Source of the DNA: Adineta vaga
Taxonomy: Eukaryota; Animalia; Rotifera
Reading direction: 5' to 3'
Length of the DNA: 64,000 nt
Assembly: GCA_021613535.1 (NCBI GenBank)
Contig: CP075492.1
Coordinates: 744,001-808,000, forward strand
The first letter of the stretch is position 1. Each line of letters opens with the position of its first letter. Positions 1 to 64,000 of the stretch are shown here, in pieces. The notes under the pieces are model-generated. The model saw nothing but the letters and a program-made list of their open reading frames with translations, was not told the origin of the DNA and made no database searches. Position numbers and translations under genes: made by a program.

Positions 1-1071
1 ATAAAAATATTGTGTAGAATAATAAAAAGGATAAAAAATAGCTAAAACGCAATCAATCTTATATTGTTCCTCTAAGAAACGATCGAGATCAGAGAACACA
101 AGGTATTTCCCTCTCGAATGTGTTGATGCTTTTGCGATTTCTTTTGCTCCATTATGTCGAACAGGACGACGACACTACGCTTTAAGTTTGGTCATTACAT
201 TGATTAAAATTCCAATCTTCAGACGAAGAAAAGATATTCAACAGAAAAAATGATGACCTCCTCTTCACTTATGATCCACTAGTAGCTTATTTTTACTTAG
301 TTAGTGAAATCCGATTCCAATCGCCACAAATAACTTTTTTACCTTTTGACTGACCTCTTTTCTAATATATTCTGAAGTTCATATAACTCTGTTAGCTCCT
401 TTTAAGCTTGTTTCGTGTTTATTTAATCTCACTGTAAACACAAGCACACACACATATATATGTAGAGAGAGAAAAACATAGAAAGAGAAATCAGAAAATA
501 AAGGATCCAGTGGAGGACGCTCTCATTATCTTACGCAACCTTTTTCCATTCGTTTCTCTTTCATCTTTAGCAACACTTCGACGAAGAGTCGAGGACTGAT
601 CAAGACAATAGTTACACGAATAACTGTGAATAATCGAGTACATGTACAACGATAGAAGAAAGATAAATATAATCTATATATATATATTCATTCACAAAAA
701 AGATTCATAATTTTTAAACACAATGCGAATTAGAAAATGTACTTTTTCGCAAATTCAATCGTCATATATGACCGAAAAATGTCAGTGAAAATGACAATTA
801 AGTTCAAGTTCTTGATATCTGAAAATTTGTTTCTCATCAATCTTTATGGGTTATCGAAGTGTGAAATTGTTTGCTTGAATAACTAATAAGATACTGAAAG
901 AATTTGAAAAGAAACTATTCATGATTTTGTCACATCAAACTAAATAAAATAGGCATTCAAATACTTCCAATTCTATGAGATGGAAACAAATTCTGTCATC
1001 ATGATTTCATGCCATACTCTTTTTTATAAAAAGAAAGAAAATTTGAGATCTTTCTCATTTCCATTTCTAAC

Positions 1072-2141
1072 ATGTCTTCGAATAGTGTAAGTTCTGGTCT
1101 ATTAATTGCTCCAATACAATTGAATATTTATCTTGGATTATTGATATATGTAACTGGTGTTCTTGGTAGTATTGGTAATATAATTATTTACAGATCTCGA
1201 TCATTACGTGATCGAGCTTGTTCGGTTTATTTATTTTGGCGATCTGTTGTTGATTTTATTTATATGAATTCGATTCTTTTAGCACGAATTTTACAGAAAG
1301 GTTTTAAAATTCCCATCATGACACGATATGAATTTTTGTTTAAAATTCGTCAATTCGGTTCGAGTTATGTTAATCAACTTGCTTTTACTTTCTTAGCATT
1401 GGCAACACTTGATCGAATTTTCTTAGCACATCGATCACCTGGTAAGTCGAGTGAATTCTTTTCTTTTTCGCAAAAATTCTTTCTTTAATTTTAGGCCTTC
1501 GTCGATGGGGAAATCGTATTCCTTTAGCTAAAAAACTCGTCATTATGTCTAATATCATATGATTAATTGCACTTTGTCATAAATTAATTTGGTATGGCGG
1601 AGCAGCAAACGGAAAATGTGAAGCTCAACCAGGTTTCTATGCTTATTTCGACAATATATTCGGTGCAATTGTCACCTGTCTTTTCCCAATGGTTGTTTTA
1701 ACTATACTTGGAATTTTAATTGGGCGAAGTGTTCATCGTGTTGCTCAACGACGGCGGGTTGTTCCAGCAGTAACAAATGGTGGAGGAACTCATGCGGAAC
1801 AATCTGCTATACAAAAAATGGATGTACAGTTGACAATTATGCTCTTCTTGGATATATTTGTGGCAATGATTTCATTTTTACCATATGCAGTAAATTTAAT
1901 ATATGGAAATATTACGGGAAATTGGTCAAAATCAGCATTACAAGTTGCTTGGGAAAATATTATCGGTGAAATTATTAATTTATTATCTTATACATTTTTT
2001 AGTACTTCATTTTATGTTTCAATCATTTCATTGACTGGTTTTCGTGATCAACTTTTACGAGCAATTCGATTGAAGAAACCAAAAATAATGATTCATTCAC
2101 GAACAGGTATAACTACAAATAAAACTGCTCCAATTCAATAA
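1072..2141 (+). pseudogene. Orphan rhodopsin-like 7TM GPCR, 2 exons, premature stop
   Basis: GxxGN in TM1, LATLDRI (DRY-like) in TM3 and hydrophobic TM5-7. Intron 1442-1494 (GTAAG...TTAG) joins the two ORFs in frame, but there is an in-frame TGA at 1560-1562 (probably a former Trp codon). Confidence 0.8.
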
Positions 2142-2368
2142 CTCAAATGAACAAAGAAAATAAATAAGTAGCGCTTGAGGATGTGAATGAAAAATAATTA
2201 CCATAGGCACATCCTCACCCTCTAGTACAAAACAGAATACATTTTGTTTATCGTAGACCTGTGAAGATTTTCATTGTCCCTGTCATTAATCTTTGTTTAT
2301 TCGATGATGTTCATAATAAGCTACATAAAGATTTCCCAGTTGATCAAAACACATTCTTCTAGCTACAT

Positions 2369-2494
2369 CAAGGATGTGGGTTTGGATATGAGTGAGATTG
2401 ATCAATAAATATATATCACTCACACCCACACCCACACCCTCAAGATGGTGTGAGTGGATGAGATTGTGGTTATGCTCTTAACCCACACCCTCAA
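2369..2494. repeat. Two tandem telomere-repeat palindromic mini-elements
   Basis: AGGATGTGGG...CACACCCACACCCACACCCTCAAGATGG, followed by a second copy ending ACCCACACCCTCAAGATGG. A degenerate copy also lies at ~2174-2223. Confidence 0.75.
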
Positions 2495-2777
2495 GATGGT
2501 ACATCACCATCATTGATTAAAATTCAATATCAACAGCCAATTTCAATCGACGTATCATCAAGCAATCTAGATGCTTATGTATTCTCTACTAATCGACTTG
2601 ATCCAAGTTATATGACTAATACCAACTATATCTCTGATCGATTTCTTCGCATCAGAATGATTCATTTCAACGGAACAGTAATGGAATGATCTTAACATAT
2701 ATTTCTGAATTTATTAATAAGATTGTTATACTATCACGGAACAATTTTTGCATTTGGGGTTTACTAATTAATGGTAA

Positions 2778-3160
2778 TCAATTTGAGCACAAACCTTTCA
2801 AACAAAACATGCAGAAACAACAGAATATACAAAAACCGACCATTGTTCCTATAACAATTCCAACAATTGCTCCGACTGAAAGTGATTTATTCGATTCACT
2901 TGTATCTGCTCTTGATTCTTTTGCTTGAATATAATTATCATTCAATGTCCAATTGATTGTTTGATTCAATGTCGTTGTCTCAGACGTGTTCAGAATAGAG
3001 TCAACTTCTATTGATGTTGGATATAGTGCATTAGCGGCGGCATATTTATGAAAACATAAAAGACCTGCAAATAAAACAAAATATTTGAAAGAATATCAAA
3101 CAAAAGTGAATCTTGGCTATCACTTGCCGCCAAAAGAAAAAGTATTGTTAAAAACTGCAT
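2778..3160 (-). CDS. Small single-pass membrane protein with Cys-rich juxtamembrane tail
   Basis: Signal-like MQFLTILFLLAAS, an intron ending TTTGCAG (~3065), a S/T-rich ectodomain, TM SVGAIVGIVIGTMVGFCIF and tail CCFCMFC. Confidence 0.6.
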
Positions 3161-3769
3161 TTCTTGTGTTTCGTTGTATAAAAATATGACTATTGAAATT
3201 CTTCTCAGATTAACATACATTATATACACATACATGCGATGATTTATTATTGGAAGTTTCCAATTTTACAAGAAGCAATAAACTTCATATCCCATTTATG
3301 ATTTGCAATAAATCACAATGTATTATCATCACGGAAGTATTTTAGACAGTATAAACCAAGATTATTCAAAGTATTTCTTAGAAAATATTACACATTGCAT
3401 AATATTTATCGCTGATAGTCAAAATGTAGATGTTTCTGTTTTCTCTTCACCTAAACTCCACATCCTCACAAAATCGTTCGACGAAATATTCGACGTTATC
3501 TATTGACTCAGTATACTGAAAATAATGTATGATTTATTACTCGTAAAAATCGCAGTTATAACCTGTAACGGTTAAATCTATTCATAGATATTAGCAATAA
3601 ATTGTGAAGAACAAAAGCACATGATGAATGTATTATTATTATAAACATACATTACTGATGTATTTTAAAGAAAAAACAAGAAAATTATTCTATTTTTCCT
3701 TCTGATTAAAAGAAAAAAAATCTTATTTTTTAAATAAAATTAGTTCAATAGTTTATTTTAAATGTCTTC

Positions 3770-4100
3770 CTAGGTTTGTTCGCCTATTGGTAAATTACAA
3801 CGAGGACATCCTGGGCACTGTTTTCCATTGATTGTTTCCAGAGTTTGTTGAAGATTTTCACATTCCATTGCTGGACACAAAATATGTGGACATGGAGAAA
3901 TCTATTCAAAGAAAACTATAGAATTCAATTGAAATAAAAAAGAAAGAGAATTTACTGTTTTAATATCTACATTTGAGGGTTCATCAGTTGAAATATCCGA
4001 TGCTATACAAATCAAATTTATATAATGAATTTATTTCTTGTACAATAATTACCAGGTACACTATACTCATCTCTTTCATACACTTTTTGCGGTACACATC
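3770..4100 (-). pseudogene. Cys-rich small protein, 3' exons only
   Basis: Last exon 3901-3770 translates ISPCPHILCPAMECENLQQTLETINGKQCPGCPRCNLPIGEQT*. Two short upstream GT-AG introns; the 5' end is not resolved. Confidence 0.45.
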
Positions 4101-4414
4101 ACTTTCGGATGAAATCCGAAGTTTTCGCATTTATTCTTTGTGAAATTAATTTGACTTTAAAAACTGTATGTTGTTTTTATTATTTAATTGAATAAATCAC
4201 AAGACATCGACAAACAGCGAGTGAGACACGAATAACAAAATAGAAAGCGAATGTCTGTTGATAGATGACTATGATATAAAAGCAAATGTTCCTTTACAAA
4301 AAAAATGTTCTTCACATACAAAAGGCACAGAGTTACAACATCGACTTAGAAAATGATAATCATTTAACCACAAAATATTGTCGATAGATATCTTCTACTC
4401 AATTAAATTGTATG

Positions 4415-7400
4415 TCAACGAGTAAACCTTCGATTGATGATGCGTTGAGGCAGAATCTTTTTGATGATTATCAGCAATGCTGCTTTATAAGTCTGTGATG
4501 GCAGAATGAATGCAAAGACTACCGACATTGATGGTAAAAATCCGATGAGATAACTAAATACAATAAGAAGAGGACGTCGATCAACTTTATTACACACAAA
4601 GGTGAAAGTCAAAATGAGACGAGGTAGAGCGAGTAAACCAAGAATTGCAGGCGCAATCAGTATGTGCTTGTGTCTGCGAATTTGTTTTTTTATGTCTGCA
4701 AATAATAAATTACCAGTCACGTTCTTATTAGCGGTTGGTTGTGCAGTCGCCTGTCGCTTCGATGAAAGAGTACCCATAATAATGATGACACTACTGGCAA
4801 AATTACAAATTATTGGTAGTAGAAATAACGAAATATTTAAAGTTGAATAAACGGTTAGAAAACTTGGTCGATCAGCATTGATTGTAAGTACACACCACTC
4901 TTGGTTGTCCTGTGTATCATTTACTATTCGACGAAAAATTAATTCTGGCGTGCAAAAGAGACCAACTAGGATAAACACTGCTAGAATGACCCATTTGGCT
5001 ACGCTTTTACTTTTTGCAGTCTGGAAGCGGGTTTTACGTGTAACGGCCATTGTTCGTTCGATGCCTACGGAGGCATTAAGCCATTCACAACTTGCCGGAC
5101 ACCATTTTAATAGAAACTCCATGAGTGAACAGCTAACGTTATTCTGCTTTTGACTGAACAAGACGATTATTTTACACACAAGTGTTATCATATTGGCCAA
5201 CCCGATTAAAGATGAAAATAATAAATAACGATCACAACCAGATTTTCGTGCCTTTTCTTGAACAAATGTGCTCGTGGAGAGACCATTAAGTATCAATCCA
5301 AAAACGGCCAAGATACAAACCAAAACGATAGTCCATTTAACCTCACTTGACTGGTAAAGAATACTAGTTGCAGTCGGTAATATATAGGAGCCGATAATAC
5401 CATCAAGCGAAAGAGTATAACCGGCCATTGAGAATTGACATATATTTCCGTAGCTGCATGGGTCACAGAGGCACACGGAAGTAGTTGGACAAATTTTATG
5501 ATCTTGGACACACATACCTTGACCACTACACGTGCTTAATGGACATCCATACTTTGTTGTCTTGAAATTCACACAATCTGTATGGTTGATCTTATTACAT
5601 AAACACATGAGTTCATCATCGTAAAAACAAGTCAATCTCTTTCCTTTGTGTAACTTTTCAAGACACAAACTTTGATAGCTCTTAACGCGTTGTAGTGGAC
5701 GTTGAGCGAGAACAGTAGGATCCAACAGCTCTCGAATATGATGACATCGATTGGATGATTGTATTTTAGTATCTATCTCATTAAATTTATTGCAAGGATA
5801 CGTTGCACATAAAACCAAGAGATAATATTCAAATTGATCACGATCTTCATACAGTTGAATGAAAACAAGTGATGGCATTACCACAGAATTTTTGACAAAA
5901 AATGTAAAATTTGATATACCTCGATGAAGACGCCGAAAATAGACTAAGTGACTAGGTTCGCCCAAAAATAGTTGTAAAAAAGTGTGAATGAATACAATTT
6001 TCGATGATGGAATAGGAGTATCTTTTGTAAATGTTACATGAATTTGTGGTGCACGGCTTTCACACCGTTTACCAACCCATTCTAAATCACATAGACATTC
6101 AAATGCTGTGTACGCTTTAGATTGTAATTCATTTATCGTTATACAGCGACCGTTTCCACTACACATAGCACGAGTGCATGGATCAAATGGAATCAAACAT
6201 CGGCTACCAATACGCCCCGCTGGACATACACATATATCTCGATTGAGCTGACTATCTTTTCCAAGACAGAGAGACTCGTTTGAACATGATGAACAACGAC
6301 TATTTTTGAACGTTATTTGCATTGTTTCTGATACCTTTGCTGTATCAGGTATGATCAATCGCTTTGCTATTCGGTTGACTGGTAAAAATTCGAATGGAAC
6401 AGAAAAATTCCATGATATACGATGTTCAAGTTCTTGGAATGTAAACACATGAATAAACACTGAATGATTGTAAAGTAGTGATGATTCGTTGATTGGATAG
6501 GGCAAATAGATTAAATAGCGAGGCAAACAATTAAATAATGGATTGTAAATAATCTGTTCATATGAAATAATAGAAGCGTTGTAATCATTACGTACTAAGA
6601 GAATGACAACTTTAAAGAATGATGATAGAGGATCAAGATGATCAATCGAACCCATGACTTGTAGTTGAAGTACGAATATCAGTCGCCTACGTTGAAATTG
6701 ACATCGATCACCATAGTACTGATTCGGACAGAAACAATAGAAACCAGGAGGATTGATTGATGAACGTATATGTACTCCGCGGTTACAGCGCCAAAGAATA
6801 GAATCGTCAAATAATGATCGACTTTGTCCAATTTGACTTGTTATTATTTTTTCTGAACGCTGTTCCGGATAGCTTGAAAAATGGATGAGATCTATTGATT
6901 CTACAAACGTTCGATCGATGAGCTCGCAAAAGATTTCATCTTCACCGTCGCGACAGTGGAATTTAGTATCACAACGGGTAATACGATTACGTACAGAACC
7001 ATCACGACAACGAAAAAGGCCAATTTCACAGGATGACTCTTTTCCATTGTAGAGCCATTTGCATGCAGTAGTTTCATCATCATTTTCCGGACAATCCTGA
7101 TGACAATCGCAGACTTGCATAGGCGAAATACATAGATCTGAATTTCGACATCGATAGCGACGCATAAGATTATCTTGATAATGGATACGACAGAATTTTC
7201 GTTCATCAGCTGCGCCCAAACAATTGATAACATCATCATTAGCTTTCGAAATCGACAAACATTTTGGATAGCCCGTCTGAGGATCAAAACACATATGTTG
7301 AGTGCGATTACAACCCATGGCTTGATACAAGAACGAAAAACAACCGATTTCATCACGTCCGTCTAGAAGATTCCATGCACGATTGCATTTGTTATGAGAT

Positions 7401-10400
7401 GCATTATGATACCATTGGGTCATGATACAGTTCGATTCATCCGTGTTATTATCCATATCGGGTATACTTTCAATAATCCCATTGCAAATGTGACCAAAAG
7501 TCAAGTTGAAATAAGGTGGCTCATGACGGTAGATCCGACATTTATCGGAATCTACGTTCTCGCATGAATAACGATGGAAAGTACCTTCATCACTTCCATC
7601 GACGCAATTCCACTAGAACAGTGCACAAGTTTTGGATTATACTTTAAGACAAAAATGATGGCAGACTACACAAGAAACATCAAAAGGAAAATAATTGTTT
7701 CAATTTGATTTAAAACTCATGCAACTGAAAATTCCCCCAACTATCTTCGATATCGGCATTCCTTGCAAACAATTCTCCCAACAAATTCTAATATCGTGTA
7801 TACTACGTTGTGTTTTTTTTCTTATTTTGTATGAATCTTCGAGTGTGTAAAGTAGAAGTTTGATATATTTGATCCAGTACAGTATACAGTATAATGTCTC
7901 TATAGTGGTCACCCAAGGGCCATTTCAAAGTGTACACACTATACGAAGGTGTTCACATAGGGAGATTATACTGTATCTTTATTCATTCTTTTTATCATAT
8001 TATCATAATTTTCTAGCATTGAGCCTGTAGTTTTGGCGTTTTCTTAATTTGAGTCCGAAAGATAATCTAGTGGTTCTTGAACGAGAAAAGTTACTATAAA
8101 ACTTATGAATAGTCTTGCAAAAGTTCTTCCAAAACTTGTGCTGAAAATAATAGCCTCAGTTCAGCTACAATTCAGTTTCATGCATTCTAAGTGATCTTCA
8201 AAAACCGGTTTGAAATCACTTGTATAGATTATAAACAAAACCGTATTTACGCAGTAGAGACGAAAGCTATAGGAAAAATTTTCACCGAGAACAGGACGGA
8301 ATAGTTGTAAAACAAACGATAACCCAGGAAGATCCCCAAATCTGGAATTGATAATACCAGTAGCTAGAGCTCGTTGAGTCAAATCTCTTCACCAATCGAT
8401 TGACCGATTCACCTTCGGTACATATCGAAAATCTTAGATTTACATATGATAATCTAGGAAAAAATAGAAGGGATCTAGTTTCTCGACTTTTAACCTCACC
8501 ATTGGTTATATATCAATTATATATGTCAAACAAACTATGCGTAAAATTGAAAAATTAGATCCCTTCTATTTTTCTTAGGATATAACATATAAATCTAGGA
8601 TTTTCGATATGTATCTAAGGTGAGTAGATCAATCGATTTGTGAGGAGATTTGCTCTTCGTATATTGGAAAGAAGAATATTCATCAGCGAGTCTTTTTTTA
8701 CCCATTTTTGGATCTCCGTGGATCTTTGTAGAATCTGCTCAACGGACTCTATCTATTGGTATTAACAATTCCCAATTTGGGTATCATTGTGAGTCTTCGC
8801 TTGTTTTACAAATACTCGACAACCACCAGAAAAATTTCACTTTGCAGCTCCCTAAACGGCGCCTGTTTCCATCCATTGGAAATAAATCTTAAAAGAAAAA
8901 GATAACTTTTCTCTATCGGTTTCATTATCGTAGCCTTAACAAAATAATTCAGACAGGCAAACAAATAATTTGGTCGTCGTTTATTGGTATTTTTCGAGCT
9001 CTAGATTAATTTAGCCCGATAACCTGTTATCAATTTAGTAGCTGTTCATTTTGTTCATTGGGATATGAGATCTCATTGTACTATGTATACATACAGGTTA
9101 ACTGACACCGACGGTGTCGGCTTAGTCAGTGACAGTTCTTCGGTATTTGCACTGGGACTGCACATTCCTACATTAAGATGAACTGATCACTCAGAAATCA
9201 ATTTGAAAATAGATTTTAGTAAAATCAACAACAGAAGCACTATTCAAAGACTGATCGTTTCAGCAAAAATAATCTGTTTCCAGTCTCACACTTCGACCTG
9301 ATAAATACTCACGATTTTATTGTCGATGGCCGATGTATGAATACACCTTGCTCCACTATCGCATCTATATCTAGAAGGTAAATTTAACAAACATGTGTTT
9401 GTTTGATGTTCGTCTTCGCCATTTGCACAATCGTATTTACCATCAGAAAGTCGATGGCGCGAGATAGAAGTTATATTATCATGGCATTGAAACAATGCAG
9501 ATTGATTACCACTAGCATGTGGAGAATAGATAAGTGCGCAAGAGTGCACCAAGCGTTTGACATCTTTAATCATAGCAGCGAAATTATCGTATGTTTGGTT
9601 CGTCAATGTGTCAAATGTTCGACATAATAAACCATGAAGCCAAAATAAGTTTATCGTATTCTGACTCTTAGCGAGATATGGGCATATAGTCTCATTGAAA
9701 CAGATCGATACTGGCGTGTTATTATTATATGTGAGAACTACGTGTGCAAAAAGAATGAATGTTGACGATGGCATTTGTTTTAAGTAAAGAATATCTCGTG
9801 GATATCTAGGACAGCCATCTATTGTACTTGGCCCATCATAACAGTATCCATCACCGCACGAAAATTCTGATCGGTAACATAATCGGTCTTCACAGGCATG
9901 ACTAATTCGATCGCTGCAGTCGTATGTTTCCCCTGGTATTTCATCAGATCCATCCATACAGTCGAACTCACCATCAAAGTGAAACACTTTGTCAATACAT
10001 AGTCCATTTAAACAACGAAATTCCGTTATAGGATCGCATTCATTATACTCAAGTGCATCGCATTGATATTCATCCAACCCATTGGCACAATCGATTTTAC
10101 CTATGAAAATATTTTTACCGTCAGCTATCTGTATTTGGATCTCGAATATTCATTCTACGAGATCAAAAGATGATGGAAACTTCGCATATAGATGAGATCT
10201 GTCTGGGCAGAAAAAATGTCTCATTTCGATGTGTGTTGCAAAATAGCGACAATTTAATGGCAAGGTAATATCTCGGTAAGGATGCATTTGTTCTGTCTCA
10301 AATTCAGGGAAGTTTCTAATATTTATAAGACCTATCTATGGATGAAAATTTAGTTCGTTATTTGATCATTCAGGTATTCAGAAGAATCTTATAGTCATAA

Positions 10401-12432
10401 GCCAAAATCCAGTAATCGTGTGTACGCATGTTCTGCCAAAAAGCGATTGGACACAGGAAAACGCACTCTCATGAGCAGAGATGTGAGGTTTACAGACAGG
10501 CGGAGGCGCAGAAGGGGTATTTTCACAGCTACTAAGGGTGAGAGTGTGAGTGAGCGCGTTGGTCAAGGTATCTCTTCTTCACCCACACCTTCAACTCGGA
10601 ATCGAAACAGTTGTTTTTCAAAGCTAACTGGTGTATTCTGTAGACTATCCCTAAGGTTATAAAATCTTTACTCGAAGTTTTCCTAAGAGAAGTGACAGTT
10701 TTGTTAGCACTGTGACAGAGTATGTCTGAGCAACTGAAAAAACACTCGTATAACCTAGTGAGAAGTTCCTAACCAATTTCAAAGTATACAAATGCTTCTT
10801 CAGACTCGCTAGATTATGATGTAATAAAAATTTCTTTTTTCAAAACTTTATGTGACCACCACATAGCCAATTTTCTGAAGATATTTTACCATTTATATGA
10901 CTTGTGTCACATACAGCTCTCCTTTAGCTTTATCCGAATGGGATGAAATTTTTACCACAGAAACTTTGAAATATTCTCTATGCAAGCCGACAAGAATTTT
11001 GAAAAACATGTCTTTTCAAAATCTTTTTCGACTTCGCTCGATGTAGTATCGGCTGTTTTTATTTTTGATCTTTCCATCCCCACTTATAGATTTTCTAAAA
11101 TTGAGAAATCTTGTTTTCGAGAATCTTTTTCGTAGTTTTGATATTAAGACTAAAGTAAAGGATATTTTGGAAAACGGTCAAAACCACATCTGGATAATAG
11201 ATAAAAGTATCACTGCTAAAAATTTTAGCTCTATTGGACAAAGATAAAGGGGAGTTTTGGGTGTCCTAACTTTCGATGAAGAATCTGCTAAGCACAAACA
11301 AAAAGTTCTTAAAAATAGTTTTCTTTGACGTTAAACGTTGATAAACGTCTCAAAGAAATTCAACAACACGTTCAATCGAGACAGTTCAAACGTCGGTCCG
11401 AACATTAACCTATAGCTTATGTATGGCACAAATAAAAATTTTTTTTTTTCAAATTTAGCCTAAGAAAAAGAAAGATGGTGGGGCCCTTAAGGACTATCTA
11501 GAATATGATCTCTTAGTGATGGGAAATCACCTTTAACTTACAGTTATAATATCAGATCTTTGGTAATCTAAATGGCTAACTTCATAAAAGAAGTACTATT
11601 TCTCGAAAACAAAAGTACTTTTTGGAGTTTAATCAAAATTTTTCGGGCTGGTAAATCCGAATCTATACGATTTTTAAAAATTCGTGGTATCTTTATTTTC
11701 AAGAAATAGTCTTTTCTTAATGAAAATCTCAAGATCGAAAAACTTTTGATCAAACTTTTCATTACGTTTTACTCGATATCTAGTAACATAAATGTGGGTA
11801 AAGCTAACTTTCGTCCCCTAAAGAAAAGAACTCATTTACTCACCATCACATATTTCCCGCCAATCTAAGCATAAGACGGATTGACATTCGCCACCATTCA
11901 GCTCATAACATGTGCCGTTTGTGATCGAAAAGATATTATCCGGTACTTCATATCTGTCTTCAAGCCGGTCCAAGATGAAATCCATTGGTTCACTATCGGA
12001 ATCATATGCATACTCACAGTTGCTTCCGAACCATACATTGCCTTGATTCGAACAATTGACAAACAATCCAGTCTCACTACCCGATTCATATTCTTCGATT
12101 ACATCGAATGGCGCATACCACTCGAACAGCTCTCTAGCCGAGATGTTCATTTCATGCATATATTTAAATTGGAGTGGTACACCATTGACTATATTTTCAT
12201 TAGACATCAGGAGTTGGTTGTTCTTACTTGTAGGCCAACGACAATAGTAATGAGTTTCATAAGTTGGAGTCTCGTGATGTGTTACTAGAGCTGATCTAAA
12301 TACGTGCATAAACTTGAAACAATCAAAAGCAGCATTATTTCGGCAACGTATTGTATTATACAGTCGAATATTAACTGAATTTACGGACGAAACGCACCAA
12401 TAAAATAATAAAAGAAGAATACCCAGCAACAT
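4415..12432 (-). CDS. LDLa/EGF-repeat ectodomain 7TM GPCR, ~1524 aa; exons 12432-11844, 10100-9313, 7612-4415
   Basis: Signal peptide, many LDLa motifs (CxxGxCI...DCxDGSDE), EGF motifs and a C-terminal 7TM with ER at TM3. Splice sites GTGAGT/TTTCATAG and GTGAGT/TTCTAG give a continuous frame (589+788+3198 nt). Confidence 0.9.
8260..8850. mobile_element. Diverged foldback/MITE in GPCR intron 2
   Basis: 8330-8480 (…AAATAGAAGGGATCTA) is an imperfect reverse complement of 8555-8810 (TAGATCCCTTCTATTT…). Confidence 0.65.
10534..10593. repeat. Telomere-repeat palindromic mini-element (degenerate)
   Basis: AGGGTGAGAGTGTGAGTG...GGTCAAGGTAT...CACCCACACCTTCAA; shares its core with the 13554 copy in reverse orientation. 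Confidence 0.6.
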
Positions 12433-13553
12433 ATGCTTCCTAAAAAAGTGGCTACGCGTAAATGTTGATCAATGCAATAGTTCCATACTCATACTGACAA
12501 GATCTTAGCTTTACACATGAAGAAAAAAGTTTGTTAATTTTCGCCTCTCTTCCTTTGTTGATTATGTTAAAAGAAAGCCAGATGCACCTGTAAATATCAA
12601 ACTACGTCGGCGTTCATTGTTATGTCATTACAAGCTGTTATACCTCAAATAGGATAGTCGACATCAAATTTGTATGTGTCAGTATTCGATTCAAGCTTCG
12701 AAAATTATAACTCGACAAACATTTTGAAAAAATATGGAAACCAATAATAAATATTTTGTCAAAAATATTCTTTATTCTGAATATGCTCGTTGCCATCAAT
12801 TCTAAGAAATTAGATTTTGAAAACTTCAATATTAGTTTTCATAATCGATGTACACGTTAAGAGTAGCAATTCACTTTTACTTTTTGAAAAAAGTAAATAG
12901 ATAAAGTGTAACAGAAAATACTTCAGATCGATGAATATAAATCACTAGAGGAGAAATGGCTTAAAGCGCTCGGATAACACAGAAACGTAATGATTTATTG
13001 AATGATAATAATAAGATACATAACATAAAATAACAATAATTATATTGAATTAACACGGCATGAATAGTAAAAAGATTTTGCTCGTATACATATACTTTTT
13101 CTGTACAAACTTCATGTTCAGACTCTTTTTCTGTTTTCGAGTCTCGATGCAGAATGACGTCCCTTAAGAATAGTCTTCATCTTGTTTTTAATACGTCTCA
13201 CTAGCACTGAATAGAATTACCAACTACCCGTTTCTCAGAATATATCAGAGAAAGAGAGAGAGCGAGCGAGCGAGCGAGCGAAGAAGAAGGATATTGACAA
13301 AAATGCAACGAGAGAGAATATATATCGAGAGGAAATCGGAAGCAGGAAAAAACGATTATGCATTACTGAAATGAACAAGAGAGGTTTCATTCAAAAGGAT
13401 GTCCATCATTTCTCTTGGTACACCTTGGCCTCTAATTGAGACGCGCTCCCAAATGACTATAGAGCTTAATGTATACGATAACAGAATGAGCGCAAAAAAA
13501 TAGCGTATATATTTAGGGTCGAAGAAAGAACATAAGAAACAAGAGAGAGTTTG

Positions 13554-13601
13554 ATCTTGAGGGTGTGGGTGTGGGTATAGCTTGACCCACACCCTCAAGA
13601 T
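13554..13601. repeat. Telomere-repeat palindromic mini-element (near-perfect)
   Basis: ATCTTGAGGGTGTGGGT-GTGGGTATAGCTTG-ACCCACACCCTCAAGAT: a perfect 17-bp inverted repeat. Confidence 0.9.
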
Positions 13602-14001
13602 GCAAATTGACGAAATTTCGTAATGTAGCATATGCCATGGATTACTCGGGTTCTACAAAAGCGAACTTCATGAAATTTTTACAAGTAATGATAAAAATGT
13701 CATGACCATCTCTTTTGATATCGAAGAGATATGTATTTAACAAGTTAAAAAAATGAAATTCTGTAACGCTTGGCCGTGCCGATACACATATAATATATAT
13801 ATATACTCTGGTCTTTGTAGTAGAAGTCAAAACCGATCATTTTAAGTTAACACACCCTCAAAATTCTATAAAGTATATTTTTTGTATTAATACCTTTAGA
13901 TAAACAAAATAAAAATAATTATGAGAAAATCTTATTAAGGTTAACTATTTACATCGATATAATGATATTCATTTCTTGATAATTGATATATAATAAATAT
14001 T

Positions 14002-14985
14002 TCAAAGCCATTGATAAGAATTAAGTGAAATATGCGTGAGTGATGCATATAGATTTTTCCAAGTTTGTGAAGCACGTAATACTGCTAAAATATTAGTACT
14101 TCTGCTCATATTATCAAATGAATCATCCCAGTTTTGTCCCGTAAGAGGTAAAAGATATGGATTACCAATATAAAAACAATCATACCCAAAATTATTCAAC
14201 ATTTGTACAAATGATTTTACTGTATGAGTTCTAGCTAGAACCGAACGATCATCTAGCCATGTACCACCAGTTTCAAATAAAAACAATGGATATATTGCAG
14301 CATTTACTGTTAAATTCATACCTAGAATGACTTCTGGTTCGAACCCTTCGACATCTATTTTAACGAAAGATATTGGTGTTTTTATATTATTGATTTTAAT
14401 AAATTCGGGTAATGTACTAATTGGAACTTCTCCTATCAATTTAAAATTTGATTTTAAACCTTTTCCTAACGTTGACGCTGCTCCAGGTTGATTCGGTACA
14501 TGTGTATAAATTGGAAATCGACCAGATCGATCACTAATACCAATATTATAAAGAAAATGTTTATCATTTGGTTGTTTTCGCAAAGATATCGATCGATTTT
14601 TCATCAATTGAAATAATGAGTCAACAGGTTCTAAAGAATATACAACATATGGGATCTTATGTACTGTACTTAAGATTATTTCACTAAATTGTCCAATATT
14701 TGCTTCAAATTCTATTATAATTATTTCTCCTTTAGTTGGAACCAAAATAGTGCTTAAGATGGGAAAGAAAAATATATCATCTTGATTTGCAAAATTCTTC
14801 TTTTTTTTCCAATATTGAACACCAAATGTTTTATTATATACATCTAAATTCAATGTAGATACAGGATCAGCATTGTTAATTGATAGATTTTTCAATGGTA
14901 CGAAAAATCTTACACGATACGTCATATATAAACACATAAGAATTCCAACGAGACGACCAGAAAAAAAATGTGCGTATACTTTCAT
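14002..14985 (-). CDS. FkbM-family SAM-dependent methyltransferase with N-terminal membrane anchor, intronless
   Basis: EANIGQFS (degenerate DVGANIG), YSLEPV and FVKIDVEGFEPEVILG motifs. Confidence 0.8.
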   Translation of the reverse strand: MKVYAHFFSGRLVGILMCLYMTYRVRFFVPLKNLSINNADPVSTLNLDVYNKTFGVQYWKKKKNFANQDDIFFFPILSTILVPTKGEIIIIEFEANIGQFSEIILSTVHKIPYVVYSLEPVDSLFQLMKNRSISLRKQPNDKHFLYNIGISDRSGRFPIYTHVPNQPGAASTLGKGLKSNFKLIGEVPISTLPEFIKINNIKTPISFVKIDVEGFEPEVILGMNLTVNAAIYPLFLFETGGTWLDDRSVLARTHTVKSFVQMLNNFGYDCFYIGNPYLLPLTGQNWDDSFDNMSRSTNILAVLRASQTWKNLYASLTHISLNSYQWL

Positions 14986-15766
14986 TTTGTTGATGTTTTA
15001 ACATTAGTAAAACATCATTGACTGATATATCTAAATTAATATTTTATATAAATAACTGTTGATTATTGTACAATAAGATTCGAATAATAATACAAATTAG
15101 TAAGAAAACATTGACAGTAAGGAACTAAATAATTGTTGCTACATATATTATAACTTAATTGCAAAGACATAACATTGTAAATGAGATCTATTCAGAAAAT
15201 CTATGTGTATCGATCATTGAAAAATTGTTCTAAGATCGAGAAACAAAATATTGTTTTTTCTTCCTAAATACAACGTCAAAAGCAATTCAGATTATAATGT
15301 GTATTACCGAATCTGCGTTAATTTTGATATTTTATGCGTGTAGATTCGACGATATAAATTTTCGATAATCTTAAATAAAATCGTGAAAAATTTTCTTATC
15401 GTTATTTAGTTTTAAAACAAAAAGTAAGTTACCATGAAGAATGGTAAATGTAGAGATTACAGAAATCACTTACACCTTCATTTTAAAAGAATAACAACAA
15501 TTTGTTGAACTGAATACAAACAAAATTTATTTCATTTTTTGAGTGAAAAAGCTTTTTTTTTCTTTTTGTTCTGTCTATTTTATTGCTTGTTTTTAAATTC
15601 TTTAACTCATATAGTCTCAACAAAATTTTCTTCGTTATGACATGACAAGAACGGTAAAAATAAGTGACAAGGGAAGGTCCTCAGATGTGTCCCGGGAATT
15701 CCAATGAAAATGATATAGGATTGTTAAGTGTGGGCGTGTGTGTGTCGTTATTCTCTCCAACTACGC

Positions 15767-15958
15767 TAGGATCCAGTGGGATCAAGGTTTTTTGTCCTGG
15801 TCACGATCGTCGCCTCATTGGAAGAAAGCCGTCCCGATCCCATTTCCGTTAAAATATTTTCTCGAGATCTTGGAAGTGATATCGCCTTTTACGAACAAAA
15901 TGTACCCTGCTCCTGATAATATATCATCTCGGAATCGGGATAGTTTCGCTAGATCCTA
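15767..15958. mobile_element. hAT-like MITE nested in a telomere-repeat element (~15726-15977)
   Basis: Termini TAGGATCCAG/CTAGATCCTA and internal GGGATC/ATCCC repeats. Flanked by GTGTGGG on the left and ACCCACTCACACTCTCAA on the right. Confidence 0.5.
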
Positions 15959-16056
15959 ACCCACTCACACTCTCAATATATAGATTTTATTCGTATTTAT
16001 TTGAGATAAATGTATAAAAAAAAAGAAGAAAATAATGTTCAATACAAAATTTGCTG

Positions 16057-16946
16057 CTACAGAGCACGATTAAGTGGTATTACTTGTACAGGATTAATTC
16101 TTGTTGATCGACAAATTTTAAATTTCTTTTCACACTCAATGAAACTTTGTCGGAGATCTTGTGTAACATATAGCAGAATGATCAGCATAGGTAACAAAGG
16201 TAAACTCGCCAAGAAAAATATAACACGCGTCGTTTTATGTGGCAAAAGATCAGAACGAACAATAATGAGAATAATATGAAGAAGCACTATAATTCCGGCT
16301 ACAGCCAATTGAGAATTGAGAAAAACAATACGACGAACCATTGTCAAGTCTCGTTGCATTCGCATTTGTTGATTATTATTTAGTCTTGACGAAACTTGAC
16401 GTGCATGTCTTACTAATAATCGGTTAATAAAAATGCTACTCCAATTAAATATAAAACGAAATCGAGTCTCGTCAATATTACAAAACATACATTTTCTGAT
16501 GTAACCTTCACCATATTACCCATAATAAAAACAGGAAAAGTAAAACTAAAATCAAACATCCATTGACAAAGAACCATGCAAATCTTTCGACATTGAGTCT
16601 TAAGAAGCGGCAGATGGAGAATCTTGCAATATCTTTCAATCGCTAATAAAATAAACGAATGATGAATACATGCAACGCTAGAGTGATGAAAATATGCACG
16701 TAATGAACATAATGAATCAATATCAGGATTTTCATATTGATCCCAAGTAAACATACAGGCACCGATTGCTAAACGATTACCAGAATTAAATAAGACGGTT
16801 AATGCAGTGTTACAAGCTAAAAGTGTTGGAAAATTGAAATATCGATGGCGATAGATAAAAGCCAGTGTAAGGAGAGCGAATGCAATAGCAAAATCCAAAC
16901 AACTAAATACTATGTATAATCTATTAATAATCGAAGGAAAATCCAT
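16057..16946 (-). pseudogene. Orphan 7TM GPCR with a frameshift
   Basis: Overlapping ORFs give TM1-5 (AIERY) and TM6-7 (RDLTMVRRI), with a frame change near 16420-16480 and no intron. Confidence 0.75.
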
Positions 16947-17169
16947 AATAATGCGTTGTTGATAATACGAACGATATAGAGAATAATGTTAAAAGAAACA
17001 AATGCGTGACATATTGAAGTGTTTTTTTCTTTTTCTGTGAAAGAAGTTTTTAGCCCTTCAGGATTGCTCGGAAAAAAATGATACTAGGTAGAAAATTTAG
17101 AAAGCATGCTCAAACGAGCATGAAAGCATTCATTTTAGATGAATTTTATGTTCAACTGAGCAGATTAAA

Positions 17170-19180
17170 CCGGTATGATGGGAAAAGACCGGAAAGGAAA
17201 ATATAGAAATAAGAAAGACGAACGAATAAACGTCAAGAAGAGTATAAAGAGAAAGAGGATGTTCGCCAGTTAGAATGTATGAATAAGAAATAATCTTCAT
17301 AAAATGAGAATAGATTTTATTAAATGAAGAAATAAATAAGAATTCCAGACAGTATTTCAGGCAAAAATTACTTTATGAAAGAAGGTAATTTTTTTCGATT
17401 TAATATCCTTTGCAACAACATAAGATAATCTTTCTCAGAGTTCATTAGGATCAATATCATTATTTTCATAACGAAGATATAATGTATCAATTCTTTGTTG
17501 GATAGCATGAGTTTTGTTTTTGATTTTGGCCGAGCAGCAAGACCACCTTTCATTTGGATTAACAAATGATTGAAGTGATTTTTTTCACCTCGAATACACT
17601 GAATGAAAGCCCAAATATTTGGATGATATTTAGATATTCGTGAGTTGAGATGATTGTGATAGCCTATTCAACATACAACAAAAAGAAATATTGTTTATAG
17701 TTAGTATTACAAACCTTCGGCATTGTTGTTGGTTCTCATTTTTATACCATATACATTCCGTTTTTGAATATCAACTTTTTTTTATCCATTGATTGTCGAA
17801 GTAATTGAAAAAAGATTTGAGTATATCATATTTTGTTGGTGAAGATTCAAGAATTGAATCCTGAAGATCATCATATGCTTGTAAGACCAATGAAATCGGC
17901 ATAAAGGGAGGAGCCATAATCTTTCGACAAATACCTCGAATTTCTTCATCAGCAGCGTATACACGTGATAAGCCAAGAACTTGAATATTTCGATATATGG
18001 CTTGCGTAAAGTGGAAAAAACACCCTACATGTTGAGCATTAGGAAATCAAAATAAGAAAATGCTAGTATATACTTCAGTTTTAACAACATCTTTCAAGTA
18101 TCCTTCAAAATTAGACATAACGATATTTGGATTAAAACTCATGTTTAATTCAGATGCTTTTTTATGTAATTCGTGAAATAGAAGTTTATACGTAGATTTT
18201 TTCCGATCAGGTAATAGACCAAAGACAGAAACAAATGTTGAAAAATATAAAAGTAACGCATGTATACAGTAGACTTGGCCAAATATCGATGATGAAGATG
18301 AAAATGTTCCATCCATTAAAATGGTTGAACTACTAAACAATAGTTTTAGTTGTTCATCTGATGCAAACACCAACATTCGAGTTTTTCTTTTTATAGTTTC
18401 ATCAATAGATAGAAAGCGTAAATCTTTTTGAGAACCAGGAATAGCTGGCTTTATTTAATGTGCTATCTAGAGATAGATTCTGAGATGAGATGAAATAAAA
18501 TACTGACTCACTCATTTCTCTTTCAGATGGTAAAGCAGCAATAGATAATTTCGGCAAATCAAGTTGAATTGCTTCTTCGTCAGAAATCTGTGGAATAGGT
18601 GTAGTCTCGTGTATTGCACGTTGTTCAACAGCTTCTTTAAATTTTCGAATTTGAATTTCTTTAGGTTCAGGTAGATGAGAATGTTCACCAGTGATCTACG
18701 AGATAATATCATTCAGATCAGTATGTAAAGTTACAGTACAGTTTGAAATTTTACATCTATAATACTATGTTTTTCCGACCGTTTTATTATACTTAAAGAT
18801 ATAATTGTTCATGATCAACATTGAACCGTCCTTTTGAGATTTAATGAAAGAAATCATATCATATGACATAGATAAAATTTCTGAAATAAAACAACAGCAA
18901 TCCTTATCTGTTTAATTATTAGGGATTTTTTATCGAAATCATTGATAAATTATAGTTATTCGTAAAACAAACAATTCAAAAGAAACAAATATATGACGAT
19001 CGGTATCTGTTCACTGTATTCCTCCATACACAACCACATCATTTCAACTAATAGATACATTTGACTGCATGAGCCAATCAGACTAGATATGCTTCAACCA
19101 TCTTATCATAGTGACCTCTGATGAATTAATTATTCTCTCTTCTTCGACATTTTTCCTTTCGATCTTTTTCGAGCCATTCA
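17170..19180 (-). mobile_element. Decayed Mutator (MULE) DNA transposon with an intron-containing FLYWCH-MULE transposase (coding ~18869-17368)
   Basis: N-terminal FLYWCH-like region (YYRC..SNC), MLVFAS..MDGTF, FHFTQAIYR, RTNNNAEG and HPNIWAFI motifs, with frameshifts. Degenerate TIRs: GGAAAAGACCGGAAAGGAAAA (~17181) and TTTTCCTTTCGATCTTTTTC (~19151). Confidence 0.85.
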
Positions 19181-19449
19181 TTGATACATCTGCATGTATA
19201 CATTTATTTGGAGGACGGAAACGATGAGAACAAGAAGATAAACGATTACTCATATTTGAAGAAAAGCAAGCAATATTGTCTATCTATGTCACCATTTTTT
19301 TAACGACTGCAACACAGACATCGCATTATCTTAAAATAGTTTTCATTGGTTGACTTTAAAAGCCAACAATGAGATCTTACTCCATACATGTTGAACTTGA
19401 AACTTTATGTTACATCAACACAATCAATCGAATCATCTTTAAATAAAAT

Positions 19450-20088
19450 TTATTCACTATTGTTCTGTTGTTGCATCCTCTTTCCAAGTCGAATTTGATA
19501 TAATTTCATTAAAGTTTTCACAAATATATCAACACTTTCTTGAGTACTTCGATGACTGACGATACATACACGAATATAGAGACGATTTCGAATACGACTG
19601 GTTGAAGAATAAACAATGCCTGATCGTTGCATATCATCAGAAAGATTAATATTAAATATAACAATTAATTCATGATTATTCTTATTCAATTCATCAGGTT
19701 CTAATCGAAAATTATCAACATTCAATGTAACAGGATAAATAATACGAATAATTTGTTTATATTTCTCTAATAATGATACTAAATATTGTGTTTGTTGACA
19801 ATTATCAGCAATCATTTTTCCTTTTTTAATAAAACCATGTTCTTGAAGTGCACGACATGAACGAGATAATTCAGGACTTAATTGAGTAAATGGAAGAGCA
19901 TCATTTGTAGGATCTTTTCTAACAATAGCTAAAATTGATTGTTTCATTGAGAAAGTCAATTGAAGATCAAGACTATTACGAATAAGTATACAACCAACAT
20001 CATATAGACAATGAAACCATTTATGAAAATCAAATGCAAGTGAATCTGCTTGATCAATACCTTTAACTATATGACAACGTTGACGATC
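19450..20088 (-). pseudogene. Group II PLP-dependent (aromatic amino acid-type) decarboxylase, C-terminal fragment
   Basis: The frame upstream of the listed ORF reads GIDQADSLAFDFHKWFHCLYDVGC (PLP Lys); also ELSR and RVCIVSHRST. The N-terminal part is missing and cut at the repeat at 20089. Confidence 0.8.
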
Positions 20089-20133
20089 GAGGATGTGGGT
20101 GTGGGTATTCTTCTTATTCTCATGCCCATCCTC
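20089..20133. repeat. Telomere-repeat palindromic mini-element
   Basis: GAGGATGTGGGTGTGGGTATTCTTCTTATTCTCATGCCCATCCTC; approximately the reverse complement of the 49668 copy. Confidence 0.75.
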
Positions 20134-20146
20134 CAGATTAATCTTC

Positions 20147-20619
20147 GATAGAGACGTCTGGGGTAATTCCCATCAAAATTCGAGTCATCGATCATGTTCT
20201 GTTTCGTTCTCAGTCGTAAGACGTAACAGAAAGGTGATTTTTTCACCACAACTAGAACCAAACATGTTCTATCTACTGGTGAAAGAATCTCCTCGATACC
20301 ATGTACCAAAAAAAAGTATTGGTGAAAAAAGTGGAAAGATGTTAGAGTTGATCCGAATTACCCCAACTAGGGTAACTCGGATCAGTCTTATAAACTACCT
20401 GGGGTAATTCGGATCAACTCTAACATCTTTCCACTTTTTTCACCAATACTTTTTTTTTGGTACATGGTATCGAGGAGATTCTTTCACCAGTAGATAGAAC
20501 ATGTTTGGTTCTAGTTGTGGTGAAAAAATCACCTTTCTGTTACGTCTTACGACTGAGAACGAAACAGAACATGATCGATGACTCGAATTTTGATCCGAAT
20601 TACCCCAGACGTCTCTATC
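20147..20619. mobile_element. Young MITE with ~220-bp near-perfect TIRs
   Basis: GATAGAGACGTCTGGGGTAATT...AATTACCCCAGACGTCTCTATC, with almost identical arms, a ~35-bp spacer and repeated GGGGTAATTCGGATC motifs. Confidence 0.92.
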
Positions 20620-20887
20620 AAATAAGCTAAAATATTAATATTGTCATGAATTTGAAATCGTTCTTTTTTGAATCGTATTCCTAAGATGAATATTGACAAT
20701 AAAAAGAAAATGACAAATAAATAATTTCATTTTCTTTTTTTAATAAAATAACATATTTACCGAAGAAAACAAATATTAGTTTGATCGATAGAATGAACAA
20801 ACATAACGGTAATCATAAAAAAGATATTCTATAAAAAAATCACTGATAATCATCATCGTATTTTTCTTTCAATAATCACATAAGAAA

Positions 20888-21460
20888 ATGAATGTGATCT
20901 TTTTTGAAATTATCTTCTTTCAAATAAGATCTGGTCAAATGACAAGGATTCCAGTAATTCATAATGTTTCTATGCAAATTTTGTCTTTAAATTCACCCAC
21001 AATAATTAATGGTAGTTGTAAAGAATGTCTTTGTTTTATGTTAAGAAATCCTATAAAAATTTCTTCATTAAATTGTTTTCGAAATAATGAAACATGTGAA
21101 ATATTTACTGAATCTTATAATACAAATCAATTATTATTAATAAACAATTTTCAAAGTTCAATTTATTTTCTTTCATTACCAGTTGATAATATACAATTAT
21201 CAACAAATATAATTGAAGAAAATACAAATCATTTACAAGGTTAGTTCATTTTCTTTATCAAATAAACAATTCTTTTCTTTTTCATTCAAGTTTTTTCTAA
21301 AACAACTCCATTATATTCTTGTAGTAATTCTTTTCAATCTCAATATATGATAGAAGAGTATCATAGTGCAAATCTTACTTGTCCTTTTTCAAATCAAACA
21401 ATTACTGTCAACGAAAGAAGATTTTCTAATATAATCTAACTAAAACTATGTAATTCTTGT
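20888..21460 (+). pseudogene. N-terminal fragment of a secreted Cys-rich (PAN/Apple-like) protein
   Basis: Hydrophobic start, CxxCLC...SLNC...TC motif and a donor after QG; the downstream exon ends prematurely. Confidence 0.45.
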
Positions 21461-21524
21461 TAATAATCTAATTATTTTCATCAATATGAGATACATATAT
21501 ATAAGATTGTTGAGTTAACTCTAC

Positions 21525-21839
21525 CCCAGGTCGAAAAATCCGAGCCGGATCCGGTCGGAACCAGAACATTCCGGTCATTTCATGGAAGCAGGATTCCGAC
21601 CCGGATATTTTCGGACTTTTCCACTCGCTTCTGACTAACTTCCAGTAAGTTCCTGTCGGAAAACGACTGGAATTCACCAGAATAGTCCGAGAAATTCCGA
21701 TCGGAATACTGCTTCCACTCTCCTTTGTTTTCCAGTTGGAACCTTTTGGAACTAACTGGAACCGTCCGGAATATCCTCGGAAAGGCGTGATTTCTGGCAG
21801 GTTCCTTTCGGATCCGGAGGCCGGAACGTCCGTCCTGGG
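21525..21839. mobile_element. GC-rich MITE with CCCAGG...CCTGGG termini
   Basis: Many internal CCGGA/TCCGG repeats; the listed ORF here is spurious. Confidence 0.75.
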
Positions 21840-21891
21840 ACTCATCACGAATATTCTTTAACTAAAACTATTAAATACATTTTCAATCGAT

Positions 21892-22059
21892 ATGGATGAT
21901 GGAGATAGAGCACTTATTGATGTACAAGATCTCGATTTAATGAATTTAAAAACACTATTAACATCGTATCTTGAAGAATTTATGTGGCGACAGAAATGTG
22001 GCGATGAGCCACTTAAAAACTTAGTACTTCAAATTAATGCTCATTATCCTGCTTTTTAA
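21892..22059 (+). mobile_element. Internally deleted Merlin/ISXO2 (IS1595-like) transposase remnant
   Basis: MDDGDRALIDVQDLDLMNLKTLLTSYLEEFMWRQKCGDEPLKNLVLQINAHYPAF*; YLxEFMWR is the Merlin/IS1595 C-terminal signature. Confidence 0.7.
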
Positions 22060-22757
22060 TTTGTATTGTTCTATTCTTCTTTTTGTTTAACAAACTTCTA
22101 TCGTTCACATATGACATCTTTCATGAATAAGTAGACGTCTTTTCTGAATAGTCTCTTATTGGTTCAGTATGATGATATTTCTTCTCCAATAATTTTCTTT
22201 TCCTGTTCTGTCATTATGTTAATTAAAAGGATAGTGTCCCTATTCTAGACATGTACCAAAAAAAAAATTTCAAATAAAATATTCGATTCCAAAATGAAAA
22301 AAATAAGATAAAATTATTAATATATAAAAAAAAGAAGTTTAAATGAACTATTTTGTTCTAAAATGAAAAAAAATTGTTCATCTATAAAAAAAAAATTTTA
22401 TATTAAATATTCGATTCTAAAATGAAAACAAAATACAATTGTTAATAAAAAATTTTTACAAATCTAATTCGAGTAGAACGGAAGTACAAATGACTGTATC
22501 ATGTCAAAGAGATGAACGAACGAAATGAACATTTTTTTAAACAGATCGTCACATGACTTGCTGACCATCTAGAAAAACTGTTAATAGATGTCGCTTAAGC
22601 GTACAGTTAATCTTTCTAAATAATAAACATCTACTTCTTGCAAACATACTGATAAATATCAGTTATAATGAGTCAAATGTTGTCTAAAGACCATTGAAAA
22701 ACCTATCACGAGTAAGAATTGACTGGAGTAGATTACATAGTATTTGATAGTATAAAG

Positions 22758-22994
22758 CCCTGACGGTTCCGACACTTTCCGACAGTCGGATTATGTGAGA
22801 TCCGACAGGTTCCGTATGTCGGAACTCTCTGGATCCTGCTGTCGAATCCTGGATGTGCCGACCATCGGAATGTAACGGAAACTAAAGGATCTTATACGAA
22901 ATCCGATCATCGGAATCCCATCGGATTCGACCGTCGGATGTTGCCAGATTATATAGGGATCCGACAGGATCCGATGGGATGGTTTCGACCTGGG
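22758..22994. mobile_element. GC-rich MITE related to the 21525 element
   Basis: Repeated TCCGA/TCGGA units; right end TTTCGACCTGGG. Confidence 0.7.
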
Positions 22995-23480
22995 TAGAGA
23001 AAATTAAATAAAAATAAATAGTGGTGTTTAATGAGTTGATCGAGATGTAAGATAATCCTGTAAAGATAGCAGATAGATTGCACAGATAGAACACATATTA
23101 GAAATGATGCAGCATAACAATGGTGAATTATTTATTTTTAAAATCGTTTATAACCACGATCTGAATATATCGCGGTTTCAGGCGGTAAAATAAACCTAAT
23201 AAAAGGTCTAACTTTTGCGGTGCAATTAAACCGTTAAGATGAATGTTTTTCTGCATCATGATTTACTGCGATTTTGATCAGAAAACTTTTCCGTGGGATA
23301 ATTTGAATGTTTGATATTGGGTCGAATGATAAGTTAGTCAGTTCGTATTTCAGTTTGTTACATATTTTAAATTTCTTCGTTGAGTTTTGTTCATTCATTT
23401 GTATGTTTTCTTTTGGTCAATTATTCTCCTCTATATATAACTAGGTAACTATCTATATCCACACCCACACCCTTCTCGAT

Positions 23481-24200
23481 ATGTATAATTATTATTATAA
23501 TAAAACCAATTATAACGCATCGAAAAATTATGAAAATAACACTACATGGTTTAAGGACCATAGTATTTTAGCGAAAATTCGTCAAAATTTACGACACTTT
23601 ATAGAATTTGCAAGAGCAAACAACGTTAAAAATGGAAGAATAAAATTTATTGTTGGTGAAGCATATCCAATTGACGGTGTCAAAAGCACTGACCTTATTC
23701 TATATGATGATGGTTCAGAAAAGATAGACTTTATTATACCAAGTAAACCAAATGTACCATAATCGAAAGCTATTGGAGAGAATAATGGCACGCTGAAGTG
23801 GACAGATGAAGTTAGTGGAAACGAAGAGATAACTCAATACAAAGTAATGTATAAAAGATACAAGTGAACAAAAAGAAGAATGGAATGAAGTTTATACAAA
23901 TGCGTTTAACTCATTTGTTTTTATCTAGTTTCACTCGCATAAAATAAAACGCAACGTGATGTCATAGTATTACGTAAACAAAATGCTCAAATTGTGCTTG
24001 ATATGAACGATTTACAATTATTAAATATAACTTGGCATTTTAATGGAATTCCTGTGGTATCCTCAAAAAAATATCAGATGAAATCCAAAATCATTCTTAA
24101 TATAAATAACACATTTTTTAATGATTCTGGGATATATAGTGCTATCATTTCGAATGGTGTCCAAAAATTTCAAGTTCCTATCAAATTAATCGTCAGAGGT
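23481..24200 (+). pseudogene. Fragment of a stonustoxin/neoverrucotoxin-like protein with FN3 and Ig domains
   Basis: WF...RQNLRHFIEFARAN...KFIV...LILYDDG...PSKP, then FN3-like LKW...ITQYKVMY after a stop at 23760, then an Ig exon (ITWHFNG...DSGIY). Starts abruptly after CCACACCCACACCC. Confidence 0.55.
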
Positions 24201-24751
24201 AAGAAGAAAACGTCTATCTATGATTTGTATAACATATAAAGAGAAACTAGTTTGTTCAAAAGAGAGTTTACAGCACTAATTAAAACTTTAGATATATAGA
24301 TAGATGTGACTGTTCTTTTCATTTTACATTCGTCCTAAACATTCATACCGACATCATTAAGATAGATTTTAAACTCATTAGAATACAGCAGTAGAAGTTT
24401 ATTTAAATTGTGCATCTATTACACTGTTATACTTTTGTCACACTGATGTGAGTTATCTTTCCGAAACTTAAAAATCAATTTTTCTTGTTATCGATTCAAT
24501 ATTTTATAAAATTACATCAAATTGAAACTGTAATAATTTTTAAAAATTCCTTAGAAATTTTTGCATCTTGAAGTCATTCGATTGATTCTATATAAAGCAC
24601 TGACTAACTGTTGAGTTCATTATTCAAATATAGATATTTCTAAATATAATCAATTGTCAGGAGAAGTTTATCAAATGAATGAATTACATGATAGTGAAAA
24701 ATAACAACTAATGTCTTGATATCAAGTTCATAGAGTTCTCTTCGATTTTAG

Positions 24752-25665
24752 AACAACTAAAATGGAAACAACGTGCAACAACTGTTACAGGAGGAAACGG
24801 GAAAGGACAGCAATTAAAGCAACTGTTCTATCCTCAAGACATCTTTGTTGATAATGATCGAAATATTTATATTGCTGATACTAATAATCATCGTATTGTT
24901 CAATGGAAATCAGGTGCAATGAGAGGAAAAGTAATTGCAGGTGAAAATAAGAAAGGAAACCGCATTGATCAACTCAATCAACCAAAAAATATTTGTAATA
25001 ACAAACAAGACAAATCGTTGATCGTTGCTGATAGCAAAAACCGACGAATAATTCGATAGTCAATTGGAAATTCCGGAAGAAAACAAATTATTGGTAAGAA
25101 TATCGATTGTTCGGATGTAGCAATCGATAAAGACGGATCAATTTATGTTTCTGATTATAAAAGTAATGAAGTCAAACGATGAAAGAAAGGAGAAACACAA
25201 GAAACGATTGTTGCAAGGAAAAAGCAACTCTATTATCCTGGTGAGTTGTTCGTCAATAATGATTATTCGATTTATGTGTCAGATACGATGAATAATCGTG
25301 TAATGAAATGGTTGAAAGGTGCAAAAGAAGGACTGGTTGTGGCTGGAGGAAATGGTCAAGGAAATCAACTTAATCAATTGTATTATCCTCGTGGAATTAT
25401 CGTGGATGATTTAAATCATATTTATGTTGCAGATTTTGGCAATAATAGAGTGATGCGTTGGTGTGAAGGATATAAACAAGGTGAAATTGTTGTTGGTGGA
25501 AATGGATTTGGAAATCGATCAAACCAACTGCTTGGTCCCTGTGGTTTATCTTTTGACTTTGAAAGAAATCTTTACGTTGTCGATTCTTTTAATCATCGAG
25601 TTCAAAAATTTGCAATCGATTCCAATTACAAACCTTTTCTTGAATGGGGTAAGGGGCGAAGATAA
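24752..25665 (+). pseudogene. NHL-repeat protein
   Basis: Repeated GGNGxG..QLxxPxGI.VD..IYVADxxNxRV; in-frame stops at 25057 (TAG) and 25180 (TGA). Confidence 0.85.
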
Positions 25666-25849
25666 AGGTGAGTGTGAATGTAGGTTAAGTCGTCGTTATC
25701 GTCTTCGGTTACATGCACACGATACGCACCATTATTCTCATTCATAATCACAACTTCTAAATTCCTTTTATAGTAAGTTATTAGATATTACTTAGTTTGA
25801 ATATATTTATTTACTAATGATTATAAAGTGTAATCTTTGAATGAAAATT

Positions 25850-26308
25850 TTTTAAGCTATTATCGTTGTGTCACATTTTAAGGGATGACTATCATTTGCC
25901 CAAAACATCAATATATTCGTAATTGTATCGAATATCTCGTATGAAAATATAGTACCTATCCTACATTCTTTCACCAACGTTCATTCCATATACGTGTTAC
26001 TGGAACATAAAACAGATTTTACATTACAATTCAATATATTGTCGAAATTAAAGGGTATTTTTACTGATATAACATCAATGACTGAAACTATCAAACAAGA
26101 TTTTCAACGATTTGACGAAGAATTCATTCTAGTCAGTTTCATGTCGACAAATGATCTATCAACAAATCAGAACTTGAAACAACTCGATCCATTGTTTATG
26201 TATACGACAATACTAAAAGAAATTTTATTCAAAGTTGACTATGGTGTAAAAGTTGTAAAAGAATTTGCCGATTTTTGTCGAGAAAATATGTTAAGGAATA
26301 AAAAATAA
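25850..26308 (+). pseudogene. Truncated N-terminal part of an ART/TPR-type protein
   Basis: KLKGIFTDI...LKQLDPLFMYTTILKEIL...EFADFCRE, the motif that precedes the ADP-ribosyltransferase domain in this bdelloid family (recalled). Confidence 0.6.
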
Positions 26309-26935
26309 ATGAAATAATAATTGATAGAATTTTTCCTATGCATCGTAATATATTGTTAATACCTATAAATAAGTGAGATAATATTGATTTTGTAATAGAT
26401 CTTATTAAGACAATTTTAATCATTAAACGATCAACTCATATTCGTGATTCTATGGTTCCTATACACATAAGAAATATTATTTCAAAATGAATGTATTCTG
26501 TTCTTATAATGATAAGAAGATTGTTATCATTGTTTTCATCATCAACATGCAATGGGAATGTGACGTATAGGAATATTTACATCACAATAAAGAACACAAA
26601 ATAAAATAAAACTGTGTGACAATTTAGTTACAGACTTCTGATCGTTTAATACATTTTCTATGTCGAAATTACATGGTAACATTATTTTGATCTTGATAAA
26701 CTCTTCGAATACTTGATATGAAGCTCAATTATATGGCGCTCTTTTTATCAATAGGCGAGTCACAATGATATGTGTTCTTTTTATTCTAGCTCTTTTGACA
26801 GTGCAGATATGAGTATTTCTTATCCATCTTTCAATTCAGTTGACACAGTTTTTTGAAAAATACTATGCACATTGACTCATGAAATATAGGTTATTTCGTT
26901 TTGGAGATTTTGNNNNNNNNNNNNNNNNNNNNNNN

Positions 26936-29900
26936 ATATGGACATCGATTGCTTTGATCAATTTGGGTTCTAAGATTGGTGACGTTCTTCTTCAGAAGAG
27001 CTCCAAGATAATAATTCGAGGTATACTTTTGATAATAGATTTCAATGAGGATAAAGGTTGATAAATAATCATGATTCTGATGATAAACATGAAGAATTTG
27101 ATTTAATTTGATATTTTTATATAAAAATCGGTTCTCAACGGACAACACTTGTGAAGTAACACTTTCCAGGTTAAAAAAATGAACAAATACATTGACTAAT
27201 TCTAATTTGGAACTTGTCAAAGAAGATAATTCAATCTGAACTTCACCATTTCTTCGTTCACAATAGATTCCCCAAAAAGCATTTGGACATATACATTCGA
27301 ATTTCCTCGACTGACGCTCATCCGATGGTAAACATGTTCCACCATTTTCACATTTGATATCACGACATGGATTAAATAAAACTCGACATTCATTTCCCAT
27401 TCGTGCTAACGGACAAACACAATATCCATCGATGCATTTACCACCTGCAACACAGGAGCAATTGATTCGATTATGACAAAATTTACCAGACCAATTTTCA
27501 TTACATTGACAATATTCTTTATAAGGAGAATTGAGGTACCTTCGACAAATACCATGGATACAATTCAATGTTTGACATGTTCGAGAATCTTCCAGCATCA
27601 AATGTAGGACAAGTCGATTGACTGGTAAAAAAGAAAAAGGGACATTAAATAACCAGGATGCTTTCTCTTGAACACTGAATGTACTAATTAAAAAGGTATC
27701 GAACCGAACAGACCAATTTCCTTGTTTCTTCGGTGGTGGTTGCGGATAATTTAAATAAAACATTTGTTTCACCAAAGGTTCATGAAGAATTCGTTCATAA
27801 TCAAACACTTTATCGTCTAAGATTAAACGGGCAAGTATCAGAAGAAAACTATTTTTACTTCCATATCTGGATAAACTAATCGGTATATCGATTTTCACCG
27901 TGATTAGAACTCGTTCGGATTGATATTGACATCTTACACCGTAATAACTCGGTGGACATAAACATTTTTTATTGGAGAAGCGGTATTGAACAATAATTCC
28001 ACGATTGCAAAACCAGTTGTCAATTATCTTTTGTTTTCGTTTGGAAATTTTCTTGATCGCTAGTATTGGATTCGAATGAGCATCATTTATCATTGCAATT
28101 TTAGGTGAATTCATATTAAGTAATGGATATTCTTCAATGTTTTTCAAAGAAAATTGTCGATCTAGCTGATATTGTAAATCACAAAACCATTCATCTTCTC
28201 CATCTGGTTGACAATCAATTATTTTATCACATTGTTTTAAGATTCTTGGAAGACATGTACCATTCTTGCAAGGAAATTCATCTAGAGCACAGGATGAATT
28301 CATTGCCCACGGACATATTATCTCATCATCGAAATGAGGACATTCCTGGTTTTTATTACATATATGCAGTACTCTCACACATTTGCCAGAGCGACACTGG
28401 AAAGGATGGCTCGGATCTTTCGCACATCCCACTTTTCTTTCATCTGTTGCGCCTAAACAATCGATCACTCCATCCCCTGCACGTTCTGCTGCTAAACAAC
28501 CAATAGTTCCCTTCTGATCTCCACAGTAATGTTCATTATGCTGACATTTGAAAACCGTTTGACTTAAGTAATATGGGAGATCATTGAGACAATTCAGTTC
28601 ATCGGTTCCATTATTCCAATCCCAAATGTCATCGCATTTCCTAATCGACCATTCTTCACAGTTTGTTTCATCTGTTTCATTATCAACAAGAGGATTAACA
28701 TAATTAATTCCATTACAATTTTCTCGAAATACATTATATATCAATGGAGTGGCAGTACCTCGCAAAAACTGACAAGCAACATCCGATGGTTTGCGACATT
28801 TTCCAACATATAGCTGATAAGATTTATCACGACAATAATTCTCGTTATTAGTCACCTTGTCAGAATTCTTGTCATAATCCGCAATTAAAGTCCGTACCAT
28901 CCATTGATTACCTGTTTTACATTTAAAACGATCTGTTAAATTCAGAGATGTCATGATTAATGAAGTGATCTGATCACTTTCATCTTCTCCATAATAACAA
29001 TCAGTAATAGAATCTTTCACTCGATGTTTCGAAATCAATCGTTGGGATTCATTACAGTAGAATAATCTTTGGTCGTCAGTGAACCGATCAGAAAAAGAGA
29101 AGGTTTTTTGCCAATAAAAAATATAATTCGACCGATCGGGAATTGTTTCTCTTTCCACACACGTTTCATTCATGAAACAAATATGAGTTGGTTCCCACCA
29201 TTCAGCAGCATTGTTCTTGTTTTTATCATACAGAAACTTAACAAATGGAGAAAAAAACTTCATTTCATGTTGAAAATAAAATAACGAAGGACAATATTGG
29301 TTGAAATAGTTCACACATTTCTTCTTCCTTCGGTTGTCTTCATTACATAAACATTGGGATTTACGATAATCAAAATAATCAAAAAGAGAATTCTCCGACA
29401 CACATAACATTAAAAACCAGCATTCAAAACTGATATTATTATTATGTGCGGATGAAAATGACAAGAGAAGGCTTCGACGATAAAATGAATCACGACCGTT
29501 GGCACATTCAGGATCAGAAAAATCAAGTAAACTATGTTGTCCATCGCCACATTGAAACAAAGTCCAACGCGATTGACTAAAATCACATATAATCAATGTC
29601 GAATGATAACATCCGAATAATTCACTTTCAATCTCATCAATATCATATTCTTCATCAGTTATATCTCCACAATCATAACTTAAATCAATCAAAAATGTTT
29701 GTGGAATACACATTCCATTTAAACAACGATATTCGTTTTCTTCGCATTGATTTAGATCAATTAAAAGACAATCCTCGAATTCATCTTCACCATTTCCACA
29801 GTCAATAAATCCGTCACAAACTTGTCGCCAATCAAGACAAATTGTTGAATCACATCGAATACCTTTATAACATGTCAACAAATCTTCATCATCTAAGATT

Positions 29901-30373
29901 TCGAAAGTAGATGATAATTTCTCCGTTTTCTTGAATTGTTTGAAAATTATTTCATCAAATGTTGTATCAGAAGAAGTTTTACGAAATGAATATGAACAAT
30001 CTTTACCAAAGAAATTCCCCAGATCTGAACAATTACAAAACAAATCATTTTTCATTGATAGCTCATTTTCGGCCAGATATTTCTCGTAATTATTAATTGT
30101 ATCAATAGGAGCATTCCATTTGAACAGATTTTCTCCGGATATGTGTTTCAATTTTAATTCTTCAAATGTAAATTTCACATTTTCATTACATTCATACTGA
30201 TTTATAATAGCATCATTTCCATCTAGACAATAACGAGTTAATATCCATTCATTGATCTGAGTATTAATTGTATTTGAATATAAACAATCTCGATATAATA
30301 TATCGGTATTATACAGGCGAAATGATCCATTTATTTGTAATACAGTATGTAACAGGAAAATATATTTTAGCAT
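26936..30373 (-). CDS. Second LDLa/EGF-repeat GPCR-family gene; ectodomain runs into an assembly gap (N 26913-26935)
   Basis: Same architecture and motifs as 4415-12432 (CLDWRQVCDG, WFCNRG, SFLPVNRL, SNRC). The 7TM part is not intact beyond the gap. Confidence 0.85.
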
Positions 30374-31003
30374 TGTGTTTCACTGAGGAGTTTTTTTCTA
30401 TACTCACTAGCTATATATAATCTAATCAACATACACGATTTTATTCATTCTTGTCGGCACGTTTAACAGATACATAGAAGAAATGTTTTATTGAATCTTC
30501 TATGTCATGCATGGATTTAATATGGTTAGAAAAAGTAAATCCGATGTAAATATTTCCTATGAATGTTAATACGTAAAAGTCAGGAAAAGAAATATATGGC
30601 ATCATATCTGATCATTTCTCGAATTTATGTTTGAATGCACAGGCATCTGTTTTAAATCATATATTTTAGTTGGAGAAAAACTTTCTTCATCAGACAAATT
30701 GAGCACAACAGTTAAAACATCTTGATGGCATGGGGTAGTTGGTAATTGAGAGAGAAGGTATCGAAAGCAACACTCACATGTACACACTCTCCCTCAAAAT
30801 GGACAATTTTCAAGTGGCTCTGGTGATTCCCAATGATTGCGTTATTGCAATCAGGCTTTCCTTCCTTGACTTTGTTACATACATGAATTGAACTGGTAGA
30901 AATTTTCTAATCTCCAGCATAACATTATCCTCTTTCTATTAGTGTCATTGGTTGTTACTACATGACACTACCGTTTTCACACATATCTATATACATACAT
31001 ATA

Positions 31004-31650
31004 CAGTAGAACCTCGTTTGTCTGAACACCGTTGGTTCCTACGAAAATGTTCGCTATAACGAGATGATCATATTGGAGGATGTTCAACAAAAATAAATCT
31101 AAACACAATTTTGATTATGCTCTATGCTTTATCATTATTACTTTCTTCGTTTTATTGTATAAATTATCATTGATTATCACAAAACACTTTGTTGATACGG
31201 CTGATTTATAGAGCGAATGAACATTTTCTTCAAGTACGCCGAAAATACTCACGTATGTGTAACAACAATTGTGTATACATCAATCAATCTTTCCAATACA
31301 GATACACGACTCATGCATATACCATAATCTTCTCTTTCTTGTTCATTGCATCAACTCATATCTTCTCATAGCACGTGCATCTTCAACATTTCTTCTAATG
31401 ATTCTTTTTCTCTCTCTCTGATCTCGCTTGACCGATTCGCTCAAAAAGAAAAGAGAGACAACGAATATAAAAGGAAATTTTTTGTTGAAATAAAAGGCAG
31501 ATCGAATCTCCTTGAGCAAAGCTTGTCATTACAATATGGTTGACCTCTTGTTGCCGTAATCGATAGGCAGGTATTGAAAGAATTTCTCTCATTGTCCCTC
31601 TTTATTCTCTATATGCTTCTATAGTTATTTATGTAAAGTCACTTGCTGCT
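31004..31650. mobile_element. Degenerate Tc1/mariner-pogo-type element end
   Basis: TA|CAGTAGAACCTCG left terminus; the right terminus was not found. Confidence 0.35.
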
Positions 31651-31702
31651 TATACAGTCTACTGATAAGTCGCATTTTCGTCCTTCTCGTCTATTGTTTA
31701 CT

Positions 31703-31785
31703 TTGAGGGTGTGGGTGTGGGTGGGGTGTAGGTAGGTGCTACATCTATCTAAAACCCACACCCACACCCACACCCACACCCTCAA
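31703..31785. repeat. Telomere-repeat palindromic mini-element (longest clean copy)
   Basis: TTGAGGGTGTGGGTGTGGGTGGGGTGT-core-A(CCCACA)4CCCTCAA. Confidence 0.9.
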
Positions 31786-31906
31786 TAAATCTGATGGTTC
31801 TCAAGAAATATCGAATGACAGAAAGAACAAGAGTTTTATTCTGAGCTGGATTAATCGACGTATTTTCAGATGAGATTCTAAGTAAAGTGAAGAAAGAATT
31901 GAACAA

Positions 31907-32440
31907 ATGAATAGACCAACAGGTGTTATCTTTGACAAAGAAAATAATTCACTGATCGTTGCTGATATAGGGAACAGACGAGTGTTTCGTTGGTCGTTGA
32001 AGAAAGCTCAACGAGAAATTCTCATTGAAAATTTCGGGTCCTACAGCTTAGCAAAAGATCAGTATGGATTTCTTTATGCTTCATATTCTAAGAACGATGA
32101 AGTAAGAAAATGGAAAATTGGAGAAGAAACGGATAAAGAAGGTATTTTAGTAGCTGGAGGAAATGCACAAGGAGATAATCTAAATCAATTGTATAATCCT
32201 GTGGGATTGATTGTTGATCCTTTAGGTCGCCAAATTTATATTGCAGATTATGGAAATGATCGAATAATGCGTTGGTGTGATGGAGATAAAGAAGGTAAAA
32301 TAGTTGTTGGTGGAAATGAGAAAGGAGATGCGCCAAATCAATTAAGTTGCCCTATTGGTTTATCATTGGATTTTGAAGGAAATCTTTATGTTGTTGATCA
32401 TGAAAATCATCGAATCCAACGATTTTATGTAATTTCTTAA
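31907..32440 (+). pseudogene. NHL-repeat protein, 5'-truncated
   Basis: NHL repeats (QLYNPVGL, IYIADYGNDRI, LYVVDHENHRI); the sequence starts mid-repeat. Confidence 0.75.
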
Positions 32441-32855
32441 TTGAAACTTTTTTTTCTTTTAGTTCAGAAATAAAATTTCCTTTAATCTCATTGAAGAATA
32501 CAAATCAAAGAGATCATAAATAAATGGAAGATCATCAATCAATTGTCCACAACCAATAATCTGTTAACAAATATTTTCCCTATATAACATAATTTATCCG
32601 AATTCAAAGATCAAAACATGGTAAATCTTGAGAATGAAGGTGTGAGCATCAATTCTAGTCACATACTCTCACTCTATGTGTTGATAAGATAGGTTTATTT
32701 AATTTTCAAACATTCTCAAGAAATAAAAATAAATAGTGTGATGAATTTTTTTCTGCTTTTATCAGGTACCTAATTTAGCCTTGACAAACATGAGTTTATC
32801 ATATATTATTTATATTCTATCTATTTTTTTTCAACAAGAATATAATAAACAGAGC

Positions 32856-34627
32856 ATGAAAATATTAACTATTATGCAGTTGATTCCTCTTCTTCCTATT
32901 CTGATTCTTCAAAGCATGTTAAAACAATTTTCAATGTAAGAAAAATTTTGTTGAGTTTCCTAGCCGATGGATTGCCTCGTTTTGCCAATTATTTTCAAGA
33001 TCATATGGTGTTACAACGAGGTCCACAACGAGCTGTAGTTTGGAGTTTTAGTGATTCCAATGAATTAACAAATTTAAAAATCGGAGAGAAAGTGTATGAA
33101 ACTGTTGGTCGATGAGAACCAACAAATGATTTTGCTGAAAGTACATGGTCAGTTACACTTGATCCTGTTTATGATGAAGGACCTTATGATATTCAAGTAT
33201 CTCAACCATTAATAAATGGAACACTTGTAACAATAACTATTCGTGATGTTCTTTTTGGTGATGTTTGGCTTTGTTCAGGACAATCAAATATGCAAATGAC
33301 AGTTAGAGAGATTTTTAATGCAACAACAGAAATGGCAAATGCAGGAAAATATCCAAAAATACGTTTATTTACTAATGCGCGTACACCATCATCGACACCT
33401 GTCGAAGAATCAATACAAATTATTCAAAACTGGTCAATCGCTTCATCTTCAAGTATTGGTAGTTATGGATGGAGTTATTTTTCAGCTGTTTGTTGGCTTT
33501 ATGGTCGAATGATTCATGAAGCATTAGATGGAAGACCAATTGGACTCATTGCATCAAGTTATGGTGGTACACCAATTGAATTATGGATGCCATGAGATGC
33601 TTTTCTTAAATGTTACTCGCCATCGTAAGTGGGAAATAATCTTTTAAAATAATTCTTCGGATAAATATAACGAATAGACTTAAGTCAAAGAGAATGACTG
33701 ATCCAATGACAAATTCAAGTTTATATAATGGAATGATTCATCAATTTACACGAATGGTTATTTATGGTGTTATTTGGTATCAAGGTGAATCAAATAGTGG
33801 AAGAAATAATGATAAATATGTTTGTACATTTACAAATTTAGTTCAATCATGGAGACAAATATGGAATCTACGAACAAATGGTATAACAAATATTCAATTT
33901 CCATTTGGTTTTGTTCAAGTAAGAAATATTTTCTCTATATAGAATTGTTAAAAATTCCAATTTTAGTTATCAACAAATTCCAATACAACAACATTTTATG
34001 GTTTTCCATGGATACGTTGGCGTCAAACATTTGAAATTGGTTATGTACCAAAATAATGTTGTTCCAAATGTATTTATGGCTGTTGCTTTAGATTTACGTG
34101 ATGATCCTTTTGAGTAAATATTTCATTTGAATTTTTATTGAATTTAACAAAAACAAAATTTCAGTGTTCATCCTCGAACAAAGCATGATGTTGGTTATCG
34201 TTTATCACGAGAAGGTTTAGCGGTTGCTTATGGTCAAAAAGTCGAATATCAAGGTCCAATTGTATCAAATGTTAATTATCAAACTGATACAAATACGCAG
34301 TTACTTCTATTGAAGTACGAAACAGAAATGGATTTCAAGTAAAAATTTCATTTTTTTCCTTAAATGTTAAATGAGTTTACACGTTATTTTTTTGAGGTTT
34401 GTTGTCAAGGTGCTCAATGTCGAAGTAATACTATATGGTTGTCTGCAAATATTACTAGTAATAATGCATTGAGTGTCACAATAAAAGCACCAGATGTATG
34501 TAATGGAAAATTACTCTATGGTATTCGTTATCTTTGGTTAGAAACATCATGTCCATTTAAACAAGCAGCTATTTATAGTTCAACAGATTCAAATTTACCT
34601 TCACCACCCTATTACAAAGTTTTATAA
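32856..34627 (+). pseudogene. Sialate O-acetylesterase (SIAE-like), multi-exon
   Basis: DHMVLQR, GDVWLCSGQSNM, WYQGES and HPRTK motifs with several short introns. TGA at 33113 and 33593, frameshift near 34050. Confidence 0.88.
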
Positions 34628-35278
34628 ATCTGTTTTTTTTACTTTATTCAAGCTCGACAAAATACAATATAAGACAAAGAAAAGTTTTCCTATAAAGTTG
34701 TTGAAACTTAATTCGTACTTCTTTTTCAATATTTCATGTACTCTGCCTTGCATCACAATAAAAAATAACAATCTTCTGCGTACAACTGTAACATATAGTC
34801 GTTACAAAATAGAAAGCATAATTAGTATGAGTATAGTTAAATACAATAATAAAACCTATGTTCACCCTTATCTTTAAAAATTTAAAAAAAAAATTTCACA
34901 ATTCCTTCGATAATTTTTTGAGTCTCGGGACATCCCTGACAGTTTATATGAAGAAAAATAATCTATATATTAGGAAAACTTGTAAATGGGCTTTTAGAAC
35001 ATTCAAAAAATGCTTTTTTAAAACTAATTGATTTCTTATTATTCTGTCTAGAACTTTCGAATCTAATGTGCATCAAAAAACAACATTAGTTTTTCATCTA
35101 ATTATCCTCGCACGAATAATTAGAATTTTTTCAGTGAGATATTTATTTTTAAATCAATTAAGCTTTTACTCTGCTTCTAACTCTATTGTTATTTTAATCT
35201 GTGTCTCGCTTAGAAAAAGTCACCTTATCAGTCAACATTAGTTTTTCTTGAAAATCGAAAAAAAAGAGTAACATTACA

Positions 35279-36287
35279 ATGAATACTACTACAATTGTTC
35301 CTATAGATGATCAGGCTCAATTAACAATTCTATTTAATCTTCTAATCAAAACTTTAGCACAATGTCTTGATTGTTTTGCATGGATTATTGGTAATATTGG
35401 ATCAGTTTGTACTTGTATTGTATTTCATCAAGCAATATTTCGTAAAAGCCCTTGTGCTATTGTATTTTACAGCATCAAGTTTTTCACAATTATTTATTTT
35501 CAATTTTGCAACTTTTATTCGAATGATTCAATATGGCTATGGTGTTCAGGTAAATGCTGTTCCATCATGGTTTTGCAGATTTCGTTTTTATATTTATTAT
35601 GTTGCTATGGCTAGTGCACGGTATAACATCATTTTTGCATCTGCAGATCGTTGTTTTTGTAGTTCTCGAAAGACCATTTTTCGTCAATTGAGTTCATCAA
35701 AAATTGCTCTTCGTCTTATTATTATCAATGCTCTTGTTTGGATTCTTTTCTACATTCAAGCTCTCGTCACATATGATGTTCAAAATAACAAATGTCGAAT
35801 GCATTCTACAAGTTTTTTCACTTATTTCAATTTTTTTATTACAATCGAAAATGGTTTGTTTCCAATAATTCCAATGTCAATCTTTGGATTACTTACTGTT
35901 CATAATATTCATCAAAGTAAACGACGTACAAGAACAATAGAACCAATTAATGGAAGTCAACATGTTCGGAGTGATCGCGTATCAAAAAAAGAAACACAAT
36001 TACATAAAATGTTGATTAATCAAGTAGTTATTTATCTCATTTTTAATACTCCTTTACCAATGTATGGTATTTATCGATCATATCTTAGTATTGGTACATT
36101 ATCGGGTTGGCGTGCTTTAACGGATACATTTTTGAATAATTTATTCTATGATATGATTTATCTTGGTTATGCTTTAACATTTCCAATTTTTATTTTAACA
36201 TCAAATATATTTCGACGAGAATTAAAACAATTTATTCAAACAAAAATATTTAAACCATGTCAGCAACATATCATACGTGAAAATTAA
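35279..36287 (+). pseudogene. Orphan 7TM GPCR with a single frameshift near 35460
   Basis: GNIGS..FRKSPCA in one frame continues as YFTASS..ASADRC..TM7 in another frame. Confidence 0.8.
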
Positions 36288-36674
36288 ATAATAACAAGAA
36301 AAATTATTGACTATAAAACAAACAGAACTGTATTTGTCATTTATCATATTATCCTTTAACACTTTTGAAAAACTATCGAATTTCATTCCTATTTAACCAA
36401 ATAAATTAAATTTATTCAAACATAAGTCTTTCTTTTCTTATGACTTGTCCTGATTTACGATCTTGATGCTCATCGTCAAAATCAGCAAATATTTTTCAAA
36501 TTAATTAATTTTAGAAAATTCTATGTTTATTAACAACAAAGAAAAATATGTTTGAGAAAATAAATAGTTTTATATGAAGTCCTTGTCTGTGAAACAATAC
36601 AACACAACATGTTTCCTGGACTTCGTGAAATTAGAAGTAAAGAATATGAAAAGAACATGCATAACTTAGATTCA

Positions 36675-37130
36675 TCATGTCGCTGGGCAATACAGAAGTT
36701 GATTATAGTTATACTGCACGGTAATACGCTGAGAATCATCAGGAGAGCATTGTTGATTTTTACCGTTTGGACATATAGGTGTATTAATCACATGTTTAGT
36801 ATTATAAAGATCACAACCGCAATAAAGACCAATATGAAAAGTACCACTAAAACTATCACCATATCTAAGTTTAAAAAGCCTTGTCTGTTTTGTTACATTA
36901 GCAACATCCAAATTAAGAAAATTAGGAGGACAACTTTCTTTTTCAGCAACTGTTTCTTCACTCAAATCCAAGAAATTATCTTTTCCAACACGTTCTATTT
37001 TCCTACTATTGAAAATTCGTCGACGAATAAAATTATCTTTATCATCATGATATCTAATATTTCTTCCCATACATTGATTTGCTGCAAAAGCCAAGAAGAG
37101 AAATGCATAAATAACCATGTAAGTATTCAT
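36675..37130 (-). CDS. Uncharacterised secreted Cys-containing protein, 151 aa
   Basis: Signal peptide MVIYAFLFLAFAANQCMG, basic RRR cluster, six Cys in the C-terminal part and a TATA-like sequence upstream. Confidence 0.6.
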   Translation of the reverse strand: MNTYMVIYAFLFLAFAANQCMGRNIRYHDDKDNFIRRRIFNSRKIERVGKDNFLDLSEETVAEKESCPPNFLNLDVANVTKQTRLFKLRYGDSFSGTFHIGLYCGCDLYNTKHVINTPICPNGKNQQCSPDDSQRITVQYNYNQLLYCPAT

Positions 37131-39254
37131 GATGTTGGATATGAAAATTTAAAAATAATGAAAACGATGGTAAGTGCCGAGATATATACTGCACAAAAAA
37201 TGCTTAATTAATGGAATCAATGAAGCAAAAAGATAATATTTGAGATAAATACATATCAAAATTAGACATATTTGACGCCTACACACAGGACAAAAAAAAT
37301 GTCTCTTTTTTCGTTCCTGTTATTTACAGGTGACGAGAAAAAGAAAATTTCAAGGTTATATGGTTATTTGCACAAGGAGCACAATAACAATGATCACCAT
37401 CACGAAGGAAATTTTTATCTGAATTTATTGGATGAGAGCATAGAAAATTCGTATGTTGTCGGATGAAATTGTAGATATCAATGTTTTAGTTTCATTGAAC
37501 ACACATAGGTTATATTTGTATACACATGAAAGAATATATGAAGAGAAAGCGAAAGAAAAAGAAAAGTAAAAAACGACGTGCATATTACTTATTTGATAAT
37601 TATTCGATTTGTATGAATGAAGTGAAACAACAGAGCATTTTTCTCACGAAAATACATAAGTATATCTACAAATCGATTGAAATATATTTCACTCAGTCGA
37701 TGTCAGTGAGTTATGGTTATGAGTGAGCGTGTGCGTGTTAAACGATAATGAATATTGTTATATATATATATATATATATATATTGTTTCAATTCATGATT
37801 AAATAAAATAAAATAAATAATTCAACATAATATTGAGGATTCACGTACAATTTTATGTATAAATATCATACATATCGTAATAAAGATATTTTTCGACGAC
37901 TAATCAATGATTGTTGTTCTCCTCAAATATTACTTAGATTTGTAATTGTTGTGACTATCAATTTCGGTCTTACTCGACGAGTCAATGATTCAACACAATA
38001 TTAATGTAAGTGAAGTTGGCAGCGGATTCGATTATTTCTTAAACCAATTCGCTTGATCAGGTGTGCCAGGTAAAACTTGATGAGCTCTATCACCTTCATC
38101 CAACGCTTCATAATCATCAAAAATTGTTTTTTTATTCATGGGAACAATTTCACAAAAAGTTTATTTTCTAAAACGATTCGTTCTCCCGATCTAAAACTCA
38201 CAAAAAACTATATATTCTGATGCAACTCGACTTGCTCTATCGATTGGCGTGTTCCATTGCACATTTTAACCAACAATTTTAATTAAATCACCTGAAAAAC
38301 ATCAAAAATCAACATTTTGACACATGTTTCATATACAGATTTACTTTACGAGGTGTGCCGTGTTTGAAATTAATGTTATTTGACTCAGCATAACGTGACA
38401 CCACATTTCCACGCCGACGTTACCGCGGACAACATATTCGCGCAACGCATTGTTTTAATTGACTCCAATTACATAAATATTTTTGCACTCTTAGCTTAAT
38501 TAGTAAACAAGTCAAAAACATCTTATGATAATTGAATGGTCAGTCAAAACTTACAAAAGCACACACTGATCCTACGGTTTTAAAATCATTTTCACATTAA
38601 AAACAATACTGATTTTTGTGGAAGTTACAATAGTTTTTGAAAAACAAACAATAACTACAAACTTAGACTTGAAATTTTTTATTCTTGTTTCTATTAAAGA
38701 TACGTTTCTCTTACACTTGATTTTAGTAATTCACCTTTCATGTCAGATAATTTCATAATCGCTGCCTTGTTTCTATGTTATAATTTTCGTGAATACTGAT
38801 GCTAGTGTAACAAAAACTACTGAAATCTTTTTTTAAGTAAGATTTTCTGTGAGATTTCTTTTGTTTTCCTGGATAATTTCATGATCTCCCTACTAAAATA
38901 TACTCTTTCATATATATTATTCATTACATCATTAAATATGATATGACACTTTACATTTGAATAACTTTCGCGTGTATGCTAAGTGAAAATCCTGTGGTAG
39001 GATACAGATTGCATAATCAAATATAAATGATAAAACTATTATAAAAGTACAGATACTGTAGCTAACTCTTTATTCATAATCTTATCTTTATAAGAAATTT
39101 GTAATGATTAATTTAAAGAGTTTTATTATTTCATGAAACAATTTTTTCAATACAACATTATAATATAGAAAAATCAGTTTCACAAAAGCACTGGCATTTT
39201 TGTTTTGATGCATTCGAAAAATAATGAGTATTGAAGGAAAGAAAGAAAGAAAGT

Positions 39255-42200
39255 TTATTTATAGTTTTTTGTTGACACCTTTCTAACGCCGAACTCTTGA
39301 TTTTGTGCATTCTTGACCTTGATGAAATTATTTTTATTAGCTTCTGGAATTGTATTCCATTCTTTGACATTATTTTTGCTAGAATCTTTTTTGTCCATGT
39401 GATCATCACAAACACCTAAGAATTGAATGTGTAATTGTCCGCTATTAGACGGTTTCCATTTAAATAGAAATCGAGCTGCACCTGGACCTTGCTGTTCATG
39501 GAATAGACGTGATGGATCGACGGTAAAACATCCTTCAAGATCTCCCTCGAGTGAATGTAAACCCTCAAGTGATCGTGAATTCGAATCACGTCCACCTTTC
39601 TCTTTATAGTCCTTTCTTGACATTTGCAGTGATTCTAGCAAATCTTGATCTTCTGAATTGTTCAGAGTCTCGATAACAGATTGCAGATTCGACAATACTT
39701 TCGTAGATTGCTCCTTTAGATTTTCTTCATTTGATATATTGACTTTACCGTTCTTAGATTGTTTTTCTAAATTCGATATAATTTGCTTTTGTGTATTATT
39801 CAATTGTTTTTGACCGCCTTCACCCATGAGTTCCTTTCGACGAAGTGGATTTCGTGTTTGATTGATAATACTCACCGCTGGATGAATACCAGAAATGAAA
39901 TTTGGATTAGTCAAAATGAACGCAGCGCATTGTGTTCGCATTTCTTCAACTGATGGGAATTGACCTCCAGTTTTGCTCATAATAGTAGTATACATACAAT
40001 CATTTAAACCACCGGTAGCTGTAGTACCCCCCACTGCTTCATAATGACCATCAATTGTTTTTCCAGTTGTTGTGTCTACCTTTGGGGGTGTATAGACCAT
40101 TTGAATACTTTCATTGTTGCTATTCATTTCTCCAGTCGTATCTTGTTGAAGTACTGTAATTGGCTTCTTAGTTAATATTGCCATAACACATAATTCAATA
40201 ATCCCACCTTGTTTGCCATTCTTCACACCAAGTGCAAGTTGTTCATTCATAGTTGGTGGGTTTTCACCTTCCTTTTGAGATCGCTCTTCGAGTTGATCAA
40301 GTTTTTGTTTTGCATTGGGATCGAACTGAAGTTCACCTTTGTTATATCGATCAACAAGATCATTAGCAATGCCATGAATGTAACGTTTGGCTCCTTGTTC
40401 CATCAATTGCTCTGGCACTGTTCCATTTGGATCTAGTTTGAGTTGGATACTTGTTGACAGACTAGCAATTGATCGAGAGATAACGTAATTCATCATTGGT
40501 GTAACCATTGTGCCATAGAGAATTGCGCAAACCTGATCGGCTAACATATCGACAATACGTTTCTGAAATATACTAGAACGTAAAGAACGATGATGCCGTG
40601 CTTCAATCATTTTCATTAATACTATTTCAACACAATGTCGATGATGATCTTCTTGAAATCTAACGTGGCATAATCGATTAACTAATTTCTCTCTTGGTGT
40701 TCGTCCAGATTCATCTGGTGCTTGTCGAAAACTCGCAATATTACTTAAAGCGTTTTCGTCTTCGTTCTGATTTTGAGTGAATCGAATATCGAGAAAACCA
40801 TGTGTATTGAGAATCTTTCCGTCAATCAGCACTTGAACAATGTCTTTTGTAGTGGAACTAGAAAACTCTTGATTCGATACATGAAGAAGTAGATCTTCAA
40901 AAGATGGCATTTTTTCCTCCAATAATTGTAATTCTCTTTTATATTGAATAAAGAAAGAATCACTCAGCGTTCGAATTTCATTGGCGCCTTTGAGTATTGG
41001 TCCAACTGTCATCAGTAATTGAGCTGTTTGAATACAACCAGTTGCAGCACCTGACTGACTTGTAAGTTGTCGTGCATGATTGAGAAAAGCATTCGTAATA
41101 CCTTTGGATAATGATTTCATAGTTTCAATAAATTGGTCTTTATTCTTCGTTAGAATATTCATTGCAATCTGTTCAATTTGATTTTGCCATTCGTCTTTCT
41201 CATAGTAAAGATCGATGGCGAGTGCTCGATGGACAATATGTTGATAATGTTTGTCATTCTGCTGAATTCGAACAATTGTTTCAATTTCTTCTTCAATATT
41301 TGACTTTACTTGAGAAAGAATGCTTTGATACGCACTATCGGAAAAGTAATTAGCCAGTTCACGAACACCTGTTTCTAGACAAATGACAGCCACTTGTTTG
41401 AAAGCCAATGACCAACTAGTGCTTGAAATTCCTGTTATAGTACCTTCACCAACTCTTCGAAAACTGTTCTTAAAAATAGCCACTGTTCCTTGACGAGTTG
41501 CTTGTAGAACTGATGCTGTTCCAGTTACTCCAACTGCTTGAGCACCTTTAGCCGCTTGTACAACGGCCGAGAAACCCAATGATGTGAAACAAATAGCAAG
41601 ACTAACACCTTTCTGAATAGCATAATCTTTCCAAGAGAATCGTCGAGATATTGCACCACGTACACCAAAAACAATATCGTTTACACCTTCACCGATTAAT
41701 GAAATTCCAAGACTAACACCAAGACCACCTGTAAGTGCAGCCAAACAGATGCCGCCAGCAATTTGACCAGCACCAAGGACAACGACCACACCGACACTGA
41801 TCCATGGTCGTGGATCGAGTTCATCAATACTAATCAGAAGATTGATGCCCAACAATCCATAAGCATTTAACTCTTCATACAATTGTTCAGATTTTGTGAA
41901 ATGTTCTGTGAGACGTTTCATATTGCTTTTGATATCTTGTTCTTTTCGATTGAATTTGTCGATTTGTTTGGCACGTTTAATCGATAAACCTTCGATTATT
42001 AGAAGAAAATTTCGATCGGTTGTCTTTTCAATCAATTTTTTCGTTTTAGATTTTGATAAATTTTGAAGTTCATAGTTGAATGGTTTTTGTACATTTTCAA
42101 TTATCTTTGATAGATCTTCGATTCTTAATGAATGATACGTCAATGTAAAACTAGGTTTAGTCACTATAGATATAATAAAATTCGCTTGTTCTATCTCGAT

Positions 42201-45200
42201 AGATTTGAAGAGAATGGACTCGATTGATGAAGCATCGTCTTGGAGAAAGCTCAATGCTTGAAGAACTGTCATCGGTAATTGTTGTTCTTTGGTAATTAAT
42301 ACCATAGTTTCGTCCATTTCTGCTATTTGTCGAGTCTTTTTATTTATTTTTTTCTGTTTTCTTTCTCGTTCGTTATGGAGTAATATCACATGTTCATTAA
42401 GAGTTTTAATCAATTTGAGATAATCATCGATAGTTGCTGTTAATTTCAAATCAATATTTTTTTTTGATAATTTCATCAATGATTGAATTTCATCGGAATC
42501 GACATAATCAACGTTTAATCGAACTTTGCATGAAGTAATTATCTTTTCAAGTTCTTCAATTTTCTCTTTTGACCCATCGAAAAAACGCATAGAAATATTT
42601 TCGTTTTCTGATAAAATATCGAGTAATTTCAAAGCTTGATCATGTTTCCAAAGATCTTGATGACATTTCAAACTATGAAATACTAAATTGACTGTACCAC
42701 TAGATTCGTTGAGTATTGTTTTTACTTCGTCACGGTATAATTTCGTTTTAATCGTTATTCGATTACAATTGTCTTCGTCAATAATAATCACATCCGTTAA
42801 TTTCTGTGAATCGTCGATTGTTCGAATAGCTTGACTAAGATAATTTTGATAAACTTGCAGAATTTCTACTTTCATTTGTGTTTGTTTGATTAAATCGTCA
42901 AAGATCAATTCATCGTTAGATTTCTTTGTTTCTAATTGCATACTATGTAATTGAGGTAAAATATTTTGACCGAGAATTTCTTGTGCTCGAGTAAGGTAAG
43001 ATTTCGCTTTAACTTTGTAGAGTTTTATTGATTTTTCTTGATCAATGAGAAAATGAGCAAGAGTAGCTTGCGCTGTAAAAGTGAATATTGGATCAAGTGC
43101 AATAGATTTTTCTAGACGATCAGTAACATCTTTATAAGACAATGCACGTTTCTCAGTCCACGGTAAAACTTCAAACCAAGCTCGAGCAGCATTCGACCAA
43201 GTTGATAATTGACTGATCATTGTGTCTGCTTCCATCAATATATAGCATGGATTTCTAATGAAATCTTCTTTCTGATATTCATTGATCATTTTCTTTGTAA
43301 ATGTTGTTAATCCAACTTCGAAATCATGATCAATAATCGTTGTTGATAATTTTTCATTGAGGAATTGTTTTTGTTCTTTTGCTTGGTCGAGAAAATTTTT
43401 AGTTGAATCAGCAACTTTTTTCAGTTTATCGAAAAGTTTCTGTTTTGTTGATTTCTTTTGTCGTTCTGGTTTTTTATCTGCTGATGTAGCATCATCAGAT
43501 TCAGTTGGTCGAATAGAAAAGTGATATGAACCAACTTCGTAACCAATGAGACATGTATGAACAGCATCATCTCTTTGATAGATATGAGGAGAACGAGAAT
43601 CAGTTCGATAAATAATCAGATTGATATTCAATGTTTCACTGGTAGCTTGATGACGTTCTTCTTCAGTTATATTTGGATAGTCCTCGGCATGTTTGATTAT
43701 ATGTTCAATGACTTGATCCTTTATTTGTTCATTAGTTAATTTATAATCCAGTTGTCGTTCGATAGTATGGAAAAAACTGTGACCATCTTGTGGAACATTT
43801 TCTATTTTCAAGCCTTGTCGTTCAAGAAAGAGACGAAGAGCTAAACGATTTTGTGTGACATAATCCATCGATTTTAACCATAGACCCCACTGCTCTTTCA
43901 CGCTAAGAAGTCGATAAACATTATCATTTTCTTTTCTTAATTTATCTAATAATTCACAGAAACATTGAAATAATTTATCCTTTAATTGAATATCGGTAAT
44001 TTCATCTCTCTGTATTCGTTCGAGATGAATTCGTTCGGCTTGTTCACGCCAATCACGAAATAAATTCAATGGATGAGCAAAAGATTTCTTGTAAATATTC
44101 TGATATTCTGGATAATTAATCATTAATTGTTGAAATGTTCGATCTCTACTAAGAATCATTTGAGATGTTCCTCGTTGACCTTGACGAGATGTTCGACCAA
44201 ATGCTTGTTCTTCTACACGAAGATTATTTGGTAAAAATGTTAAACAAACATGTAAACCACCATTCTGTTCAACAGTCGAACTTGTTTTCAAATCTGTTCC
44301 ACGTCCAGCAAGATTGGTTGCTACAATAATTTCACCTGCTTGAATTTGATTACCAACAACATTGGATTCAACAGCATCTGTATTGTCTGTATAAAGACGC
44401 ACTAAACATGTTGGATCTGCACGTTGTATCTGTTTACTAATAGTCTTCGCATCTAATCGCGTTTCACAGATTACTAAAGTACCACGTTGTTTTCGAGCAT
44501 TGCTAACTGTTTCAGAAACAATCGTCTGTAACCATTCACCATCATTTTCAGTAAGAATCGTCGGTAATTGAATGTGCCGTTTCTGTTTAAATGATGGAAT
44601 AATAATAGTATCAACATGATAAATTTGATCAAGAAGCTTTTGAGCATCATGTGAACCAATGGTTCCCGTTAAACCAAAGATATTTTCACCGTAACGAGTG
44701 AATAGACCAACATTCGACAGATAATTCGTTGTTACTGTCAATGTTGTCATTTTTAGACCATGTTTAATTTGTAAAAATTGATGTAAACCATCACTCCAAG
44801 TTGTGCTTGGTTGAACAATACCAGTATTAGAAAAATCAATAGGCATAATGCGTTTTGTACGTGTTTCATCAGGTTTGATCATATAATGATGATCTAATCG
44901 ATATTCAATTTTCGCTAAAATTGCATGATCAACCCAGGTTGGAATTGATTCATGAACAAATTGCGTCAAATGTGTGGGAGTTTTCAAATCGGAATTCGAA
45001 TCAGACAAGAGTTGTATAATATTATCAATTATTATATCCCGTTTAGATTCTGGTTTTGCTTCAACATCGATTGCGCGCCAAATACCAAATAGTAGTGGAT
45101 TAAGCCATTCCATACCGGGTAATTGATCAGCTAAACGAGCCAATGTACTATTTTCATCAATCAACATACTATCAACTTCATCAATAATGACAGCATCAAA

Positions 45201-46700
45201 ACGACGTAATAGATTCTTTTCTTTATTCAATGTTCGTGTATTCAGCAAACTAAATTCATGACGAAGAAGATCAAATTGAAATTGACTAGAATTTCCGTAA
45301 ACAACATCAGCATGATAGCATTGTTTTGGTCCTGATGTATAACTTGTTTCATCATTATTATGTGCAACGGTAATGTTAAAATATTCATAGAATGATTTTC
45401 TTTCTTGTGCATCACGTTTAGCTAAAGTCATTGAACTAGTGATAATATCGACATGTTGCTTTTGTAAAGCTTTGATGGCAGCCAATATGGATACTACTGT
45501 TGATTTGCCTTCACCAGTTAAAATTTGTAATAATCGTCCACCTTGAGATCTGACATCGAGAAGGATTAAAATGGCCAAAATTTGAATAGGTCGTGGTTCA
45601 AAATTTGAATCAAGATAAATAGCGCGTTTCATTACGGCAATCATTTCCAATAATGTTGATTGAAATAAATTATCTAATTGACGAACATATTTTGCCTAAT
45701 TTTGAATTGTTGATTTGGACCATGATTGAATTGATTCTTTACATGAGATAATTGTAGAATTAGTTTTATAAATAGATTCGATTGTTCGATACTTTTTCAA
45801 TAAAATTTCTCTGTCGATTAGTGGATTCGAAGCATGAAGTTCGTTTAATAATGTATTTAAATTTTTTTCTGAACTATTTGAACCAAAATGATGCTCAATC
45901 ACTCGATTGTAAATCTTTCTTGACCAACTTTTAATATCATTTTCACTAAGAATCAATTGTAAATGAGAACTAATATTTGAATCTATATTGTAATCGACAA
46001 GAATCTTTAAAACATCAATCAAATGAAGTAAATTTTCTGATGCATCTGATGTTAATCTAGTTTCTGTTTGAGCTTTAAGTATATCGTGTAATTTTGTTAT
46101 CGTCCATTTACGTTCAATCAACTTTTGAAGAAGAAGTCGAGCCTTGGATAAATTCCTATTTGATCCAATCCAATATGATTTTAATATTTTTCCAATCACT
46201 ATGAACTGGATCTTTTTTTCTAATGTTTCAAAATTTGTTGGACTTTGACCTTGAAAAAAGACTTCAATCAAATCTGTACTAGTCAAACTATACGTATTGA
46301 ATAGTTCCAAGATAGTTAAAATATCATCGATTGATCGCATTAGTTAGAGGCATGAACTAATGAATATTGCTGAAAGTTGTTCTTGTTCAGTGAGACGTTG
46401 AATAATATGATTGATTAACGATGCATCGTATTGTAGTTGTCTAAATTGTCCGAACAATTGATCTTCAATGTAACAGGAACGTATCTTTATTAGCCAATCA
46501 ATTTCATTAGATTTAAGGATGATTAATGGTCTGTCTGTTGATGTTTTGGCATAGATAAGAATATCATTAATAGTAGATAAAGATAATGATTGTATACGTT
46601 GTTTGTTAATCAAATGTCGTAGAAAAGTATCACGTTGTTCATTGAAGATACAATAGTTTTTCCATAGTTCTAATTGCGTTACGTATGAATGTTTCATCAG
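39255..46700 (-). CDS. Giant intronless SecA-like ATPase / OTU-like / hydrophobic region / permuted protease / RelE-like toxin protein (5' part interrupted by two stops)
   Basis: Full set of SecA motifs: TGEGKS, TLAKRDA, YGNSSQFQFDLLR, DEVDSMLIDE, WSDGLHQFL, GLTGT, ATNLAGRGTD, GRTSRQG. ORFs 46344-46703, 45696-46340 and 39255-45650 are in the same frame, separated only by TAA and TAG. Confidence 0.85.
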
Positions 46701-49660
46701 CATCTAATGGTAAATCGCTTAAACGAATACTCGGTTGAGACGGTCGAAATTTCTTGCCACATTCTCGGCAGTCGACTATGTACGAAGAAAATGTAGCTGC
46801 TACTTGTTCAGAACTTATCGCATGACTGTTAGGTCGCGTAATTATGGTTAATTGACGGCCCTAAATATTTTTCGTATTCATGTATGTCCTTGTGCTTGAT
46901 GAAAAGAATACTGAATTTTTTCGATGAATATAATATGATGATATGCGTTCTGAAGCTCGTTGAAAAGCCTCAATGGAGTTAAAAATAATGTCAAATGGCA
47001 ATGCCTCATATTCAACATTATTATGTCTGCCTGTACGCCTGTGACTGAGTACAAAATTATTCTTTTTAATATCTTGACGGTGGATGTCAAATTTTCTTTG
47101 AAGCCAAAAATAAAGTTCGTCTATAGTATCACATGGTACATGTTCAAGATCCAGCCGCAATTGATCTTCTATCTTTTCAATGTTTGTACAGATGAGACCA
47201 CAATGAAGTATTTGTGTCTTCTCTAATAATTCTGACCAAACTTTTTCTAAGATTGATTGTAAAATTGGCTTAACAGTAGACTCATCTGAATCCATACCCC
47301 AAATATTTAACTGACAGATAGTTTGATCGTATTCATATACTATCCATGTGTACCATGGTTCCTTACGATATTCATTGAATTTTTTATGTATTTTACAATT
47401 GGCTAACTAACCTATGTTTTTTTTCACTGAAGACAATACGTATTGGTACAGAATTCAAATCTTGAGATGGTACTGGATGCAATACATCGACAAGATAATC
47501 ACCTGCTGACAGTTGAGTAATCGACATCGATACAAAATATTGATTAGACGCACACCTGTGGCTGGTAGATGGCATACAACAAGATGACCCAAATGTTCTG
47601 GAAAAAGCTCATAAAGATATTTTCCGATTATATCTCGTTCGTTATCCGTGAAAGATATGTCTCTACCGACGGCTAGTTTCCATTTTAGATTCGTAATAGT
47701 TTTTATGTAAAATTGAACCGAGTTATCAATGATTTGAAGGATCTTATTGTTTAGACCGTTTGTATTAGCATATTGAGCTCGACATGTTTTGCAAGGATCG
47801 AGATATTGTGAAACTGATTTATCGCATGTCAAACACTTTTTAGCTATTTGGTCGATAATACCTGTCTGCTTCCAGCGTAATATACGTCACATAAATGAAA
47901 CAAAATCACTATCATATTGATGAACACTAAGAGCCACGAGAGCACGAGCTTCATCTTTAGTTTCTTTTGTAATTCCACCTATGTAAAAAAGTGAATTTGG
48001 TGCTGAGAGAATAGCAACGATTGTAGCAGTGCGAGTTTAAAGATACTTTTTGCCACCAATACCTGTATAGGCTTTGGCCATCGAAGCACTAAAACAAGGA
48101 TCAAGTGATAATTCGGAAAAGAGTTGGCCACGTATTGTTAAAGTTTTATTACCATCAATGCAAGATAAACGAGTAAGTAAATCAAATGTATTCGTGATTA
48201 AATTCAAATCAGGTTGGTCAAGAAATGGAAAGGTCTTTGAATCGAGACCTAACCGTAATATTTGAAGAATAGTTAAATCTAGTAAAGAACGAAGAATTTC
48301 AGGTTCAATATGTTCTCGTTTGAAGTCATTTTTATTGTAGAGACGTATACAATGACCATCACTAATAGTTCGTCCTGCTCGACCTTTTCGTTGCTGTGCT
48401 GATGAATGTGAAATTTGTATAGTTTCTATAACTGTTAGACGACGTTTTATATCAAAACGAGCTTCTTTAGCCAGACCAGAATCTATTACTAGACGAACAT
48501 TGTTTATAGTGAGCGACGTTTCCGCAACATTAGTACAAAAAACGACCATTCGTCGTTTCTCATTTTCATCATCAAAGTTCAATACTTTATCTTGTTCTTC
48601 AAGTGACATCGATCCATAGAGTGGCAAAGCTACACAATCTTTTGGAATAAAGCCGTCGTAATGACCTTCAGATTCACCGTCATACTCATTAGCTACTCGA
48701 CGGGCTAACAACATAGTAGCAACAGCACTTGGCTGAGTACAAACAATAAGACCATCTCGAAAATATTCAGTTGCATATTGAGGTAATTGAGTGCTCTTAC
48801 CACTACCAGTTTCGGCTCTTACAATCAATACCCTTTCAGTCTTCAATCGTCGACAGAATTCAGTACGTGAATTAAAAATAGGTAAGTTTGCTCTCATGCG
48901 TTCTTTCATACGTTGTTCGAATGACCTCAGTTTCTGTCGGTCAGAATATGCATTTCGCAAAACTTCAGTATTTACTGAAGCAATATCGTCACATTGCATT
49001 TCATTATCAATTGAGTTCTGAAGGAGTGAATCATTAACTGATGATTGGCGAGCTACCTTCCTTGGTGACGATGTACTTGATGAACTTCTTGATCGTTGAC
49101 TTCTTTTCTCGTTATATTATATTATAAGGCTTTATTTTAAGGCTATCAAGTAAGTACGACATAGTCAACTCGGTTTGAAATCACTTTAAAAAAGATGTCA
49201 AAAGAATAGTTTGAAAAGATAGATAGAGTAGAGGGTAAAAGAAAGGTAAAGACAATTTAAAAATGACTGCCAGCTTGATCGATTAATTGTAGAATTTAGT
49301 TGTTATAGGTGATTGTATGATTATGTTAATTTTGTGTGAAACACAGCACATGGTCGAATAATGTTACTCGCTGTTGTTTTATTCTATTTATGATATTTTC
49401 TAAAATTCTTCCTCGTTCGAGAATTTCTCTTCTTTGTTCTATCAAAGATGGATTTGTCAAATATTCATTGAAGAAAATGATCGACAATTTGTGTTGCAAA
49501 AAATCTTCGATAACGCTTGAGTTCGTTTCTAGTATTGTACAAGATAGTTTGTTCCAGTGGATGAGAGAGTGTGTTTGCATACATATGTTTGGCTTGAGCT
49601 TAATCTTATCAGCTTTGCTTGAAAAAATTAGAGGTTTAATAGATCTGAGAACTTAAAGAT
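46640..49660 (-). pseudogene. Decayed DEAH/RHA-type RNA helicase region with HA2 and RRM-like remnants
   Basis: ETGSGKSTQLPQY, TQP, TNVAETSLTI and QRKGRAGR are present but motifs II/III are deleted. Several stops and frameshifts; IRLSDLPLDADETFIRN (RRM-like) near 46700. Confidence 0.8.
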
Positions 49661-49667
49661 CGCATAG

Positions 49668-49722
49668 AGAGGGTGTGGGTGTGGATGAAAGTAGGAAGAA
49701 TACCCACACCTACACCCACACA
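49668..49722. repeat. Telomere-repeat palindromic mini-element
   Basis: GAGGGTGTGGGTGTGGATG-core-ACCCACACCTACACCCACAC. Confidence 0.8.
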
Positions 49723-49959
49723 CGTACATAAGACATATATAAAAGAACACAAAGAGAAGAAAAGAAAAGTTAGAGATAACAAAGTATTAGCTGTTATCGC
49801 TAACACAAATTTTTTTCATTCTTCTTTTCTTTTTCTTTACGCGTGTCAGCATTCACCAATACGACAGTTTTTCTTTCTTTCTTTTCTTTTGAAGAAGAAC
49901 AAACATGTTATTTCATATTTTCGCTTCGTTATTTTGTCAGCTACTCGTTCGCTCACAAA

Positions 49960-50210
49960 TAGGGGTGTTACTTTATTCTTTATTATAAAGTAAAATAAAG
50001 AATAAAGGAAAAACTTTTGTCTCAAATGCCTCAAATAAATAGTCCATAAAAACATATGAGATCAGAGGGAATGTCACTGATGACAAAATAAGAATTGAGA
50101 TCAATATTTCCTATTGCTATATGAGTTATTTTTGCTGTTTATCACGTAATAAAAAATTAGTTTCTTTATTCTTTATTTTAAAGATAAATAAAAATAAAGT
50201 AACACCCCTA
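49960..50210. mobile_element. hAT MITE with 8-bp TSD
   Basis: TIR TAGGGGTGTTACTTTATT / AATAAAGTAACACCCCTA; TSD CTCACAAA at 49952-49959 and 50211-50218. Confidence 0.92.
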
Positions 50211-50763
50211 CTCACAAAGGCATCTTATCCATTTTTAGTTAGAAATCGTAAGAAACAACATGACTCATTTTATCTGTTTAACTACAAAAGTATATAGAAA
50301 AAGAACAGGTTCGTAGCGGCAGTACCACAGAAAGTAAGTCGACAGCTCACCTCTAGAACAGTGGATTGAGGAGACAGTAAACTCTTATTGTTAGCCTTTC
50401 AAAGTAGTATAGTTTAACAGGAAAAATGCGGGTTAAAAGGAAAGTTAACAAAGAACTCTAGGCAGACAATAAAAAAAAACAACTTCTTATCAGACTCGGC
50501 TCCAAGCCTTGCTCAAAATAAGTTTGTTTACGAACTTACTTCATAACAGCTGCCATATGCGCACTTGGTAAAATTTTGAAACTGTATTATTTGTCATTTT
50601 ATCTTCTATTATACAGCTTCATTCATATTTATTACTGCACGATCGTCTGCAGTAACCATCGAACAAAGAATTTTCAGCTATAAAAAACTACATACACAAA
50701 CGCCACACTCCAAGGTCGACGCCGAGGTGCATAACGTCCAGTCGGTTCTTCAAGAATACACCA

Positions 50764-52026
50764 ATGTCGAAATTTAACATCCTCATATCCGGTTCCGGTA
50801 TCGCTGGTGGTGTCTTTGCATCCTGGCTGCTCCGTGCCTACCCCAAAGCCAACATCACCATAGTTGAGCGCGCTCCTTCACTCCGTCTGACTGGTGCCAG
50901 CGTCGACATACGCAGCACAGCCGTGGACGTCATCAAATGGATGGACGCGGAACAGAAGATCCGCAACCACACCACGAAAGAAGAAGGCATTCAATTCGTA
51001 AAAGCAAATGGCAAGGCCATCGCAACATTTGGAGCGACAGGCAGGACAGACATTCAGAGCATCACATCCGAGTTCGAGATCTTCCGCGGAGAGCTTGCAA
51101 AGATCTTCATCGATCCAGTCATCAAACGGGTAAAATTCATCTTTGATGAGTCAATCGACAGCTTTGACCAGCGTGGCGACGAAGTGGTCGTCACCTTCGC
51201 GAAGAGCAAGGAAGTGAAGACGTACGACCTTCTCGTGGCCGCAGATGGCCTTGGTTCGAATATTCGCGGCATGATGCTAAACAGCAGGCCACGTGAGCAA
51301 ATCTATGACGAGGGCATTCATATAGCATACTTCACCATCAAGAGAGACCTTCTCCAAGGCTGCCGCCTGGCAAAATGGTACAATGCGACAGGTGGACGTT
51401 GTATCTTCTTGCGTCCCGATCCCAATCCAGCTGGCCGCACCAGAGGTCATCTCATGAATATTACCACAAGAAAAGATATTCAAACAAAGGAGAGACTCAA
51501 TGAAGCTATAAGCGAAGGTAACGAAAGCTACATGCAACTGATGGAAGAGATGTTCCATGACGCAGGCTGGCTTGCACCAGAGGTACTGCGAGGCATGCGC
51601 GAAAGCGACGACTTCTACTGCAGTCTGTTTGCACAGGTCAGATCACCGAAAATCTACGATGGTCGCGTGGTCCTACTTGGCGATGCCGGCTACGCTACAT
51701 CCGGCTTTGGCACCAGTCTCGCAATTATGGGCGGTTATGTTCTTGCTGGAGAGTTATTGAATCATCCTGGCGATGTAAAAACAGCCTTGAGACGGTATGA
51801 AGAGCTCATGTTACCGTTTGTAAAGTATTCGCAGAGCACGTTTCCAGCAATGCAGCTGCTCAATCCGCAGACACAGTGGGGCATTAGAATCAGGAATACG
51901 ATTTTAGGTTTCGTGACAAAGACGAAGCTCGATCAATTGGCAATGACTGTATCTTCGGCGCTGGGTTTCTCAGAGAAGAAATTCCCCATGCCTGATTATC
52001 AGTGGCCGGCTAAATCTGAATACTAG
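50764..52026 (+). CDS. FAD-dependent monooxygenase/oxidoreductase (FAD_binding_3/UbiH-like), likely recent horizontal acquisition
   Basis: GSGIAG (Rossmann), DLLVAADG and VLLGDAGY motifs. Intronless, roughly 50% GC against roughly 30% in the surroundings (estimated by eye). Confidence 0.92.
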   Translation: MSKFNILISGSGIAGGVFASWLLRAYPKANITIVERAPSLRLTGASVDIRSTAVDVIKWMDAEQKIRNHTTKEEGIQFVKANGKAIATFGATGRTDIQSITSEFEIFRGELAKIFIDPVIKRVKFIFDESIDSFDQRGDEVVVTFAKSKEVKTYDLLVAADGLGSNIRGMMLNSRPREQIYDEGIHIAYFTIKRDLLQGCRLAKWYNATGGRCIFLRPDPNPAGRTRGHLMNITTRKDIQTKERLNEAISEGNESYMQLMEEMFHDAGWLAPEVLRGMRESDDFYCSLFAQVRSPKIYDGRVVLLGDAGYATSGFGTSLAIMGGYVLAGELLNHPGDVKTALRRYEELMLPFVKYSQSTFPAMQLLNPQTQWGIRIRNTILGFVTKTKLDQLAMTVSSALGFSEKKFPMPDYQWPAKSEY

Positions 52027-52224
52027 AATTTCTTACCCGTCGGAGCCTTTTTGGAGCATTCTAAAGATCCGGAGGTACTTTGGTCAGTGCAATTTGATTA
52101 TTCTTCACACAATAACATGATAATAAAATTCACATGAAATTCGTCTTGATCTTTTTTCTGTTGTTGTCTTTAATGTTTAGTTCTCCATTAAGTGTGATTA
52201 CCATCCATTTTTTGTTCTAGAGGT

Positions 52225-52392
52225 ATAAAGCAAATTTTCGTTTCCACATTAAAGTGCGTACTGCACTTAACATTCGACCGACAACTATTCACAATGAACT
52301 ATACAGTGCTTTTAGTGATGAAGTTCCTTCTTGTCAAACAGTTGCGAGATGGTCTCAATGATTTCGGGAAGGTGGAGAAGGGATTAAAGACA
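52225..52392 (+). mobile_element. Mariner transposase N-terminal HTH remnant
   Basis: NFRFHIKVRTALNIRPTTIHNELYSAFSDEVPSCQTVARWSQ*FREG. Confidence 0.75.
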
Positions 52393-52967
52393 GAGTTAGG
52401 ATGTAAGTATTTGTACTCGAGTATTTCGTGGTTTTTAAGTAAAAGAGTACAAGTATAAGTAGTCATAAAATTTACTCGTACTTATACTTGTACTTGAGAT
52501 TAGTAGAGAGTAATATCTTTGTTTTGCTGATCGAGGTATTTTTCGCTCCATTTATATGTCAACAGCTGTACTAGAGAGAGTGAGAAAACGGACATATATA
52601 CACCGAAAAAAACAGAAAAGATAATTGCATCAAGATCCTTTAAACTAAACTACATAAGATGTTTGAATAAAAATTTTTGTATAGATTTTCTTTTTACATG
52701 GAGATGTAATATGTGAATGTTTGCACAGTGTACTCTGATAGAGCAAGTCAAAATCTACGTTAGACAACAGAACTCAATAAGATATCGTATTTGTACATAG
52801 AACGCCAATAGAGGATATTTTTTTAATAGCTTGTTCTTATAATTTTGTCCAGCAATGTATAATTTAAAAAAATGTGCATTCAAAGAAACTTTACTCAAAG
52901 CTATTTTATTATATGAAAAAGAATAAGACGTTACTTTTCCAAATATATTATCGTGTTTAATTGAAAA

Positions 52968-53745
52968 ATGAATGTATCAACACATCAAATAGCAAATATA
53001 ATTATTGATTATTCAATTATTGTTTTAACTTCAATTAGTATTGGTATTTCAACGATAATCTTTATATTTGTTATTTATCATTCGAATAGAACTTGGCATT
53101 CTTCTGATACAATAATACCTCTTCTCAGAGCAAACATGTATTTTACTTCTTAAAGAATATATTCGTGTTCAACCGGATCATCTATTCTCAATTGATACAT
53201 TATATGATGGAATTTATTGTCAAATTCATGCTTATTTATTATGGGCATCAACTTGTACAATTTATTATTCGACAACACTTTAATCATTTTACAATGAATT
53301 TTTTGTTTTATTATTATGATTCCTGGGATTTTTCTTGGTAATTTTATATATTTACATGATGATTATCTTTGTCACATAGATTATAAGAATATAAAAAACA
53401 TTCTTCTTACTGGTATTTTAGCTTATTCAATTGCATTATATGCAGCAACTGGAGATTATTATTATACATTAAGAAAATTAAAAAAGCAAGGAGATAATAA
53501 TTTAATTTGTACAATGACAAATATTCTACAAAAATATGCACGAAGAGATTTCATTATTCTTTTTCAAATTTGTATTCCTCTTGGCTCATTAATGATGGTT
53601 GGAATACCAGCGGTAACTGGATATTTACCACGGTGGTTATTACAACTTCAATAGTTTGCTTTTAGTTTAATGATAAACACTGTTACCACTATTCTTATTT
53701 TTATATCTTCGCAAGTTCGAATTTTATTTACTCACGGTCATTAAT
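52968..53745 (+). pseudogene. Decayed orphan 7TM GPCR
   Basis: TM1, YxxDDYLC (ECL2) and RRDFIIL before TM6; stops and deletions throughout. Confidence 0.65.
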
Positions 53746-55039
53746 ATATTATTACAATCACACTGTTTAAAGAAAGAGAAAAAGAAGACGAATATTTTCT
53801 CCTACATTTTGTTTGTATTTATCACTTTGAAAATAGATAGATAAAAGTTTCATGTCTATTAATAAACCGTATTTTGAATAAGTATTAGTAATAACGGCGG
53901 AGTTGACTTTAAAATCAGTAATTGTAATCTTCTTTTTGGTGTCAAAAATACGATTTCATGGTCAGTGTAGATTTGTATCTTTGCTCACACCCTCACCCTC
54001 ACCCCTCAAGGTTTATATAAAGTTGGTTGTTTGAGGGAAAAAACCAATACTTATTTTTTATTTAGCATAAGTATATAAAGACATGTCTTTTCACTATTTT
54101 ATTTCATTTTTACTCTTCAATTTACTCATAACAAAACATTATCAACTCAAGAATTATCGCAGCTACCACTAGTACAGGTGCAGCAAACGCAACAGGTCCT
54201 GTACATAGAGCTCCCATCGCATTATCGCCAAGTAAACTTAATGTTGCTGAAACAGCTTATGAAGCAACAGTAAGAATTAGTGCGACTTTACAAGGTAATT
54301 TGGCAGAAACATTTAAAGCTCCTACAAAATAGGTCGATTTATGTGATAGCAAATAATAATGAACTAATCTCTTTTTTTTCTCTTTACAAATATATTTAAT
54401 CTTGATTTTTATTCTATTTAAAATAAAAGTTTGATGTCAATCATTTGATCGTACAATTAGAAATATCAGTTTTCTTCGTTGGATATGTTAAAATTGGTTG
54501 AGTTTGTTAATCATAAAACTGAGATCTACACTAACACTCACATCCACCCAAAACATGTGAAATATGGGTGTGTCGATGCATATTACCAATATCTTAGTGG
54601 TAACGATAAAGAAGCGTTCTGGTGTTTTTATTTTCATTGCCTAAATGAATTTGATTTTGCGTAAAGATTTATCATCGTTTGTTGTCACTCATAGTGTATT
54701 ACGTTTGTTTTATCTATATAATACTCTAAGCAATTAATGAAAGACAAATGTTTACATCATGAACTGTAATCTCAATAATATCTTATTTTTGATAAGGATA
54801 AAGAGTATATTTTTATTTGAATCGAACACGAACGAACAACACTTATTATTATGGGATGAACTCGCACATACGGTCACCATTGTTTTTTTGTCCTTCTATT
54901 CTTCTCTCTCCATCTCTTGTCATGTTCATATCTTGTCCACCGCTTTGTTCTACTTACATATATATATTTTTTTTTCTCGTTCTCTTCTATTCTTTTCTTT
55001 CGACGACAAGTATATCCCTAACACTAATTTCGCCTTAGG

Positions 55040-55922
55040 ATGACTCGAAATGCTCTTGTTACTGGTGCTGCACGAGGTATTGGACGTGCCATTGCACTTC
55101 GTCTAGCAAAAGATGGCCTAAATGTTGCTGTTAATGATATCAAAGCAAATTCTACTGAATTAGAAGATACACAAAAAGAAATTGAAAAACTTGGTCGACA
55201 ATCAATTTCGATCATAGCCGATGTTTCCGATGAAAAACAAGTACAAACCATGATGAGAACTACAGCAAAAGAATTGGGTAGTTTGAACGTATGTATACTA
55301 ATCTATGAGCTATTTTGTTATTGTCATGCTTGTTACAACATAGGTAGTTATTGCTAATGCAGGAATTGCTCAAGTAAAACCATTACTTGAAATAACTGTT
55401 GAAGATTGGGATAAAGTATTCGGTGTGAATGCTCGTGGTGTTTTTCTTTGTTATCGAGAAGCTGCAAAAGTGATGATTGAACAAGGAAAAGGAGGGAAAA
55501 TTATTGGAGCTTGCAGTGTTTCTGGTTACAAAGCATCTCCAATGTTAAGTCATTATTCTGCTAGCAAATGGAGTGTTCGTGGTCTTACACAAGCAGCAGC
55601 AATGGAATTAGCGCAATATAAGATTACTGTCAATGCTTATTGTCCTGGTATGTTTTTAGAGAATGTGAAATATTTAGTTAGAGATTGAATTTTAGGAATT
55701 GTTGGTACAGCAATGTGGGATTTAATTGATGAAAAATTAGCTAAATATGAAAACAAAGAAAAAGGAAAAGTGATTGAAGAGTATTCAAGTAGACTTATTG
55801 CTCTTGGTCGAACTAGTGTTCCTGAAGATGTGGCAAATTTTGTTTCCTATTTAGCTAGTAAAGATTCAGATTATATGACTGGACAAAGTATTATGATCGA
55901 TGGTGGAATACAATTTTCTTAA
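55040..55922 (+). CDS. SDR, acetoin(diacetyl) reductase/2,3-butanediol dehydrogenase-like, 259 aa; exons 55040-55288, 55344-55647, 55696-55922
   Basis: [29 protein letters not shown] and [12 protein letters not shown]; two GT-AG introns (55 and 48 bp) give an intact frame. Confidence 0.92.
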
Positions 55923-56154
55923 ATTTTTCATTATTTCGATAGGAAACATTTTTCAACTTGTTTTTGTTTTCTTGCAAAATATCACATTTTGCGATCAATA
56001 CAAGGAACTTTCATTTCTGTTTCATATTAAATATAGAAAATGTAATGATGATTGTATTGAGAACAAATTATTCAGACAAATTGAACTAGTTTTATCCTTG
56101 ATAAATACCATAGCAGTTTACGTTGAGTAAGATCATTTCTGGATATAAGTAAAA

Positions 56155-56378
56155 AGCTTTATATTGCTAGAAAATGGGGTATGTGTGGCCTTACTCAAGC
56201 AGTTGCAATGGAATTAGGAAAATACAATATTAAAGTAAATGCTTGTTGTCCTGATAAGTTACAGAATACAACAAAAGATGAAATGATGAAGAACCTCTCT
56301 CAAATCGCGGCTCTCGGTTGCATTGCTATTCCAAAAGATGTAGCAAATTTTGTTTCGTTTTTAGCTAATAGCGATTGA
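56155..56378 (+). pseudogene. Partial tandem duplicate of the SDR
   Basis: GLTQAVAMELGKYNIKVNACCP...DVANFVSFLA; ends at a telomere-repeat element (56375-56432). Confidence 0.8.
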
Positions 56379-56806
56379 GGGTGAAGATGTGGGTATCTTA
56401 TCTTTCCCCGCATCATCACCCATCCTTACCTCTGCACTTTAGATATTGTCTTTTGTGCATCTCAATATAATGATTGGTGATCATTCTTGGACACTCATGT
56501 TGTTTGTTATAGATGAATTTAAAGTCTTAATTGTTTATATTGAATATTTTTATAAAAAAGAAAATAATCAGGTTAGTAAGAAATTTTCGAAGTTTTTATT
56601 TTATTTTTTTAATTGCATGGAAACATTTAGCTCTCAACAATGTATGCGGCATTACTATCTATGCACATAGTAACAGAACATACACTATTGAAAGTTAATT
56701 GTATTTTTGCAATTAAAAAATAAAAATAAAACTCTGAAAACAGAAACAACAACAACTTTTTACAATACCAATACTTATGTGTTCAATCGTTCATTATAGT
56801 TATCTT

Positions 56807-57530
56807 TTATTTGATCAGCATCATTGCAATAGAACCAGCTAAATTCAACATCATTGACACAATAGCTAAAATACATGATGCACCTATGCTACCAGGCGTA
56901 TCCGCACCATTATCTTTAATAAGACTAATGCCTATTCCCATACAAATAATTCCACTAACAAGACATGTCATGGCAAGACCTCTAGCCAATGATAAACTAG
57001 TCTTTTTATATTTATCTTTGACTAAAATAATCAATAATGTGGCTAGAGCACTGAATGGACATAGTATACAACATATGATAATAAATGCACGGGTAACCTT
57101 AAATTTAGCGTTGATATCAGCTGGCATATCGACACATATTGAGTTACTTTTTTTGTAAAAGACACGCTTTCCATAAACCGACTGTAACTGGATACGATCC
57201 GACAGAAAACTTGATCCTAACAAACAAAGAAGAGTAATTCATATGTATAGAATCTGCCTGCGAATTAGAAACAGAAAAGATTTATTTTTATTTTTCTGAT
57301 ACATTGACGATGCGGATTGAACTTCCCTTCATTTATTTGTTCTTTATGCCAATAGTATTTTCGACTGAAAATACCATTATCTTTCACTTTTCATCAATTT
57401 TCGAATACGTTCATGTTTTTAGAAAGTTTACATACCAGATTGGTAAAATATTTGCTGCCATATATAAAGTAGAAGCTATGATCATCATTCCAAATGTAAT
57501 ATAGATAATTCCACGCTTTTCGAAAGTCAT
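56807..57530 (-). pseudogene. Claudin/PMP22-like tetraspan protein with a frameshift
   Basis: Exon 1 (57530-57436) spliced to 57216 gives W..GLWKAC. The frame shifts in an A7 run (57148-57154) before SICVD and TM2-4. Confidence 0.7.
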
Positions 57531-58469
57531 TTTTTGTGTTTCTATTACAATAAATAAAAGAAAATTTTTATGTAGAAGAACGTATGGTTGATGAAACAAG
57601 ATTATTGAAAAAGATGCTTTAGAAAGTAATAAATGTAATAAGAAAAAATCTCAGTAAACAGTTCATATTCAAATAAATGTTTAATATACCTTATGACTTC
57701 TTCAATTAATAGAAAATCATGACAATACGTCGCATAGACTGTAGATGATTAATATGAAATAGCGCGATAAGAGCACTCTTTTCAAAATCATTTTCCTTCT
57801 TCTATTTTAATTACAAAAATGAGCAGTAAAAAATATTTCAGTAGTTAACAAATATCCATTTTCAAAAAGCAGGCTCTTAAAAACATAGAAATGTTTCGAA
57901 CTTTCGAACAAAAAATGATAAAGACTTAAAATTTCACTGTTGAAAAGATGAAATCACAGGATGTCATATAATGTAATCGAAACTTTTTCTAGCATATTTT
58001 TGTGGGATTTTGTCTTAATCAGCTGAAAGACTAACCTTTCATACGCACTTCATGGCAAACTAGGATGAAGCCACTAGGGATATTACTCCAACTTTAAATC
58101 AATTTTTCAAAATCACCTTGAGTGTGCGGATATGGATTGATATATCGTTAAATTAATGACAACTCACCCACACCCTCAAGGTGGTGTCTTTTTATGCTAT
58201 TTTATCGAGAAAAAAAATGAAATCAACTGATTATCTTGCTCTTATTCTTTCGAAGTATTTTGTTTTTGTTTGATAGATTTGATAGAAAAAATTCTCCATA
58301 TCATTCTTTCCTGACGTATCTCTGAATATGTTTTCATTTTATAATAGAAGATCCGTATGTTTTGTTAGATCTGTATACACATTTTTGTACTATAGAAAAC
58401 GGATATAAAAATAAACGCGGAGAAGAACGAAAGAGAAAAAAAAACATCACAATCTATCATATAAATAAA

Positions 58470-58880
58470 AAACAGGTATTTATTCATAACTGGACATTGT
58501 CAAGAAACATGTGATCAATCAATGAAAAAAAAACTCATTAATAAAAATGTAACTGCTGTTTAAGATGATACATCAAATCTAGCTTATGTTGATTATTTAT
58601 GTGAGATTAATCGAAAAGAAAAATAACATTTCAGATGTTACTTTTGTTAATGTTGATATTGATTCATTTACATCACTTGAATTAATCACACAAAGTATAT
58701 TAAATGGTTGTTAGACTGCCGATTTTAAAGAATGAAAATTTCTTGTGAATATTGTAAATCCAGAAGTTATCAATATATCTGTATTGGATCCGATTGGAAC
58801 AAAGGAACAGATTGATATGTTTATTGCAAATGTCAGTACTGCTATACCACTGAATCGTATTGGTAAAGGATATTTAGCAG
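58470..58880 (+). pseudogene. Heavily decayed SDR fragments
   Basis: ...ILVNIVNP...TKEQIDMFIANVSTAIPLNRIGK resembles an SDR C-terminus. Confidence 0.45.
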
Positions 58881-59094
58881 AAATTTAATTGACACATACA
58901 GTTTCTTTTAATTCAATAAATTTTATAAGAGTATAGGTTAGAGTTAGCGAAGACAAAAAGGGTCTGTGTATCCACATCTTAATATTTAAGTTAGATGTCA
59001 CCTATATTAAACAGAAGAATGCAAATGATTGGCATATCAAACTATATCCTTTATTTGTCATTGTTATATAAGAACAAATACATCATTCAATTCA

Positions 59095-60764
59095 ATGAAT
59101 TTGAACATGAATCAAGCCAATGCTGTAAGTATAATGGATCTTCCAAATGAAATAATCTATACTATTTGGAATAAATTAAATAAAATCAATGTACTTTTAT
59201 TCATTTATGGATGTTAATACACGATTTAATAAATTACTCTGTAACACAATTTCTACTCGTTCGATTGAATTGATAGATCATCATAATAATTGTTCATTAA
59301 CTTATCCGATACTTAATCGATTTTGTTTGCATATATTACCACAAATACATGAATATATTGAATGTTTAACGTTTGAATCTATCTCAATAGAATCAATTCT
59401 TTCTGTTGATCATTATCCTCATTTAAAAAAACTCATTATCAACAATGTTGAACCAGAATTTATAATACAACACTTTACGGATAGAAAGTTTTATATGAAT
59501 ATTTTACTTTATTAATTTCTGTAATTAAATCTATTTATAGATAAATCACCTTTTGTTCAAATTTTTAAACAACAAATTACTAATTTGACACTGTTAATTA
59601 ATGAACCTGAAAGAACACAATCAATGGTTGATTTCGGCATAACTGTATTTGCTCCTATATTTTCTATATTTACAAATTTAGTTGAATTAAATTTTGGTCC
59701 TCCAAATGATCGACGATATCATGCGCGATTAAAAATAGCTGATTTATCTTCAACAATTTGTTATTCATCAAGTATTGTTCATTTACGTATCAGTGTAGAT
59801 ACATTTGATGATTGTTTATATTTACTTGATGGTCGTCTCAATCATTTACGTCAACTTGTGATTCCAAGTATGTAATATTTCTATTTCAAAATCGATACCT
59901 AATAATATGATAATAACTACAATGAAAAGTTTCTCACTGATGTCAAATTCTAAAACAAATGTGTATAATAGTCATGTGTTACCACTTCTTCGTCGAATGA
60001 TATATCTTGAAGATTTAATGTTAAATTTATGTGTTGGAAATCGATCGACAATCATTGATAGTACTCATTTAAATAAAGAAGTTCTACTATATTTACCATG
60101 TCTTCAAACGTTGACATTTAATATTGAAGTTTATATTACAGGTGTTAATGAAATAAATTGGACAAACTTTAATAATGTTCAATATATATTCTATAACGGA
60201 AAATCTCATCAATCTATTTGTTATATTGATCAATTTCCACGTGGTAGAAGAGGTCGATCTCATATCTATTCAATTCCTTATACATTAAATGATCTACATT
60301 ATATAAGTAGCAATTTTCCTGGTGGTTTATTTATGAATGTTCATTGTCTATCAATGATGAATATTTATTATCCTTTCGAACATGATTTCTTTGTTAAGAT
60401 TGCTTGTTCGTTTCCTCTACTTACTAATCTATCTGTTTCGAATGATACTCCACAAAAATACAAACGATTAAATCAATTAAATAACAATGATCAAATTTCA
60501 TCCCTTGTCGAGTTTTCTAATTTAATTAAGCTTAGGATTTCTTCTCGTTGTATCGATTATGTTGAACAATTTTTGGAAGACACAAACACACGTTTACCAC
60601 GTCTATTGGAATTGAAGATTGATTATATACATTTACAATTTGTTACAGAAAATTTTACTCGTAATACTACACGTTTCAATTGTAGCAAAATAGAATGTTT
60701 AATTTTTGATAAACAAATAGTACATTCTAATGAATTCTATATGTATTTTCCTTCTTATAAATAA
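59095..60764 (+). pseudogene. F-box-like/LRR-like protein (expanded bdelloid family), frameshift near 59195
   Basis: IMDLPNEII (F-box), DDCLYLLDGRL, HIYSIPY, PFEHDFF and NFTRNTTRFNCSK motifs. Confidence 0.8.
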
Positions 60765-61025
60765 AATTTATAAATATATTATCATTTACCAACGTATTTC
60801 TAATCTTTATATTGAAATAGACCTAATGTCACGTATGTGATGCTATGTACATTTTTATAATGTACAGGACAAATGAATGGGTTAAAAAAACATCATTGTT
60901 CTTTTTTTAGAAGAAATGGAAAGAAATTTCGTAGAATATCAGATAAGCGAAAAACATAATTTGTACTTTGTATTTCTATTTCATCTCATTAAACTAACAT
61001 ATAAAAAAACACTATAACTATTGTG

Positions 61026-61387
61026 ATGCCTCGCAAACCTCAAGTTGAATATCAAAAAAAGAAAGATGCAAAAATAGAGGTAATTGAAATGATTTCTTGA
61101 TCACAATTGTTTTAAAATATACAGATTGACTCCGTATTTTCTAACTTGACGAACTAAAAGCTCCTGAGAAACAACTAGATGAAGCTTTAGCAAAGGGTAA
61201 AAACGCTTTAGATAATAAGGAAGTATATGAAGAAAACAAAAAAGCAGATGCTGTTGAAGATGATTTGGAAGATCTCCGAGAAGAGATAAAACAAGTTAAA
61301 GAAGAAGGTGGTATTGAATCAACAGAAGAAAAATCACCAGAACCAGAATATCTTTTGAAGCAACAAAAATATCTTATTTTTTTGTGA
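61026..61387 (+). pseudogene. Small charged coiled-coil-like gene fragment
   Basis: MPRKPQVEYQKKKDAKIE, a GT-AG intron, then an E/K-rich frame with a frameshift. Confidence 0.3.
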
Positions 61388-62679
61388 TTTATTAGCAGAT
61401 GTAGAACACAGTCAATTAAATAAGACTAAAGTTTATTGAAAAAAGAACTGAGTAAAATTCTATCAAAGCGGTTATAGATGAGAATATATATGTATTATTC
61501 TATAGTCTATGCACTCATCCTCAAGACCGTTCAAACTATTCATAGATATTTTTATTCAAAAATGTATGTTTCAGATACCATAGAAAGAAGAAAATCTTTT
61601 TTCATTTTGTTTGTGTTCAGTTTGAATACAGCGATATTGAAGATATTAATTATTATAATCAATATAACATAGTATGCGAATAGCTTCTTTGTTACACATC
61701 TATGCTTCAAATAATACACAATAAACTTAATTTTCATATAGATGAAAGTAGCATTGATGTATGAATGTTCTTTTTATAAGCTGAGGATGAGAGTGTTATT
61801 AATTTCAAAAACGAATTTTTAATTGAATCATTAGTTTTCATTTTGTAAACTGTAAACATTTTTTGTGTATTAAAACAACGTTTTTTTTATCAAGATATGG
61901 TCGTATATAAATGACAATATACTGAAGTTTTATTTGAAAAACAAAAAAAAAACATTTTTTACATATTATACTACAAAGTCGGTGCAGAATTACCTTGGTG
62001 TAAGTAAATATTTATTTACAAGAACAGGAAAAAAAGAACGTTAAATATATCCCTGTATAATAGAAGAAAGTAATCTACGTATTCATTTAATAAAAGTAAG
62101 TAAAGATCTTCGTATTTAATGACGATCAAAGACATATTGTATCATACGAAATATAATAAAATCTATCGAGTATTTAACCATAGAATAATCATTAGATCAC
62201 TTATCTAGTTTTTTTTCTTATGAGAACTTTATTAAAAAAAACAAATCTTAATGTTTTCTTAAAAGTACCAGAATCCTTTTATACAGTTACCTATACGGTA
62301 TACCTTTTAATTAGACCGAAAAACAACAATATTATAATAGGATATGAGTTTTCTTTTACTTTTGTACACAGTCCCACGAATTACAAAAAGATCGGGTAGC
62401 ATTTTTCAACATTCGAGCAAATGATGGTTTTTGAATATAAATTTATAAGCAAGGAAGGAAAGCAAAAGCTTTAACCTTTCAAAAGTCTTTGAAAATAGAT
62501 TTAATCTCGCTTTTCTCCCTATAATACAAGTCGTAAAATACTGAATTTGCCACACAAAACATTGATTATTTTTATTGTATACTGTTTTATAAAAGTTTGT
62601 ACTTTTCATAGTTAAACTTAATTAACAATATTATGGTATTCTTTCAAAGCAAAACGTAAACAAACTTAGTATTTATTCC

Positions 62680-64000
62680 ATGTCTTCAAGCGAATCAGAA
62701 ACAACAGAAGATGAATGGTTGTCAAATAGTGATTACAAAGAATTGTTCGCAGATTCAGATGAGAGACATCTATGGAATAGAAGTGATGATAACAAAGATC
62801 TGTACAACAGAATATCAATGAAATATGAAAGGATTAATCTTGAACATTATCAATTAATTTGGTGTGATGATGAAACAGATATATCCACTAATAAGATTTT
62901 AATCGATCAATTACGAAAAATCATTGATTATACACTATTATTTCATGATGTCATCGAATGTAAAAATTTTCTGAAGCAGACAAAAGATGTTGATACATTT
63001 CTTATTTGTTCCTGTCAATTTGCCAAAAAATTTATATCAAAAGTTCATAAAATGAATCATATTAAATGTATCTATGTTATTCATTATCATGGGCGATTCC
63101 AGAATACTTTAATCACTAACTTTTCTAAGGTATGTTTGCTCGATAACATTTTATTCGTTTTAACAAAAACGAACCCATAGCGATTTTTCTGTCCCAGCTA
63201 TATTCCTAAAAGGAAAATATTTCATTTTTTTGTGGATGAGTTTGAGACTAAGTGCGTAGATGTGGGTGACAGAGAGGGTATCGATGATGGTTTGGATGTA
63301 TATGTGTTCCTCATTATTTGAACTCGGCCTCATCGAAACCGGTACCGTCAAAGTGTCATTTCTGTCTTGAGCCAATTGTATTCTATAGACTCAAAGTGAA
63401 GGACATTTTTTAAAGGACATTCGTTTACGTCTTCGACGAGATTATGTCATGAACGAAATTGTTGAATAGAAATTACGTCAACACTTTTTTATTATCCTTT
63501 TGTTACTTATTATTGTTAGGTAAAAGAAATCAAAGCTACAGATTTCAATTGTTTATTAAACTATCTTAGCAAAGACGTCGAAAATTGTTTACAACAGGCA
63601 AGAAATGATCTTTTCAGTGAACCTACTCGAAGTAATTATACAACCAATGGTGATTATTGTTCATGGTGGTGCATATTCGTTGATATGATTTGTTATTTAC
63701 CTTATTCAGATCAATGTCGCGAAAGATTTATTGAAATTTTCGAAAATTATTATCAAAATAATGAAACAAATATGAAAACATTAAAATTATTCAAAGAAAC
63801 ATATACATCTGAAAGTGCTCTAACATGGTATACACGTAATACATTTCTTTTTCGTATTCTGAATAACATACTTCGACAACATAATATTTCAATGACATTT
63901 ACTTTTGGTTTCTTTATACAAGATTTGTTTAATCAGTTAAAAAAAGAATATGAAAATTTCAAATGTAATCATTTAAATCAATCAACTATGAAAGTTTATC
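62680..64000 (+). CDS. ART-type (NAD:arginine ADP-ribosyltransferase-like) family protein, N-terminal part, runs off the window
   Basis: Exon 1 YQLIWCD...LRKIIDYT..FLICS..IYV. The later exon has ALTWYTRNTFLFRILNNILR...FFIQDL, typical of the region preceding the ART domain. Confidence 0.75.

Follow-up and report, generated by a model that had tools for sequence, protein, structure and literature searches.

Telomeric foldbacks among ordinary genes

A 64-kb window of Adineta vaga DNA (64,000 nucleotides, numbered here from the first letter) contains many short palindromes built of telomeric repeats. Their arms consist of TGTGGG, the telomeric repeat reported for A. vaga, and TGAGGG, that reported for P. 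roseola. An earlier note on this DNA had listed them at 22 positions as a family made of the bdelloid telomeric hexamers with the G-rich strand preceding the C-rich strand; the published reports agree with the hexamer assignment, and the searches described here confirmed the family and its orientation. A 16-mer of the arm (positions 13554 to 13569) gave 25 matches at up to four mismatches, compared with 1.65 in 100 block shuffles. At this threshold, a G arm was followed by a C arm within 130 bp six times, the reverse order was found 0 times and the shuffles contained no pairs, with overlapping matches of one element counted separately. Allowing up to five mismatches yielded 14 pairs in G-then-C order against 2, and a profile search returned 18 matches of at least 15 bits, where 0.26 were expected. 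Site-by-site scoring placed an arm at 19 of the 22 listed positions, each outscoring 98.9% of the window stretches not on the list; 15726 and 25640 were marginal (4%), 58925 and 63230 passed weakly, and 54535 was unsupported (12%). About 12 full pairs of G arm then C arm are present in the window, clear at 2174, 2369, 2446, 10534, 13554, 30718, 31703, 49668, and 58115 and with a strong G arm and a weak C arm at 20089, 32624, and 56375. Single C arms occur at 3450, 13850, 23455, 53985, and 61510 and at 15964, the last being absent from the earlier list and found by the profile search.

Each arm holds 1 to 4.7 repeats, and the flanks are ordinary genes. Interstitial repeats left by end-to-end chromosome fusion, for which long arrays with subtelomeric flanks are expected, were rejected on these grounds. 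None of 17 copies lies within long open reading frames (ORFs) or exons, which make up 43% of the window, in a count that takes the cut genes to end at the arms. Several copies lie less than 200 bp from gene ends. The same arm occurs in three metagenome contigs, among which cores and ends differ, and viral contigs gave no arm matches. Three matches in bacterial genomes (Azospirillum and cyanobacteria), GC-rich perfect stems with loops of 6 to 14 bases, were judged unrelated by eye. Literature searches found no published description of these hairpins. The features are as follows, those without a sign having no assigned strand:

2169..2230: degenerate foldback in G-then-C order, 28 bp downstream of a GPCR-like ORF (profile search, site scoring)
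2362..2449: foldback; its C arm is the longest intact one (DNA hairpin z -3.1)
2430..2449 (+): longest common arm motif, ACCCACACCCTCAAGATGGT; as RNA it would comprise 10 nt of predicted template and 10 nt of 3' flank
2437..2500: second foldback, immediately abutting that at 2362..2449, a putative tandem scar (profile search)
3456..3469 (+): degenerate lone C arm (site-by-site scoring)
10533..10600: foldback; 10541-10592 replaced by 297 other bases in a diverged copy
13551..13604: young perfect foldback (hairpin z -7.7)
13848..13866 (+): lone C arm (16-mer and profile searches)
15958..15981 (+): lone C arm absent from the earlier list (profile search), with a weak G-like stretch at 15723-15746
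19456..20094 (-): PLP-dependent decarboxylase gene, 3' part, cut at codons I-L-D by a foldback
20086..20141: foldback; the I-L-D codons of the PLP gene itself serve as its outer G arm
23458..23481 (+): lone C arm (profile search, site scoring)
30716..30803: older degenerate foldback (hairpin z +0.5)
31697..31791: young foldback; its C arm has four repeats and stops where the NHL gene is cut (hairpin z -10)
31781..32440 (+): NHL-repeat pseudogene whose first codons, L-N, lie within the outermost part of that C arm
32622..32682: degenerate foldback; a further inverted outer-arm copy ends near 32725
49661..49727: foldback with a core common to 20089 (profile search, core comparison)
53984..54037: C arm with TGAGGG-type repeats; short G-arm start 25 bp later
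55040..55922 (+): intact gene, by its motifs probably a short-chain dehydrogenase (SDR); unbroken reference
56159..56375 (+): incomplete copy of the SDR gene that runs into a G arm, with no 3' continuation beyond it
56375..56425: degenerate foldback where the incomplete SDR copy stops (profile search, site scoring)
58112..58185: foldback; one variant letter (CACC for CATC) recurs in both arms
58925..58983: weak candidate pair (site scoring)
61512..61529 (+): lone C arm (16-mer and profile searches)
63230..63356: weak candidate in a predicted intron, may be chance

Outer ends and target sites

The outer ends are ragged. They vary over about 8 bases, in the window as well as in metagenome and run contigs, and otherwise perfect arms terminate at different letters, which contradicts the fixed termini previously ascribed to the family. 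Summed depth in genome-wide contigs fell across the outer end from 28085 at 2442-43 through 25551, 16064, and 6570 to 823 at 2450-51, a staircase that is partly a product of contig branching. Loose contig ends were found at 2446 (7 contigs), 2448 (2), and 2449 (3), and in run X1 at 2446 (10), 2449 (15), and 13558 (9). Arms showed a weak preference for ending at GGGT (6/17, P = 0.05 to 0.23). There was no excess of target site duplications (TSDs) among 17 elements, the longest flanking direct repeat being 3.0 compared with 3.17 in permuted pairs.

Junctions with cut genes

Three broken genes, encoding the PLP-dependent decarboxylase, the NHL-repeat protein, and the SDR, end exactly at an arm. 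In the PLP gene, the conserved codons I-L-D constitute the outer G arm, and none of 24 homologs aligned its N-terminal part to any stretch of the window, the first 250 to 330 codons being absent. For the NHL gene, 20 of 442 alignments (120 homologs) begin at 31780 to 31799, on the codons L-N that form the outer C arm; its upstream part is absent from 30000 to 31750, and no alignment lies wholly left of 31750. The partial SDR copy stops at GATT and is not continued further on, a search for its tail scoring 17 against a null mean of 21.

At all five testable junctions (four loci), the last 2 to 6 bases of the native end coincide in register with the arm motif. The overlaps of 2, 3, 5, 6, and 2 bases, read by eye and, for the PLP and NHL junctions, with the native sequence deduced from amino acids, compare with a mean of 0.66 (P = 0.0004 for the sum of 18, 0.002 for a cautious 12, and 0.001 for the three genes only). 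Relative to the unbroken locus, for which paralogs or homologous proteins rather than strict empty alleles served as references, deletion, filler, and microhomology were found at four loci and five junctions. The intervening DNA has been lost, and the target sequence resumed beyond the element at 0 of 4 testable loci. For the 63230 junction a single homolog was available, which splices over the site, and no cut coding sequence was recognized at 49668 and 25640. The cut-gene junctions, the in-register microhomology, and the failure of the flanking DNA to resume support the earlier suggestion of double-strand-break repair scars.

Proposed origin by telomere-repeat addition

The hairpins are likely germ-line repair scars at joins of unrelated DNA, where broken ends would have been extended on the telomerase RNA and then rejoined. 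Pairing of a few bases would anchor each broken 3' end to the region that directly follows the telomerase RNA template on its 3' side (predicted RNA, 5'-ACCCACACCC-UCAAGAUGGU-3'), and the end would be extended into TGAGGG followed by one to four TGTGGG repeats, the two arms presumably being made independently. The TGAGGG first repeat would correspond to the alignment region and its flank, copied in the first pass only, with TTGAGGG/ATCTTGAGGG as the predicted lead-in at extended ends. The extended end would then be joined to the other end via a short filler, probably by end joining, and single arms would represent breaks at which only one end was extended. One template, (ACCATCT)TGAGGG-TGTGGG-T, could serve all ends. 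If copying was from RNA, the template would most likely be the telomerase RNA; the flank expected directly after its template would be UCAAGAUGG, and ACCCACACCCTCAAGATGG would be expected within the telomerase RNA locus. The earlier note had also offered a mobile or templated insert, of which the templated part holds for the arms, whereas fixed termini can no longer serve as its basis. Against repair scars of this kind stand the core likeness between 20089 and 49668, which is not predicted by independent fillers, the weakness of the expected GGGT preference, and the variant letters common to both arms of an element; junction microhomology would also be expected if later deletions had joined genes to preexisting arms.

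Bdelloid TERT genes were reportedly cloned in 2007. One survey did not find TERT in Adineta vaga (PMC5405514). Literature searches returned no rotifer telomerase RNA, the window gave 0 Rfam matches, and no RNA holder is listed for positions 9000 to 18900. The RNA-labeled runs X18 and X19 each contained one foldback-bearing contig and no telomerase-RNA-like contig, the shortest query being 23 bases, such that a 20-base match could escape.

The hairpins bear on how bdelloids repair desiccation- or radiation-induced breaks in the germ line and how they incorporate foreign genes. Repair by homology is traceless. An earlier survey found no end-joining footprints in more than 1 Mb of gene-rich DNA (PMC2861651). 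In a wider reading, which we put forward with reserve, bdelloids may routinely heal germ-line breaks by end joining, with a telomere-writing reverse transcriptase (RT) priming on the RNA 3' flank and adding repeats to both ends; the scars would then chart former breaks one gene at a time and give the letters 5'-ACCCACACCCUCAAGAUGGU-3' of the undescribed rotifer telomerase RNA. If true, the hairpins would offer a footprint of the nonhomologous route that can be counted and dated and that existing irradiated or desiccated lines could test, and the 20 letters of rotifer telomerase RNA that they spell would provide a 20-base probe relevant to the dispute over whether Adineta has telomerase. Should TERT really be absent there, a transposon-type enzyme would have taken over the role of telomerase as the writer.

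Alternative explanations

The scars could have been copied from DNA, a broken end invading an existing foldback by microhomology and copying arm, core, and second arm before being joined, with the family spreading via repair (templated insertion). Such copying would explain the ragged, microhomology-bearing ends equally well, would not need TERT, and would account for the cores at 20089 and 49668 (reversed), which are identical at 14 of 18 bases (P = 0.0014 in a comparison of 19 arm tails), as well as for the similar pyrimidine-rich core starts elsewhere. Of the two core likenesses noted earlier, this one held, while 13554 and 10534 fell outside the top six pairs among the 19 tails. We nevertheless consider copying from DNA unlikely, as most cores are unrelated (next-best pair, 12/18; null maximum mean, 10.2), the listed cores of other loci differ among themselves, repeat number is unequal between arms, and the constancy of the 20-base lead-in across samples would go unexplained. 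A snap-back origin, with one arm copied from the other, was rejected. Arms within one element do have more variant letters in common than arms of different elements (27 versus 14.9, P = 5e-5), but this symmetry fades to P = 0.03 to 0.5 after control for element age and hand-set anchors, and the flanks past the motif are unmirrored (0.23 within versus 0.28 between elements).

The writer could also have been the RT of Athena/Terminon elements (endonuclease-deficient, Penelope-like), using its own or another small RNA with C-rich telomeric repeats. These elements undergo RNA-templated addition to DNA ends via C-rich telomeric repeats (PMC6431247, PMC5537684), attaching through an RNA 3' terminus of (ACACCC)n or (TCACCC)n (PMC6431247), and their copies are often cut by short telomeric stretches (PMC6431247, PMC5537684). 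Athena fragments at breakpoints in A. vaga lines (PMC13564844) and the survey in which TERT was missing (PMC5405514) fit this explanation, and a short aborted copy could yield a shared core after the G repeats. It seems quite improbable, given that Athena/Terminon elements are kilobases long and protein coding, with a 3' hammerhead and element sequence after the G repeats (PMC6431247, PMC5537684), whereas the fixed letters here precede the repeats and the cores measure only 10 to 50 bases. Neither an RT nor another Athena ORF was seen among the 18 ORFs scanned (of 24 ORFs of at least 150 amino acids), and neither a hammerhead nor any other Rfam family matched in the window.

Like MITEs and foldback elements, the hairpins are short, noncoding, and dispersed with inverted arms, and they could belong to an old family of MITEs whose terminal inverted repeats (TIRs) are ACCATCTTGAGGG and whose subterminal repeats are telomere-like, the truncations being later adjoining deletions. 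The common outer motif, the variant letters shared by both arms of some copies (58115), and the presence of true long-TIR elements nearby (20144-20622) would agree with this. The elements do not behave like MITEs, however, because their outer ends are ragged, TSDs are lacking, and the original DNA does not resume across the element; all five testable junctions are without a full terminus and without target continuation, single arms are common, and neither a conserved interior nor contiguous flanks are found. MITEs mimicking telomeres, as the earlier note had it, are thus very unlikely and already largely refuted.

Selected functional sites (telomere-protein or transcription factor binding, or untranslated-region hairpins) might account for the closeness of several copies to gene ends and for the foldback contigs in the two RNA-labeled runs but have hardly any credibility, since copies span all decay stages (32 of 55 arm substitutions are G to A), older ones no longer fold (z of +0.5 and -1.2), three cut genes in two, and one is missing from a diverged version of its locus. 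In the favored reading, the hairpins are inert records decaying mostly by G-to-A change, neither functional RNA nor transposon.

Comparison with known telomeric insertions

As likely repair scars with telomeric arms, the hairpins resemble the TERC-ITS of vertebrates, of which 3 of 41 loci are head to head, including the type C Xenopus laevis locus and two mouse lemur loci (Sola et al. 2021, PMC8537989). Both comprise short head-to-head telomeric tracts, microhomology, and a deletion or filler where a break was repaired (here, probably so), together with a lead-in that in TERC-ITS comes from immediately 3' of the template and is predicted to do so here. For TERC-ITS, the other end has been attributed to a possible second enzyme. 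In contrast, the head-to-head arrangement is the rule here (the 64 kb contain about 12 pairs and 6 lone arms), the lead-in is on both arms, and the RNA, known for TERC-ITS, is predicted only.

In A. vaga lines, telomeric repeats at deletion breakpoints are thought to be transient (PMC13564844). These neotelomeres belong to the same animal group and consist of the same repeat, added at breaks; as described in the accessible part of that report, they are single capped ends in a few laboratory lines, unlike paired, fixed, and dispersed hairpins with a template flank. Cancer neotelomeres and telomere-spanning arm fusions similarly have short telomeric tracts at joins, microhomology of 0 to 3 nt, and short nontelomeric fillers (Tan et al. 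2024, PMC11293586). They differ, in what is accessible of that study, in being somatic, hundreds of bases long, and mostly of one tract with no template-flank lead-in, and its authors favor telomere capture (PMC11293586).

Haplotype differences

None of the loci compared offered a clean empty allele with a single break. The comparison gave no support for the C arm at 13850 as the boundary of a replaced haplotype block; the other haplotype departs at 12944, where its letters resemble the end of a different element. At 10534, a diverged contig follows the window as far as 10540 and again from 10593 onward, and carries 297 different letters in place of the 52 interior bases (10541 to 10592). The direction of this change (scar acquired or lost) rests on parsimony because the 297 letters of the diverged copy are not displayed. 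Another haplotype retains the foldback at this site.

Abundance and architecture of the foldbacks

The foldbacks, tiny head-to-head telomeric hairpins with a left G arm (the TGTGGG/TGAGGG strand), a short core and a complementary right C arm, are real and dense, and they are probably best read as template-primed break-repair scars with templated arms. A search with the arm at 13554-13569, allowing up to 4 mismatches, returned 25 matches, counting overlapping matches within one element separately, compared to 1.65 in 100 block shuffles of the window. In the same search, a G arm was followed by a C arm within 130 bases six times, while the opposite order never occurred in the window and neither order occurred in the shuffles. 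The orientation described in the earlier note was confirmed. An arm profile search gave 18 matches of at least 15 bits (0.26 expected), and a 15-base arm pattern gave 8 (0.04 expected). Site by site, a clear arm was present at 19 of the 22 positions listed in the earlier note as a family of about 20 copies, two were marginal and that at 54535 was unsupported; as the null leaves out the listed sites, this scoring somewhat favors them. Approximately 12 elements are pairs of 45 to 95 bases, and 6 are single arms.

In an alignment of 34 arms (17 pairs, from 12 window and 5 metagenome loci), TTGAGGGTGTGGGT was retained in 25 to 32 of 34 arms per column, although these counts are inflated because arms were positioned on the scored columns. 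Conservation drops outward of this motif (ATC, 17 to 18/34; ACC, 11 to 13/34) and fades inward past the first repeat. With automatic anchors, G to A accounted for 32 of 55 arm substitutions. Among six foldbacks folded, folding was strong in young elements (z, -7.7 and -10) and absent in old ones (z, -1.2 and +0.5).

In the arms at 2177, 2370, 3459, 20090 and 61512, the first repeat takes the form GAGGAT, which may mark a mutational hot spot or a second variant of the template. At 2437-2449 and 53984-54037, a new G arm follows a C arm at once or within 25 bases, an arrangement also seen in one contig from another locus; these may be scars that broke again or very small fragments that received a cap at each end.

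Junctions with broken DNA

The window (32% G+C) contains NHL-repeat, LDL-receptor/GPCR and SecA-like genes and genes for bacterial-type enzymes, with the best protein relatives in Rotaria, Adineta and Didymodactylos, which identifies it as bdelloid DNA.

Bacterial-type enzyme genes in the window
14002-14997, FkbM methyltransferase
19456-20094, PLP decarboxylase
33116-33595, sialate esterase
50656-52026, FAD monooxygenase

The unbroken state could be inferred at four loci. In the PLP decarboxylase gene, the break falls at codons I-L-D, which make up the outer portion of the G arm in foldback 20089, and its first 250 to 330 residues were matched in the window by none of 24 homologs. NHL homology begins at 31781 with codons L-N, which coincide with the five outermost bases of foldback 31703's C arm. 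Of 442 alignments obtained with 120 homologs, 20 start at that junction and none lies left of 31750, although this gene is frameshifted and its first residues align weakly. A partial short-chain dehydrogenase copy tracks the intact neighboring gene to GATT, where the arm of foldback 56375 starts, and its tail is not resumed after the arm. Finally, a contig of approximately 88 to 90% similarity matches the window to 10540 and from 10593, with 297 different letters in between; another haplotype spans foldback 10534.

At five junctions, the native end overlaps the arm motif in register by 3, 5, 2, 6 and 2 bases. Compared to random blunt joins (mean, 0.66), P was 0.0004 for the sum and, with the sum cautiously lowered to 12, 0.002. 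Later microhomology-driven deletions beside preexisting arms would mimic such junctions, but they would have to have struck the outer 10 bases in five of five cases. The cut genes, the in-register overlaps and the flanking DNA that is not resumed favor double-strand-break repair scars, one of the options raised earlier. None of 17 foldbacks lies inside the 43% of the window treated as coding, which fits selection removing such deletions from functional genes.

Proposed mechanism and its limits

Both 3' ends of a break would receive G-strand repeats before being joined to each other, giving a left G arm and a right C arm. Priming at various points along one template would produce the fixed outer lead-in, the variable start and the few-base overlap. 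As an RNA sequence, 2430-2449 would divide into a template of 10 bases, made up of one repeat and an alignment region of 4 bases, and a 3' flank of another 10. The first round of copying would yield TGAGGG and then TGTGGG, and subsequent rounds TGTGGG alone. The junction anatomy is observed; RNA templating, telomerase involvement and end joining are inferred, and a predicted telomerase RNA is rather likely to be the template.

The telomerase RNA of rotifers was not found in our searches. Bdelloid TERT genes have reportedly been cloned. Lai et al. did not identify TERT in A. vaga (PMC5405514), and rotifers are absent from the possible losses listed in the accessible part of a 2025 review (PMC12133305). 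Only 6 of 17 young arms support the end register (an inner arm end at GGGT), a weak result. Variants common to both arms of one element were in excess (P = 5e-5), but this weakened to 0.03 when age was controlled and to 0.08 when anchors were set automatically; restricted to the 11 clearest pairs, with 6 removed, P was 0.5.

The cores of foldbacks 20089 and 49668 are identical at 14 of 18 positions (P = 0.0014 versus shuffled cores), as proposed in the earlier note, and several cores open with AT plus pyrimidines. Such likeness could have arisen if copying ran beyond the 5' boundary of the template, if an entire donor was copied, or if surplus repeats decayed in parallel.

Comparison with mobile elements and known systems

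The proposal of telomere-mimicking MITEs with fixed termini was not upheld. Otherwise perfect arms stop at different letters: contigs, in groups of 8 to 15 among the best six matches per run, exit the arm at 2446, 2447 and 2449 and join it at 13557 and 13558, with sequencing runs X1, X3 and X4 sharing identical joints and hence not independent. Summed depth across 2442-2451 falls stepwise (28085, 25551, 16064, 6570 and 823), partly owing to contig branching. Letters beyond GATGGT differ between copies, and direct repeats in the flanks do not exceed the length expected by chance, with no excess of target-site duplications. Foldbacks likewise failed the tests for fusion interstitial telomeric sequences and for Athena/Terminon elements, judged against published descriptions of Terminon ends (PMC6431247, PMC5537684).

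For a Xenopus TERC-ITS (telomerase-RNA-derived interstitial telomeric sequence), Sola et al. propose that template-adjacent sequence is copied and that another enzyme molecule acts on the opposite end; across vertebrates, they describe head-to-head tracts in 3 of 41 loci. The foldback lead-in and paired extension match this proposal (PMC8537989). Foldbacks would work like type C TERC-ITS, membership depending on whether a telomerase RNA would match. The reported bdelloid hexamers agree with the available texts: every A. vaga scaffold ends in TGTGGG repeats (PMC8494291), and P. roseola has TGAGGG, of which TGTGGG occurs as a variant form (PMC7943196). Deletion breakpoints in some A. vaga lines are also described as carrying TGTGGG repeats (PMC13564844). 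Foldbacks were further compared with cancer telomere fusions (PMC11293586), and another study covers Hebe and the absence of end-joining footprints (PMC2861651). The accessible part of PMC5718144 held nothing relevant to foldbacks, and the literature covered, with few subscription papers, gave no account of bdelloid foldbacks or rotifer telomerase RNA.

Copies beyond the window

The exact two-arm pattern matched three AT-rich metagenome contigs with unrelated cores and differing outer ends, two of which carry a second, decayed foldback; viral contigs gave no matches. Three bacterial matches, from three genomes (two cyanobacterial), have perfect stems that share the 13-base arms but enclose GC-rich loops; these are probably unrelated palindromes.

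Bacterial perfect stems
L004, 2001-2040
L005, 2001-2032
L006, 2001-2035

A 60-base single-arm probe matched 97 contigs in run X1, whose read depth does not equate to copy number. As 23 of these diverge into other sequence, young arms are present at many other loci.

Other repeats and gene clusters

Adjoining foldback 20089 is a 480-bp near-perfect palindromic element (20144-20622; 94.6% self-complementary; ends AGAGACGTC). Another haplotype diverges from the window at 12944, and its first nine letters there are those of this element, which points to a related MITE inserted polymorphically. An older intronic palindromic element of about 520 bp (78% self-complementary) lies at 8299-8817, and two more AT-rich inverted-repeat elements lie at 49960-50210 and 56584-56740. 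At 4068-4135, some 20 contigs of other loci stack and all exit at a single point, which marks where another dispersed repeat ends. Contigs in four of four DNA runs skip 1,401 bp at 17429-18830, a segment that some haplotypes or copies carry and others lack. Diverged copies carry 66 other bases, a foldback-sized stretch, instead of 132 at 9037-9168, and skip 66 bases at 14740-14805.

The bacterial-type enzyme genes cluster with several broken genes, comparable to dynamic, foreign-gene-rich bdelloid regions, and 39255-49116 holds a SecA-like ORF of 2,146 amino acids and a DEAH-type helicase fragment with an internal deletion.
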